From Negaprion brevirostris (lineage: Eukaryota): a DNA stretch of 64,000 nt. The stretch is taken from contig JARDVH010000042.1 of NCBI GenBank assembly GCA_030324005.1, positions 108,506,412 to 108,570,411 of the forward strand, given 5' to 3'. Below, piece after piece: positions 1-64,000 of the stretch. The position numbers and the translations under genes were made by a program. The notes under the pieces were generated by a model that was given only the letters and a program-made list of their open reading frames with translations, ran no database searches and had not been told where the DNA came from. Numbering within the stretch: position 1 is the first letter of the stretch; each line of letters opens with the position of its first letter.

Positions 1-104
1 ATGTGGGGAGAACTTGCAAACTCTGCAGAGACAATGACCCAAGTCAGGAATGAAAATTGAGTCCCTGACACTGTGAGGCAGCATTCCTAACCACTGTGCC
101 ATCC
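1..104 (-). mobile_element. 5' (tRNA-derived) part of an HE1/V-SINE-like SINE, cut by the window edge
   Basis: Reverse complement reads GGATGGCACAGTGGTTAGG...GCTGCCTCACAG...GAGTTTGCAAGTTCTCCCCAC, like other copies in the window. Confidence 0.8.
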
Positions 105-864
105 AATAAGCGGGAAAAGGCAGGGGAACCAGGATAAGAGTAAATAATTCCAGTTATTGAACCAGAATTAAAGCAGATATGAGGATCTTAGCATTCATTT
201 TCTCTGCTGTCATTCTATCACTTGCAGTTTTTTTGAAAGTTTTAGTTTTGCTGATGTGGTTAGATTTTGTTGATAAAAGTATAACGGTTAGTATGACATG
301 ATTTAAAATCAGTAAAATTCAAATATTTCATTACTGTGGTGAAGAATACTGGTCTCTTTTGCTGGCTTTGCAAATTAATGGCATATTTTGATAAGTATTG
401 GTGGATCTGAAACTTACTGCCATAATTTGGTGAAGTTGCTTTCATAGTTGGTTGAGTTTACAATTTCTCTGTACAATAAAAGTTTTAGTTACTAGACATT
501 GAGAATTTGTCAATGCATTTTGAAGGACTTGCACTTGATCAGTTTTACTGATGTATTTTGAATGATTTTCTTAATTTGAGGCAAGCACATTCTTGTAGCA
601 ATTCTTGTATGTATGTAGATACAATAAATTGAAATAGAGCAGTTTGTTTTTTCAGTTGGGTACTTTTGAACTCCAAGTGCCACACAGTCTTTTTTCTGTC
701 CTACAAGTGGGACTATAGACGCCCTAGCAAAACAAATTTTGTTGGAAAAGCTTCCATCAAATCAGTGGGGGAATTATGAGGGTTTTTCTTTTACTGAGAA
801 ATAGTTTTAAAAATCCAGGTTTAGTGAAAAGCTGTCTGTATACTGGATGAACTAACCTTTGAAG

Positions 865-1310
865 ATGGCTGTTTCAATGGATTTTACTGGGAAACCAGGA
901 GAATATTATTACAACCAAGAATCTTTCAGTGCATATGTGGAGTGATTAGAAATGTTTTTCACTGCTAATAATATCCTCAAGTTCCTGACAACCTGATAAT
1001 CAGGCAGTGGAGTAAAGGAAAAAGGGTGATTTTTCTAACTGAAGCAGGCATAGGAGACAATCAAAAATCTGCTTGCCCCATTGAAGCTAAAAGATGTGCT
1101 GGTGTCAGATATTTTATGTGAGTTTGAGCAGTGCTACATCCCAAGCCATTAGAGATTGCTGAAAGTTCTCAGTTTGGAACCAGGAATCAGTTGTCCAGCG
1201 AGGACATTGGAGACTTTATCACAGCTTTAAAAAAAACTGTCCATTTCATTGTAATTTTGGAGAATTTCAAGAGAGAGCATTGCGAGATAGATTTGTTTGT
1301 GATTTAAATG
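865..1310 (+). mobile_element. Degenerate Ty3/Gypsy gag remnant
   Basis: Frameshifted translation MAVSMDFTGKPGEYYYNQESFSAYVE*LEMFFTANNI...IFLTEAG...KPLEIAE...HCNFGEFQERALRDRFVCDL resembles the Gypsy gag consensus (YVERLEQYF-AN-I, PKPL-IAER, LRDRFVCGL). Confidence 0.7.
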
Positions 1311-1639
1311 CTCTGCCAATATCAAAATTTTGGTGGAGCAGGCTCAAAGGGCCAAATGGCCTACTCCTGCTTCCAGTTTATATGTTTCTATACTGCCAGG
1401 TTGGCTGTTCTAGGGCACAAGGAGGCATTGCCAGGTTGGCACTGCAAAGGGGTGTGTCTGAAATGGGTGGGGCCTGAAGGGGACATGGTCTGTAGCAGGC
1501 TGAGCCTGAAGGGGGCTTTGGACAACCCCTTCGAGCAGTATTGATTACTTGGGAGGGGTGTGAAGGAAAATTGCTACTAACGATTGGAGGGGTCCTGAAT
1601 CCTGCAACTGAGGGAGGGGTGCAGTCTGCAGCAGCGTTT

Positions 1640-2330
1640 TGAGATAAATAGATTGTGATTGTGATAAATAGCCCCTCAAAGTGGGTGGAGGGGCTGCAAA
1701 TGAATCAAACAACAGCCAGTAAAAATAGACATTTTGCACAGTTTGTTTGCTGCCATTGGTTCACAAATTGTGTTCCACAGCAGACCTCAGTTTTAATCAG
1801 AGGAGTTTTCAACTTCATGAGAGTAAATGAGGTAAAGCGCATGAGTATGGCTGTATGATCTTGCTTCCAGTGAAAATGTAGAGCGCACAATACAAATTGT
1901 TACACATGCTCTTGTTAAACAAGTGCTAGATACAAATTGGAAGAAATGTCATTTGTCATTGCCTCACAAACTGGAGACTTTTTTAATCACAACACACTTC
2001 GCACCACTCCCAGAGGAATGCCAACTGAAACTTTTCTTAGAAGACAAACCAGAATAAATTTTTCATTGTTGAAACCACGTTTTGCACATTCAATAGAAAT
2101 GAAAGAAAGCAGGGACAAAAAAAAGTCATGGCAGAGTGAAAGAAGGACATCTGAAGTTGAACTAGAAGATTAAGGTGGAAGATCATCATCAGAGGTGGTT
2201 GAAGTGGCGATCAGGAAGTGTCATGAAAAGATGTGTGGTCTTCACACATTTTTAGTCAAGGCATTTGGTAGAGGAAAGATAAGATTTGTAAATTTAGATC
2301 ATGATTTACCTTTAGGGGCTCGCAAAGAAG
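1640..2330 (+). mobile_element. Degenerate Ty3/Gypsy integrase remnant
   Basis: Fragments IVINSPSKWVEGLQMNQTTASK, PQF*SEEF..FMRVNEVKR...ASSENVERTIQ, LRTTPRGMPTETFLRRQTRINFSLLKP and KWRSGSVMKR..GLHTFLVK follow integrase core and C-terminal motif order. Explains ORFs 1655, 1937 and 2195. Confidence 0.7.
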
Positions 2331-3010
2331 AAAGTTGGGAAGAAACAAATGAGTCTGGTGAATTAGAAAGCTGGGTCCCAAGCAGAATAGCAACAGTTAC
2401 TCCAATACAGGTTGAGCCTGAAACCAGTTCAGATCCTCCTCAGAATGAGACAGATATGCCTGATGAAATGGAAAGGCAATTGAAGGTCAAAGTCAAAATC
2501 AGTCTCTCGGAACTTTTTTCAGAGATTGTGTTATGATGGCTTTCACATGGAGGACTTACTCTCTTAATTACAGCTCAGCTAACACAAAGACTCATGGGGA
2601 CAGTACTCTGGTAAAAGACGTTTTTTATTTTCCAAGCTTGGTCAACATACGAGGGAGAGTGATTTGGGGCAGTTCCAAATCAACTGTGAATCTGAAATTA
2701 CATTATTCTTAGTCCTGCAATTATACAATTTTCAAAAGCTATTTGCTCACCTCAACTGGGTATGAGCCAATCATTGTAAGTATGGATTAGATATCTTGGC
2801 CAATAACATCTGCTCCTGTGCAGCATTGGACTCTTGTGATCATCTTGTGAACATTAAGGATCTTACTCATAGCTTCCTGATGTTTGCCAGATCCCCTTAT
2901 CCGGTGTCCTAGGTTCAATGTGCATCCTATTCATAAGGGATGTCTGACTTTTATCAGACTACCTTACACAGTCTTTGTTGGAGAAATCTTCTCCTGTAAT
3001 TTACACAATC

Positions 3011-3182
3011 GTAGAATGCCTACAGTGCAGAAGGAGACCATTCAGTCCATCGAGCCTCCACCACCGACAATCCCACCCAGGCTCTATTCGCGTAACTCCA
3101 CATATTTAACCTGCTGATCCCCCTAACACTAAGGGGCAGTTTAGCATGGCCAATCAACCTGACCTGCACATCTTTGGAGTGT
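3011..3182 (-). mobile_element. HE1-like SINE, 3' half
   Basis: TAGAATGCCTACAGTGCAGAAGGAGACCATTCAG...ATCCCACCCAGG...CCTGCACATCTTTGGA is the reverse of the SINE 3' tail. Confidence 0.8.
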
Positions 3183-4899
3183 AACCTTTTCAGTAAGGAC
3201 AGAGTATAATAGCATCTTCTTACTGCCATTTGTACATGTATGCACATATAAACTGAATTTTCTGGATCATCTTGTCTTGCCTTCAGCATGCCCCCACCAC
3301 ATGTTTCCTGCTGGCGAGGAGTATAGTCAATGGGAACTTCTATTGTCAGCGGCGNNNNNNNNNNNNNNNNNNNNNNNNNNNNNNNNNNNNNNNNGCAAGA
3401 AACATACAGCAGAGATAATTCCCCCCAGATAATCCCCCCATAGTCAAACTGGAATAAACTAGATTTAAGTTGTATAATTTTGAACTCCATGCGCTGCACG
3501 CAGTCCCATTTCTGTCCTGCAAAGATAGCACTTGGCCAGTTTTGCTGAGGCACTTTGAATAATTTTCACAATCTGAGGTAACAGCTGACAGCATCCGAAC
3601 ACAAACATCCTCACCTTTTATTTTGTTATTGCCAATAGTGTTGTCCTTTAAAACAGAAACTGGTTCAGTTCTTTACCTGCCAAACAAAAAAGGCAAATAT
3701 CAGAACAAGTGACCTTTCTGTCATTTTCAATCCCAGCAAGCTAAAGCAACCGAGATTGTTCTGAGGATTTGTGGCATATCATATGAATTACAAAAAAAAA
3801 ACAGATGTCTGTCTGCGTTGCTCAGCTTGCTTACTGAACTGAGATGCATCCTGAGTGCTCAGGAGGGGATATGAGAGAAGTGCAGATCAGTGCAATATTC
3901 TTTCGTAAGCTTCACTTCCTCAACAGGCTCCACATATCTTGTTACTGGTCCCATTGTGCATTGCGGCCTGAGTTGCCAAGATCAGTCCAGCAATGTTCTG
4001 AGCCATTAACTTGAGGTTTTTATGCCGGGTATCAAATTTAAAAATCACCCATTTTAACCCATGTGTCGTAGGAAACAAAGCATGTACCGGAATAGACTTA
4101 CATTCTAGAGAGAAAGTTAATGCAGAGTAATCAATGGAGAAATTTTCAAACAAACAGTTCTGGGGAGGTCAGGAATGTTGGCTCAGCTCACTGGGAGGTG
4201 GCTGCTTCATATCTTTACTCGGCTTCCTGCAGATCTCGGCATTGATGTTGATTTGGATCAGAGGGTCGCAACTGGATTACGCTATGTCAGAGCTGATGAA
4301 GGTTTTGCATAAGCCCTGGGCCCCTTGATGTTACTGCAGTCATTTTAACCCTTGAATTATTTTCAACGCAATGAGTTTATCATGATTTGGAATGTGCTTA
4401 TTTCCTTTGCCATTGCAAGTTGCTGAATGAGAAGAGATGCTTAACCTTTTGTAGGGTAAGATCCAAATTAAATTTTAAGAAAAGTTGCCCTTGTGGTGCA
4501 TAGTAAAACCCAATTTGGGGTTTTGTCCCTCTTGTCCCAGGGCAACTGGATTGAATTCAGGCATGTTCCGCAGCTTCACAACAGGTTTAATTATTGTCCC
4601 TTGAAGTTCAGTTAATCCAGTCCCTACTACAGTCAACATTCTTTAGAAACAGTAAACCTGAAATTCCAGAGCGAACTTCCAGTTTGCCCACAATCGAGAG
4701 TTTGGACAGCATCCCAAATTGCAGTGCAGGAACATGTTTGGCACCTATAGTGCTGTACAATGAATCTTGTGCCTGACCCCAAAGCTACTCGTCTTGAGGC
4801 ACATTTACCTTGGTCGAACGTAAGATAAATCTTTAACAAGTATGTTCAGGTGGAACTGCAAAAAACAAAAATAACACTTCCCAGGAACTTTGAAAGCCC

Positions 4900-5160
4900 C
4901 AAAGCACTTAACAGCCAGTGGAGTAGATTGCAAAGTGTAGTCACTGTATAAAGTATGGAAATAAGCGCACAGAAAGATTCCCACATGACCAATGAAACAG
5001 TTTCAGTAATGTCAGTTGACAGTAAACATTGACCAGGACTCACCCCCTCTTCAAATATCATCATGCAACCTTTATATCCACCTAATATGCCAGACACAGC
5101 ATCCCAGCACACTTCCAATGCTGCAGCACTCTCTCCCAGTCTCAAAAGTGTCAGTGTAGA
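4900..5160 (-). mobile_element. Old Deu-domain SINE-like fragment (SacSINE1/AmnSINE1-like)
   Basis: CACTTCCAATGCTGCAGCACTCTCTCCCAGT...GTGTCAG resembles the recalled Deu-domain motif CACCTCCGACAGTGCAGCACTCCCTCAGT. Heavily diverged. Confidence 0.4.
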
Positions 5161-6309
5161 TCACTGGTATTCCCTCAAAAAACAGGCAGGACCAACTGGA
5201 TATTGGACAATTTTAATTGGACTGTAAGTAAAATTTTAAAAATACTTAGCAATTCATTGTAATTTATCTTTTCAATAAGGTATTTTGGTTCACTAAACAC
5301 AACAAATGTAATTAAAAGACAAACATTNNNNNNNNNNNNNNNNNNNNNNNNNNNNNNNNNNNNNNNNNNNNNNNNNNNNNNNNNNNNNNNNNNNNNNNNN
5401 NNNNNNNNNNNNNNNNNNNNNNNNNNNNNNNNNNNNNNNNNNNNNNNNNNNNNNNNNNNNNNNNNNNNNNNNNNNNNNNNNNNNNNNNNNNNNNNNNNNN
5501 NNNNNNNNNNNNNNNNNNNNNNNNNNNNNNNNNNNNNNNNNNNNNNNNNNNNNNNNNNNNNNNNNNNNNNNNNNNNNNNNNNNNNNNNNNNNNNNNNNNN
5601 NNNNNNNNNNNNNNNNNNNNNNNNNNNNNNNNNNNNNNNNNNNNNNNNNNNNNNNNNNNNNNNNNNNNNNNNNNNNNNNNNNNNNNNNNNNNNNNNNNNN
5701 NNNNNNNNNNNNNNNNNNNNNNNNNNNNNNNNNNNNNNNNNNNNNNNNNNNNNNNNNNNNNNNNNNNNNNNNNNNNNNNNNNNNNNNNNNNNNNNNNNNN
5801 NNNTCCCACACCTTGACCTTCCTGCTCAAAGCCCCTTCCACCCCTCCCCATTTCCTGCCCTTTCCACTCGCACCATTTGCTGCACCCCGCCCCTTTCACT
5901 CAAGACTCCTGCGATTCCTCAGTTGTCCTGCTCACAATCTCTCCAGCTCATCGACACTCCCTACCACCACTTCCCTATCTCAAACACTCACGATGAAGTT
6001 GCAAATGGATTGACTGGCAAGCGGGAGGGTTAGCTATTAGGAGGGAGATGGTGAGGGGGAGGCAGATTCAATCAAAGCATTCGGAAGGGCATAAGATGGT
6101 TACTTGAATAGAAACAATGTTCAGAGGATATTGGAACTAAGCTAAATGCTTGTTTGAAAGCTGGTACAGACACGATGGGCCAAATGGCCTCCACCTGCAT
6201 CATAACAATTGTGTGATCCTGTAATGGCAATGCTGTATCATACCCAGCTGTGAAAAGCCATGTCATGCCACACAGGGACAATGCTGACAACGTCCTTTTC
6301 AACAGTCCT

Positions 6310-6900
6310 CGGTGTTGTGAATAGTTACAAACATCATCTTATGCCCAAAATAAACCTTTTCACTGTGCCATCAAATCCCTTTGTCACTTAAAATACCTCG
6401 ATGCCTCAATTCCAGTTTAAGCATGTCAGACCCAAAATGGATGACCACACTTGCCCTCCCTGAACATCATCAGCCGTGGTTTTGCCCATTCACTGAGGCG
6501 TTCAAAGCTCCTTTGTAACTTCCTGCTCCATTTACACACTTATTCTGCTCTCCAAACATAACACCATCTGGAAATTTGCAGGTTCAACATTCTGTTCCTT
6601 CAATCAGGTCATTAAAATATATGGTGAATAGCTGAAGTGCCAGTATAGATCCACCAGAAATATTTGTAAAAGTTCCTCTGCTCAGAAAATTATTTCCTAA
6701 TTTATCTCTGTATCTTCAGACCACTTACCCATTCACATAACCGGCACTTCCATGCGTTCTCATTCTTGTGAATAACCTCATGTTCAGACAGTTAACAATT
6801 TCCTCCTGAAACATATACAGTAAAGTCACATGCCATCTACCACACCAGTTACAACCTCAAAGAATTCAATTATGTTAGTCAAACATGACCTGTCCTTCAG
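6310..6900 (-). mobile_element. Highly decayed CR1-type LINE RT fragment
   Basis: Remnants such as ACCATCTGGAAATTTGC (FADD region) and GTTACAACCTCAAAGAATTC...GTTAGTCAAACATGACCTG (SCLTNL-EFFE region). Confidence 0.5.
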
Positions 6901-9894
6901 CAGTGTAACAACGTTATGCCCGATTAATGTGATGATGATAAATTGTAATGTAAATATAAAAAGGACAAAATGTATGGGGAAAATGGAGCAGAAAGATGGG
7001 GAAAGAGCATGGGAGTGAGATTAACCTAATTTCTGTTTGAAAGAGTCAGTGTATAATTGATGGGCCAAACGGCTACCTCTTGTGCTGTACCATTCTGCAA
7101 ATCTATGAAGTTCATGCATCCTTTGATAAATCGATAATGATCTATAGTGCTCAGTAACCCTTTTAGAGGATAAAAACCACCTGTTTGGCCCAAAACCTTG
7201 CAAGGGAGAGTCTAAGCTTTCATACCAGTGAAACTAGTGGTTAAAAAGAAAGCGGCATGGACAAGTTGGGCCGAAGGTCCTGTTTCCATGCTGTAAACCT
7301 CTATAACCCTATGACCAATTTCCACACTGTACAATTTCACAAAGATTCAGATACATTATCAGTCACCTAGAGGGTTAGGGCCTTAGCAATACTAGAAAAT
7401 TCCATGTTGCTTTATCTACCTGTTGTTTCAGCTTTGTTGTCTTTTATCAATTGAAAAGGCCTGTACAGAATAGGAGTTGCGAAACGTTGCACACAGAGCT
7501 CCCCATACCTGTGAAATACTCTCCTAAGCAGCATAATCAGTTGGAACGCTCTCCAGAACGTCACGTTAGTGAACATGGTTTGCTGGAGCATACAGTCAGG
7601 AATCTGTTGCCAATTCTAAACTCTCAAGAACTACCTGGAGCAAAAAATTCAGAGCTATTTTTCGCAGTTGTTTCAAGTTGATGTTATATACGAAAAGGGG
7701 AGAATAAATGGAATCTAAAAAGTGTATGATTTGAAATTAAATCCAATTAGTCAAACATCTGAAAAGGATTAGGGATAGAGAGGAAAAATTGTTTAGTGAA
7801 TGCTGGGCTCAGAAGTCTGAGGTCTTACTTTGCCCTCAGAAGTAGAGCGAAGCTGAATTCTGTCACTTTCGAATACAGACAGTGATCGTAAATGATAATA
7901 ATGGGGTCTTTGCATGCTTGGGCACATCAAGGCTGGTAAGGAACTTCAGGATCTAGGGCACCTGATTGCAGACGTTCTGCTTCTTTGACCATGAAGTGTT
8001 AGGTTGGGAAGGATTCAAATGAGAATGTAGTTTACCTCAGTCTGTTCCTATGGAGCTGTAGAGGCTTAACTCTGTTAGTAATTGATCCCTACCCTAAGGG
8101 ATTGTCTAGGATAGCTTCCAGGCCCTTTGCACCTTTGGCATGCACAGCGATTGAAGGTTGGTGTTATTCCTGTTGAGGTTGCAAAACACTGATTATGGCC
8201 TACATGACACCATCCTGTAGTCTCTTTGGATTGGCAGCATACAATTTACAAAGTATTTTCCACCAATCTCCATATAAGTTTGCTCCATTGGTGGCTAGCC
8301 TCTTTGGTATGAATGTTTCTTTCCCCTGAAGCTATAAGAGATTACTTAAATACTCCTTTTCCTTTGTCTAATGAGTTTTAGAATTGTTGTGTGATTGGTC
8401 AAGATGCCTCCCTGGATAAGAGGAGCGTGCAAGTGAATATTGGCAGAAACTTTTATATGCTGTCACTGTTGAGTGGTTTGCTTGTAATTTGGCAGGCATG
8501 CCATGCGTGAATATTATCATTGTTTGAGAAAGAACTAAATAGTTTCTAAATAATTAGCATGTATCTGATGCGCTTACACAGATCTTTGAGCTGAAAGTGA
8601 GTGTTGATGCTGTGCTTTAATATCACCTTGGAATCAGATGCTTTTAGCATGCGCTCACCATTGAGGTCATCTTTAAACGTCTTTCACATCTCTTATGAAG
8701 ACTACTTGACCGTAGAGATTGAGTTCAGCTGTCCTTACTACCTCCACTGTTGTACCTCAGATGGCAATCCTTCTTTGTTTGATTCCCCTGTTAGATAACT
8801 GTATGTGTAAATCTCAGAGGCCACGTACTCTCCTCTAACATCACCTCAACTGCAGCCAGAAATAGTTTCCAACAATAAGGAACACAGGAACAGGGGTAGG
8901 CAGTTCAGCCCAATGAAATTATTTCACCATTCAGGTTGATCATGACAAATCTGCCTTTGACTGCTCACCTTGAATCTCTTACCTTTAATATCCTTGCCTT
9001 GATCTCAGTCAATCTCAGTTTCGCATTTTTCAATTGACTAAGCATTAACAGCATTTTGGGGGGCAGATTTTCATTGCCCCCTGTATGAAGAATTACTTAG
9101 TGACACCATCCCTGTGTAGTCTAGCTTTAATTTTAATGTTATGTCCCTTGTTCTGAACTCCCTCACCAGAGGAAGTAGTTTCTCTCCACCCATCCTGTTT
9201 CAGATAGGAGTTTAATTTAATTTCTTCTCTCACCATAAGCAGAAAGGTACTTTGATTATATAAGCAGTGGTGTACTTCCCCAACCCCTCGCTTTTTGTGT
9301 GATCAAAGTTTCTATTAATAATCGCACAGCAGACTTGAGATAGGATAGACTCAAAGGGTTAGTTTACTTGTAGACACTCAAAATACAGTAAGGAGTGTTT
9401 GCAGTATCACCTCCACACTCAAGACAGTGAAGGGATGGATAGAGAAATAAGGTTTTACAAGAATAAGCATTGATTCACGTACATTCAAGAGTTCAGAATC
9501 AAAGTCCAATGAGGTATTTCTTCATGGAGGTTGGTGGGAAGAAAACCAATATTGTAGATTTCATTTCTCTGTTGATATTGGTTTTGCATGATGAGATAGG
9601 CACATGGGATGAATCAGTCTTTTAGGTGACGACATAGAACTTCCAACAGAAGCAATGTAGATGGGGCCAGATGCACAACTTGGCAGAGCTCCTTTCTGTG
9701 TGGCTGCTGGTCAGATGTTAAAGGACAGACTGAGCTGTACAGTTCAGCAAGGCAATGTTACTTGTTCCACAAGCCAGAGACCAAGGTCACCCTAACCTCA
9801 CCACCAGCTCTTCAACAAAGGATGTGGATCCATCGGCTGGAATTCGACAGGGTCTCAAAGACTGCAAACTATCTCAGCCATTAAGAGTTGAAAG

Positions 9895-10790
9895 AGTCAA
9901 GAGTCATCAAGGTTTACAGCATGGAAAAAGGCCCTTTGGCTCAACTTGTCCAGGCTGCCCTTTTCCTAAAACCCCTAAGCTAATCCCAATTGCCTGCATT
10001 TGGCCAATATCCCTCAATGTCCATTGTGCCCATGTAATTTTCTAAATGCCTTTTGAAAGATAAAATTGTACCCACCTTTACTACTACCTCTGGCAGCATG
10101 TTCCAGACACTCACCATCCTCTGGGTGAAAAAATTGCCCCACTGGACACTGCCTTCTAGTTTTAGACTCCCCTATGTATGGGAAAAGTTATGGACTATCT
10201 ACCTTGTCTATGCCCCTCACTAATTTATAGACCTCTATAAGGTCACCCCTTAGTCTCCTATGCTCCAGAGGAAAAAGTCCCAGTTTTTCAGCCTCTCCTC
10301 TATAACGCAATCCATCAAGTCCCAGTAGCATTTTAGTAAATCTTCTCTGCANNNNNNNNNNNNNNNNNNNNNNNNNNNNNNNNNNNNNNNNNNNNNNNNN
10401 NNNNNNNNNNNNNNNNNNNNNNNNNNNNNNNNNNNNNNNNNNNNNNNNNNNNNNNNNNNNNNNNNNNNNNNNNNNNNNNNNNNNNNNNNNNNNNNNNNNN
10501 NNNNNNNNNNNNNNNNNNNNNNNNNNNNNNNNNNNNNNNNNNNNNNNNNNNNNNNNNNNNNNNNNNNNNNNNNNNNTCTCCCCAACGCCCTACCATTAAC
10601 TGAGTAAGTCCTGCCCTGGTTCAATCTACCAAAATGCATCACCTCACATTTGTTTAAATTAAACTCCATCTGTCATTCGTCAGCCCACTGGCCCAATTGA
10701 TCACAATCCCATTGTAATTGGAGATATCTTTCTTCACTGTCCACTGTGCCACCAATCTTGGTGTTATCTGCAAATTTACTAACCATGCAA
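9895..10790 (-). mobile_element. CR1/HER1-like LINE 3' portion (RT C-terminus and 3' tail), spanning a gap
   Basis: Minus strand encodes SKFADNTKIGG...W-MEFNLNKCEVMHFGRLN, followed by a CR1-type 3' end. Confidence 0.85.
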
Positions 10791-11859
10791 AGAACGTTTG
10801 AGAAGCCCTTTGTCTTAACAGCCCTCTGTCTCCTTTTGGCAAGCCTGGATTATCAAATGGGAGAGAGCTTTTGTACAGTTCGCTATGACGTTGGGCTGTG
10901 CAGTCCCTTGATGATCATTAGTGACTCCTCAGAGATAAGGAAGTGTGAGTTTTCCCAAAAGTGCGAAGTGGCTCCTGCTGTTCTGGGTTCAGTCATTCTG
11001 AGGATTATGTTCAGCCAAAGTCTAATTCTAAAATGTAGAAATAGCAATGAGTCTACATATGAATGTATCTTATAAATTACAGCGTGAGGTTGTTGTCCAT
11101 CACAGCCCTCTTAACTCATCTGATCATCATCAAGTCTTCATTTAGATCATCCCTCTTTCTTCTACATTCAAGGAATCCAAGACTAATCTATGCAGTCTGA
11201 CTTCAGAATCACAGTATGCTGTGCCTCAAGTACAATTGCTTTAAAAATACCTTTGTGAAGTGATTAGCAGTACAATTTGAACACACCATTGACATGTTGT
11301 CAACAAGCTTGAAGGCACTGGCAAACCTACTTGGCAATCACTTTGTGGAAATGCCTTCAAACAGACCAAGTCACTGGAGAGCCAGATGCAGAACGATGCC
11401 ATCTGCCGCATGGAAACCTGTCATTAACACACAGAGTAGAGCAAGAACAACCACTGACTGACTGTATTGGTCAGCTACACTCTTGAGCCTGCCTCCACTT
11501 CCTTCCACATATGCTGTGGTGCTGACTATTGGAGTAGCAAATAAGACCACCCTCTTTCCAATCACTTTGTGCAGCACCATTACTGATATACCAGCTATCA
11601 AGCAAACAGACAAATTCTGGGTTACTCCATTACTGGACCACACCCACAGAGTCATGCGGCCACATGTGATTTTTTTTTTTCGCTGTGGTTTTCTTTCCGC
11701 CCTTTTGTCTTTCTTCCCTATTTCAACATTTTTGTGCATGATATAAATTGTTTTTGTCTCCCTCTGTGCAGCACTCGCCTTTCAATGTCCATATCATTTT
11801 AAATTGTATACGTTATAATTTTCTGACACCCTTCCCAGCCCTACCCTATCAATAATAAT

Positions 11860-12160
11860 TTCCATTTCTATAGCACCTTTAATGGTAGAAGACATTCCAA
11901 GAAGCTTCACCGGAGCTTTGTTAAACATTTTGACAGTGAAACATGGAGCAGATGTAAGAACAGATGAGCCAAAGCTTGGGCAAAGAGACTGGCTTTTGAG
12001 AGTCTCCAAAAGAAGGTGGACAGCTTCAAGAAGGAACTCCAGAGTTTAGGGCCTAGGAAACTGAAGGCACAGCTGCCAATTGTAGGGCCATTAAAATTGG
12101 TGATGTGCACAAAACCAGAATTGGAGCAGTGGAGAACTGTCAGAGGGAGTCAGAACTTGG
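11860..12160 (-). mobile_element. L2-like LINE 3' fragment
   Basis: CATTTCTATAGCACCTTTAATG terminus; minus frame reads IGSCAFSFLGPKLWSS, like the L2 RAFS--GP-LWN motif. Confidence 0.6.
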
Positions 12161-12177
12161 GGAAGTTACAGAGGAAC

Positions 12178-12244
12178 TTTATAATACCCTTGTCAGACCC
12201 CACTTGGAGTACTGTGCGCAGTTCTGGTCGCCTCACTACAGGAA
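12178..12244 (+). mobile_element. CR1 LINE fragment running into a gap
   Basis: Encodes LYNTLVRPHLEYCAQFWSPHYR, a hallmark of the CR1 ORF2 C-terminus. Confidence 0.8.
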
Positions 12245-13139
12245 NNNNNNNNNNNNNNNNNNNNNNNNNNNNNNNNNNNNNNNNNNNNNNNNNNNNNNNN
12301 NNNNNNNNNNNNNNNNNNNNNNNNNNNNNNNNNNNNNNNNNNNNNNNNNNNNNNNNNNNNNNNNNNNNNNNNNNNNNNNNNNNNNNNNNNNNNNNNNNNN
12401 NNNNNNNNNNNNNNNNNNNNNNNNNNNNNNNNNNNNNNNNNNNNNNNNNNNNNNNNNNNNNNNNNNNNNNNNNNNNNNNNNNNNNNNNNNNNNNNNNNNN
12501 NNNNNNNNNNNNNNNNNNNNNNNNNNNNNNNNNNNNNNNNNNNNNNNNNNNNNNNNNNNNNNNNNNNNNNNNNNNNNNNNNNNNNNNNNNNNNNNNNNNN
12601 NNNNNNNNNNNNNNNNNNNNNNNNNNNNNNNNNNNNNNNAGCGATACCATATTCCATCGACAAGTAAAAAAAAATTGTACCATTAGATATTACGTTTGGG
12701 ATTTTTCACTCCCGTTTGTGTTGGGTGGTTTCGGTGATGGAAGTGGAAATTATTGTGTAAAGTTCAAAGTCATGTTTTACATTGAAGCAAGCTCATGACG
12801 TGTTTGATTCTTCCTCCTGTCAGTTACATTCAACATTGGGAGCCTCATTTGAATGCATTACCATGTATTTATCAGGCCTAAATGTCAGAATCACCCATCC
12901 CTACCAAACAGTCCATCCTCACCAGCATGACAGCACAACGGCGTGAAGCTTGATTAGTCTCTGAAGATGTGCCTCGACAATGCCAGGGGTGCCCAGGTAG
13001 TACTGGGAAGGGGGTTCCAGGGTTAACTGGATTGGTCACTGCCTGCTGGAACAGCCTTTAAAAATGGCAACCCAATTCTTGTGTTTCTCAGCTACGGGGC
13101 AGGTGAATCAGAGGCCCCGCCCAGCAGCAATACATCCTT

Positions 13140-13993
13140 GGGACTTGATTTTACTATCAAGTTGCGCCCAATTTTGGGTGTGAAAACTTGGTAAAGTCCG
13201 GCATAAGGCAAGTTGCGCGATCCTGCCTCCACGCCAGTTGCCCCTTTACCAAGGCCCGAAAATAGCCATAATTGAGACGGTACCCAAAATGGGGGCGATG
13301 GCCATTTAAATGTATTTGCTTGCATTTAGTTGACTTAATGGGCTGTCTGCCCAACTTTACCGGCACTTCCCCCTTGACCACTGCGTTTGCCCATCCAGAT
13401 TCGGCACGAAACAGACCTGCTCTACAAAAGTCCGATTTGGGCGCTTCTGTTAAGGAGGAGGTCAGTGCCAAGCGTCCGATGGCTCTTACCTTGAGATCAG
13501 TAGTGGGGGGAGACGGGGGGTGGTGGGCAGCAGTGGGTCCAACAGCTCTCTGCTTCAGATCAGTGAGGAGCAAGGGGGGTGTGCCACAGCCACTCTGCCT
13601 GATATTGTTGGGGGGAAGGGGAGAGAAGNNNNNNNNNNNNNAGGGCTCACGATCAGTCTGAGTGGCAGAGGGAGTTAGTAATTTTGAGGGGGTGGGGCAA
13701 TGTCTGTGAGGGCCAGGGAGAGGCAATGTTCTGCCCAGGAGCCATGTGGCAAAGGAGTCACATTCTATCGGATATTTTTTTTCTGCGCACGCGCTGTTGG
13801 AGACACCATTCGGAGCTGCAGGATTTTGGGCATGTTAAGCCCCACCCACCGGTTTCTACAGCACAATTCAGAATTGCTGATTTTTTTTCAGGCAGAGTGC
13901 ATACGGGGGCGCCTGAGAACGGGTCTAAAAGTCAGATCTGAAACACTCCCAATTCCGCCCAGCACTTAGAATCAAAATGGTAAAATAAGGCCC
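13140..13993. mobile_element. Non-autonomous DNA transposon (MITE-like, possibly PIF/Harbinger)
   Basis: Imperfect terminal inverted repeats GGGACTTGATTTTACTAT ... ATGGTAAAATAAGGCCC around a GC/CpG-rich non-coding interior. TSD not clear. Confidence 0.6.
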
Positions 13994-14220
13994 TAGACTA
14001 TATGACAGAGAAAACTGCCTTTGCTGTGGGCGGTCTTCAGTGCTGGTTTTCCCACCTCGCATCGGTTTTTACTGTAATCCATTTCTGGCTGAATTTGCAG
14101 CCTCTCATAACTATTCAGGTCTAACTTATCCTAGTTACCTGAAAGTTGCCTCCATATGTAGATTTAAAGGGTTGCTCTCTTTAATAGGAGCTACAGTTTT
14201 AAGTGCTCTCTTTGCACTTA

Positions 14221-14522
14221 GGGTGGCACAGTGGTGAGCACTGCTGCCTCACAGCGCCAGGGATCCTGGTTCAATTCTGGCCCCAGGTCACATCTGTGTG
14301 GAGTTTGCATGTTCTCCCCATGTCTGCGTCTCCTCCGGTTTCCCCCCACACTCTAAAAATGTGCAGCTAAGGTTGATTGGCCATAGTTAAAGTTGTCCCT
14401 TCATGTTAGGAGGACTAGCAGAGTAAATATGTGGGGTTATAGGGATAGATCCTGGGTGGGATTGTTATCAATGCAGGCCTGAGGGGCCAAGTAGCCTCCT
14501 TCTGCACTGTAGTGACTCTGTG
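14221..14522 (+). mobile_element. HE1/V-SINE-like SINE, near full length
   Basis: tRNA-like head GGTGGCACAGTGG...GGTTCAATTC, V-domain TCTGTGTGGAGTTTGCATGTTCTCCCC, CR1-like tail CCTCCTTCTGCACTGTAG. Confidence 0.85.
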
Positions 14523-16708
14523 GTTGGAACTTTATCAGCATGCCCGCCCGACGGAGAATGTCATTCTGTGAGCCATGCCCGCCCCAATTCTGGGGCAAGC
14601 ATGCCAGTAGAATCAGGGCCTATGTTTCTACACACTCAGCCTTAAAATAAATCCATTTATTTGCCTGGATGAAGTGAAAAAGGGTGTAGGTGCAAGAGGC
14701 CATGGCACTTGTCCTGAAGTAACTAATTTATATCAGTTGTATCCTTGGATTAGAGTTCATCTTGGTGGTGTTCAAAGCCAAATCGTACTGTGGATATCTC
14801 CTCTACAAAGTCCTTGATTTCCTTGCAGTGTTATTAAACAGATGAAATCTTATTTCCTGAATTCGCAATGCAGACCAGAAGATTGGGCAAGGTTTAAGGT
14901 ATATAAAAGAGCATATTGCCTGCATGTAAAGCAGCGGCATACTCTTGACATCCCACCGGTGTCAGATGGATGTTTTGGTTGATGTTTACTGATAGTTGAA
15001 GGCTTAATCATCAGGTGAAAATACAATAGTAATAAAGGACAGTCTTGCTGCGTCTTTCCAGAGAAAGAAGCTGTGCCACTAGAGATTACAAAGAAGCCGC
15101 AGATTGACTATAAACAAAGCAATGGTTTGATAGTTGTATTGGCAAGTTTCACCTTTATTAAAATTGCCTCTGTATAATTCAACTTGGTTCAAAGCCTTTT
15201 CCTCATTAAGAGTACATACCAGTAGAACCCTCAGCCACAGATGCACTGTGAATACAATGACCATGAATATTGTTGACAGAATGCTTTCAGTAGATAAGCC
15301 CACTCTGATCTGGGTGATTTAATTTAGCAGTCAAATTGTTCAGGCATGGAGCCAGAATGTTGGCTAAGATTTTGTGATCACAGTTTGCGACAGATAACCA
15401 ACCGCCTATGGGACAATTTTTGTGTGGGATCTTATCCTTCTTAAGTAATAAGAGGATAGTGGCAGTGTGACGGATATCAGAGGTAATGTCAATGAGAGTC
15501 TAATGCTACACTGTTAAAGTTAGGAATGCAAATTTAGTAAATCCTTTTGTTAGATTCATCAGGAACCTATCTGAGCTGATGTCCACTCCTCTCTCTTTGG
15601 GTTTGTCACCTGTTGCATTTCCTGCAACAGGAGATCTGACATGAAAAGTTCTCATTTACAAAATTAGATTTGCAAATTAAATATCAATGTATTGCCCCTC
15701 AGTGGCTGCAGTGCCAAACAGAACACTCCAGATATAAACAAAAAATGCAGGGGAAACAGTCAACAGGTCAGGCAGCATCTGCAGAGGAAAAGAGTTAACA
15801 TTTTCATGGAGTTGGGAAGATGCTATTAAAAATGGCAGAGGTACCTGGTTGCGGAAGTCCCGCCCCATATTCTGATATTTACATATTTTGCCAGTGGCGC
15901 AAGATGGAAAAATGTGATTCACGTAGAGGAAAATCAAAACTCAGCTGGCCCATTTGCACTTAGTGCTGAGTTCAAACAGACCCCAATTTGGCTGTTGGAA
16001 AGACCTTGTTCTGTGGGAGTAGTCAGAAAAGGTTTTGAAGGGTCTATAAAATCTGAACAGCTGTCATTAATGGTAGTTTTAAATGCCTCACTTTTAAAAA
16101 GTCCCTTTTCTGGAAAGTAACGTCTAGTCTTGCAGTTTCAAAAGCTACAGTTATCACAGCAGGGGGTTCTAATTTTGATAAATTAAAGAATCTGTTAAAA
16201 GATTAGCTGTCTTTGATGTGGGAGTCTTTTTTATTATCTAGTGCACAGAAGTGAGAGTTATTTTAGATTGTTGAAATTTTTTTGCCAAATCTCCACACAT
16301 CTCCCCACCTCACTGAATTTCTAGACTCATCAAATTCCCTTGCACTTTGAGGAAACATGCAGTATACTAACTCTTTACTTATCCTGATTGAAGTAAGTTT
16401 CCCCCTTTTGTTTTAATCAGTTCCTGAGTTTAGAGAAGAAAAGGAGAAAAAAAACAAAGTATTTACTATGTCATTCCGCTTTGTTTTCTCCCCTTAATTC
16501 ATGACTCTTGGTTTGAAAGCAGTCCCACCCTTTCCATTGTTGCTCTTGAATCAGAGTGTAAAGTATTGATATTTCTCTTACATGCTGAAGTGTAGAGGGT
16601 TCACAATCATTTCCATCTTTCATCATGTCTAAACCACAACAATGTAATAGTGCAGGCTGGTTGTAATTTCACACAAGTACTACAGATGTTTGATGACATA
16701 CTCCTTAT

Positions 16709-17035
16709 GGGCAGTATGGTGGCACAGTGGTTAGCACGGCTGCCTCACAGTGGGTTCAGTTCCTGGCTTGGGTCAGTGTCTGTGTGGAGTTTGCGCATTC
16801 TCCCCATGTCAGCATGGGTTTCCTCTGGGTGCTCTGGTTTCCTCCCACAGTCATAGAACAGAATCATAGAATTCACAGTCCGAAAGACGTGTTGGTTAGG
16901 TGCATTGGCCGTGCTAAATTCTCTCTCAGTGTACCTGGACAGGTGCCGGAGTGTGGTCACTAGGGGAATTTCACAGTAACTGCATTGCAGTATTAATGTA
17001 AGTCTATTTGCGACTAATAAATAAATTTTAACTTT
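16709..17035 (+). mobile_element. V-SINE with alternative 3' tail (tail type B)
   Basis: Same head and V-domain as HE1, but tail CTCAGTGTACC...TCACAGTAAC-TCATTGCAGT-TTAATGTAAG...AATAAATAAA(TTTTAACTTT). Confidence 0.8.
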
Positions 17036-17314
17036 TTCCTCTCTTCCCCACTTGGGAAGAAGTTCCAGACCTCTCCTTGCATTTCTCCCATGGCAGTTAA
17101 CAATAGTATAAAGAGTTCCACATCAAGCAACGCGCATATAGGAATGTTCATAAGATTCCAAGGGGATTCAGAACCTGATCCAGCATCTCATGACAATAAT
17201 ATGTACAACTTCCAAATTCCTGCACTGGCATAGGGGTCTAGAATTTCAGTTTGGTGCCAAAAGGGTACGCAGTGCCCTATGTGGTAGTCAGGAGCACCAC
17301 TTTCAGGTTCCAGT

Positions 17315-17398
17315 CTGATTAACAGACTGGAGGGACTGATTGTGGACAAGTCCCCAGGACCGGATGGAATGCATCCGAGGGTTCTGAAAGAAATGGCA
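17315..17398 (+). mobile_element. CR1 LINE RT fragment before a gap
   Basis: Encodes LEGLIVDKSPGPDGMHPRVLKEMA, the CR1 KSPGPDG-HPRVLKE motif. Confidence 0.8.
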
Positions 17399-17829
17399 NN
17401 NNNNNNNNNNNNNNNNNNNNNNNNNNNNNNNNNNNNNNNNNNNNNNNNNNNNNNNNNNNNNNNNNNNNNNNNNNNNNNNNNNNNNNNNNNNNNNNNNNTC
17501 ACAGTAATTTCATTGCAGTGTTAATGTAAGCTTACTTGTGACACGAATAAATAAACTTTGATTTCCTGGGAAAGATAGATGATTGGTCTCAATCCCCAAC
17601 CTTTACACTCTTCCAAGAAGAATCAGTGCAATCTGCAATTTTTCTTTTGTCCATCACATGATCAAAAGAAGTTAATAACTCCTCAGACGTGGCAAAAGTA
17701 CCAATCTGTGAGCTGTGAGAAAGTTTGTTTATTTGAGTTGTGTTTATCTGTGGAAAATAGAAATCTAAGGTGTCATCTGGCTGAGTGATAACCATTTATT
17801 CACAAAGTGGAGACAGAAATCAGAAAACT

Positions 17830-19010
17830 TTAACACTTGTCATAGGGAAAATCTTAGATGCTGTTATAAAATAAGCTATACCATGGTAATTAGAAATTTC
17901 AAGGTAATCAGGCTGTTAACATGTTTTTGTTAAAGGGAGAACATGTTTAACCAACATATTGGAGTTCTTTGAAGAAGTGCTGATACGCTGTGGATAGAGG
18001 AGAACCAGTGGATGTGCTGTACTTAGAATTCCAGAAGATATTTGACAAGTTGCTGCGTTCAAGATTATTGCAGAAAATAGAAGCTCATGGTGTAGGGAGT
18101 AACATGTTGGTATGGATAGAAGATGGCAAGCTAACAGGAAACAGAGAGTCGGCATAAGTGGATCACTTTTTGGTTGGCAAGATGTAACAAGTGGTGTGCC
18201 ACAGGGATCAGAGTTGGGACCTCAACTTGTTTATGTAAATGATTTGGATGAGAGGACCAAAGATGTGGTTGCTAAATTTGCTGATGGCACAAGGAAAAGT
18301 AGGAAAGCAGGTTGCGAAGAAGAGATAACAAAACTGCAAGGGGATGTAGATAGGTTAAGTGAATGGGAAAAAAATCTGGGAAAGGGAGTGAAATGTGGTG
18401 AAATGTGAAATTTTGGCAGGGAGAATAAAGAAGAAGCACATTATCTAATTGGTGAAAGGTCGCAGAGCTCTGAGATCCAAAGGGATCTAGTGATCTAGTG
18501 CATGAATTGAAAAAGCCGAGTGTGCAAGTACAGCAAGTAATTAGGAAAGCTATTATTGCAAAGGGAATTGAATATACAAGTAGGGAGGTTACAGTTTTAC
18601 AAGGCATTAATGAGACCACATCTGAAGTACTGTACAGTTTTGGTCCCCTATTTAAGTAAGGATATAAATGCTTTCGAAGCAGTTCAGAAAAAGATGATGC
18701 GATTAATGCCAGAAATGTGTAAGGAAAGGATGGACAGGCGAAGCCTGCATCTGCTAGAGTTTAGAAGGTTAAGAGATGACACGATTGAAGCATACAGCCC
18801 TGAGGGAACTTGACAGGGTGGATGTGGAGAGGATGTTTCCTATTGTGGGAGAATCTAAAACTTGTGATCACTGTTTAAAAACAAGAGATCATTATGAAAG
18901 ACAGTAATGAGGAGAATAATTTTTTTCTCAAGTGGGCTGCTGACAACACAAAACCTGGTGGGAATGTGAGTGGGGTGGAGGATGCTAAGAGTTGTCAAGG
19001 TGATTTAGAT
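17830..19010 (+). mobile_element. Decayed CR1 LINE ORF2 (RT) fragment
   Basis: RKQRVGISGSLFGWQDVTSGVPQGSELGPQL, AKFADGT and FYKALMRPHLKYC motifs, with stops and frameshifts. Confidence 0.9.
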
Positions 19011-21604
19011 TAACCTCACTCCTCTCCTCATCTCAATCATGTTCACATGGACAGTTTGAAAGTTCCTTTTTTGTGCTTTTGAATAAGTGCAACAGGGATA
19101 ATTTTCCAAGTGTACCAGAAGTGTTATCTGCCACTAGTATAAGTCAAAAAATTTCAGCGGTCTTGCCCATGATTGTACAGTATGCATTGGAGCCTAATAA
19201 ATTTCCTGGCTATATACTTGGAAAACTGCCCAATGAGTGTTGACCTTTATGCTGACTGTACAGCACAGTTTGCGAGGACACCTTAATCTCTGGAATCTTA
19301 ACTCACCAAGATGGCAGGATCTTCTGGTCCTCCTATTGACACTGGGGTCTCCTGTTGAATGCACCAGCACTGCCTTAACCTTACAGCAGGGCTACGCCGT
19401 TGGCAGGACTTGAACTTCCCATCAGCAAGAACAGCCAGAAAGTTTCACATTGCCATGTTTGTATTACCATATTTATTATTCCACGTTTTAACATTGCCTA
19501 AGATAACCATGTATTTGCATTTTTACTGTTGATGGTAAAAATTTTGAAAAACAATAAAATATGAGACAAGATGTGAAGGCATCTACCAAACAAACTGAAT
19601 GATGAGAGAAGATAAATTACACGAAAGAAACTAGCAAGCTGGTGTTAGTAATAGCTGTCTGTTTCTGCCCAAGAGCAGGGAAAAGGATGAGAGCAACTGG
19701 ATAAATGTTTGCTGGAGGGGATGATTCTAAAGTATTCATTTTTAGAACCAACCAGATGGATCACAGAGCCTTTTTGAGTCCTGCGCTTTCATATTTTTCA
19801 ACCTTAGCAACTTCAACACAAAGATGTAACTGTAAAGAAACGAATACAGTACCTGTCTGAATCCAGCTACAGAGTTGAAACCCAGTGAAATAATTCCGAA
19901 ATTCATGGGGCGATATATCCCAAATGATGTTGCTTATTCAGGGAATGGGGGAAGAAGTGGAAACAGCAGACATTTTGTATATGATTTCATTGACGCCTTA
20001 TCTCTGCCTCTCGTGACCTGAACACTTTTGTAGATTGTCATCAGGTGCTTTGACTTTTTTGCTGCTTTTCAGTGAAACTGTTGAACTGAAATAGTCATTT
20101 GATGCCTTCTTGAATAATTGGTCCCTATATGTTTGTTTCGTTACAGTCTGAGAATATATTTGCGCACAGTTTGTAAATGCCCCTTTGGTCTGTAAATGCC
20201 CATTCTGAATTTCAAGCTCTACATTTGTTGGAACTTAGAACTAGAGTTTGTGCTTGTCACTTTCATAGGCTGCTGACAATGTTAGAAATTTGGGTCTGCT
20301 GTTGCTTTAGCTTACTCTTACCCAATGTGCATTAATATTTATGTAAATATGTAAAAAGTCTTATATAAACATACACACTTCCCATCAACATTTTCCATTC
20401 TAATTTCTAAGTCATCAAAATTACCGTTGTAAACTTGTCACACTCTAATTACGCTTTCATATCACTGGGAATGCTGAAGTGCCTCAGCTTAGTATTTCCC
20501 AACTCTTCAAATGTCTCTTTTCCCAAATTGGCACGTTTTGCTGTTCAAATATAAAAGTTTAAACTCATATCTGAATACAAGAACTTCATAAATGTCCCTG
20601 AAATGCTCACTGAACTTCTTCTGCAAGCCTTCATCAAATTAACCCTCCATTCTCTAACTGTACTTCATTTGAAGAATAAATCCAATCTTCAATCTTTGTG
20701 TGCAGCATGCAAGATTACACGAGTGGTGTAATATACAGTATGGCAAGATAGTTTTATATCCAGCAGTTTTATATGCAGCGGATTATGTCGTTGCAAGCTT
20801 TAGTCATGGATTCATTAAATTCTTTCCTGAGGCCCAGTAAGACAAATTCACAATAAAAATAATTGAAACATTTTATATTCTTGGCAACAGAAGAATTAAT
20901 TAGTGAATGGTGGGTGTCATCTTTTCTAAAACTGGTAGCACTAGTAGTTTGTAATTTATAAAAGAATTAGATAGTGGGTGGCACAGTGAGGGATAACGTC
21001 TTTTTGCCTCTGGGGTCGGTGTTTTAAACAAGGGCAGATGAGATGAAAGTTTCCTCCATCTGCCAGCTATAAGCCATTGTCAGTGAACTAGGACTCAAAC
21101 TAATCCTAAATGATACGAATTTATATTACAGAAACAGCTCATACTTTGGCACTAAATTGGTATTCTCTGACAGAGGCCACAAGGGTGATTGTTATATGAA
21201 ATGGGCATGTCACCATAGGTTGCTGTTAAGCAGCTTGTTAAAAAAAAAGGTAGAAATAGCTTCACCCTGACCTGGCAGTTCTTTATGTTGACAGGGATTG
21301 TAAAATGTACAAATTCATTCTAATCTCAGCTCTGACACTAATCACCGTTAGCATGAAAATCTATTGCTTCCTCTAAAAATAAAACAGCCGTAAAACTATA
21401 ATAATAATTACAATACATATTCTACTAAACAGTAAATCCTCTTTTGCACTTGATAAATCTTCAACATCAAAGGATTACCTTTTTATATTCCCTGAAAATT
21501 GTGCCATGTTGTAATCCACAGGCAAAATATAAACCTGTTTGTATCCCATACGAGATCAGCAGACATCAGTGTTAACAGCAAGAATTTATACTGTACACCT
21601 TTCC

Positions 21605-22160
21605 ACAGTACCATGGAATCCCTACAGTTCAGGAGGAGGCAATTTGGCCCGTCAAGTCTGCAACAACTCTGTGAAAGAGCATCTTACCCAAGGCCATCCC
21701 TCACCCCCATCCTATCACAGCCACAAACATTAATCATCGAATCCTAGAATTCCTACAGTGTAGACGGCGGCCATTCAGCCCATCGAGTCTGCACTAACCA
21801 CAACCCAACTCAGGGCCTATCCCTGCAACCCCATGTATTTACCCTTCCAATCCTTTAATGCTAAGGGGAAATTTAGTATGGCCTGTACAACTAACCTGCA
21901 CATCTTTGGACTGTGGGAGGAAACCGGAGTACCTGGATGAAAAGCACACAGACATGGAGAGAATGTGCAAACTCCACACAGACAGTCACCCGAGGCCAGA
22001 ATTGAACCCAGGTCCCTGGGGCTGTGAGGCAGCAGTGCTAACCAGTATGCCATCATGTCGCCCCGGCATGGCTAATCCACCTAAACTGCATATCTTTGAA
22101 CACTAATGGGCAATTTGGCATGGCCAAACCTGATAATCCTAACCTGCACTTCTTTGGACT
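21605..22160 (-). mobile_element. Nested SINEs: full HE1-like copy (about 21738-22064) inside an older HE1-related copy
   Basis: Host tail 21605-21737 resumes at about 22067 (GGCTAATCCACCTAA). The inner copy has its own complete head and tail. Confidence 0.75.
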
Positions 22161-22647
22161 TCCTGTTTACAAAACCTGATGTTTTATTTTTGTCTCACTT
22201 TTATTTCAACTCATGTACTGCCAAGAATCTCCTAAACTCCAACCACTCTACCTCCCAAATTACTCAAAGTAATTACTCAATATTATGTTAAATTAAGGAC
22301 ACAATGTACGACTTCAAAATTTGGACTAAATAAGCATTTATATTATAATTTTATTTAAAGTTTATTATAAGTCTGCAAACCTTGACCCGGTTATCTCATG
22401 CCACCTAATTTCCTAGCTATACTCCGTCTTATTGTCAGCTGGGGAAATTAGTTTTTCAATTAACCACAGACAGATTAAAAATAAAAATTGCATCGCTAAG
22501 CGCTTGATGATTATTGTACTTTAAGGACCCTGGTTTTTGTGTACAGATAGGAATGATAAGTATTCCAGTAGAGTTGGCATTCTTCCGGCAGAGGTGAACT
22601 GTATTATTCATTAAACTTCTTTTCTCTCCCCGCTTTTTCTTTTCAAG

Positions 22648-22781
22648 TTCCGAGCCAGCCAAATAACTTCAAAGCTGAACCGAAATCAGACACAAGCATT
22701 ATGCTGTCGTGGACACCCCCACGTCAGGACACCATTATCAGATATGAGTTGTACTACAGGGAGAGAGAGTATGGCAAAGAG
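22648..22781 (+). CDS. PTPRD: PTPRD internal exon, first half of FNIII repeat 3: (V)[44 protein letters not shown]
   Basis: Pyrimidine tract ending TTTCAAG| and donor GAG|GTACGG. 134 nt, phase 1 in, phase 0 out. Translation resembles recalled human PTPRD [30 protein letters not shown]. Missed by the ORF track. Confidence 0.93.
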
Positions 22782-22907
22782 GTACGGTGAAATCTCGTGT
22801 CTGAATTAAACTGCCGAAAATGAGGATCCTGTCCCTACACTTAATCCAAGTCGTTTCATCCAGCTATTAATTTTTTCTTGGCACCATTATGGGGCCGGGG
22901 TGGGCGC

Positions 22908-23335
22908 GGGGGAGTGCACTGGCCTGGTGGTATTATTGCTAGACTATTAATCCAGAAACTCAGCTAATTTTCTGGGGACCCGAGTTCAAGTCCTGCCATA
23001 GCAAATGGTGGAATTTGAATTCAATAAAAAAAATCTGGAATTAAGAATCCGCTGATGACCATGATGACATTGTCGATTGTTGGAAAAATCCATTTTATTC
23101 AGTAATGTCCTTGATAGAAGGAAATCTGCCTTCCTTACCTGGTCTGGCCCACGTGTGACTCCAGATGTAGCTCTCTCTCAACTGCCTCTGAAATGGCCTA
23201 GCAAGACACGCATTTGTGCCAGTCAGTACTGCAGCGTTTCAAGAAAGCAGCTCAGCACCAACTTCTCAAGGGCATCTAGGGATTGGCAGTAAATGCTGGC
23301 CAGCCAGCGATGCCCATGTCCCAAGAATGAATAAA
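22908..23335 (+). mobile_element. tRNA-derived SINE family C (L2/CR1-clade LINE tail)
   Basis: A-box TGGCCTGGTGG, B-box GAGTTCAAGTCC, core GAAGGAAATCTGCC-TCCTTACCTGGTCTGGCC, tail ...AAATGCTGGCCAGCCAGCGATGCCCATGTCCC...GAATAAA. Confidence 0.8.
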
Positions 23336-24191
23336 CTAAAAATAATTTTTATATTCCACCGACCAACAGCAGATTCAGGGAGACTACAAATCTCTGGATG
23401 TATAAATCTATTAGTTTAAGCTTAATTCTGTTAGTTTCTGATGTAAGTGTATGAATATTATATGCTTTTTTTCCTGATCTTAATTGTGGGAGGGTGTTTT
23501 CTACTGTCGATATCAGTGCCCTCCTCTTGAGCATAATTTGTCGCCAGCTCATTGTCACAATGTCAAGTGTGGATTTGAACAAATCAAATGAGCACGCTCA
23601 TGATGGGAGTCTGAAAACTGCCTCTAAGTCACTTTAAAGAGGTGACAACAAAAAACCCTTGAAACTTTGGAAAATCTCAGAAGGCATCTTAGCCCATTTT
23701 CAGGCTTTAGGGGAATAAGAAGAGACCAACATAAGTGAAGGAAAAGAAAATCCAAGGTGTAAGCATGAGCCTGCAGGCAAGAGACAGAGCAGCTCAGCAT
23801 ACAGCCATTATTCTGACGTTAGGGAGGTGATGGTGCATGAGATTGTTACAAAGTCAGCGGTCCTGATGGAATTCTATGGGAACCATGCCCATGGGTCAGT
23901 ATTACAGCATGCCTGCATGGACGTGAAGCCAAGTTTCTACTACAGCTGACTATTACATGTGCGAGCCTTATGCTTTCTGCTATCTGTAGATGTCCTTCCA
24001 CCAGAATGCACAGCATTACATCTGCCACTTTTTCAAGTCAAACCCTAACAAGATAGCTACCTGCTTATGTTGCAAGGTATTGGGGATTGGCAGGCACAAA
24101 GAGTAAAACAAGGTCAGCCCTTGATTACCTGGCACGCTTAAGATCAACACCACACAGGACAAAGACACTCCATCCACACCTAAATATTCAT

Positions 24192-24556
24192 GGGGGAAGT
24201 GATGGCCTGGTGGTATTATTGCGAGACTATTAATCCAGAAACTCGGCTAATGTTCTGGGGAGCTAGGTTCGAATTCCGCCCTGGCAGACAATGGAATTTA
24301 AATTCAGTAAAACTGAACTGGAATTAAAAATCTACAGATGACCATGAAGCCATTGTCGGTGGCCGGAAAAAGCCATTTAATTCATTTATGCTATTTAAGG
24401 AAGAAAATCTGCTGTCCTTACCTGGTCTGGCCTGCGTGTGACTCCAGAGCCATATCAATGTGGTTAATTCTCAACTGCCTTTCAAAGGCAACTAGGGATG
24501 GGCAATAAATGCTGGCCAGCCAGCAATGCCCATGTCCCATGAACGAATAAAAAAAA
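24192..24556 (+). mobile_element. SINE family C copy
   Basis: Collinear with 22908-23335. Confidence 0.8.
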
Positions 24557-27011
24557 TTCCACCACCACCATCATCAATGCACAGTTGCGGCAGTATGTAT
24601 TACATACACAGCGCACTGCAGCAATTCACCAAGGTCCATTCCTGTCACACCAAGTGACAGTCTGCAATGCGTACATCAAGCAAACAGAGGACTAGGAGTG
24701 AGCTCATCTGAACCTTTGGTGTACCAGTTATGTGATTTTATAGTTCCAAACTGAATAACTCTCCTTCCTCAACCTTCTCATCTTTCTGCCAGCCTTTGCT
24801 GACACTTTACTCCTGGATTGCGTGGTGCCCTCATGTTGTTTTCTACTCTTGGGCCATGTCGCCACATTCACTACCAAACACAGAACGATTAAATGTTCAG
24901 AAGCTTTGTATTCAGCTTGCAGCCTTCTCTGGACATACATGTAGTCATCCAATTTATGACATTCAGTCAAGCCTCTTTTCAAGTTCCCTATCGAGGAAGA
25001 ACCTTGAATTCCATTCAGATGATAAGATTGTCACTGCTCAATGGTAACTCATAGAACGCAAGCAAATGATGTAACGTAGATTCCTTGATATGCATTATTG
25101 AGGTTACTTCTAATGTGTAAACAAATAACTTCAAAAAATGCAACCAATAATGGTGCCAAATGCACATTAGGAGTTCAGCTCACTTGTGAACTAATGCTGC
25201 CATCTGGCCAAGAGACATCATCCTGAGTAGATTAAAGAAATCTTAACAACTTGGGTCCTCAAAGTGTATTGTTTTGCATGTATGACACAGCAGCAATCAA
25301 TATGAGGATTTTTGTGCAGAGGAAATGAGAAAGTGAAATCTGGAAAAATGGGAATACTCTGAGTGCATATCATCTTAACAACCCCCACNNNNNNNNNNNN
25401 NNNNNNNNNNNNNNNNNNNNNNNNNNNNNNNNNNNNNNNNNNNNNNNNNNNNNNNNNNNNNNNNNNNNNNNNNNNNNNNNNNNNNNNNCTTAACAACCCC
25501 AACATTCCCCCCCCCCCCCCCCACCCCCTGCAAAAAAAAGCCAGGAATAGTGATTGGAATTCTCTAGCCCTGAGAAAAACAGGCATCATCACAGGCGGGA
25601 CAAGAAAGTTTGGAAAACAGTTTAAAGTTGAAAGCTCTCCAAATTTTTCTGTTCTTCCCACAACAATGCCTCAGTGGTGGGGCTGGAGAATCCAGGCTTG
25701 TGTGTGAAAAAATTAACCCAAACAATCAGGAGTACTACGTCTTTTGCTCAGTATTCTTTAGATTTTTCAGAATGGGCTTTGTTCCCCAGTGAGTGGTATG
25801 CACTATCTCTATCAAATTTCTGCCAACACAGGTTATTTTAGTGGATGTGCGCCACTGAAACAAAAACAGGACAAAGTGAACACTCCACTGACAGGCCATT
25901 GCTGTTAGCTGGCAGCAAGGAGATATATGATAGGGTCACACACCCAAATGTTCACATTCCCCTGCCAGCAGACATGCAGCATCTCTTAGCACACTGCGTG
26001 TGATACTTGGAAAAAGAAGCTCGTCTCATTCTGCTCTATCAGACTGAACAAGGGTGCTCCAGTGTGTCACTGTACCTGACACAGACTCTATTTATTGTGC
26101 GCACAACAATGATCTGGATAAATGTATTTGTTCCCTGAAGCCCCTAACCACTGCTAGTCCCGTTTGGGCACTGATTCTGGAGGAGTAGACTGTGCTTGAT
26201 CTGACAGGATCATACATTCCAACTAAATCAACTTGTTGAATAACATTATTTGACAATGTAGGGATCATTTTCCAACTTGCCCATGAAGGGTAACTTACAG
26301 AACCATTGTAGAAGACGCCTGACTTATCGTCCCATTGAAATCAGTATGACAAAAGACAGGTCAGTACTGGACTGGATGAGTGATCACATGCATAACTTTA
26401 TTAAAAAAGTAATGGATATTTCAGTATGCTTTAGGCTGCATTTGGTTTGTCATACTACCTAGGAACAAAATAACAGCCCAATCAGAGAACGATGTTCTGT
26501 CATATCTGAGTACAAACCCAACCCAGTCTTGTGATCAAAGTCTTCAATCTGATGACACAGATGTTTTGAGAAATTAGTTTTAATGCTCTCAGCCTACTTC
26601 CAAGGAGATGTAATGTCCCGAGCAAAGAATTGGACTTAGTTTCACAGCTCAGAGTAATAAACTGATGCTGTTGCAGTAGGCATTATTGTTCTGATGTTGG
26701 AATTAAAGCATGTTTTTGTGTTAGAACAAAGTGAGTTTTACCCTGCAGCTGTCCTGGCAATGCATGATGCTAACCAACACTGTCTGCCTCAACGGGGAAA
26801 GTGTTGTGCTGTCCATCACCAGAGCTTTAGTTTTGAATGTATTTGTCAATCCTGTATTTTATTGATAGTCGGTTGTATGTTTTGAGTGTCTGCTGCAGAT
26901 ACGCTGGCTCAGTTTTACACCCGCCATAATCTTGCTCTTTACGTTGTATTGTACCACTTTGACTACAAATTTCACTCAAAGAACTCTGTAATTGTCTTTT
27001 CCCCTCCACAG

Positions 27012-27156
27012 CAACTTGTCACATTTGAGCCAAAGACAACATACCTTTTAGAGGATCTCAAACCAAACACTATGTACTTCTTCCGACTTGCTGCCCGCTC
27101 TGAGCATGGCCTCGGAGCTTCAACTGCGCAGATTTCAGCTCAAACCATGGAAACAA
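27012..27156 (+). CDS. PTPRD: PTPRD exon, second half of FNIII-3: [48 protein letters not shown]
   Basis: TCCCCTCCACAG| acceptor and ACAA|GTAGGT donor. 145 nt, phase 0 in, phase 1 out. FNIII signature L-KPNT-Y-FRLAARS-GLG; lies within ORF 26886..27233. Confidence 0.95.
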
Positions 27157-27219
27157 GTAGGTTTTCTTCCGTTGCCAGATTCATGATTGTTGGGGTGCTT
27201 GTTAGTCTGATGAGGTCTG

Positions 27220-27252
27220 TCCCTAATATCTAGTGACTGACTGCATGAAGCA
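27220..27252 (+). promoter_or_regulatory. 5' arm of a putative long-range intronic RNA duplex (partner 55208-55242); contains TGCATG
   Basis: TCCCTAATATC, CTGCAT and GAAGCA are exact reverse complements, in collinear order, of GATATTAGGGA, ATGCAG and TGCTTC at 55208-55242. Confidence 0.6.
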
Positions 27253-30200
27253 AGTGGTATTCCAGTAAACCACAGCTCGACTTCAAAAGGAGAGAAAAAA
27301 GGAGAAATATAGGATTGAAAAGGTTTAGATTTCATCGCCGTGTTCGTCTTTACAGTGACTAACAAGCACTTTGAGTGATGAATAGGAACTTTCGTAGTTA
27401 GTTGACCTTTCTTGTCCCGTTGCTTCGAACACAGTTTTGATGTCAAATGTTCGACTTCAAAAATGACTTAACAATACGGATCATAGCAATGTATAATGTA
27501 CCATCTATTTCTTTTTAAAGTTGGTTCTAATTAAAAGCCAGGTAGTGACATTTCTAATGACCAGAAGTAATAACCTGACCTGTAGTTTGTTTCATAAGAA
27601 TTTGACATTCCTCTCTTTTCTTAAAAAAAAGATCTGCATTTCACTGGACATGGAACAATGGGAAAACCTGTAAAGGTCAACTAACTACAAAACTTCTAAG
27701 TGTCATTACTTTCAATAAAGCCCTAAAGGTCAAATGACAAGATTGAATCCTGTGCACTACTCAATGAAATTGTAATTATGTTTCACATTTAAAATTATTT
27801 CTAGTGGCATTGACTGCTGTTGTAATACCTATTTCACAGATTGTTTTCTAATAGAGTTGGTTTTTAAATAGATTTATAGATGGCAGGCCTGCATGTCAAC
27901 GCAGACTTAATCCAACCTCCATCTGTTTGTACCTTTAAAGTCAGCTCGGGGAGATAACGTTTAATCATTACTGGTATTTCGGGTCAAAATTTATTTCAGC
28001 AATCTACATTGGCAATAACACTACCACTANNNNNNNTGGAATGTAACCATCAATGTAATTCAAGCTGTAGAATATACAGATTCCTTTCCTTTGATGCTGG
28101 GAGGGATGGGTGGAGGATCAGCCAGTTCTATTGAACAACGTATGGTTGTTTAAATCTTTTAAAACAGCCAAAGAAGTGGGTAACATTGGGGGGAATTTCC
28201 CAAGGCAAGAGAAGGTGAATTTTTGGTCCATGCTGGGAGTTAAATCTCCAAAGAAATATCAGACCAGGGTGCAGACATCATCCTGCCTGCTTTCTGGCTT
28301 CACCCAGAGCAGGTTTGAAGGTGCACAGGGAAAGCCCCTTCATGCTGCCCGATAAGACGTTTGTTCACATTGTCAAATAAGCAACTTTGTGATTAACCAA
28401 GTATTTCTAGCTTTCACATACAGGTGACATATTTCCTAAGCTGTCAGCAACTCCCCAGGTTCAGCCAGGTGAATGCACAGCGGGGAGTGCTTCACCAATG
28501 AAATTGATAGGCTAGAAAGCTTTTGATCAGTACGTCTGAAGAGCTCCAGCCATGGCCAAGTGAGAGACTGCTGCTCACAGCATTCCTCCTTTCCCATTTG
28601 CCGTGATATTCACAGATTTCCAGAAAATGGGCCACGTACTGCAGGAAAATTCGGGTTGCTTCTTCCATAAGGGAGGCAAAGGTTGGAAGGGCACTCAGCC
28701 CTAGGCCGAAGTCCAATACAAATTCCTATCAGTTTTACCGAGCAGTCTATTTGTCCATCCTCAGCTTCAGCACTGGAGAAAATAGATGCTCTGGAAGTAA
28801 ATAATTCAAACTGCTTGGTGTGCAGGACAGCATTTGAGAATTCAGAAATTTTGCAATATGCTGTCTTTCTGACATCATTGTGTTTTGGGAAGGAGTGAGC
28901 TTGGTTCCCGTGAACATGAGACACCCTGCTCAGAAACCTTCCTATGAAGATGATATGTGCCACATATCCCACCAACCGAATCGCTGGAGGGGAAGTAGTG
29001 AACCCGTAAGGAAACAAATCCCACCATACCTACCCAGCCAATTATTCAATCCGGGAATCTTGGCTGCTTGCTTTCCAAAGATGTGCTTCCCCCATAGTCG
29101 TAGCAGCACAGTGACTATTGTATCCCATGGAGATTTGATCTTTCCTCATTGTGCATAGTCAATAATGCTCAATTCCATCCCTGATCATCCAGTGCTTTAC
29201 TGGAGCAGTTAAGTGACACAGCATGAACCACTTTTACCAGAAGCCTATTTCCACAGCTCAATGGAGGAAACCTATTCACACTCATGCACACAAATAAATT
29301 TATGGCTTGCAAAATGACAGGGGGAGAAAAGCAGCAGAAGGCTCCTGGGGTCCCACTTCTGTGGAAGACTCTTTCCAGCTTTCTATTTTATTTTTCAGCT
29401 TTTCAATTCCAGCACATTATTATGCTCAAAATGACATTAACTGCAGTCCCAGATTAATTATATACCGCTGGCACTTTGAGGTACACATTAATATGAATTT
29501 GCCCGTTCAGCCCTATCTGCAGACATACCCATTGCAGCATGCAGGTGGGAATTAACATAAAGGTGTTTGGCTCTCATTCAGTTGCTGCTTTTGTCATGTT
29601 CAATAGCAGTGACGTTTTGGGAATACATTTTTCCCAGGACTGTGTGAGAAGGGAAGACAGGGGAGCCATGGAATACTCTCCCCTGTGGTTGTTATGATTT
29701 GATGTATTCCTGTGATACATTGCACCAGCTGAAAATGAACTGTTACTCAAAAAATAGATGCTGCACTTCTGCTAAAAATATACGTATATAAACATGGGGA
29801 AATAGATGTAAAATGATCAATTTTTAACAGAACATTTGTCACTTGACCTTTAAGGAGAAAAGCAGGGTGTATGTGATACCCATCAGGGTGGGTGTCACTT
29901 ACAGACAGTAAACAGGCCTCTCTGTGTGTGATAGGTAGGTACTCTGGCATTTCACTTAGATCTTTCTCTTTGGAATGTAGAAATATTTGAAACAGATATA
30001 GAAGGTAAAGCGACCCACTGTTTGCAGCTGTTCAAGAAGGGTAGGTAATAAAAAAAAGGATTAGAGGAATTAAAGAGATATACATGATGTAAGAGCTATG
30101 ATCACAGGTAGGTAATATTACTTGTAGGCTCCATTTTATTTTCCTTATCACCCCATTTTCTAGCCTTACGTTATGTACGAAATTATTTTTGAGTTTACTT

Positions 30201-30532
30201 TAATTTGCTTTTCTAAGCCAAGGTGTTGTATTTGATTTATGAATACANNNNNNNNNNNNNNNNNNNNNNNNNNNNNNNNNNNNNNNNNNNNNNNNNNNNN
30301 NNNNNNNNNNNNNNNNNNNNNNNNNNNNNNNNNNNNNNNNNNNNNNNTTTAATTTGCTTTTCTAAGCCAAGGTGTTGAATTTGATTTATGAATACACGTT
30401 TTGTATTTATGATTTTTGGTTTCTTTAAGTTGTTGGATCTGCTCCCATTTGTATTTTATTTTTAATTTTCTTCCACGATTCCCTCACCTTTCCACCTGTA
30501 CTTGACCCAACTTCCAAAAACAAACCAATTAG

Positions 30533-30838
30533 AGCCATCAGCCCCACCTCAGGACATCAAGTGCACGAGCCCAAGTTCAACCAGCATTTTGGTAAGTTGG
30601 CGGCCCCCACCAGCAGAAAACCAGAATGGCATCATCACCAAATACTCCATCAAATACACGTCAAGTGACCGAGAAGCCAGCTCGCGCAATGAGGTCTCGG
30701 ATATTCCGCCAGATGCCACACAGTACTTGCTGGAACATTTGGAGAAGTGGACGGAGTACCGCATCATTATGACTGCCCACACGGATGTTGGACCTGGCCC
30801 AGAGAGCTCTCCCATACTGATTCGCACCGATGAGGATG
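30533..30838 (+). CDS. PTPRD: PTPRD exon, FNIII-4: (K)[22 protein letters not shown]...[32 protein letters not shown]
   Basis: AATTAG| acceptor and GATG|GTATGT donor. 306 nt, phase 1/1. A+AG gives K, matching recalled [30 protein letters not shown]. Within ORF 30502..30852. Confidence 0.96.
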
Positions 30839-31771
30839 GTATGTTGGCTTAGCACAACCAATCAGCAACTTTCTCGGCGAGCAACTCTTCCTTTGCCGAC
30901 ACTTTGCACCTTTTCTGTCACTGTTGTGTCTGGTCCTCCGTTCCACCGAATCTCCCCCTCTCTGTTCCTTTTTGAACCACCAACTCTGGAACCTCTCTAC
31001 ACCTATTACAGTGCAAAAATTGCTTGTATTTTAAGTCTCCCCTGTCTGACGTGTCTTTTTTCTTCCCTCACCACTTTATGTATTAGATTACTGTTCTTAA
31101 TATTGCTCCCACCACTTANNNNNNNNNNNNNNNNNNNNNNNNNNNNNNNNNNNNNNNNNNNNNNNNNNNNNNNNNNNNNNNNNNNNNNNNNNNNNNNNNN
31201 NNNNNNNNNNNNNNNNNNCACCACCCCCCCCCCCCCCCCCACCCGACCCCCACCAATAATATCCCTTTCAATTACTTTTATATGACATAAATTATTCAAT
31301 CTTCTTCTCAGTGCACAAGCACATCCCAGAAACATACTTGCATTATTTTTGGCTGGATTTCATGAGATGTTGCTCAGTGAAAAGGGAACAGTCCTGGGTC
31401 GGAGACACCCCAATAGTGGCTGTCATTTTTTTTTCCACGACAAATATATTTTTGAAACCATTTTTTAAAAAAATCAGATATAAAAAAATCTTGCATTTTG
31501 CGATGCTTTGGCATTCAAAGCATTATCCTTGGCTGCCTTTTATCCTGTGTTTTTCGTATTTGTACCTTTTCCTCCATGTTTTTCACATTTTTTCCACATT
31601 TTTTGGTATTTTAGAAAGATGCAGCTCAGGCATTTTTCAACGTATGAAGCATTTTTGGACACGGTTTCCTCCATCCCTTTTGAACAGTAGTGGGTCTGTC
31701 CTTGTGCTGCTGATTGGGAGGGACATAGTGTCATCATCAGTCTTTTTTTTAACCAAATGGTATTCTTCCAG

Positions 31772-31965
31772 TTCCTAGTGGTCCTCCTCGCAAAGTCGAG
31801 GTAGAGGCTTTGAACTCAACAGCTATTACAGTGTCATGGCGCTCACCCGTTCCAAATAAGCAGCACGGACAAATTCGCGGCTACCAAGTCCACTATGTGA
31901 GGATGGAACATGGAGAGCCAAGAGGACAGCCCATGCTGAAAGATGTCATGCTGGCAGATGCACAG
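31772..31965 (+). CDS. PTPRD: PTPRD exon, first part of FNIII-5: (V)[64 protein letters not shown]
   Basis: TTCTTCCAG| acceptor and CAG|GTACGC donor. 194 nt, phase 1 in, phase 0 out. Near-identical to recalled PTPRD sequence. Missed by the ORF track. Confidence 0.96.
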
Positions 31966-32904
31966 GTACGCTGGCTGAAATATTGATACTGATTTAGTGA
32001 CTGTACACTTTCATCAAGTTCCATTGTGTAAAGAAAAAGTATACATTTGTATCAGTTCAATATCGCTTTTCATTCTCCCAGCTGGATTGTTTCAATGAAG
32101 GGAACTTGCTTATCTTTAAGTTGGTCACATTTGAGGCAACTCACTGTTCCTCCAGCACCCACCCTCCCTCAGTATCCTGAAAGATGTGGCGATACAAGAC
32201 CAAAATTCGAGCAATATGGAAGATGGTTGGGTGTAGAGTCTGTTCATTCCTTTAGAATAGATGTAGGCAGCACTTGGTCTAATTTTAAAAATGATTTTCT
32301 TCATTAAATAAAACTTAAAATTAAAAACTACAGAAACGAAGAGAGAGAAGTTGGGGACTGGCTTCATGGCCAGGCCCTGCACAGGACTGAACTGAACAGG
32401 TAGCTGGTACTGCAATACATGAATGTTTATCTGTGTTATTGAAAAAGCCGGGCGCACACAGTGTGCTTACATGGGCTTACATAGATAATTGGCAGCTGTG
32501 TGGCCGTGAAAATTTGTTTAGCATCATTTCTACTAACGTTGTATTTTGAAAAAATGCGGTCAATTTCTAAACTCATTCTGGAAATGTGGTCAAGTTAGCT
32601 TAAAAGCTTAGCATAGTTAGTTACATAGGCAAAAAAAACCTTAAAATGAAGCCTTTTAATGAAGCACACCATACAAAGGATCCCAGAGTGGGGAAGAGAG
32701 AGTTGGGGTGTGTGTGCAGAGGAAAAGTAGGTTTTTGGGCTGAGGTGTTGATGATTGATCATTTAAGCTTTGGGTTGAGTCGGGCATCTGAATCTGTACA
32801 CTGACCACCAGCTCTATTCCCTTCCTCGGTGACTCATTAAAGCTGACTCGAGATGGTGCTCAACCTTACTGCTATATTCAGAACTAGGTTTCAGGTTCCA
32901 GGTT

Positions 32905-33320
32905 GGGGCGGCACGGTAGCTTCACAGCTCCAGGGTCCGGGGTTTGATTCTCGGCTCAGGTCACGGAGTTTGCACATACTCCTTGTGTCTGCATGGGTTT
33001 CGTCCAGGTACTCCGGTTTCCTCCCACAGTCCAAAGATGTGCGGGTTAGGTTGATTGGCCATGCTAAGAAATTGCCCCCTAGTGTCCAGGGNNNNNNNNN
33101 NNNNNNNNNNNNNNNNNNNNNNNNNNNNNNNNNNNNNNNNNNNNNNNNNNNNNNNNNNNNNNNNNNNNNNNNNNNNNNNNNNNNNNNNNNNAGGTTAGAG
33201 GGATTAGTGGGTATAATATGTAGGGATATGGGGGTAAGGCCTGGGTGGGATTGTGTTCAGTGCAGACTTGATGGGCCAAAGGGCCTCTTTCTGCACTGTA
33301 GTGTTCTATGATTCTATGAT
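32905..33320 (+). mobile_element. HE1-like SINE (gap inside)
   Basis: GGGGCGGCACGGT head, V-domain, and terminal TTCTATGATTCTATGAT repeats. Confidence 0.85.
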
Positions 33321-33751
33321 CCTGCTGCTACTATTTCTGCAAAGTTGGTACCAAAGCCCCAATCCTTATAGGCATTATCTCTGAACTGAACTTCCCCCAG
33401 TACTCACTGTACCAGCCTTCTGAACTGCTTTCCACAGATACCAGCTTCTCTCTAGTGTCCTTCCCCCGCATTCTGTCTGATGCTAGGTCCCATTAGCTCC
33501 CTTTCTGCAGCACATCGGATTTTGAACTCTCACCTGCACACCTAGACTAACTGGACCTGCAGCCTCACTCCACTCTATGGCCCCTCCTTTGTTTTCCAGT
33601 TCCCTTTACTGACCTATTATTGGTGATAAAGCCTTCAGTTGCCTCAGCCCTGCTCAGTGCATCTGCCTCCCTATTCTCCTTTGCCTTTACTTAACCTACC
33701 TGCGAAAGCTGTATTGAGTAACACTTCCAGTCAGCTATTGTTGCATAAATA

Positions 33752-34260
33752 GTAGAATTTGTAGAATCCCTGCAGCACAGAAGGAGGCCATTTGGCCCAT
33801 TGATCCTGCACCAACAACAATCCCACCCAGGCCCTATACCCTCAATCCCATATATATTTACCTTGCTAATGCCCCTGACACTGAAGGGCAATTTAATATG
33901 TCTAATTAACCTTACTCATCTTTTGGCACAGTGGTTAGCACTGCTGTCTCACATCACCAGGTTCGATTCCCGGCCTGGGTCACTGTCTGTGCGGAATCTG
34001 CACATTCTCCCCATGTCTATGTGTGTTTCTTCTGGGTGCTCTGGTTTCCTCCACAGTCCAAAAGACGTGCTGGTTAGGTGCATTGGTCATGCTATATTCT
34101 CCCTCAGTGTACCCGAACAGGGGCCGGAGTGTGGCGACTTGGGGACTTTTACAGTAACTTCATTGCAGTGTTAGTGTAAGCCTACTTGTGACACCAGTAA
34201 ATAAACTTTACTTGATTACTGGGCAGTGGGAGGAAATCGGAGCACCCAGAGAACAAACGC
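33752..34260. mobile_element. Minus-strand HE1-like SINE interrupted by a plus-strand tail-B V-SINE (33924-34213)
   Basis: Host breaks at ...CATCTTT and resumes at GTGGGAGGAAATCGGAGCACCCAGAG after the inserted copy. Confidence 0.8.
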
Positions 34261-34708
34261 TTGCCTTCAGTCATTTTCTACATGAGGTGTCTTTTCTCCA
34301 TAAAAGAGATGTGATTCCATGTTGTTTTTGTCCTGCACCTAGCTTTAGGCAGCAGTTAAGATTGGAGGCATGCAGTTGTCTACAGCAATACAAAGAGGCT
34401 AGCTTCTGTTTTATTGGTATTTACTGGGGGAAGTTTTGGCTTTTCCAGTTCTTAACATCACAGGGGTAATAGGGAGAGAGGCAACCCTGTTGAAGGGGGA
34501 AGCAGATGTGGTTGACAGGAGGATGATAGAAGACTGTCTGTGTGTGTGAGGCTGTGAGGAAATCACATGGAGTTAATTGCAGCAGAGGTGCGAGACTCTA
34601 CTCATGTTTCTGAACCATAAAACAGATGGATGAGACAGCCCCTTCACTTCCAGTCTTAATTTCTTATTTGAGTATGTCTTATTTTGAGTATGTTTTGCAC
34701 AAGATAAT

Positions 34709-35055
34709 GGGGAGGCCTGGTGGTATTGTCACTAGATTAATAATCCAGAGACCCAGGGTAAGATCTGGAGGCTCAGGTTCAAATCCCACCACAGCAGGTG
34801 GTGATATTTGAATTCAATAAAAACCTGGAATTAGAAGTCTAATGATGACCATAGGACCATTGTCGGTTGTCATAAAAACCTGTCTGCGTCACTGACGACC
34901 TTTAGGGAAGGAAATTTGCCCTCCTTATCTGGTCTGGCCTACGTGTGACTCTAGAGCCACAGAAATGTGGTTGATTCTCAACTGTCCTCTGAAATGGAGG
35001 GCAATTAGTAATGGGCAGTATGTGCTGGCCCAAATCCCGTAAATGAATAAAAAAA
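34709..35055 (+). mobile_element. SINE family C copy
   Basis: Same head, core and tail as 22908-23335. Confidence 0.8.
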
Positions 35056-37119
35056 TTAAATGTAAATTTGAAGAAATAAAATAAATGCGAACACATTGTT
35101 TAATCCTAGAAGTGAGTGAGTGCCCATAAGATTAGCAGATAAATCCTAAACATCCTTAAACGGAATTCCTTTCTCCTGTTTTGTGATGGAAGAAGTATCA
35201 AATCTGTGTATTAATCTTTTGACCCTGATATCAGCAGCAGCCATTTCTGTGCTAAATTCTCTTTCATAGCCTGGCCAGTCAAACAGATCAGAGTTTTCTG
35301 AGAGTCAGTTGTGCAGTATTTTTGAAGTTTTTTTAATCTGAAGGCCAGGAGGATGATTCTGTTTCTATCCAAGAACGCATCTCAAGAAATTACAAGTGCC
35401 CAGCCCGTGAATTATCCTCCATTAATATAAAGAAGACAAAACCATGGACTGTGCTCAATCACCTGGGCCAAACTTCTTATCCCTTTTCATCTATTTATTT
35501 TGCTTAAAGTTGGCACGGTATTTATTCAGCGCCAACCTGGCCAGCCCAGACCAACTGCAAACAGTGAGTAGGTGACCTGTCCCAGGTCTGAGGCAGTCGT
35601 ACCCTATTATTGTATTAGGGGTTGTACAAGAATTTATGGATGCTCTCATCTTCCACTCAACACAGGTGAAATAGGTAACTTGACCATATTAGGGTGGGGA
35701 TGGTGATCCTTCTAAGCCATGTATGCAGGCAGCAATTTGAAAGTTCCCATGCGGGTCATGCACACTAAAGTTATCATTCCATTTGACCCTTTAAATTACC
35801 CTGTCCGGAATTCTTCGATATTGTATCCCCTATCTCTGCTGTCANNNNNNNNNNNNACTCAGCCAAATCTCCATTCCTAGCAGCAGGATCGGAGATTCCG
35901 AGCAGGTGGGGTTGGAGAATTCCTCACTTATTGGTGGTGTGCAACAGAAGAAAATGAGAGAGTACACAGGTCCTGTTGCCAGTCCCTAGTCCTCCTGTGG
36001 TGGTAGGTTGGGAGATTTTATTATCATTATTTTCTGAGAATCCATTAAATGTGACAAAAGTAAGAGCATAAAAGGTGGATGAGTTACAACCCACCCGCCA
36101 TTTGATTTAACTGCCAATAATGTTAAGTGAATAATAAAAGTAATAACCATTTCTTTCAAGCGTTGGGGCAATCTTTTTTTTCACACTTGAACAGCCAAAA
36201 AAAATCAGGTGTTATAACTATCATCAACTGACTGAATAATGCTATATGGATTTCATTATTTTATTATAATGTCTTAAAGAGACATTCCTCGCTCTTTCTC
36301 TACCTCTGTATTCAATAATAGGAAATGAATAAACACAAATGCATAGAACACTTTGAGGCACATTCCAGAACTGCATTAGTTTCAAAGTTTGCAAAGTAGT
36401 CACAATGAAAAGTGACTGAATGAAAGCAGGAGAAATATTACAGCCCCACAACAGGGTATTAATATTTGCTAATACATAGAAGATACATATTGCAGATAAA
36501 AAATTAATGGCATTCAGAACTGAGGAGCACATCAGACATGGCCAACCTACAGGGAGAAAAGGTGAATTTGATGATGCACAAGTTATTCTCGTGTGTTCAA
36601 TAATGTTAATTATATCCGTTTCCTAACTGTGGCCTTACGTTTTAATCTGTTCTGAGGGCACTTTTTTTTCACTGTCCCAGTTTTAAATTTAAATGGGGAT
36701 TGCCAACCATAACTGCAGGCTCCAAAACAGAACAATAATAATATGAAAAGAGAGAGGGGCTGGGGGTTTTATCCTCCCTGATAATCACATTTTGATTTAA
36801 TGTTTTAAGTTTCCTTTGGACTTTGGTTTCTGTTCGGGCTGTCCCCCCCCCTTCCTTTTTGGGGGCTGCCCCTCTTAATTTGTCCCTCAGTTAATTTGAG
36901 TTCGTCTACTTGTTATGTATGTANNNNNNNNNNNNNNNNNNNNNNNNNNNNNNNNNNNNNNNNNNNNNNNNNNNNNNNNNNNNNNNNNNNNNNNNNNNNN
37001 NNNNNNNNNNNNNNNNNNNNNNNTCTTAATTTGTCCCTCAGTTAATTTGAGTTCGTCTACTTGTTAGGTATGTAAAAGAGATACCACTATGTTGTCCCAG
37101 ATCAGTGATTTTTTTCCAG

Positions 37120-37905
37120 CGTCATTCAGACTTTGGCTGATAGGTGGCAAATAACATTCATGCTACACAAATGCCTGGTATTGACGACCTCCAACAAGAC
37201 AGAATCTAACCCTCTCCCTTTCACATTCAAGGGCATTGCCATCGGTGGATGCCCCAATATCAGCAGCTTGCGGTGTTACCATTGGCCAAAAACTTTATTG
37301 GACCATCATGGAAATACTGTGGCTGCAAGAGCAGGTCAAAGGCTAGGATTTTTGTGGTGAATGATTCATCTCCCGATTCCTCAAATCCTATCCATCACAA
37401 GACACGAGTCAGGAGTAGAATGGAATACTCTCTGGTTGCCTGGATAATTGGAACTCGATAAACAGTCAAGAAGCTGGACACCATCTAATTCAAAGCAACT
37501 TGCGTGATTGCCACCCCATCCCCCACTTTCAACATTCAGTCCCTCCACACCGACCCACAGTGGCAGCTGTGTGCACCATGTACAAGATGCGGTGCAGCAA
37601 CTTAACAAGCCTTCCTTGACAGCGCCTTTCAAATCCGCAACCTCTACCATTTAACAGGACAAAGGCAGCAGTTATGTGGGAACAGCACCAACTGCAAGTT
37701 CCCCCACAAGCCACTCACAATCCTGACTTGGAAACATATTGCCATTCCCTCACTTTTGCTGGGTCAATATTCTGGAACCCCCTCCCTAGCAGCACTGTGG
37801 GAGTCACAATCTTGAATGCCATGGTTCAAGAAAGTGAGTCACCACCATCAAGGGCAATTAGAGATGCCAGCGATGCCCACATCCCGTGAAAAGATAAATA
37901 AAAGC
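37120..37905 (+). mobile_element. CR1/L2-clade LINE 3' fragment sharing its tail with SINE family C
   Basis: Encodes (W)ADRWQITF--HKC-VLT and RVRSRMEYS---W; ends GGGCAATTAGAGATGCCAGCGATGCCCACATCCC...AATAAA. Confidence 0.75.
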
Positions 37906-38318
37906 AAATTTGATTTTTAGGGTGGGATCTTCCAAACCTGCTGAAACTGATGCCCTATGATGGGTTCCCCAGTGGCAGTGTGAACATTTCATGAAAACAT
38001 CCCACAGACATTGGCAGGACTGGAAAATCCTGCTGGTGGCCAGTGGCTCACCATGTTTGCTGTGGTAAAACCCATGACAAGGTGGGGCTGAAAACCCTGG
38101 CCTATGTATAATGCAGGAAATCCACCTTCAATCTGCTGTTGACAGCCCCATAATATTGACTTGATGGTGAATATTGTTTTTAATGTCCGATATTTAATTA
38201 CTTTGTCACTGTATGCCACGGCTTACTGCATAGATCCCAACAACTTTATAGTAAATATTTGCTCTTCGTTCTGTTCTGCAAAAAGCAGATTGCTAATGCC
38301 ACTTCATCTTCCTATATA

Positions 38319-38764
38319 GACAGCACAGTGGTTAGCATTGCTGCCTCACAGCGCCAGGAATGCAGGTTCAATCCTGGCCTTGGATCACTGTTTGTGTGGA
38401 GTTTGCACATTCTCCCTGTGTCTGCATGTGTTTCCTCTGGGTGCTCCAGCTTCCTCTCTCAGTCCAAAGATTAGGTGGATTAGGGTTAGGTGGAGTGGCC
38501 ATGCTAAATTGACCCTAGTGTCAAGGGATTAACAGAATAAATATGTGGGAATACGGGAATGAAACNNNNNNNNNNNNNNNNNNNNNNNNNNNNNNNNNNN
38601 NNNNNNNNNNNNNNNNNNNNNNNNNNNNNNNNNNNNNNNNNNNNNNNNNNNNNNNNNNNNNNNNNAATATGTGGGAATACGGGAATGAATCCTGGGTAGG
38701 ATTATGGTCAGTGCAGACTCGATCAGCCAAATGGCCTCCTTCTGAACAGTAGGGATCCTATGAT
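38319..38764 (+). mobile_element. HE1-like SINE (gap inside)
   Basis: tRNA head, V-domain and CR1-like tail. Confidence 0.85.
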
Positions 38765-40419
38765 ATTGAATCAGTAGGAGAAGTATTTAAATTCAATGAA
38801 TTTTAATCCAATTACTTTTCGACAAGGGCACTTTGAACCCTCCAGAATGTGTTAGTTTTCATCAGACCCTGTGTGTGCAGAAAGCTGCTGGAGGAGGCTC
38901 TTCATATTCCACAGGCACCTCTTGCAAAAGTAGAAAAGCACATTGAGGTCAATGACTCACCTCCACCCAGTGAACATGGTGTTGTGTTAAGTGTTTCATC
39001 AGCAAGGCTACAATGGAGTATGAGAAACTAGATGTGAAACTTTGCTTTACAGAGCGGAGTGTAGTCTGGTGGGCAAGACATCGGCTAACCAGAATTGTGG
39101 TCCCCTAACTACAGCCAAAGGGTGCCACGGTCTGCAATATTGCAGCTGGCCACCTTCCTGCCTTTCATTAGTAACAGTACTTGAGTTCAGCAACACCAGC
39201 ATCAAGGACACTGTGGATGAATTACTGAGGAGAGCAGAAAACTATAAACGAAATAAAGCTATGGCCAGAATTCTCCAACCCACCTGCAGGTTGGTTTCTC
39301 CGGTCCCGCTGCAGTGAATGGAAATTGGCTGAGCACCAAATTCTCCATTCTCTCTGGCAGTCGTGACTGGGCGAACATCTCATGAAAAAATTCCACAGAC
39401 GTTGGCAGGACTGGAAAATCCCAACCTTTGTTTAGAAAGGTGAAAAATGTCACTAAGTACAGATGTATAAAATACAGTTTTGCCCACATGACCATTGTTT
39501 GCACTTTCAGCTAAATGCCGAAGTTCTCAGAAAATTTCAGATTAATTTTGTTGGTTTATTTTTAGTTATTGTCATAATGGGCTGCAATTTGCTGAAAAGA
39601 CAACATTCACAGTCATGGTGCATCCATATTGCACCTCATTAATATAGTGCACAAGCTCTAGGAAATTATAATTGCTGGTATTTTTCCACTGCTCCACAAA
39701 GACTTGTACAGAAAAATATTTGCACAGGACTGGTTATTCAATCTCACTTTGTCCCCTTCCTTGACTCTTAGAATCAAGGTTTATTGAATTTGCTGATTTA
39801 ATGCCATTGTCATCACCTCAGCTACTCAGAACAAGCTGCAGAGCAATTGACATCTGTTTCTATACACAAAATAAAAGCCTACCATGATGCGCGATCATAA
39901 TCATAATCTCAGCCAGGCACTGGTACACACCATGCCGCACCACAGATTGGGAGAGTGTGATTTTAACTTAGAAGTTTTGAGTTGCCTCAAAACTTGAGAG
40001 TATAATTTTTACTGATTTTTGCAGGAACTTAATTTTAACTTTAAACCTTTGCTAATGGAAACACGTGCTTTAGCAGCCTGTGAATCTCCCCAATCAATAT
40101 TGTCTTGTCTTTGTGTGTCATTACATTAATATTTATTGAGCTCATTTGCATTGCTGTCAGTAAGGAAATATTGCTGGGGATTGTACATGATTCAGGGGAC
40201 AATTACTAAATGATCACCTCTCAAGGTAATGATCAGAAATAAATATTCAGAGTTGGAAAAGTTAAAGATACCAGACCACGACTTGTATGGTGTATAACCT
40301 ATCCTATGTCCAGCCTTGGCATCTTGGACACTGATGGCACCACTTGTAGCTTGTACCTATGCTCATCACAGTGCATTCTCATCAGTCCAGTGACAGCTTT
40401 TGGCATAAATTTGGCATTG

Positions 40420-40590
40420 GAGCTGGGTCAAAATCCCAGTACCCCCTCCTTCACAGCACTGTGGGTGTACTTGCACAACACGGACTGCAGCAGTTCAAGA
40501 AGGCAGCTTGCCACCATCTTCTCAAAGGCAATCGGGAATAGGCAATAAATGCCGGCCTAGCCAGCGACACCCATACCCGTTGACAGAATT
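40420..40590 (+). mobile_element. LINE 3' tail fragment (same family as 37120-37905)
   Basis: GGACTGCAGCAGTTCAAGAAGGCAGC...CTTCTCAAAGGCAAT...AATAAATGCCGGCCTAGCCAGCGAC. Confidence 0.7.
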
Positions 40591-41207
40591 CTTAAAAATC
40601 AGTAAGCTTGGCCAGTTTTGACATTGCAGCAAATTCCAGGCCATCATCTTGACCCCCGTTGAGCACTAGCCCACATTGATTATATCTACCAATTAAATTC
40701 ACTCAATTCACCTTGTAAAATGCAGTTACTTTAAATAATCAAAAGGCTCATAATTTTATGTGAGTGAAGAATGTACATAAGATGACTCTTCCACAGAGGA
40801 GTGAAGATGATGAGATGAAAAACTAAATATTTTTCTGGTTTTGGTCAAATTAAAGTAGGAGCAAGCCTTTTAAATATATATTAAGGCCTTAAGTGTGGCA
40901 AACAAACCTTCCTCAATAAGAGTGAAATTAAACTCAAACACATTCTAGGAACTACTTTCTCTAAAAGGTATAACAAAATCAACAGTATGAGGAGGCTTTA
41001 ATAACATACACCTCTTCACATTTCAATACCTTGTTATACTCTTCTCAAGGGTAATTAAGGATTGCAACAAATGCTGATCTTGCCTGCAACTTCCAACTCC
41101 ATGAATGAATAAAAGAAATGATTTTGAAGCAGAGTTCAGTACACACTTTAAATCTCTTCTTGATTCTATATCTTTTCTTTCTATCGATCTTGTTTTGTCT
41201 CAATCAG

Positions 41208-41234
41208 TGGGAAACTGATGACTCTGCTGAACAT
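41208..41234 (+). CDS. PTPRD: PTPRD mini-exon C (meC / LASE-c equivalent), 27 nt, WETDDSAEH
   Basis: Long pyrimidine tract ending CAATCAG|, then TGGGAAACTGATGACTCTGCTGAACAT, then |GTGAGT. Phase 0/0. Fits between ...LADAQ and EMIISGL..., where recalled human PTPRD has WEFDDTTEH. Confidence 0.92.
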
Positions 41235-41339
41235 GTGAGTAAAGTATAATCAGACAACTACAAACTTGTGTTTGTTGTTAACTCCTTGGTGTCTTCACAC
41301 AATGTCTTCTTGCAATTTTTTTTCTTTTTGTATGAACTT

Positions 41340-41460
41340 TTTCGTTGGTGTGCTGCACTGCATGCACTAACTGGTCTTCAGGACTTTTTTTTAAGATTTA
41401 TTTTGTACTAACTGTGCATTTATTTTACTCTTGTGAAGTGAACACAGTGCATGGAATGAA
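41340..41460 (+). promoter_or_regulatory. Cluster of candidate intronic splicing elements downstream of meC (RBFOX TGCATG, QKI ACTAAC)
   Basis: TGCATG at 41359-41364 and 41448-41453, plus one at 41768-41773. ACTAAC at 41366-41371 and TACTAAC at 41406-41412. Confidence 0.55.
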
Positions 41461-42579
41461 ACACTACCTGTTGATTTTAGGAAGAGTGCCTTCAGGAGTT
41501 ACCCTGTGCATTGTAATTATTAGGATTAATTAACTTGTTTGATACATGTATTTGCACACGTACACACCCTGCCGCTTGTTTTGGCAAAGAGCTATGCACT
41601 GGTCCAATCAGTAGTGTTACAGGATGGTACATTTTGCTCCAAGTGCATTTTTCTTTGCGGAGACCCTCAACTCCTCTGAAAAAGCTGATGTCTTGAGTAG
41701 GAATGCTCAATAAAAACGACACCAAATCTCTCTGGAATTAATCAGGTGGCTCTTATTTAACAAGAGATGCATGGGCTCGATGGAGAAGATGCACTGTCTG
41801 CAAAATGTCCAGTTTCATAAAGTATTTTCAAGGGCCTCCATTATAAATGATCATCAATTATGTTTTCACCAGAAAATAAATCACCTTTTCTCACCTGCAA
41901 AGGTTACAATTGCATTTCACCACATTCTGCTTGGTATAAGTGTGCCAATTTCCTCATTGCACCAGACCCACACTACTCATAAAATACTGCAGTGTCTGAA
42001 AACATGCAGTTCAAAACAAAATAAAGTGGCTCACTGCCTTTTCGCATTGAGCCTGTGTCACTTATGTGGCACATCACCACGTGTACAACGCTGCTCTGCC
42101 TGTGTAGGTTGCAAGTGCAGCAGTTCCTAAAAGAAAGTTGTATTGCTATTTATTCGTAGTGGTTTTTAATTTTTTTTAGAAAGTCTCATTTTTCATTCAG
42201 AGCGCACAATTTTGTGAGCAGTATCAACGGTTGCAGTCAGAGATGTGGAGGAATACAGTTCTAACCTTCTTCCAGCACCAGCTCTTTAAGTCATTTCACT
42301 TCTGTCCACATCTCAACATCTTCAATTGTATTTGTCAGTTGAGCAGCTGACTGCTATCTGTAGCACTGAATGGTTGCTATATATCATTAATGCTTTGGCA
42401 TCCTTTAGTCAGGAAGGTACCCTGGGGTATTTTTTGTCTGGCAGTAATCTGGCAGAGTGAATCGTCTACTCTTTATAGAACACGGAAAGCTTCTTTGTTC
42501 CAGTTAAATCAATGTTATAAAAATTAGACAAGTTTTAAAAAGGGCAGATGGTCCGCTCATCCAGATTACTGTCCACTCC

Positions 42580-43000
42580 CAACCTGACTAATCACTGCCC
42601 AGATTTACACCAACTGATCACTGCCCAGATTTACACCAACTGATCACAGCCCAGATTTACACCAACTGATCACCACCCAGATCCATACCAACTGATCGCC
42701 TTACAGATCCACACCAACTGATCGCCATCCAGATCCACACCAACTGATCGCCATACAGATCCACACCAGCTGATCACCTTACAGATCCACACCAGCTGAT
42801 CGCCATCCAGATCTACACCAACTGATCTCCGCCCAGATCTACACCAACTGATCATCACCCAGATCCTATCTGACTGATCACCACTCAAATCTTCTACTGC
42901 TCACCACCCAGATCCACGCGAACAGATCATTGTTCTGACCATACCAACTGATCACTGTCCAGATCCTCCCCAACTGATCACTGCCCAGATCCACACTGAC
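42580..43000. repeat. Minisatellite, 26-bp unit (ACTGATCACTGCCCAGATYYACACCA), about 16 copies
   Basis: Contiguous tandem units with no spacers, degenerating at both edges. Confidence 0.95.
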
Positions 43001-43500
43001 CTATCATCTCCCAGGCTGTGATATCAGAAGTTTAAATCTGAATTTTTATTTAGACGGATAAGACAGGTTACAATAAATTCTGTCTGTGTCGGTTGCTCTT
43101 TTAAAGAGTACAACAGTTCAAGATAATTGATTTCACAACTGCACAAACACAGCATGTTAACCCTGAGTAACAGTTTTTATAGCAAAGTGTGAAGTGATGT
43201 CTATTGTCACAGTAAAATGAATTAATAATTAATATTTCTTTATACTTCCTAAATGAAATTCATTATTGGAGTATTTGAAATGTACAGAAAATGCTGTAGA
43301 AGAAAAAGAAACGTTTTAAGCATCTTTATAATACCTGTTAAACTTGAAAACAGAATAGATTAAATGTAGCACCCTACAATTTGCCCGGTTCCCATATTAT
43401 TCAGAAGCCTGAATGAAAAGTGACTGATGGCCTAAAACTACAGAAGAGATTCTCATTGTCGTGCTTATTTCTTTTTGTTTTTTGCCTTTTTTGTGTTCAG

Positions 43501-43618
43501 GAGATGATCATTTCTGGGCTCTTGCCTGAAACTACCTACTCTGTCACTGTGACAGCTTACACAACAAAAGGAGATGGAGCTCGTAGCAGAGCCAAGCTTG
43601 TGGTAACCACTGGTGCAG
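43501..43618 (+). CDS. PTPRD: PTPRD exon, end of FNIII-5: [39 protein letters not shown]
   Basis: T-rich tract ending GTTCAG| and donor GCAG|GTGAGC. 118 nt, phase 0 in, phase 1 out. Within ORF 43420..43668. Confidence 0.96.
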
Positions 43619-45954
43619 GTGAGCGATTCCTGGAGATAATTATTGGGTTTCGGGCAGTCGATCCATAACACCAACTAACGTCCAGATTTAAAACACCAGT
43701 TCCAACTATTTCAAATTCAAACTTTTAATACTAGGGTGGTTATTTCTGGAGTTCAGACTCCCCTGCAGCTCCCCCAACCCCCCACCCCCCCNNNNNNNNN
43801 NAAACAGCTGCGATCCATTCTGTCTGCTTCCTGTGCCAAAGCATCAACGTCAAGAATGGATTCACACAAATCCTGTCAGTTTTTATGGACAAGCTTGCTG
43901 TATGGTTCATGGACGGTAGCTGTGTAAGATAGCATACAAATGTGGCTTCTTTCACAAAATGATCAATACAAGCAACAAGAAATCCTAGTTCCCACCTCTG
44001 CCGGTTAAAACTGAATGATATCCTGTTTGGTTTTACTTGGCATCTAGAGTTTCCCCTTATTTGTGATGGCCTGCCTACATCTTCCATGATTTCATATGTA
44101 TCCATTCAACACTATCTGGTTCATTGAGTAAGCAGAGACCAAAGCACTCATTTGAGTTTCTGATATTCAAAAATGGATGGTATGATTTTTCACCACGCAG
44201 ATTAGACAGGCCTACCCAAAAGCTTTGCAGCTAACATCATCATCCCGACCTAATACGTTGTATCCAGCATGAACTTTTCCGCTATCTGTCTCATTAGTAC
44301 TCTGGGCAATCCCGAATCAGCATGGTATCATCACAAATATTCAATGGAAGGCAGTGGGAATAGTTCTGACGGTTCACAGCCATGTAAGATGCGTGATTGT
44401 GATTTGATGGGCAGTTTTCAATCCCTGTTGATTTTCCTTTCTGTTGCTTTTAGTTAAATGAACAATGGGAGTGATGTGCAACAGGAAATTGATTCAATAT
44501 CGCTTGTCTCCCAATATAGTGCAAAATCAAGTTTCCGCCCAGTGCCTTAACAAACATTTGGCCAGCGAGTGAATGACACTTCTGCAGTCTCGGCAGATGA
44601 AAATGAGTATTTGAGTGTGGTGGGGGAGGCCTACAGGCCAGGGCGTGGGGGTATATGGGCTGCAGGGAGAAAAGTGTCGATAGATCTAGGAAAAGGTTGT
44701 GCCAGCATAACAATACCAAGATTCAGCAGTGCCTCATGTTTTCTGATAATTGGGTGCAAAGCTGACAGTAAAACACCAATAAATCTCATTAACTGTGGGT
44801 GTTTATGCATGCATCCGTATGTAGTGTCATTCTAGTGAGAGCAGATCATGCCTCTGATCTTCGAGTCTTGAGAGCTGTGAACACCTGTTATCCATAAGTG
44901 CAGCTCAGAACTGGCAAGAACCTGAAGATGTCCAGCCGCAGCAGCGTAAAATAGCTTTTCCTGCTGTTACGGTTCTCATATGTCACATGTAAATTGGGAC
45001 TTGGCATTCTAAATCTCCGTCTGGCCTAGTTGGGGGACGAGCAGCAGTGGACTGCTCTCTGTACATGAGTCCACATCACTGGGGACCAGGGCTTGGAGAG
45101 TATTGCATGGAGCAATCGCTTGGCTTTTAAGCTATTTTGCAGGCTCCCTGGCTGCTTGTAACTTTTGCAATCTGGATGAGTCTGTGTGTTCCAAGTATTC
45201 ATCGAATGTGAGAACTTGCAACTTTTGTTCAATGATTTGAGGTGATTGCTCCTCCCAATTAGGCTTTACATTCGCCAAGCACCACGAACTCTTAGTTGTT
45301 TGCTAGTTTGGTTCCTGGACTTTGTGTTTGATCCTCAGCTTAGTCAAAATGTCAGTCTGCAAGTCCACAATGAATGTAGTCTGTGAATGAGTATTGGTGG
45401 GGATATTAATCTGGTGTTGTCAGACTTCTTACTGGGGATATTGGGCCAGGGTCATTTTGACTCTCTCTTGCACAGTATTGTCCATGCCTGCGTGATCCTG
45501 CAGAGGGCGATTGCCATCGCTTGGTGTCTCCAGTGTTTTGCAGACATAACTAAGAATGTGACTATTATTTTTGATTTTATTTTACTTTATTGAAGTAATA
45601 ATTCTGTTTAAATTCCTTTATTAGTTGTGTCTTTTCAAACAAGGATGGCATGTGTGAAAAATTCTGTTGATGATATGGGGACAACCCAGTGTTAATCTTT
45701 ACGGATGTATTTAAAAATGCATACATGGCAGAATACATTGAAGATTCAGGCTTACAGCTGTTGGACTCTAAAGCATATTCCAAGAGTGAGGAATTATTGG
45801 CAATTGTGACCAACAGAGGAGCAGTGTTAGAAGAGGAACTTAGGGAATTGAGTTACTCCGCTGTGCCACATGGTGGCAAAATATTTAAGGATCTTCTCCA
45901 AGATGAAACCAACATCTTGTGGCTGTAAAGGACACACCTGCTGTTATTGTAGTT

Positions 45955-47300
45955 AAAGACCAGTTAGCTGAACATCTGTCAGAGGGAAAATGTTAGAAAC
46001 TATTATTAAAGACGTTACAGCGGAGCACTGTGATAAATTCAAGGTAATCAGAGTCAGCATGGTTTTGTGAAATGTTTATCATGTTTAATCAATTTATTTG
46101 AGTTGTTTTAAGAAGTGCTGAATAAAGGGGAATGTGATGGGTGTATTGTACTTAGATTTCCAGAAGGCATGAGATATGGTGCCATATCAAAGGTTACTTT
46201 GGAAAATCAGCTGATAGTGGAGGGGAAACCAATTGGCATGGGTGGAAGATTGGCTGGCTATCAGGAAACAGAGAATAGAATAAATAGGTATTTTCTTGGT
46301 TGATGAGCTGTAACAAGTGGTGTGCCACAAGGATGAATGCTGGTTCTTCAACTTTTTTGCAGTTTACATCAATGACTTGGGTGAGGGGGCCAAAGGTATG
46401 GTGACTAAATTTGCTGAGGACAAGAAAAAGATAGGACAGTAAGCTGTGAGGAGGACGTAAGGAGGGTAAAATGGGTTAAGAAAGATTAAGACAGTGAGCA
46501 AGATTTGACAAATGGAGTATAATGTGACAAAATGTGAAAGTGTCCGTTTTGGCGTAAAGAATAAAAAGGACATATATTAAATAAATAGTAAGAGACTGGA
46601 GAGGAATCTGGGTGTCATAGTGCATAGATTGTAAAACATTAGAATGAAAGTAATTAGGAAAAGGATGGAATTATATTGTTTAATACAAAGGGCATTGAAT
46701 ATAGAAGTAGAGAGTTTATGCCTCTGTTTTACCAATGCCCTGTATAACTATGTCTGGAATACAGTGTACAGTATTCTTATTTAAAGAAGGATGTAAATGC
46801 ATTGGAGCAGTTTAGAAGATTTACTGGACTACAACCTGCAATGGGATCCCACTCTAATCCTTGAGACTTGTCTTATGAGGAAAGGTTATTCAGGCTATAC
46901 TTGTATCCACTGGAGTTTTGATGAAAAAGAGGCAACTTGATTGAAATGTATAAAACCCTGAGGCGTCTTAACGGAGTGGATGTGAAGAGGAAGTTTCTTC
47001 TTGTAAGAAAACCTAAAACCAGGGGTCACTGTTTAAAAATATGGGGTTGCCCATTCAGACAGAGNNNNNNNNNNNNAATTATTACTCTCAGGTGGTGAGT
47101 CTTTAGAATTTTCTTTCTCAAAAGGCAAAGAAAACAGTCTCTGAATATTTTGAATGCAGACCCAGATAGATGTTTGATGAACAAAGTGGTTAAAGATTGT
47201 CAGGAGTAGGTGGAAATGTAGAGTTGAGGTTACGAACAGATCAGACATGATCTTGTTGAATAGCGAAGTGGGTTCAAAGAGGCAAATTGTCTGTTCTGGC
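45955..47300 (+). mobile_element. Decayed CR1 LINE ORF2 and 3' end
   Basis: SQHGFVK, VTSGVPQG, INDL...KFAEDK and QMEYNVTKCESVRFG remnants, then a CR1 3' UTR. Confidence 0.85.
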
Positions 47301-49789
47301 ACGGTCATATGCACTAAATGCACTTTTCACTGGATCAATTTGGAGTAACATTAGCCAGAAAACATGGTTTGTCTAAATGTATGTTGTGCGAGAAAATCAA
47401 TATTTCTGGAGTTTTTTTTGCCTGTGTTTGTACGATTTTGGCTCTTGAAGTGTGGGGAGGATGAACTTTGGTTGACTGATGATTATAATATTTAAGACAC
47501 AGAATGTACATCTGACTTTGCTTCAGAAAGTTGGGTGGAACCATGTTGGGAGGTATTACCAGGTCACACTGATTAGTTCAAGGGGCAGAATGAAGAGTAG
47601 CTCTTAAAGAAGCAAAGTGCAGGATCAGATACATGGTGCTGAATTATTGCCGTAAGCTTCATGTTGCAGAGGGAACAGCAGCTCAGGGTGAGCAGTGATT
47701 ACTCTGCTGTGTCTGGAGCTGGAGGAGGCAGGAGAAGAGTGCGTGTTTCGTGCTGCTGGTGAGATTGAGGTTAAAAGAAGCTCAAGGTACTTTTCAGCCC
47801 AATGACTCTGAAATAAACAGCAGCTGTTAGCTCTGTGAAGCTGGGCACTGGGGCAAAGGAAAGTCTGTGAGCAGTGGGTTTCTGCTCTGTGTAGCTGAGA
47901 GCTGGAATTGTGCTGATAACTAGATGCTGGGACATAGCCTTATCAATTCAGTGGGACACAGTCTCAGGAGAAGAGATTGACCAACTTGGAGGCGAGCAGT
48001 CATTGTTGCAGCCTGAGTTGGAGTAGCTTTTAAGGGAAATCTAGGGCTTGATCTTCGAAAGGCAGGAACTAAAATCTCTGGAGGAACAATTTTATGACTC
48101 ACTGATATCTAGGTAGTAGGTTGCTGAGAAAATTTGGGGGACCTGTCTTGGTTTTAGTTTGCCGTTTAACATGCAGTTTGTGGTGTGCACGGCCACAGTT
48201 CAGCTGTTAACTCATGTTTATCTCATTAATTCTGACTGTTTAGAGTATAAGATAAATTCTGTTGACTGTTTACTTTGCTGACTTTTACGTAGTAAAAGTT
48301 CTTTTTTTTTTAAACAGTGGAACCTTGTGGCTTTATTTTCTTAGTAAGTACCTGGGACATGAGGGAGGTGGGGTTTGGAAGGGGCAAGCTTGGAGATGTC
48401 CGGAAGGCCAGCAGTCAGGGAATGGGGAGATAGGAGAGGCAGGGATGCGGAGTTGCAGGGCTGGCCAGCGATCAGGAGGCTGGCAGTGCAAAGCTACTGC
48501 ACATGTGCCGATCTCCGCTATGACAGATCGGTTCATGCGCAGTGGCCTGCTCAGCGCTATGCCGCCGGCCTCTCCAGCAGGAATAGGCCCCCCTTACTGA
48601 TTTTCATCACAATTCACACTAGTGCACTGTGACACACAGAGTGTAGGAGATTCATTTTGAAAATGCCGCTAAGAAAAAAAGCGGGATTTACTCCAGTTTT
48701 TACGCCAGTTCGGCACTTGGAATTTTTTTGTGGAGAATCCTGGGCCATAGTTCTTCAGAGGTAACAGGCTTATCAAGTTCCACAGAACTGTGAGGCAATA
48801 CAGTTGCAGAGATAATAACTGTAAAATAACATCACTGAGGTGTCTCCAAATGCATAGTTATGGAGGTTGAGAAACCCACAGTGATGACCATGGCTAACAT
48901 CAACTCCAAAATGATCCATTCCTTCAACGAGTAGACAGCCTGAAGTAAGAACACAAAGATCCTAGGGTTTAATTGCACACTTCTATCATCTTATCTCATG
49001 CCACCTCAAGCACTGAATTAATGTTTCCGTATCATAAAGCATCCCAAGTATAATTGGACATAAAATTGTGATTGATTACTCTTTTGGCTAAATGCAGAGG
49101 AATAAAAAAAAATTCCTGTTCATTGGACATATTGAATCCTTGTATTTCCACAATAGGTTAACATAGGACCAGCCACCCAATCAAACCGCTCAAGCCTCTT
49201 CAACCTGGGCAATTACCATAAAATCAACCAATCAGGGAATCATTTTTGGTCACAATGACAGACATTAAATCTATCTTTATTTCTGCAGCCAAGACAAAAA
49301 AGGGATGGTATTAACTTAGTAGTGACATTTTCTTTGAAAAAGGTGCTGTTGTTTAAGACCTGTAAAGGCCTTGCTAATGAGTTTCAGTGGGAAATGCAGC
49401 TATTTGATACCTGGGAACTTTAAAACAGCCAGGTACAAATTAGTTCGCTCAGTCAGCTGGACTTTATTCAACAAAGGACGGATAAATTCTTCCACAGAGT
49501 AGCTGCTCAATGTGGATTTTCCTCTGTTCGTTGTCCTGTATTAGTTGATTCTGTATTATTAGTACTGTCTTAGAGCATAGCTTCACAGGGTATGTGCCCA
49601 CACCCCAACCATTTAAGTATTCATCCTTTGAACAATACAATGCTGGTACGCTCGCTGCAGCTTGATCGGCTGAGAAGCTGGGCTTGTAACACTTCAAACA
49701 ACTGAGCAGTACAGTAAACTGTTGTTAAGTTCTAATGCAATGGCTAACTATATGTGACATGAAATTATATTTATAACCCAGCTATTACG

Positions 49790-50460
49790 CAGAACTTACA
49801 GCATAGAAATAGACCATTCAGCCCAACTGTTCTATGCTCCACACAAGCTTGCTCCCACTCAGCTTCATCTAAACCTATCAGCATACCCTTCTATTATTTT
49901 GGCCCTCGCATATTTATCAAGCTTCCCTTTAATTTTCCATGAGCATATTTTGTTAAATATCTAGTCATTCGTGGGATGTGGGCACCGCCGGATGGGCTGG
50001 CATTTATTGCCCATACCTGAGGGCATTTTAGAGTCAACCACATTGAGGTGGATGTGGAGTCACATATAGGCCAGGCCGAGTAAGGATGGCAGATTTCCTT
50101 CCTTAAAGGACATCAGTGAACCACGTTTTACGACAGTTGATAATGGTTTCGTTATTAGACTTTTAATTCCAGGTTAATATTGAATTCAGATTTCACCTTC
50201 TACCATGTTGGGATTTGAACCTAGGTCCCCAGAGCATTACTCTTGGTCTCTGGTTTACTAGCCCAGTGACAATACCATTTAATTACCGCCTCCTCCAATT
50301 ACAGTATATGGTAGAGAGTTCCACATTCTCATCACTCCCTGGATAAAGATACCTCTTTCGAATTTCTTAGTGGATTTACCAGTGACTAGTTTATATTTAT
50401 GAACTCTTGTTTTTTTTATTTTCGCACAAGTGAAAACATCTTTCATCAAGCTCTTTCATC
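49790..50460 (-). mobile_element. CR1 3' end interrupted by a minus-strand SINE family C copy (49965-50296)
   Basis: The CR1 tail ACAGCATAGAAATAGACCATTCAGCCC resumes at ...GGTAGAGAGTTCCACATTCTCATCACT after the SINE. Confidence 0.7.
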
Positions 50461-50665
50461 ATTTTTGATACCTCAAGGTCCTCTCATTCATGGGAAATTG
50501 GAAATCCCATGGTTTGGATGTATAATTAAATTGTTACTATTACTAGAGAAAGGAGACCTAATAAGATAATAATTAAAATATAGTTCTCGATCCAAGTTAC
50601 TCAAGGACTGTGTACAATCTTTAAAACTTTATTTGTAGTTTTTTTTTTTAATTCAACACTTAAGT

Positions 50666-50955
50666 TCATAGAATCCTCACAGTACAGAAGGAGGCCATTT
50701 GATTCTATACTGACCACAATCCCACCCAGACCCTATTCCCGTAACGTCACACATTTACCCTGCTAATCCCCCTAACACTATGGTCAATTTAGAATGGCTA
50801 ATCCACCCTAACCCACACATCTTTAGACTGTGGCAGGCAATCCACAGAGACACGGGGAGAACGTGCAAACTCTACACAGACAGTGACCCAAGGCCAGAAT
50901 TGAATCTGAGTTCGTGGTGCTGTGAGGCAGCAGTGCTAACCACTGTGCCACCATC
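50666..50955 (-). mobile_element. HE1-like SINE with a small internal deletion
   Basis: TCATAGAATCC...GAAGGAGGCCATT through GCAGCAGTGCTAACCACTGTGCCACC. Confidence 0.85.
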
Positions 50956-53900
50956 GGTCACAAATATGAACAGCGTGAATCAGTTGCCGTGAGCCAGACA
51001 CCAATCATTCAAACTCATTGTTCTGCTGAATTCCTTCCAGCTTTTCACTCACAGGAGCTGGATTAACATTCTCAATTGTTACTTGGCCAGTTGAAAAGCT
51101 GTTTAGCAGTGCAAGAGTCATGAAATGGCCATTATTATAGTCAAAACCCAATTTCTTCAGCTGGGACCAACAGAATCTAAGAGGAGATCAGCCAGCAGTG
51201 ACTTGAAGTAGTTAACATTTCCACAACAGGATGTACACCCCTCAAGGTAGAAAACAAATCACTCAGTTACTTCACTTAATTCCCAAGCCAACTTTTGCTT
51301 TATCACGTGGGATATTCTTTGCAAGTAATAAAATGTAAAGCGTAACAGAACGCACAGCTCGAGAAAAAGAAAGAACAGCTAACCTTAACATTGAAAATGG
51401 CCGTAGAGATTGTTCCTGTGTAGGTTTCAGTCAGTAATGTCACCACTTTCAATTTGGATACTGAGAGCTTCTGACCACAGTGGAGCCACTGTGTGTATGA
51501 AGCATTATAAGGAAGGGGGGTGGGGAGCATAGTTTTCATCCTGCTTTATGGAGCAACAGAATTCAGAGTGCTGTCAGATGACAGTTGGGGAATGAGGACT
51601 CTTGCTGACAAACTCTGTGGGCATGATCTTACTGCCCATTCATGCCACACCACCGCCCTCGCCTGCGNNNNNNNNNNNNNNNNNNNNNNNNNNNNNNNNN
51701 NNNNNNNNNNNNNNNNNNNNNNNNNNNNNNNNNNNNNNNNNNNNNNNNNNNNNNNNNNNNNNNNNNNNNNNNNNNNNNNNNNNNNNNNNNNNNNNNNNNN
51801 NNNNNNNNNNNNNNNNNNNNNNNNNNNNNNNNNNNNNNNNNNNNNNNNNNNNNNNNNNNNNNNNNNNNNNNNNNNNNNNNNNNNNNNNNNNNNNNNNNNN
51901 NNNNNNNNNNNNNNNNNNNNNNNNNNNNNNNNNNNNNNNNNNNNNNNNNNNNNNNNNNNNNNNNNNNNNNNTTTTCTTTCTGTCTGGGCCACTAAATAAA
52001 AATTCTGAACTAATTGTTTGGAATGAGAATTTTTTGCATGTTGCTGGGAGGAGCTGGTCTTTTATGTGGACAGCTGAGAGGAAGGAGGGAAGAATGAGCG
52101 TTTAAATAAAATAAATGCATTTTGAGTGAACACTGAAAATGTACCATGATTGCACATATTACAATGTAGATAATCAGGAACAAGTAGTTTTGGGGACAAG
52201 TACGTTTCCTAAAATCTTAGTAAAGTTTGAAAGGACCAAACTGCTTTGTAGTTCGTATTGCACGTTTTATAGCCGAGACATTAATATTGGTGTTATCAAA
52301 AGATGAATACTTAGTTTATTGCTAATTAATGTTGGGGAATTCTTTAATTGTGTTAAATATGGTATATAACTGGTTATACCATCAGCCTATATGATAAGAT
52401 TTATACTAGTTATGAAATATCATAGATCAGTAGATTTATTATTTTGCAGTTACTGGTGAAAGGTAAATATGATAACTGCTCAGATAACAGAGGGAAACAG
52501 GAATAGGCCATTCAGGTCTGTATTTAAGACCATAAACTGACCTTCCACTTTATTTCCTCTACCCTGTCTGCATATCCCTTAATTTACATAGTATCAAAAA
52601 ATCTATTGATAAGTGTCTTGAATTTGTTAGAGCAAAGAACATTTGCCTAGACACTGTTGGACCCCTTGAAATTTTCTTGTGGACCTTTAGAGGTCCTGGA
52701 TCTTTAGTTGAGTGCACCTGCACTAAATGGTTCCTGAGACGAAAAGATTATCTTACATGGAGCAATTGAGTTGACTACACCTATGTTCCGTAGAATTTAG
52801 ATTTAGACTGAGGTTTTGCCAGATCTGACACAAGAGGCACACAAAACACAGATGCTTATGTCCTATTCCATAGTTAGTCTATTTCAGAGGCTATACTTAA
52901 TGGACACCATTTCACATCAAGCATGATTGACTTACCACCTGCTCCAGGTGTATTGTAAGGATTTACAGGTTTATAATCATCTGCTTGGCTCTTACAAACA
53001 CACCTTCCTTTACTATTGAGACCTGGGGTAGGACTCAAATCTGGAACCTCTGGTTCAGAGTGCGAAACGCTACCCATTGTGCCAGAAGAATCCTGCCTTA
53101 GAATTTAGAAACCGCAGGATTTGACAGGGTAGATGCTTGAAGAATGTGTACTCTGGCTAGGAAATTGAGAATGAGAGATCAGTCTCAGATTGAGGAATCA
53201 GTCACTTAGGACTGAGGTGAGGATAAATTCCGTCACTTAAATGGTTGTTGAACCTTTGGGATTCTCCAATCAGCAGAGTTACAAATGTTTAGGGGACGAT
53301 CTTACCTTCTAGTCCCACTGGTGGATGGGCGGGGTGAACCAGTAAGATTGTGAGAGGGGCAAAAAATCAGGATTGTGACCCAGATATCTGGCCCTTCTTG
53401 GGCATGAGGCTGATTTCAGTACTTAAATATGATTTAAATATTCGTGAGCTTGAGACACAATTGTCATCCCCACCCACCCCCTGGGCTGACCAAAGGGTGA
53501 GGGGGACTGATTGGCCAAGGAGGCCAACAGTTATGTGCTGGGTGGGGGAAGGGGGAGGCGCACAGTATGCAGGTGGTGAAGATGACTGACAGATCTCTCT
53601 GTTCTGTGCAAGCTTTCTGGCAAGCTTGTGCCTCAACCCCTCCCCTACTGGCAGGAAACAGATTGAGCATTTTCCTTGCACAGAGTGGCACAAGATTGGA
53701 CTTGTGCCCTTGCCAAAATAAAACGGATCTGAAACTCTCCCATTTTCACACTTGTTCAGGAATTAGTATTTTTTTGGGAAGATATCCCTTTCGTCTTTGA
53801 GTATATTCAAGATATCAATTGATAGATTTTTGAATGCTGAGGGAATGAAGGGTTATTGGTAATGTCACAATGCTCAAATTATGGTGGAAAGTCAGCATCA

Positions 53901-54299
53901 TCTTATTGAGTGGGTGGCTGAATGATGCGCTGCCACCCCTCTTTCTGATATGAACAACTACCAGATTTAATGATAACGGTTAAATATTAAAAGATGGATT
54001 CTGAGTCCTGAATCAGTCGCAAGCAGTAGTCCTTCAGCAATGCTAGAAAATTGTAATTTTGTCTTAAATGTTCAAATTATATTCTGAACTGTTGGAACAT
54101 TTGCCTTGATTTGATAGTTTAAACCTTTCAACTTAATTGGAGCTTCCTTATTAATTGGTGTTTTTTTTGGTCAATTCTTGACTATCAACGTAATTTGTCA
54201 AACCGTTTTGCCACATATTTGAAGTAGTTGTCTTAATCTTATTAGCACTAGTCCATATTTTCATCGGACCCAGAACCCTTAGGCCTTTTCAAAAGATTA

Positions 54300-54440
54300 T
54301 GGATGGAATCTTACAGCCATTCACACCGGTGGGATTTTCTGGTCTCGCTGCAGAGAACAGAGATTTGGCTGTGTGCCAAATTCTCTGTCCTCGCTTGCAG
54401 TGGCAGCAAGGCATGAATGGCCAGTAAGATCGTGCCCATA
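54300..54440. mobile_element. Short MITE-like element
   Basis: Termini GGATGGAATCTTAC ... GTAAGATCGTGCCC; interior similar to 39263-39426. Confidence 0.5.
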
Positions 54441-54599
54441 ATAGGGAGGTAGTTCTCAGGGACCGCAGGTTTTTAGATTTGGAGCATAACTCATTTTTGA
54501 ATTGACATCTACTTGAGATAAGTGTATCGTTCTTGCACACAAATCTTATGGGGACATTAAGGAAATAATTCTAATTCCTGTCTTACTTCATTGTTACAG

Positions 54600-55187
54600 T
54601 TCCTGGGAAACCCAGACTTCTAGTTAGTCATACACAGATGAACACTGCTCTTATTCAGTGGCACTCTCCTGTAGAAACCTTTGGACCCATTCTGGGTTAT
54701 CGGTTAAAGTTTGGACGCAAAGACTCTGAACCGCTAACGACGTTGGAATTTTCGGAGAAGGATGATCATTACACAGCCACTGACATCCATAGAGGCACCT
54801 CTTACGTCTTCAAACTCTCGTCAAAAAATAAAGTTGGCTTCGGGGAAGAGATTGTGAAAGAAATCGTAATTCCGGAAGAACGACCAAGTGGATTTCCCCA
54901 AAACCCACACGCTGAAAGCTCCACAGCGTCAACTATTCAGCTGAGCTGGCAGCCACCAGTCTTAGCAGAACGGAATGGTTTTATCACGAAATACAATGTA
55001 TTGTACAGAGATATCAACAGCCCAAACAATCGAATAGAGCTCTCTGTTTTTTCTCCTGAGACAAGTCTGAAGCTCACCAACCTAAAACCAGACACCACTT
55101 ATGATATCAAAGTGAGAGCTCATACAAGTAAAGGCCCTGGTCCATATAGTCCTAGTGTTCAATTCCGGACCCTGCCCCTGGATCCAG
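54600..55187 (+). CDS. PTPRD: PTPRD exon, FNIII-6 and FNIII-7: (V)[20 protein letters not shown]...[26 protein letters not shown]
   Basis: TTGTTACAG| acceptor and CCAG|GTAGGA donor. 588 nt, phase 1/1. ORF 54638..55216. The segments [19 protein letters not shown] and [11 protein letters not shown] favour PTPRD over PTPRF/PTPRS. Confidence 0.97.
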
Positions 55188-55207
55188 GTAGGATTTGTCT
55201 CTTTGTG

Positions 55208-55242
55208 TGCTTCTAGATGCAGGTGGGTGACGATATTAGGGA
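55208..55242 (+). promoter_or_regulatory. 3' arm of a putative long-range intronic RNA duplex (partner 27220-27252)
   Basis: TGCTTC-tag-ATGCAG-gtgggtgac-GATATTAGGGA, starting 21 nt downstream of the FN7 exon donor. Confidence 0.6.
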
Positions 55243-55559
55243 GTTGGGTCACAAGATTGTACAATAGATCTCACTGCTTTCTACCAACTTGAAAGGTAAC
55301 GTTCTTGAGTCTTAATATACTTTGGGGTCTGAGCTCAAGTACATGCATACCGCTGAGACTGCACAAACCTGTATGACTCACAAAGGTAAGTTTTAATCAC
55401 AGAGATTTACAGAAATTTAGGTTGATAACAGGTTGTTCGAAATGCAGGTAGGAGAGGTGATCTATGCATATTTGAAATGGGCAAGAACACTGATACGGGT
55501 CCAAGCAGAAAGTTAGAATGGTCCCATCTAAACTGTCGCTCTCCTTACTTTTTCAGCAG

Positions 55560-55657
55560 TGTTTGCAAAAAATTTTCATGTTAAAGCTGTTATGAAGACA
55601 TCGGTTTTGTTAACGTGGGAGATTCCTGAGAATTACAACACTGCCATTCCTTTCAAA
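55560..55657 (+). CDS. PTPRD: PTPRD exon, start of FNIII-8: (V)[32 protein letters not shown]; alternative start at 55557 (NAGNAG)
   Basis: TTACTTTTTCAGCAG| acceptor and AAA|GTGAGT donor. 98 nt (101 with the proximal AG), phase 1 in, phase 0 out. Matches recalled [38 protein letters not shown]. Confidence 0.95.
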
Positions 55658-56084
55658 GTGAGTTATTTTGCCTGTAAAATATTTCCTGTGGCATATTTGA
55701 TTATCTGGTAGAGTTTTTAATTATTAAAGATGAATTGCCACTCACATTCCTTTAAGATGGGGATGACCATCGTGGATGTGATTGTAGAAATGCATAACCA
55801 CACCAATTTCCACTGACCGTTTCTCTAACATAGATATTGATCCACTCAAATAAATACTTGATGGACATTTGTGTCGAATGAATGGAAACAGTGGAGTAAG
55901 TCATCCACTGTGATGAGTGCTTGTAAATACAGTGTATAAAAAAGTAGACTGCATTGGGATACCTTTGAACTTGTATAATGTTTGAAATGATGCTGAAAAC
56001 TTGTACATCTGATGTGCTAAGTGTAACTTTACCAAGCTGTAAATTTTAAATTTAAACTTCAACAGCTGTAACCAAAGCCCCATA

Positions 56085-56310
56085 TTTTTTTCTTTCACTG
56101 ATATGAGTGAGCATTGCTGGCAAGGCCAGCATTTGTTGTCCTTTCCTAATTATCCTTAAGAAGGTAGTGGGGAATTTTGGCAGTTGGTACATGCACAGTG
56201 CTGTTAGGAAGGGAGTACCAGGATTTTGGCCCAGCAACAGTGAAAGAATGGCAATTCTGTTCCAAGTTAGGATGCTGTGTCTTGGAGGGAAGCTTGCAGC
56301 TGATGATGCA
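56085..56310 (-). mobile_element. LINE 3' tail fragment (family of 37120-37905)
   Basis: GCTGGCAAGGCCAGCATTTGTTGTCC-TTCCTAATT...AGTGCTGTTAGGAAGGGAGTACCAGGATTTTG. Confidence 0.7.
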
Positions 56311-56319
56311 CAGAGTCGT

Positions 56320-56446
56320 AGGGCAGAATTTTCCAGCCATGCTCACCCCAAAGCTGGAAATTCCCACCCAAGATCAACAGACCTTTGCATGGTCTGCCCC
56401 CGCCTGCTACGATTCCCATGGCGGGCGGGACAGGAAAATTCCGCCA
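56320..56446. mobile_element. Short MITE with terminal inverted repeats
   Basis: GGGCAGAATTTTCC ... GGAAAATTCCGCC. Confidence 0.6.
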
Positions 56447-56449
56447 CAG

Positions 56450-57322
56450 GGTCACAGAGTCATACGGCACAGAAAAGGTTGTATAGTTTCCGGCCTCCAC
56501 AACCTTCCCAGGCAGTGCATTCCAGATTTTCACCATCCTTCGAGTGATTTTTTTTTCTCTCAAATTCCCTCTGAATCTCCTGCCCCTCACCCTAAAACTA
56601 TGCTCTCTCGTGATTGACCCCTCAACCAAGGGGAACAACTACTTCCTATTTACCCTGTCCTTACCCCTCAGAATCTTATACACCTCAATTTGCTCTAAGG
56701 AAAACATTCCAAGCCTATCCAGTCTTGCCTTATAACTCAAATGCTCCATCGCAGGCTACATCCTGGTGAATCTCCTCTGTATCGCCTCGATTGTAATCAT
56801 ATCTTTCCTATAGTGAGGTGACCAGAACTGCACACAGTTCCCCAGTTGTAGCCCAACCCATGTTCTGTACCGCTCCAACATAACCTCCTTGCTCTTATGC
56901 TCCATGCCACAATTGGTAAGATTGACAAAAGCAAGTGCCCATATCCCTTCTTAACTATTCTATCCACCTACTCTGCTGCTTTCAGGGATCTGTGAATAAG
57001 GACCACAAGGTCCATCATGTTTAAATTATATTATAATGACCAAATGGCAGGATAGATTGAGAAAGTGGCTGAAAACGCATACACAATCCTATGCATCAAA
57101 ACGAAAGGCATAGTCTAAAAATAAAGATGATTACGTGAAACTAAACTCTGGTTCAACTTCAGCTGGAATATTTTGTCCAGTTCTGGGCACAACACCTTAG
57201 GTGGGATGTGATGGCTTTAGAAAAGGTGCAGAAGAGATTGACAACATTGATTTGAAGGGTGAGGAACTTCATTTATGTGGAAAGATTGGCGATGCTGGGA
57301 TTCTCCTTAAAGGTGAGAGGAT
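56450..57322. mobile_element. Two CR1 fragments in opposite orientation (minus about 56450-57015, plus about 57040-57322)
   Basis: Minus: TREHSFRVRGRRFRGNLR..., IWNALP, LQLGTVCSSGHLT. Plus: LVQLQLEYFVQFWAQH. Confidence 0.75.
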
Positions 57323-58114
57323 NNNNNNNNNNNNNNNNNNNNNNNNNNNNNNNNNNNNNNNNNNNNNNNNNNNNNNNNNNNNNNNNNNNNNNNNNNNNNN
57401 NNNNNNNNNNNNNNNNNNNNNNAAGTAGAATCACAGAATCCCTGGAGAGGGAGGATGTTCGGTCCATCGAGTCTCTGTCAACTTCATTAGGGGTGTGGAA
57501 TAACCACAAATCAGCCATGGATGACAATTAACAAGTGACGCATCTATTAGGCCTTAAAGGAAAGTTTGAATTTCTCTCATTTACATCCAGATTAATTGTT
57601 CCTTTGATCAGGAAAATACAAAATCATATGTTTCTTAAGAAGCTGCTGTTGATCAAAATTACTGGTTTTACATTCAAAAGTGACGTGTTTTGCTCATGTT
57701 TCCCTCCGTACAGCGTAGAGACTCGCCAAGAAACTTCAAAGCAATGCTTCCCATTGGACATATATTAAGCACTTTTGAGTGTGCTTGGAATCTCTACTTC
57801 ACAGAGTTAATGAAAGGCTGTTAATGAAACGTTTAAATCGGAAGTGTGTTGAAATACACAACACATTGAAATGTATTCAGCTGCAATAACAAGCAGTATG
57901 AGAGTGAAACTGCAGTTACAATGTCCTCTATCCCATATCATTTACACACGCTCTTAGTTAGATCTTGTATTAATGTAGAGTGGCCTATAACGGATTATAT
58001 CAAATGGATTTTGCATTTGTTTGGAATCCTGGACCGTTGCTTTCCAAACCTTTTCCCGGTGAGATCCTATATTAATACTTCGGGCTTTTTTTTGACCCTG
58101 GGGAGAGGGGAGGT

Positions 58115-58317
58115 TTAAAGTTTGTTTATTAGTGTCACAAGTAGGCTTACATTAACCCAGCAGTGAAGGTACTGTGACAATCCCCTCGTCACCATGCCTG
58201 TTTGGGTTTCACTGAGGGAGAATTTAGCACGGCCAATGCACCTAACCAGCACCTAATTGGAGCACCCCAAGGAAACACACGCAGACATGGGGAGAACGTG
58301 CAGACTCTGCATAGACA
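58115..58317 (-). mobile_element. 5'-truncated tail-B V-SINE
   Basis: AAAGTTTGTTTATTAGTGTCACAAGTAGGCTTACATTAAC... is the reverse of tail B. The V-domain is present and the tRNA head is missing. Confidence 0.8.
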
Positions 58318-59721
58318 GGATACCTTTGAACTTGTATAATGTTTGAAATGATACTTGAAATTTGTACATCTGATGTGCTAAGTGTAATTTTACAAGATGT
58401 AAATTTTAAATATTTTGAATGGAATTTCGTGACTGACAATAATTTCAATCCTTTAACCTGCTGTTTGCATCATTGGGGCAAGTGTGAGATTATATTGTAG
58501 TAATTGGCAGATTCAGTAAATACAACCCCGCTTTTTTGGGGGGTTTCGCTGATGATTGTTACCACTGAAGATTGAGCCAGATACAAATTGGCATAGGGAC
58601 AAACAGCTGAAAAAAGTCCACAGGTAGCTGAAGGAGAGCATGAGCAACTTGTTTAAGTGTGACCCCTCCTTCCGCATTAACGTGCACGTGATCATCTACA
58701 GGGACCGACTTGTGCAAGATCTGCATGGGAACTTCTGCGTTGTGCACGGCTTAGAGAGAACATTGAGGGTGAGGAGATGGTGTTGTAGGGGTGAGATGGA
58801 CTGGTAGAAGTTACAAAAAGCCAATGGAAAAGCAGCAGGAAAATGGGTCAGATTTAATGTTCCACTACAGGGGTCCTATCCACTAGATGGAGGAACAGTG
58901 TAAAACGTGCATCACTTCCTTGTGGGGGCCCAACAAAAATAATTTCATGTTAGGTACTTAATTCGTCAGCATCAGACCTTCCCCAGGATTCTGAAACTTG
59001 CTGGAGGAAATCCCATCTGCTGAGAGCTGCTGGTCAGACAATGACTGACGGCTGTCCATTGCCACTGAGCTGAGAAGCCAAAGGTGCTCCAGGGACTTCA
59101 CCAGGGATCCTCATTGGATGGCCTCTGGTGATTGAGGGAAGGATTGGGATCATGGTGGGGGCAGAGAGGGTGGATGTTAGAGACATGGGCAGCCTCCCTT
59201 CTTTCCAAAGCTGGGTCTCTTAATTGGTCGCAAAGTACCTGACTATGAGGAGTCTCTTCCCCTCAACTTCCCACAAGGTTGCTGTAAACAAAACGGGGTT
59301 GCACACTGGCCTTAGAGAAGCATGGGAAGGGGTAACTCCCATTTAATCCCTGAGCCACCACTAAATTTTGATTGACTCGTGGATAAGTTGTGTCAGTTGT
59401 CTACTAATGAGCCTAATTGACATCCCACCATGAATGGGCGACTCTCTTGTATTGGTCCATTCCTGTCTCCGATTTAATCACAGGAGCTTTTCTGGCCCCA
59501 AGACTCTGAAAGGAAGCCTGTCCTTTCCAGTGGTTAAGTTGGCCTGGTCACCATNNNNNNNNNNNNNNNNNNNNNNNNNNNNNNNNNNNNNNNNNNNNNN
59601 NNNNNNNNNNNNNNNNNNNNNNNNNNNNNNNNNNNNNNNNNNNNNNNNNNNNNNAATCACAATTAAATTCCACCCATAAAGGAGAGGACACCTTGAAGGG
59701 AGTATTGAAGATGACACAAAT

Positions 59722-59926
59722 GAATCACAGAATCATAGAATTCCTACAGTTCAGAAAGAGGCCATTCAACCCATCGAGCCTGTACTGACAATCCCACCCA
59801 AGCCCTATCCTTGTAACCTCACATATTTATTCTGCTTATCTCCCTGATACTAAGTGTCAATTCAGCATGGCCACTCAACCTAACTTGTACATCTTTGGAT
59901 TGTGGGAGGAAACTGGAGCAATCGGA
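59722..59926 (-). mobile_element. HE1-like SINE, 3' half
   Basis: GAATCACAGAATCATAGAATTCCTACAG tail through TGTGGGAGGAAACTGGAGC. Confidence 0.8.
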
Positions 59927-60072
59927 AAATAGCTGGAGATTGAATAAGCCATAGAGTATAAAGTTAAAATATTTTTAAAACAAAGAGAATGAAATCATTT
60001 TTAAAAACCTGTTTGTGTGGCGGTGCATAGAAGAGTGCGAGGCAAACTGGCTGAACGAGAGTCAATGACAAT

Positions 60073-60400
60073 GGGTGGCATGGTGGCACAGTGGTTAGCA
60101 GTGCTGCCTCACAGTGCCAGTGACTCAGGTTCAATTCCGGCCTTGGGTCACTGTCAGCTTGGAGTTTGCATACTCTCTCCATATCTGTGTGAGTTTCCTC
60201 CGGGTGCTCCAGTGTCTTCCCACGGTCCAAAGATGTGTGGGTTAGGTTGACTGGCCACGATAAATTGACTCTGGTGTCAGGGGATTAACAGGGTAAACAT
60301 ATGCGGTTACGGGAATAGGGCCTGGGTGGGATTGTGGTCAGTGCAGACTTGATGGCCAAATGGCCTCCTTCTGCAGAGTAGGGATTCTATGATTCTATGA
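60073..60400 (+). mobile_element. HE1-like SINE, full length
   Basis: GGGTGGCATGGTGGCACAGTGGTTAGC head through GGGATTCTATGATTCTATGA tail. Confidence 0.9.
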
Positions 60401-60819
60401 CTAAAATAGAGGATCTGGAAATTGTAGGATGATTGAAACACTGACTAGAATTTTCCAGGATTATTGAAAGCGGGCTAGGAAGGGGACAGGGTGACAAAAT
60501 GGGAATGAGAGAGTTTTTGCAGGGTTGTCTTTCCATTGTCATGCCATTATGGCTGTGAGGGCGGAGGGGTAAGCTGGCAGATGTTCCACACACTGGCAGC
60601 CCAATTGAAACACTTAAGCAGCCAATTAAGGACCTCTTTTAGCCTCAACGAGCATTTTGCCTCATGTGGAAAGGACTTGCCACCATGCAGGGAGACCACC
60701 AAGACTCTTTGCAGGTTGTTGGAGACTGGGGTGGGTAGTGGGGCAGTGGGGGAAACCTCCATTTTGGTCATTGAATAGTCAATGAACAGGTCCAACAGAA
60801 GCAATGGTCATTCATACAG

Positions 60820-62250
60820 CAACAATGCCACTTGGTGTCAATGACCAGCCCCCATCAGCTACATTGGGAGATAGATTGGCATCTAAATAATGAAGGATAC
60901 GCAATATTTAAGATGGAAAGAAAAGGAAGGAGGGCAGGTGGTGTAGCTATACTTGTTAAAGGTAACATAATAGTAGTAGCCAAAAAAAGATGTAACTGGC
61001 TGGAATGTAGATACAGAATTCACGGTGATTGTAATGAAAGAAGGAATCCATTACTCTAATAGGGGAATGGAGTAGATGGCCAAATAGTGGAAGGGAACCT
61101 GAGAAAAGGACTAAACGGCAGGCATAGAATAATACTCATGGGATATTTCAACTATAGACAATAAACTGTCTTGAAAAATGTGCAACAGGTGAACTCGTAG
61201 GTCATGACAGAGGAACTGCAAAAGTAATACATAGATACTTCATCTCAATTTTTAATTGAAGAAGTCAACCAAACAGACACTGGGTGCTAGGGAAATTTCC
61301 ACCTATCATTTTAGTGGTTGGGAAAGCTAGATGGGGTGAAGAATTCAGCCAGTGTATCAAAACAACATTTACACTGACGGGATTTCCCATTGAGATAGCG
61401 ACTGCATCGACAAAAATTTAATGAGATTCCTGCCATGACAGATGGTTAACACCATCCCATACATTTGATTGTCATTAGTGGATCTCCCTGCATTATTATC
61501 CCCCCACATGAGGATTCCTCCTTGGTCGCAGGCTTGCTGCCACACTGGTGGGATTTGTAACAGGCCCTGATGACCAAGGATCTGATGAACATTCTCCACC
61601 AGGACGTACACACAAGCCTGGGAGGGAGGGTCATGCTTGGGCAGAACCCTGGCAGTGCTCGGGACACTACTGAGGTGGAGGGGGTTCCGTGTCTGTGAAG
61701 GGAGTTCCTTTTTTTCAAATTTTCCTCTCAGGAGCTGAGCCCATCCTGCTAGAATGACATTGCGGGACCAGTACCTTAACTATTATTTTTCTAAGTGTTT
61801 GAAAATGCAGCAGGAAAAGGCAGCTGGCAGGCTGCTCTCCACTTTTCCCAGAAAAAAAAATTCCACTCTAGAAGATGGGTTGAAAATGCATTTGAGACAA
61901 AAGGAGAGAAAATAACTGACAAATTCACAAAACAAAAGTGGAAAGAATGTAGAGCTAGATGATATGCACCTAAATATGTTTGAAGAAATTAGGAAGGAGA
62001 TGGCAGAAGCACGACTTTATGTTCCATTGCAGAGAGGATAATAACAGACAACTGGGGACAACTAATGTTCCAATATGCAAAATGGAATATAGAACACTGG
62101 GAATTGTTGATTAGTCAATTTAATGTCAGTGGGAGGAATGATGCTTATACCATACTAAAATGAGTCATAGTAGAGCACCTGGAGACAGAAAATATACTTA
62201 CAAATAATTAGCATGGTTTCCAGAAGGCTAAGTTATGCTCCTCTTTGAAG
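60820..62250 (+). mobile_element. Old fragmented CR1 (endonuclease and RT remnants) with internal insertions
   Basis: GYAIFKMERKGRRAGGVAILVK and ILMGYFNY endonuclease-like pieces; DDMHLNMFEE, WGTTNVP and HGFQK RT-like pieces. Confidence 0.6.
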
Positions 62251-62689
62251 AGGTGGCATTGGAGTGTGAGGGAGCATGGGGCAGGTGGGATACAAGTTGG
62301 CATGGAGGGGGCATGGGTGGCTGCTGAGGGGTTGTGAGAGTTGAGGGATATCAGACTGAACATATTCTCCCTTCATCTCAGAGGACTAAGGTGGGACTAC
62401 TGACTAAGACCATCTGGACACTCTGAGAGCAACAGGCCAATCAGAAGCCAGTAGCTCTCCAGTACTGGCAGCATCACCAGAAGCAGAGGCCACTGCCGGT
62501 GCTGCATAGGCCCAGGCTAAAGATTGTTACTGAAGCTCTGTAGGAAAGGCAGCTGAGCTGGGATTGCCAGAGCAGTCAGTGAAGTGANNNNNNNNNNNNN
62601 NNNNNNNNNNNNNNNNNNNNNNNNNNNNNNNNNNNNNNNNNNNNNNNNNNNNNNNNNNNNNNNNNNNNNNNNNNNNNNNNNNNNNNNCA

Positions 62690-62765
62690 AACCCCGAAAG
62701 CTTGTGAGTTTACTATCAAATAAATTGGTTGGACTTAAACCTGGTGTTGTCAGACTTCTTACTGG
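62690..62765 (+). repeat. Terminal fragment of an interspersed repeat (Penelope-like end)
   Basis: CCGAAAGCTTGTGA...AAATAAATTGGTTGGACTTAAACCTGGTGTTGTCAGACTTCTTACTG. The CTGGTGTTGTCAGACTTCTTACTG motif also occurs at about 45411-45434. Confidence 0.45.
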
Positions 62766-64000
62766 TCTTCCATTGGAACAGGCTGTCCAAATGGAACACC
62801 GCCACCACCTGGCTGCAGGCACACCCCCCAGGGTTTACCTGACAGATTGTCATATGATGTACTCCTGCCCACCAACAGCAGAATGAGGCCCTTAAGTGGC
62901 CACTTAAGGACCTTGGCAAGAGACTCTTTTGTTTCCACAAAAGACTGGTCCAGCTCTATTTATGAAATTTCAGTACAGGATAAAGAATGCAGCTTCTTCA
63001 AATCGGATATTACGCCCTGCTTAACGGATCAATGCAGGGGGGAAGGGTTAGCTCCTGTTGTGCGTGGATTTATAATCGTCATATTCCAGCCCAAACAAAA
63101 CTCTGATTTATAGCATTACATGTTAAAAGTTGCCTTTTAGTTTGTGTAGACTTACAGTTCCATTAAGAAAAACCAATGAAGGCAGTTAGGAAATGGAATT
63201 CCTGTCCTTGATCCTTATTACCAAAAAAGTAATTGTGAGTACATACTGGACAATTGTGTTTTGTACTCCCGCCAACATTCTTATCAACCACAGGAATTCA
63301 ATCCCTGAAGCGTCCCCTCTACAACCTGAACTCATTGTACTTCCATAATGTTGGCATTTCAATCAAATATTTTTGCTCTCCTGTTGAATCATCTTTAACC
63401 TGGAGGGAGATGTTATATTGCTTGGACATTTTCCTTTTCCCTGCTAAATACAAGAAAGTAAGGATATTCCTCCAAAGCAATACTTCCATTCATTGTGAAT
63501 ACCATTTTCATTACTTTTGGCTTTGTACCAAGCCTGCGTTCCCTGGTAACTTATAAATATCCTTTCTGAATGATTCAGTACTCAGTATTCACTGTGCAAA
63601 GTAACAGTCTGCTCAGTACATTTAACTGAGCTTCAAGCTCTGACTCCAGTTGAATTTGGCTTGTGCTTTAACGGTTTATGGTAATGTCTTTAAATTCTCC
63701 TCTCTTCCCCCTTCAAACAAAGCAATAACCAATTGATTGCTGTCATGGTTTTAAATGTTCCCTTCATTTCCTTTTTCCTAACGAGACCAGATTGAGTTCT
63801 TTTAATCTCTTTACAATTTTATGAACTAAGGCCGAGAATTGTCCTTGATTTCTTTTGAATTCTTTTTACTGCCACTGTCATTTTATGTGTGCAGTGATCA
63901 CAATCAGTTACAATACAATCTCGCTTGACTGACATTTTTATGCACTGCTAGTGTCATTTCCTCAGAATCAAGGCATTTTTACATTACAGCTCCTTGTAGT

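What the first reader, a model, noticed from the sequence alone, without database searches (positions are those of the whole stretch)
27220..55242. Putative 28-kb RNA bridge that loops out the entire FN4-FN7 cassette of PTPRD
Seen in sequence: 64 nt after the FN3 exon donor (27156) is TCCCTAATATC-tagtgactga-CTGCAT-GAAGCA (27220-27252). 21 nt after the FN7 exon donor (55187) is TGCTTC-tag-ATGCAG-gtgggtgac-GATATTAGGGA (55208-55242). These give collinear perfect helices of 11, 6 and 6 bp, plus about 6 more pairs (one G-U) in the middle, roughly 29 bp in total. Neither arm lies in a recognisable TE. The loop encloses all five cassette exons and the FN7 donor, and leaves the FN3 donor and the FN8 acceptor outside, with an effective intron under 400 nt. 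Established: LAR-family PTPRD/PTPRS have short isoforms lacking FN4-7, and long-range intronic pairing can drive exon skipping. Inference: this duplex is the cis switch for long versus short PTPRD. The RBFOX site TGCATG (27242-27247) inside the 5' arm could couple protein binding to duplex formation. I do not know whether this pairing has been described.
Basis: partly seen in the sequence, partly recalled or inferred. Interest (0 to 1): 0.85.

Follow-up and report, generated by a model that had tools for sequence, protein, structure and literature searches.

The report
Long RNA helix bracketing PTPRD cassette
In a shark's gene for the synapse protein PTPRD, two short complementary intron stretches 28 kb apart sit exactly at the ends of a five-exon block that sharks are annotated to skip, so they are predicted to pair as RNA and likely help, together with four extra donor-like splice sites, to make the short protein form.

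Summary
Arms 27220-27252 and 55208-55242 give 29 bp (-35.6 kcal/mol), are single-copy, and each is the other's best partner in the window. The gene is shark PTPRD; 29 protein models from six shark species carry the exact FN3-to-FN8 junction. The pair ranks 1 of 721 splice-flank pairs by Watson-Crick score, but by energy alone such duplexes are common (about 5,000 as strong in the window), and local folding removes most of the gain. Conservation is only partly shown: the 5' arm is unchanged in a shark about 6% diverged (not significant alone), and the start of the 3' intron is conserved to mammals at peptide level. The PTPRS paralogue has its own duplex after the same two donors; PTPRF has none. 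New here: four extra donor-like sites follow the FN7 donor in PTPRD and PTPRS, none in PTPRF; the first lies inside the 3' arm. Best reading (0.5): a loop-out helix like that proposed for Dystonin, helped by decoy donors. Function is untested. Not found in the papers searched (the full human catalogue could not be read) nor earlier in this scan on other DNA.

The parts
27012..27156 (+). Exon ending FN3; weak donor CAA|GTAGGT, outside the loop
   Evidence: lowest U1-pairing energy (-5.3, equal to the PTPRS FN3 donor) of the sites scored
27220..27252 (+). 5' arm of the predicted long-range helix
   Evidence: no listed difference in four other shark runs
27242..27247 (+). TGCATG (RBFOX-type motif, label recalled) inside the 5' arm
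   Evidence: 22 copies in the 64-kb window; no GCATG at the PTPRS equivalent
27394..27688 (+). Local stem-loop closed by a perfect 17-bp helix (27394-27410 with 27672-27688); role unknown, possibly unrelated
   Evidence: longest perfect helix in the unmasked window; z -3.5, 0 of 100 shuffles
30533..30838 (+). Cassette exon FN4 (also skipped alone)
31772..31965 (+). Cassette exon FN5 first part
41208..41234 (+). 27-nt micro-exon in FN5 (meC)
   Evidence: meC named in PMC12598525 passages
43501..43618 (+). Cassette exon FN5 second part
54600..55187 (+). Cassette exon FN6-FN7; its donor lies inside the loop
55208..55242 (+). 3' arm of the predicted helix; contains the first donor-like site CAG|GTGGGT
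55220..55455 (+). Four extra donor-like sites [AC]AG|GTRR, GT at 55223, 55296, 55386, 55448 (+36, +109, +199, +261); PTPRS has four at +32, +101, +168, +260; PTPRF none
55560..55657 (+). Exon starting FN8 (tandem acceptors 55557 and 55560), outside the loop

Best explanation
The two arms are complementary over 29 bp and are predicted to pair in the PTPRD pre-mRNA, which would loop out the five FN4-FN7 exons, put the FN3 donor within about 380 nt of the FN8 acceptor and so likely favour the short isoform, with four donor-like sites likely slowing the competing FN7-to-FN8 splice. Shown: complementarity, position, single copy, the skip junction in shark gene models, the donor-like cluster in PTPRD and PTPRS. 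Inferred: (1) the weak FN3 donor stays unspliced while 28 kb are transcribed; (2) U1 bound at the decoy donors keeps the 370-nt FN7-FN8 intron in place long enough; (3) the helix forms 21 nt behind the FN7 donor, hinders that donor and presents the FN3 donor, so that FN3 and not FN4 or FN5 is joined to FN8; (4) proteins that bind the 5' arm (RBFOX-type, at TGCATG) or local folds would keep the arm closed in cells that make the long form. It is a facilitating element, not necessarily the only switch.
For: Each arm's best partner among 12,152 window positions is the other arm. Rank 1 of 721 splice-flank pairs in three paralogues by Watson-Crick score, 2 of 721 with G-U neutral, and the pair coincides with the annotated skip: 29 of 95 shark models that hold FN3 and FN8 join them directly, the other 66 join FN7 to FN8, none joins FN4 or FN5 to FN8 (biased sample of gene models). 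PTPRS has a duplex after the same two donors (3 of 300 shuffles; PTPRD 7 of 300; PTPRF 274 of 300); cognate arms pair better than swapped ones (-35.6 and -34.4 against -16.0 and -23.2) and share a core CTG(A/C)CTG: CAGGTGG with different, still pairing bases beside it. In the most diverged shark run (86 differences in 1,341 nt) the first 93 intron bases have one difference, none in the arm, and five follow within 26 nt of its end. Eleven unnamed mammal-like proteins read through the FN7 donor as GRICLL(M/V)AFLL-stop against shark [13 protein letters not shown]. Four donor-like sites follow only the FN7 donors of PTPRD and PTPRS; the other 25 of 27 mapped donors have 0 or 1. Precedents: Dystonin box 1/box 2, ATE1 R2R5 over 30 kb.
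Against: Energy is not exceptional: 28 of 1,506 random pairs, rank 4,958 of 20,976, 218 of 1,000 shuffles with an energy-like score on 200-nt flanks. Opening the arms costs 10.5 + 18.0 kcal/mol; expected arm pairs fall from 28 to 17 to 0.2 as more flanking sequence is co-folded (PTPRS 8 to 0). Invariance of the arm alone is not significant (P 0.11-0.18; 32% of 33-nt windows of the listed part are also unchanged) and private differences of three runs are partly hidden. The PTPRS duplex is G-U rich, unremarkable by Watson-Crick score (6,682 of 20,000), lies 100 nt further from the donor, its window was chosen after seeing it, and arm sequences of the two genes are not significantly alike. No compensatory change between orthologues was seen or testable. 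FN4-only skipping (46 models) needs another cause. Much longer repeat-derived inverted pairs lie in and around the loop.
Confidence: 0.5

Rival explanations
1. The complementarity is incidental. Both arms lie in donor-proximal sequence conserved for protein or U1 binding; skipping is set by weak donors, decoy donors and splicing factors, with no long-range helix.
For: Equal-energy duplexes are common in this gene; the first 730 nt of the FN3 intron hold several other unchanged blocks; the shared core CAGGTGG is itself a donor-like site, which could explain its retention; the helix disappears in wide co-folds; the scan picks the best case from very many windows.
Against: Rank 1 of 721 flank pairs falls on the one known multi-exon skip; a cognate duplex at like positions in PTPRS and none in PTPRF; the conserved block ends at the last base of the 5' arm.
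Confidence: 0.33
2. The helix is real but its job is to cover the AG|GT site inside the 3' arm. That site would act as a stepping stone (FN3 donor to 55223, then on to FN8; or 55223 to FN8 first, leaving a 35-nt stub too short for the FN7 donor), and pairing would time or block this two-step route, possibly favouring the long form.
For: CAG|GTG after a pyrimidine-rich stretch at +36 in PTPRD and +32 in PTPRS, paired in both predicted helices; strong donors downstream could define a cryptic exon; the mammal-like peptides stop at the codon where the shark has CAG (compatible with TAG, inferred). Either two-step route gives the observed TMET-MF junction.
Against: The minimal recursive motif Y5+N0-4YAGGT is not met at any site in either intron; the regenerated donor in PTPRS would be very weak; none of 29 short models carries the 6-nt insert that use of the first AG would give; no PTPRD/PTPRS/PTPRF entry in the four supplementary files of PMC10156609.
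Confidence: 0.14

Closest known systems
Dystonin (DST) exons 47-52, box 1/box 2 (Pervouchine 2014, PMC4174434; section 9 read)
   Same: A conserved complementary pair brackets a cluster of exons skipped as a block; one inner exon can also be skipped alone; box 1 contains a GCATG Rbfox motif. Also a prediction in that paper.
   Different: About 10 kb against 28 kb; conservation across placental mammals shown there, only partly here; box 1 is >400 nt from the exon, the arms here are 64 and 21 nt from donors; no decoy-donor cluster described in that section.
ATE1 R2-R5 ultra-long-range helix (PMC7797038; abstract and passages)
   Same: Intronic helix over about 30 kb in a vertebrate gene, showing that this span can work.
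   Different: Validated by compensatory mutants and antisense oligos; it tunes two mutually exclusive exons and does not loop out a five-exon block.
PCCR exon loop-outs and RNA bridges (Kalmykova 2021, PMC8052449; passages)
   Same: Meets the length and energy thresholds; surrounds exons and has an RBP motif in one arm, as in the GPR126 exon 24/RBFOX2 example.
   Different: The catalogue's distance limit is 10,000 nt; it is built on human conserved introns; false discovery rates of 10 to over 50% are reported.
Decoy exons / decoy splice sites promoting intron retention (PMC7373989; abstract start and passages)
   Same: Unannotated splice-site-like elements inside an intron proposed to compete with its excision.
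   Different: Described mainly for introns >1 kb and defined by junction reads; here a 370-nt intron, donor-like sites only, no reads, and the proposed outcome is multi-exon skipping.

Membership tests
Conserved complementary pair that loops out exons (PCCR / Dystonin type) | Intronic complementary match of 10 nt or more, energy at most -15 kcal/mol, helix of 5 bp or more | tested here: met
   29 bp, -35.6 kcal/mol, 11-bp helix; thresholds
Conserved complementary pair that loops out exons (PCCR / Dystonin type) | Outside exons and repeats | tested here: met
Conserved complementary pair that loops out exons (PCCR / Dystonin type) | Surrounds exons that are alternatively skipped | tested here: met
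   29 models of six other shark species with the FN3-FN8 junction; known in mammals; not shown from RNA of this species
Conserved complementary pair that loops out exons (PCCR / Dystonin type) | Both arms conserved above their flanks | tested here: inconclusive
   5' arm unchanged in close sharks, P 0.11-0.18 alone; 3' side only by read-through peptides
Conserved complementary pair that loops out exons (PCCR / Dystonin type) | Compensatory substitutions | tested here: inconclusive
   Only between paralogues PTPRD and PTPRS, where homology of the arms is not statistically established
Conserved complementary pair that loops out exons (PCCR / Dystonin type) | Splicing changes on disruption and is restored by compensation | not testable with these tools
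   needs minigene or antisense experiment
RBFOX RNA bridge | Binding motif within 50 nt of one arm and a regulated exon within 50 nt of the mate | tested here: met
   TGCATG inside the 5' arm, FN7 exon 21 nt from the 3' arm; definition; motif absent at the PTPRS equivalent
RBFOX RNA bridge | Protein binds there and the exon responds to its depletion | not testable with these tools
   no CLIP or knock-down data on hand
Recursive splice site | Motif Y5+ N0-4 YAG|GT | tested here: not met
   0 matches in the FN7-FN8 intron region of PTPRD and of PTPRS; motif
Recursive splice site | Intermediate junction or lariat reads | not tested
   no RNA reads could be laid on the 3' side
Decoy exon / decoy splice sites | Cryptic sites supported by junction reads whose blocking raises intron removal | not testable with these tools
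   only the motif cluster was shown; four spliced mammal-like proteins read into this intron, a weak hint of retention

The most novel reading that the evidence does not exclude
PTPRD and PTPRS inherited, from before their duplication early in vertebrate history, a two-part RNA switch for the FN4-FN7 cassette: a 28-40 kb helix that tethers the FN3 donor, plus an evenly placed array of four decoy donors that holds the FN7-FN8 intron open, the first decoy being covered by the helix itself; PTPRF lost both. It would be the first cis mechanism for the long/short ectodomain choice of these synaptic organisers and one antisense oligo could flip it.
Probability: 0.2. Interest if true: 0.85.

Novelty: new member of a known kind. 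Interest (0 to 1): 0.58.

Why it matters
FN4-FN7 skipping removes 411 residues from the ectodomain of a major presynaptic adhesion receptor; one review says its consequences are poorly understood (PMC12598525) and another that the mechanisms regulating LAR-family isoforms are unknown (PMC8711739). Two 35-nt arms and four donor-like sites are small, direct targets: they make the question testable with one alignment and one minigene, and would give a handle to force either isoform. If real, it would equal the longest validated vertebrate splicing helix among the papers read (ATE1, 30 kb) and be a rare case guiding a five-exon skip.

Tried and rejected
Getting intron DNA from distant vertebrates failed: the metagenome scan gave 2 loci with an 18-residue chance-like match; a search for FN3 read-through peptides gave 0 hits from 1 candidate; the representative search was swamped by multi-FN3 proteins; no reads were laid on the 3' side, so nucleotide conservation of the 3' arm and RNA junction reads remain open. 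Rfam: 0 matches in 26000-57000. Transposon origin of arms or of the 17-bp stem: rejected, one match each in the own genome, though that search skips very common words. A local hairpin of the 3' arm over the FN7 donor: not special, z -0.33, 71 of 200 shuffles. A 6-nt micro-exon ATGCAG: in 0 of 29 short models. A look-alike of the PTPRD 3' arm at +148..187 of the PTPRS intron: 424 of 5,000 random stretches score as well. Two weaker crossing duplexes between the same introns: within chance. Literature: searches (RNA structure terms with PTPRD or PTPRS) listed no paper holding the gene name together with those terms; searches gave reviews and micro-exon papers only. Held supplements of PMC8052449 (5 files), PMC4174434 (2 files, one further not searched), PMC10691357 and PMC10156609 have no PTPRD/PTPRS entry; three large files of PMC8052449, presumably the full catalogue, were unreadable, PMC10573301 had no readable supplement, and Pervouchine 2012 and Lovci 2013 are not held, so a listing there cannot be excluded. 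Earlier scan notes: none on this gene.
Full report
Observation. RNAduplex pairs 27220-27252 with 55208-55242 over 29 bp (helices 11, 2, 3, 1+6, 6; one G-U), -35.6 kcal/mol. They are outside the window's repeats and their neighbourhoods match only themselves in the own genome (that search skips very common words). TGCATG lies at 27242, one of 22 in the window.

Gene and cassette. The FN6-7 exon is 93-97% identical to shark proteins, and the full-length ones among them are named PTPRD (some shorter isoforms of the same genes are auto-named 'S'). tblastn and splice-site inspection give eight exons in the window; five lie in the loop and sum to 411 codons. Among 95 shark protein models that contain both FN3 and FN8, 29 (six species) join them directly as TMET-MFAKNF, the junction 27156-55560, and 66 join FN7 to FN8; none joins FN4 or FN5 to FN8. 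These are gene models, listed from the best 120 hits of two searches and cluster look-ups, so the sample is biased. A further 46 skip FN4 alone, which the helix cannot explain. The FN4-7-less isoform is known in mammals (PMC12598525, passages).

Is it more than chance? Each arm's best partner among 12,152 positions of the window is the other arm. With a Watson-Crick alignment score the 100-nt flanks score 29, reached by 12 of 20,000 random unique pairs and 0 of 1,000 shuffles; at 200 nt, 71 of 20,000 and 3 of 1,000. Among 721 pairs of 100-nt splice flanks in PTPRD, PTPRS and PTPRF it ranks first (second with G-U neutral; second and seventh of 720 at 200 nt). Energy tells a weaker story: on a fixed grid it scores -30.4, matched by 28 of 1,506 random pairs (8 reach -34); with an energy-like score at 200 nt 218 of 1,000 shuffles match it; in an all-against-all scan with my simplified energy model it ranks 4,958 of 20,976 clusters. 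Opening costs are 10.5 and 18.0 kcal/mol, and co-folding gives 28, 17 and 0.2 expected arm pairs as context widens. So it is a clean, AU-rich helix in a telling place, not an unusually stable one.

Conservation. Four shark DNA runs were laid on 27160-28500. The most diverged has 86 differences in 1,341 nt; the 40 listed rows run in order to 27959 and I take them as complete for that run to there. It has one difference in 27160-27252, none in the arm, then five at 27253-27278. For the arm alone P is 0.11-0.18, for the 93-nt block 0.016-0.05, and 32% of 33-nt windows in that part are also unchanged; private differences of the other three runs are partly hidden (85 rows not shown). For the 3' side there is only peptide evidence: 11 unnamed proteins of the mammal type read through the FN7 donor as GRICLL(M/V)AFLL-stop, two turtle models as GRI, the shark as [13 protein letters not shown]. 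Codon by codon this is compatible with an ungapped homologue to +35 whose differences include the bulged TAG (inference). Nothing is known of the 11-bp helix outside sharks.

Paralogues as a natural control. The genome holds two paralogues: C84 is PTPRF, C150 is PTPRS by elimination. That PTPRS also skips FN4-7 and PTPRF does not is recalled, not tested here. In PTPRS the best pairing between the first 250 nt after FN3 and 100 nt after FN7 is matched by 3 of 300 shuffles, in PTPRD by 7, in PTPRF by 274 (window chosen after seeing the PTPRS hit). Cognate arms give -35.6 and -34.4, swapped arms -16.0 and -23.2. Both helices contain CTG(A/C)CTG paired to CAGGTGG, flanked by CAT:ATG in PTPRD and GG:CC in PTPRS. 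Against this, the PTPRS helix is G-U rich, ordinary by Watson-Crick score, and the arms are not significantly alike between genes, though the intron starts after FN7 rank 3 of 351 donor pairs in similarity.

The 300 nt after the FN7 donor hold four further [AC]AG|GTRR sites in PTPRD (+36, +109, +199, +261) and four in PTPRS (+32, +101, +168, +260); PTPRF has none, and the other 25 of 27 mapped donors have 0 (22) or 1 (3). The motif was chosen from PTPRD, so PTPRS is the independent test (Poisson about 1e-4); one other such cluster occurs in 264 kb, in a PTPRF intron. The first site lies in the 3' arm and is paired in both predicted helices. The minimal recursive-site motif is not met (motif from PMC10156609, passages).

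How it most likely works. A five-exon skip needs the FN3 donor to wait for 28 kb of transcription, the FN8 acceptor to escape the FN7 donor 370 nt upstream, and the right donor to be chosen. The weak FN3 donor, the decoy cluster and the helix each fit one of these needs. I put 0.5 on the helix being a functional aid to skipping, 0.33 on incidental complementarity of elements conserved for other reasons, and 0.14 on a real helix whose job is to cover the AG|GT site of a two-step route. All functional steps are inferred.

Comparison with what is known. The closest case is Dystonin exons 47-52, a block skip bracketed by a conserved pair about 10 kb apart with GCATG in box 1 (PMC4174434, section 9). 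ATE1 R2R5 shows that 30 kb can work (PMC7797038, passages). The human PCCR catalogue stops at 10 kb and reports 10 to over 50% false discoveries (PMC8052449, passages). It works like these; membership lacks the conservation and compensation tests. Searches listed no paper joining PTPRD or PTPRS with RNA-structure terms, and the readable supplements have no entry; the large catalogue files and two key papers could not be read. A 2026 PTPRD splicing paper has no occurrence of FNIII, fibronectin or secondary structure (PMC13080001, term search). The scan's earlier notes hold nothing on this gene.

Verdict. A real, well-placed sequence feature; probably a new member of the exon loop-out class, with an additional paralogue-shared decoy-donor array; unproven. 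Interest 0.58.

Noticed in passing
window 27394-27410 / 27672-27688: Perfect 17-bp stem closing a 260-nt loop, the longest perfect helix in the unmasked window (z -3.5). In one search the outermost pair differs in all four other shark runs, the other 16 show no listed change, and two changes in the next inner helix (27656, 27657) turn into G-U pairs.
   Followed up: partly
window 27521-27541: Inside that loop, a 21-nt stretch between a pyrimidine tract + AAG and CAG|GTAGT would add an in-frame stop if included after FN3; it lies in an 88-nt block with no listed difference in the most diverged run. Possible poison micro-exon, unsupported by any transcript.
   Followed up: no
window 55554-55560: Tandem acceptor choice tracks the donor in shark gene models: all 29 short models use the distal AG, while 53 of 66 FN7-containing models use the proximal AG (models are not independent).
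   Followed up: partly
window 30533-30838: FN4 alone is skipped in 46 shark models; no outstanding flank duplex was seen around it.
   Followed up: partly
proteins P0069, P0074, P0365, P0366: Unnamed mammal-like proteins with upstream exons spliced but reading into the FN7-FN8 intron and stopping: hint of retention of this intron or of a soluble ectodomain form; assembly chimeras are possible. No A(A/T)TAAA in the shark intron.
   Followed up: partly
window 21870-22063 / 60073-60266 and others: Repeat-derived inverted pairs of 100-190 nt at about 80% complementarity flank and fill the cassette; the longest encloses the FN3 to FN8 exons and could favour editing or back-splicing.
   Followed up: no
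window 27274-27288 x 55320-55334 and 27397-27432 x 55434-55468: Two weaker duplexes between the same two introns that would cross the main helix; the second covers the fourth donor-like site and competes with the 17-bp stem. Within chance on their own.
   Followed up: partly
G000:C150 (L019, L023) and G000:C84 (L029-L032): Paralogues: C84 is PTPRF by its match to PTPRF FN7 (162 bits against 94 for C150); C150 is taken as PTPRS by elimination. FN3-to-FN7 donor spans are 40.7 kb and 22.6 kb; no meC match was found in either by tblastn.
   Followed up: yes
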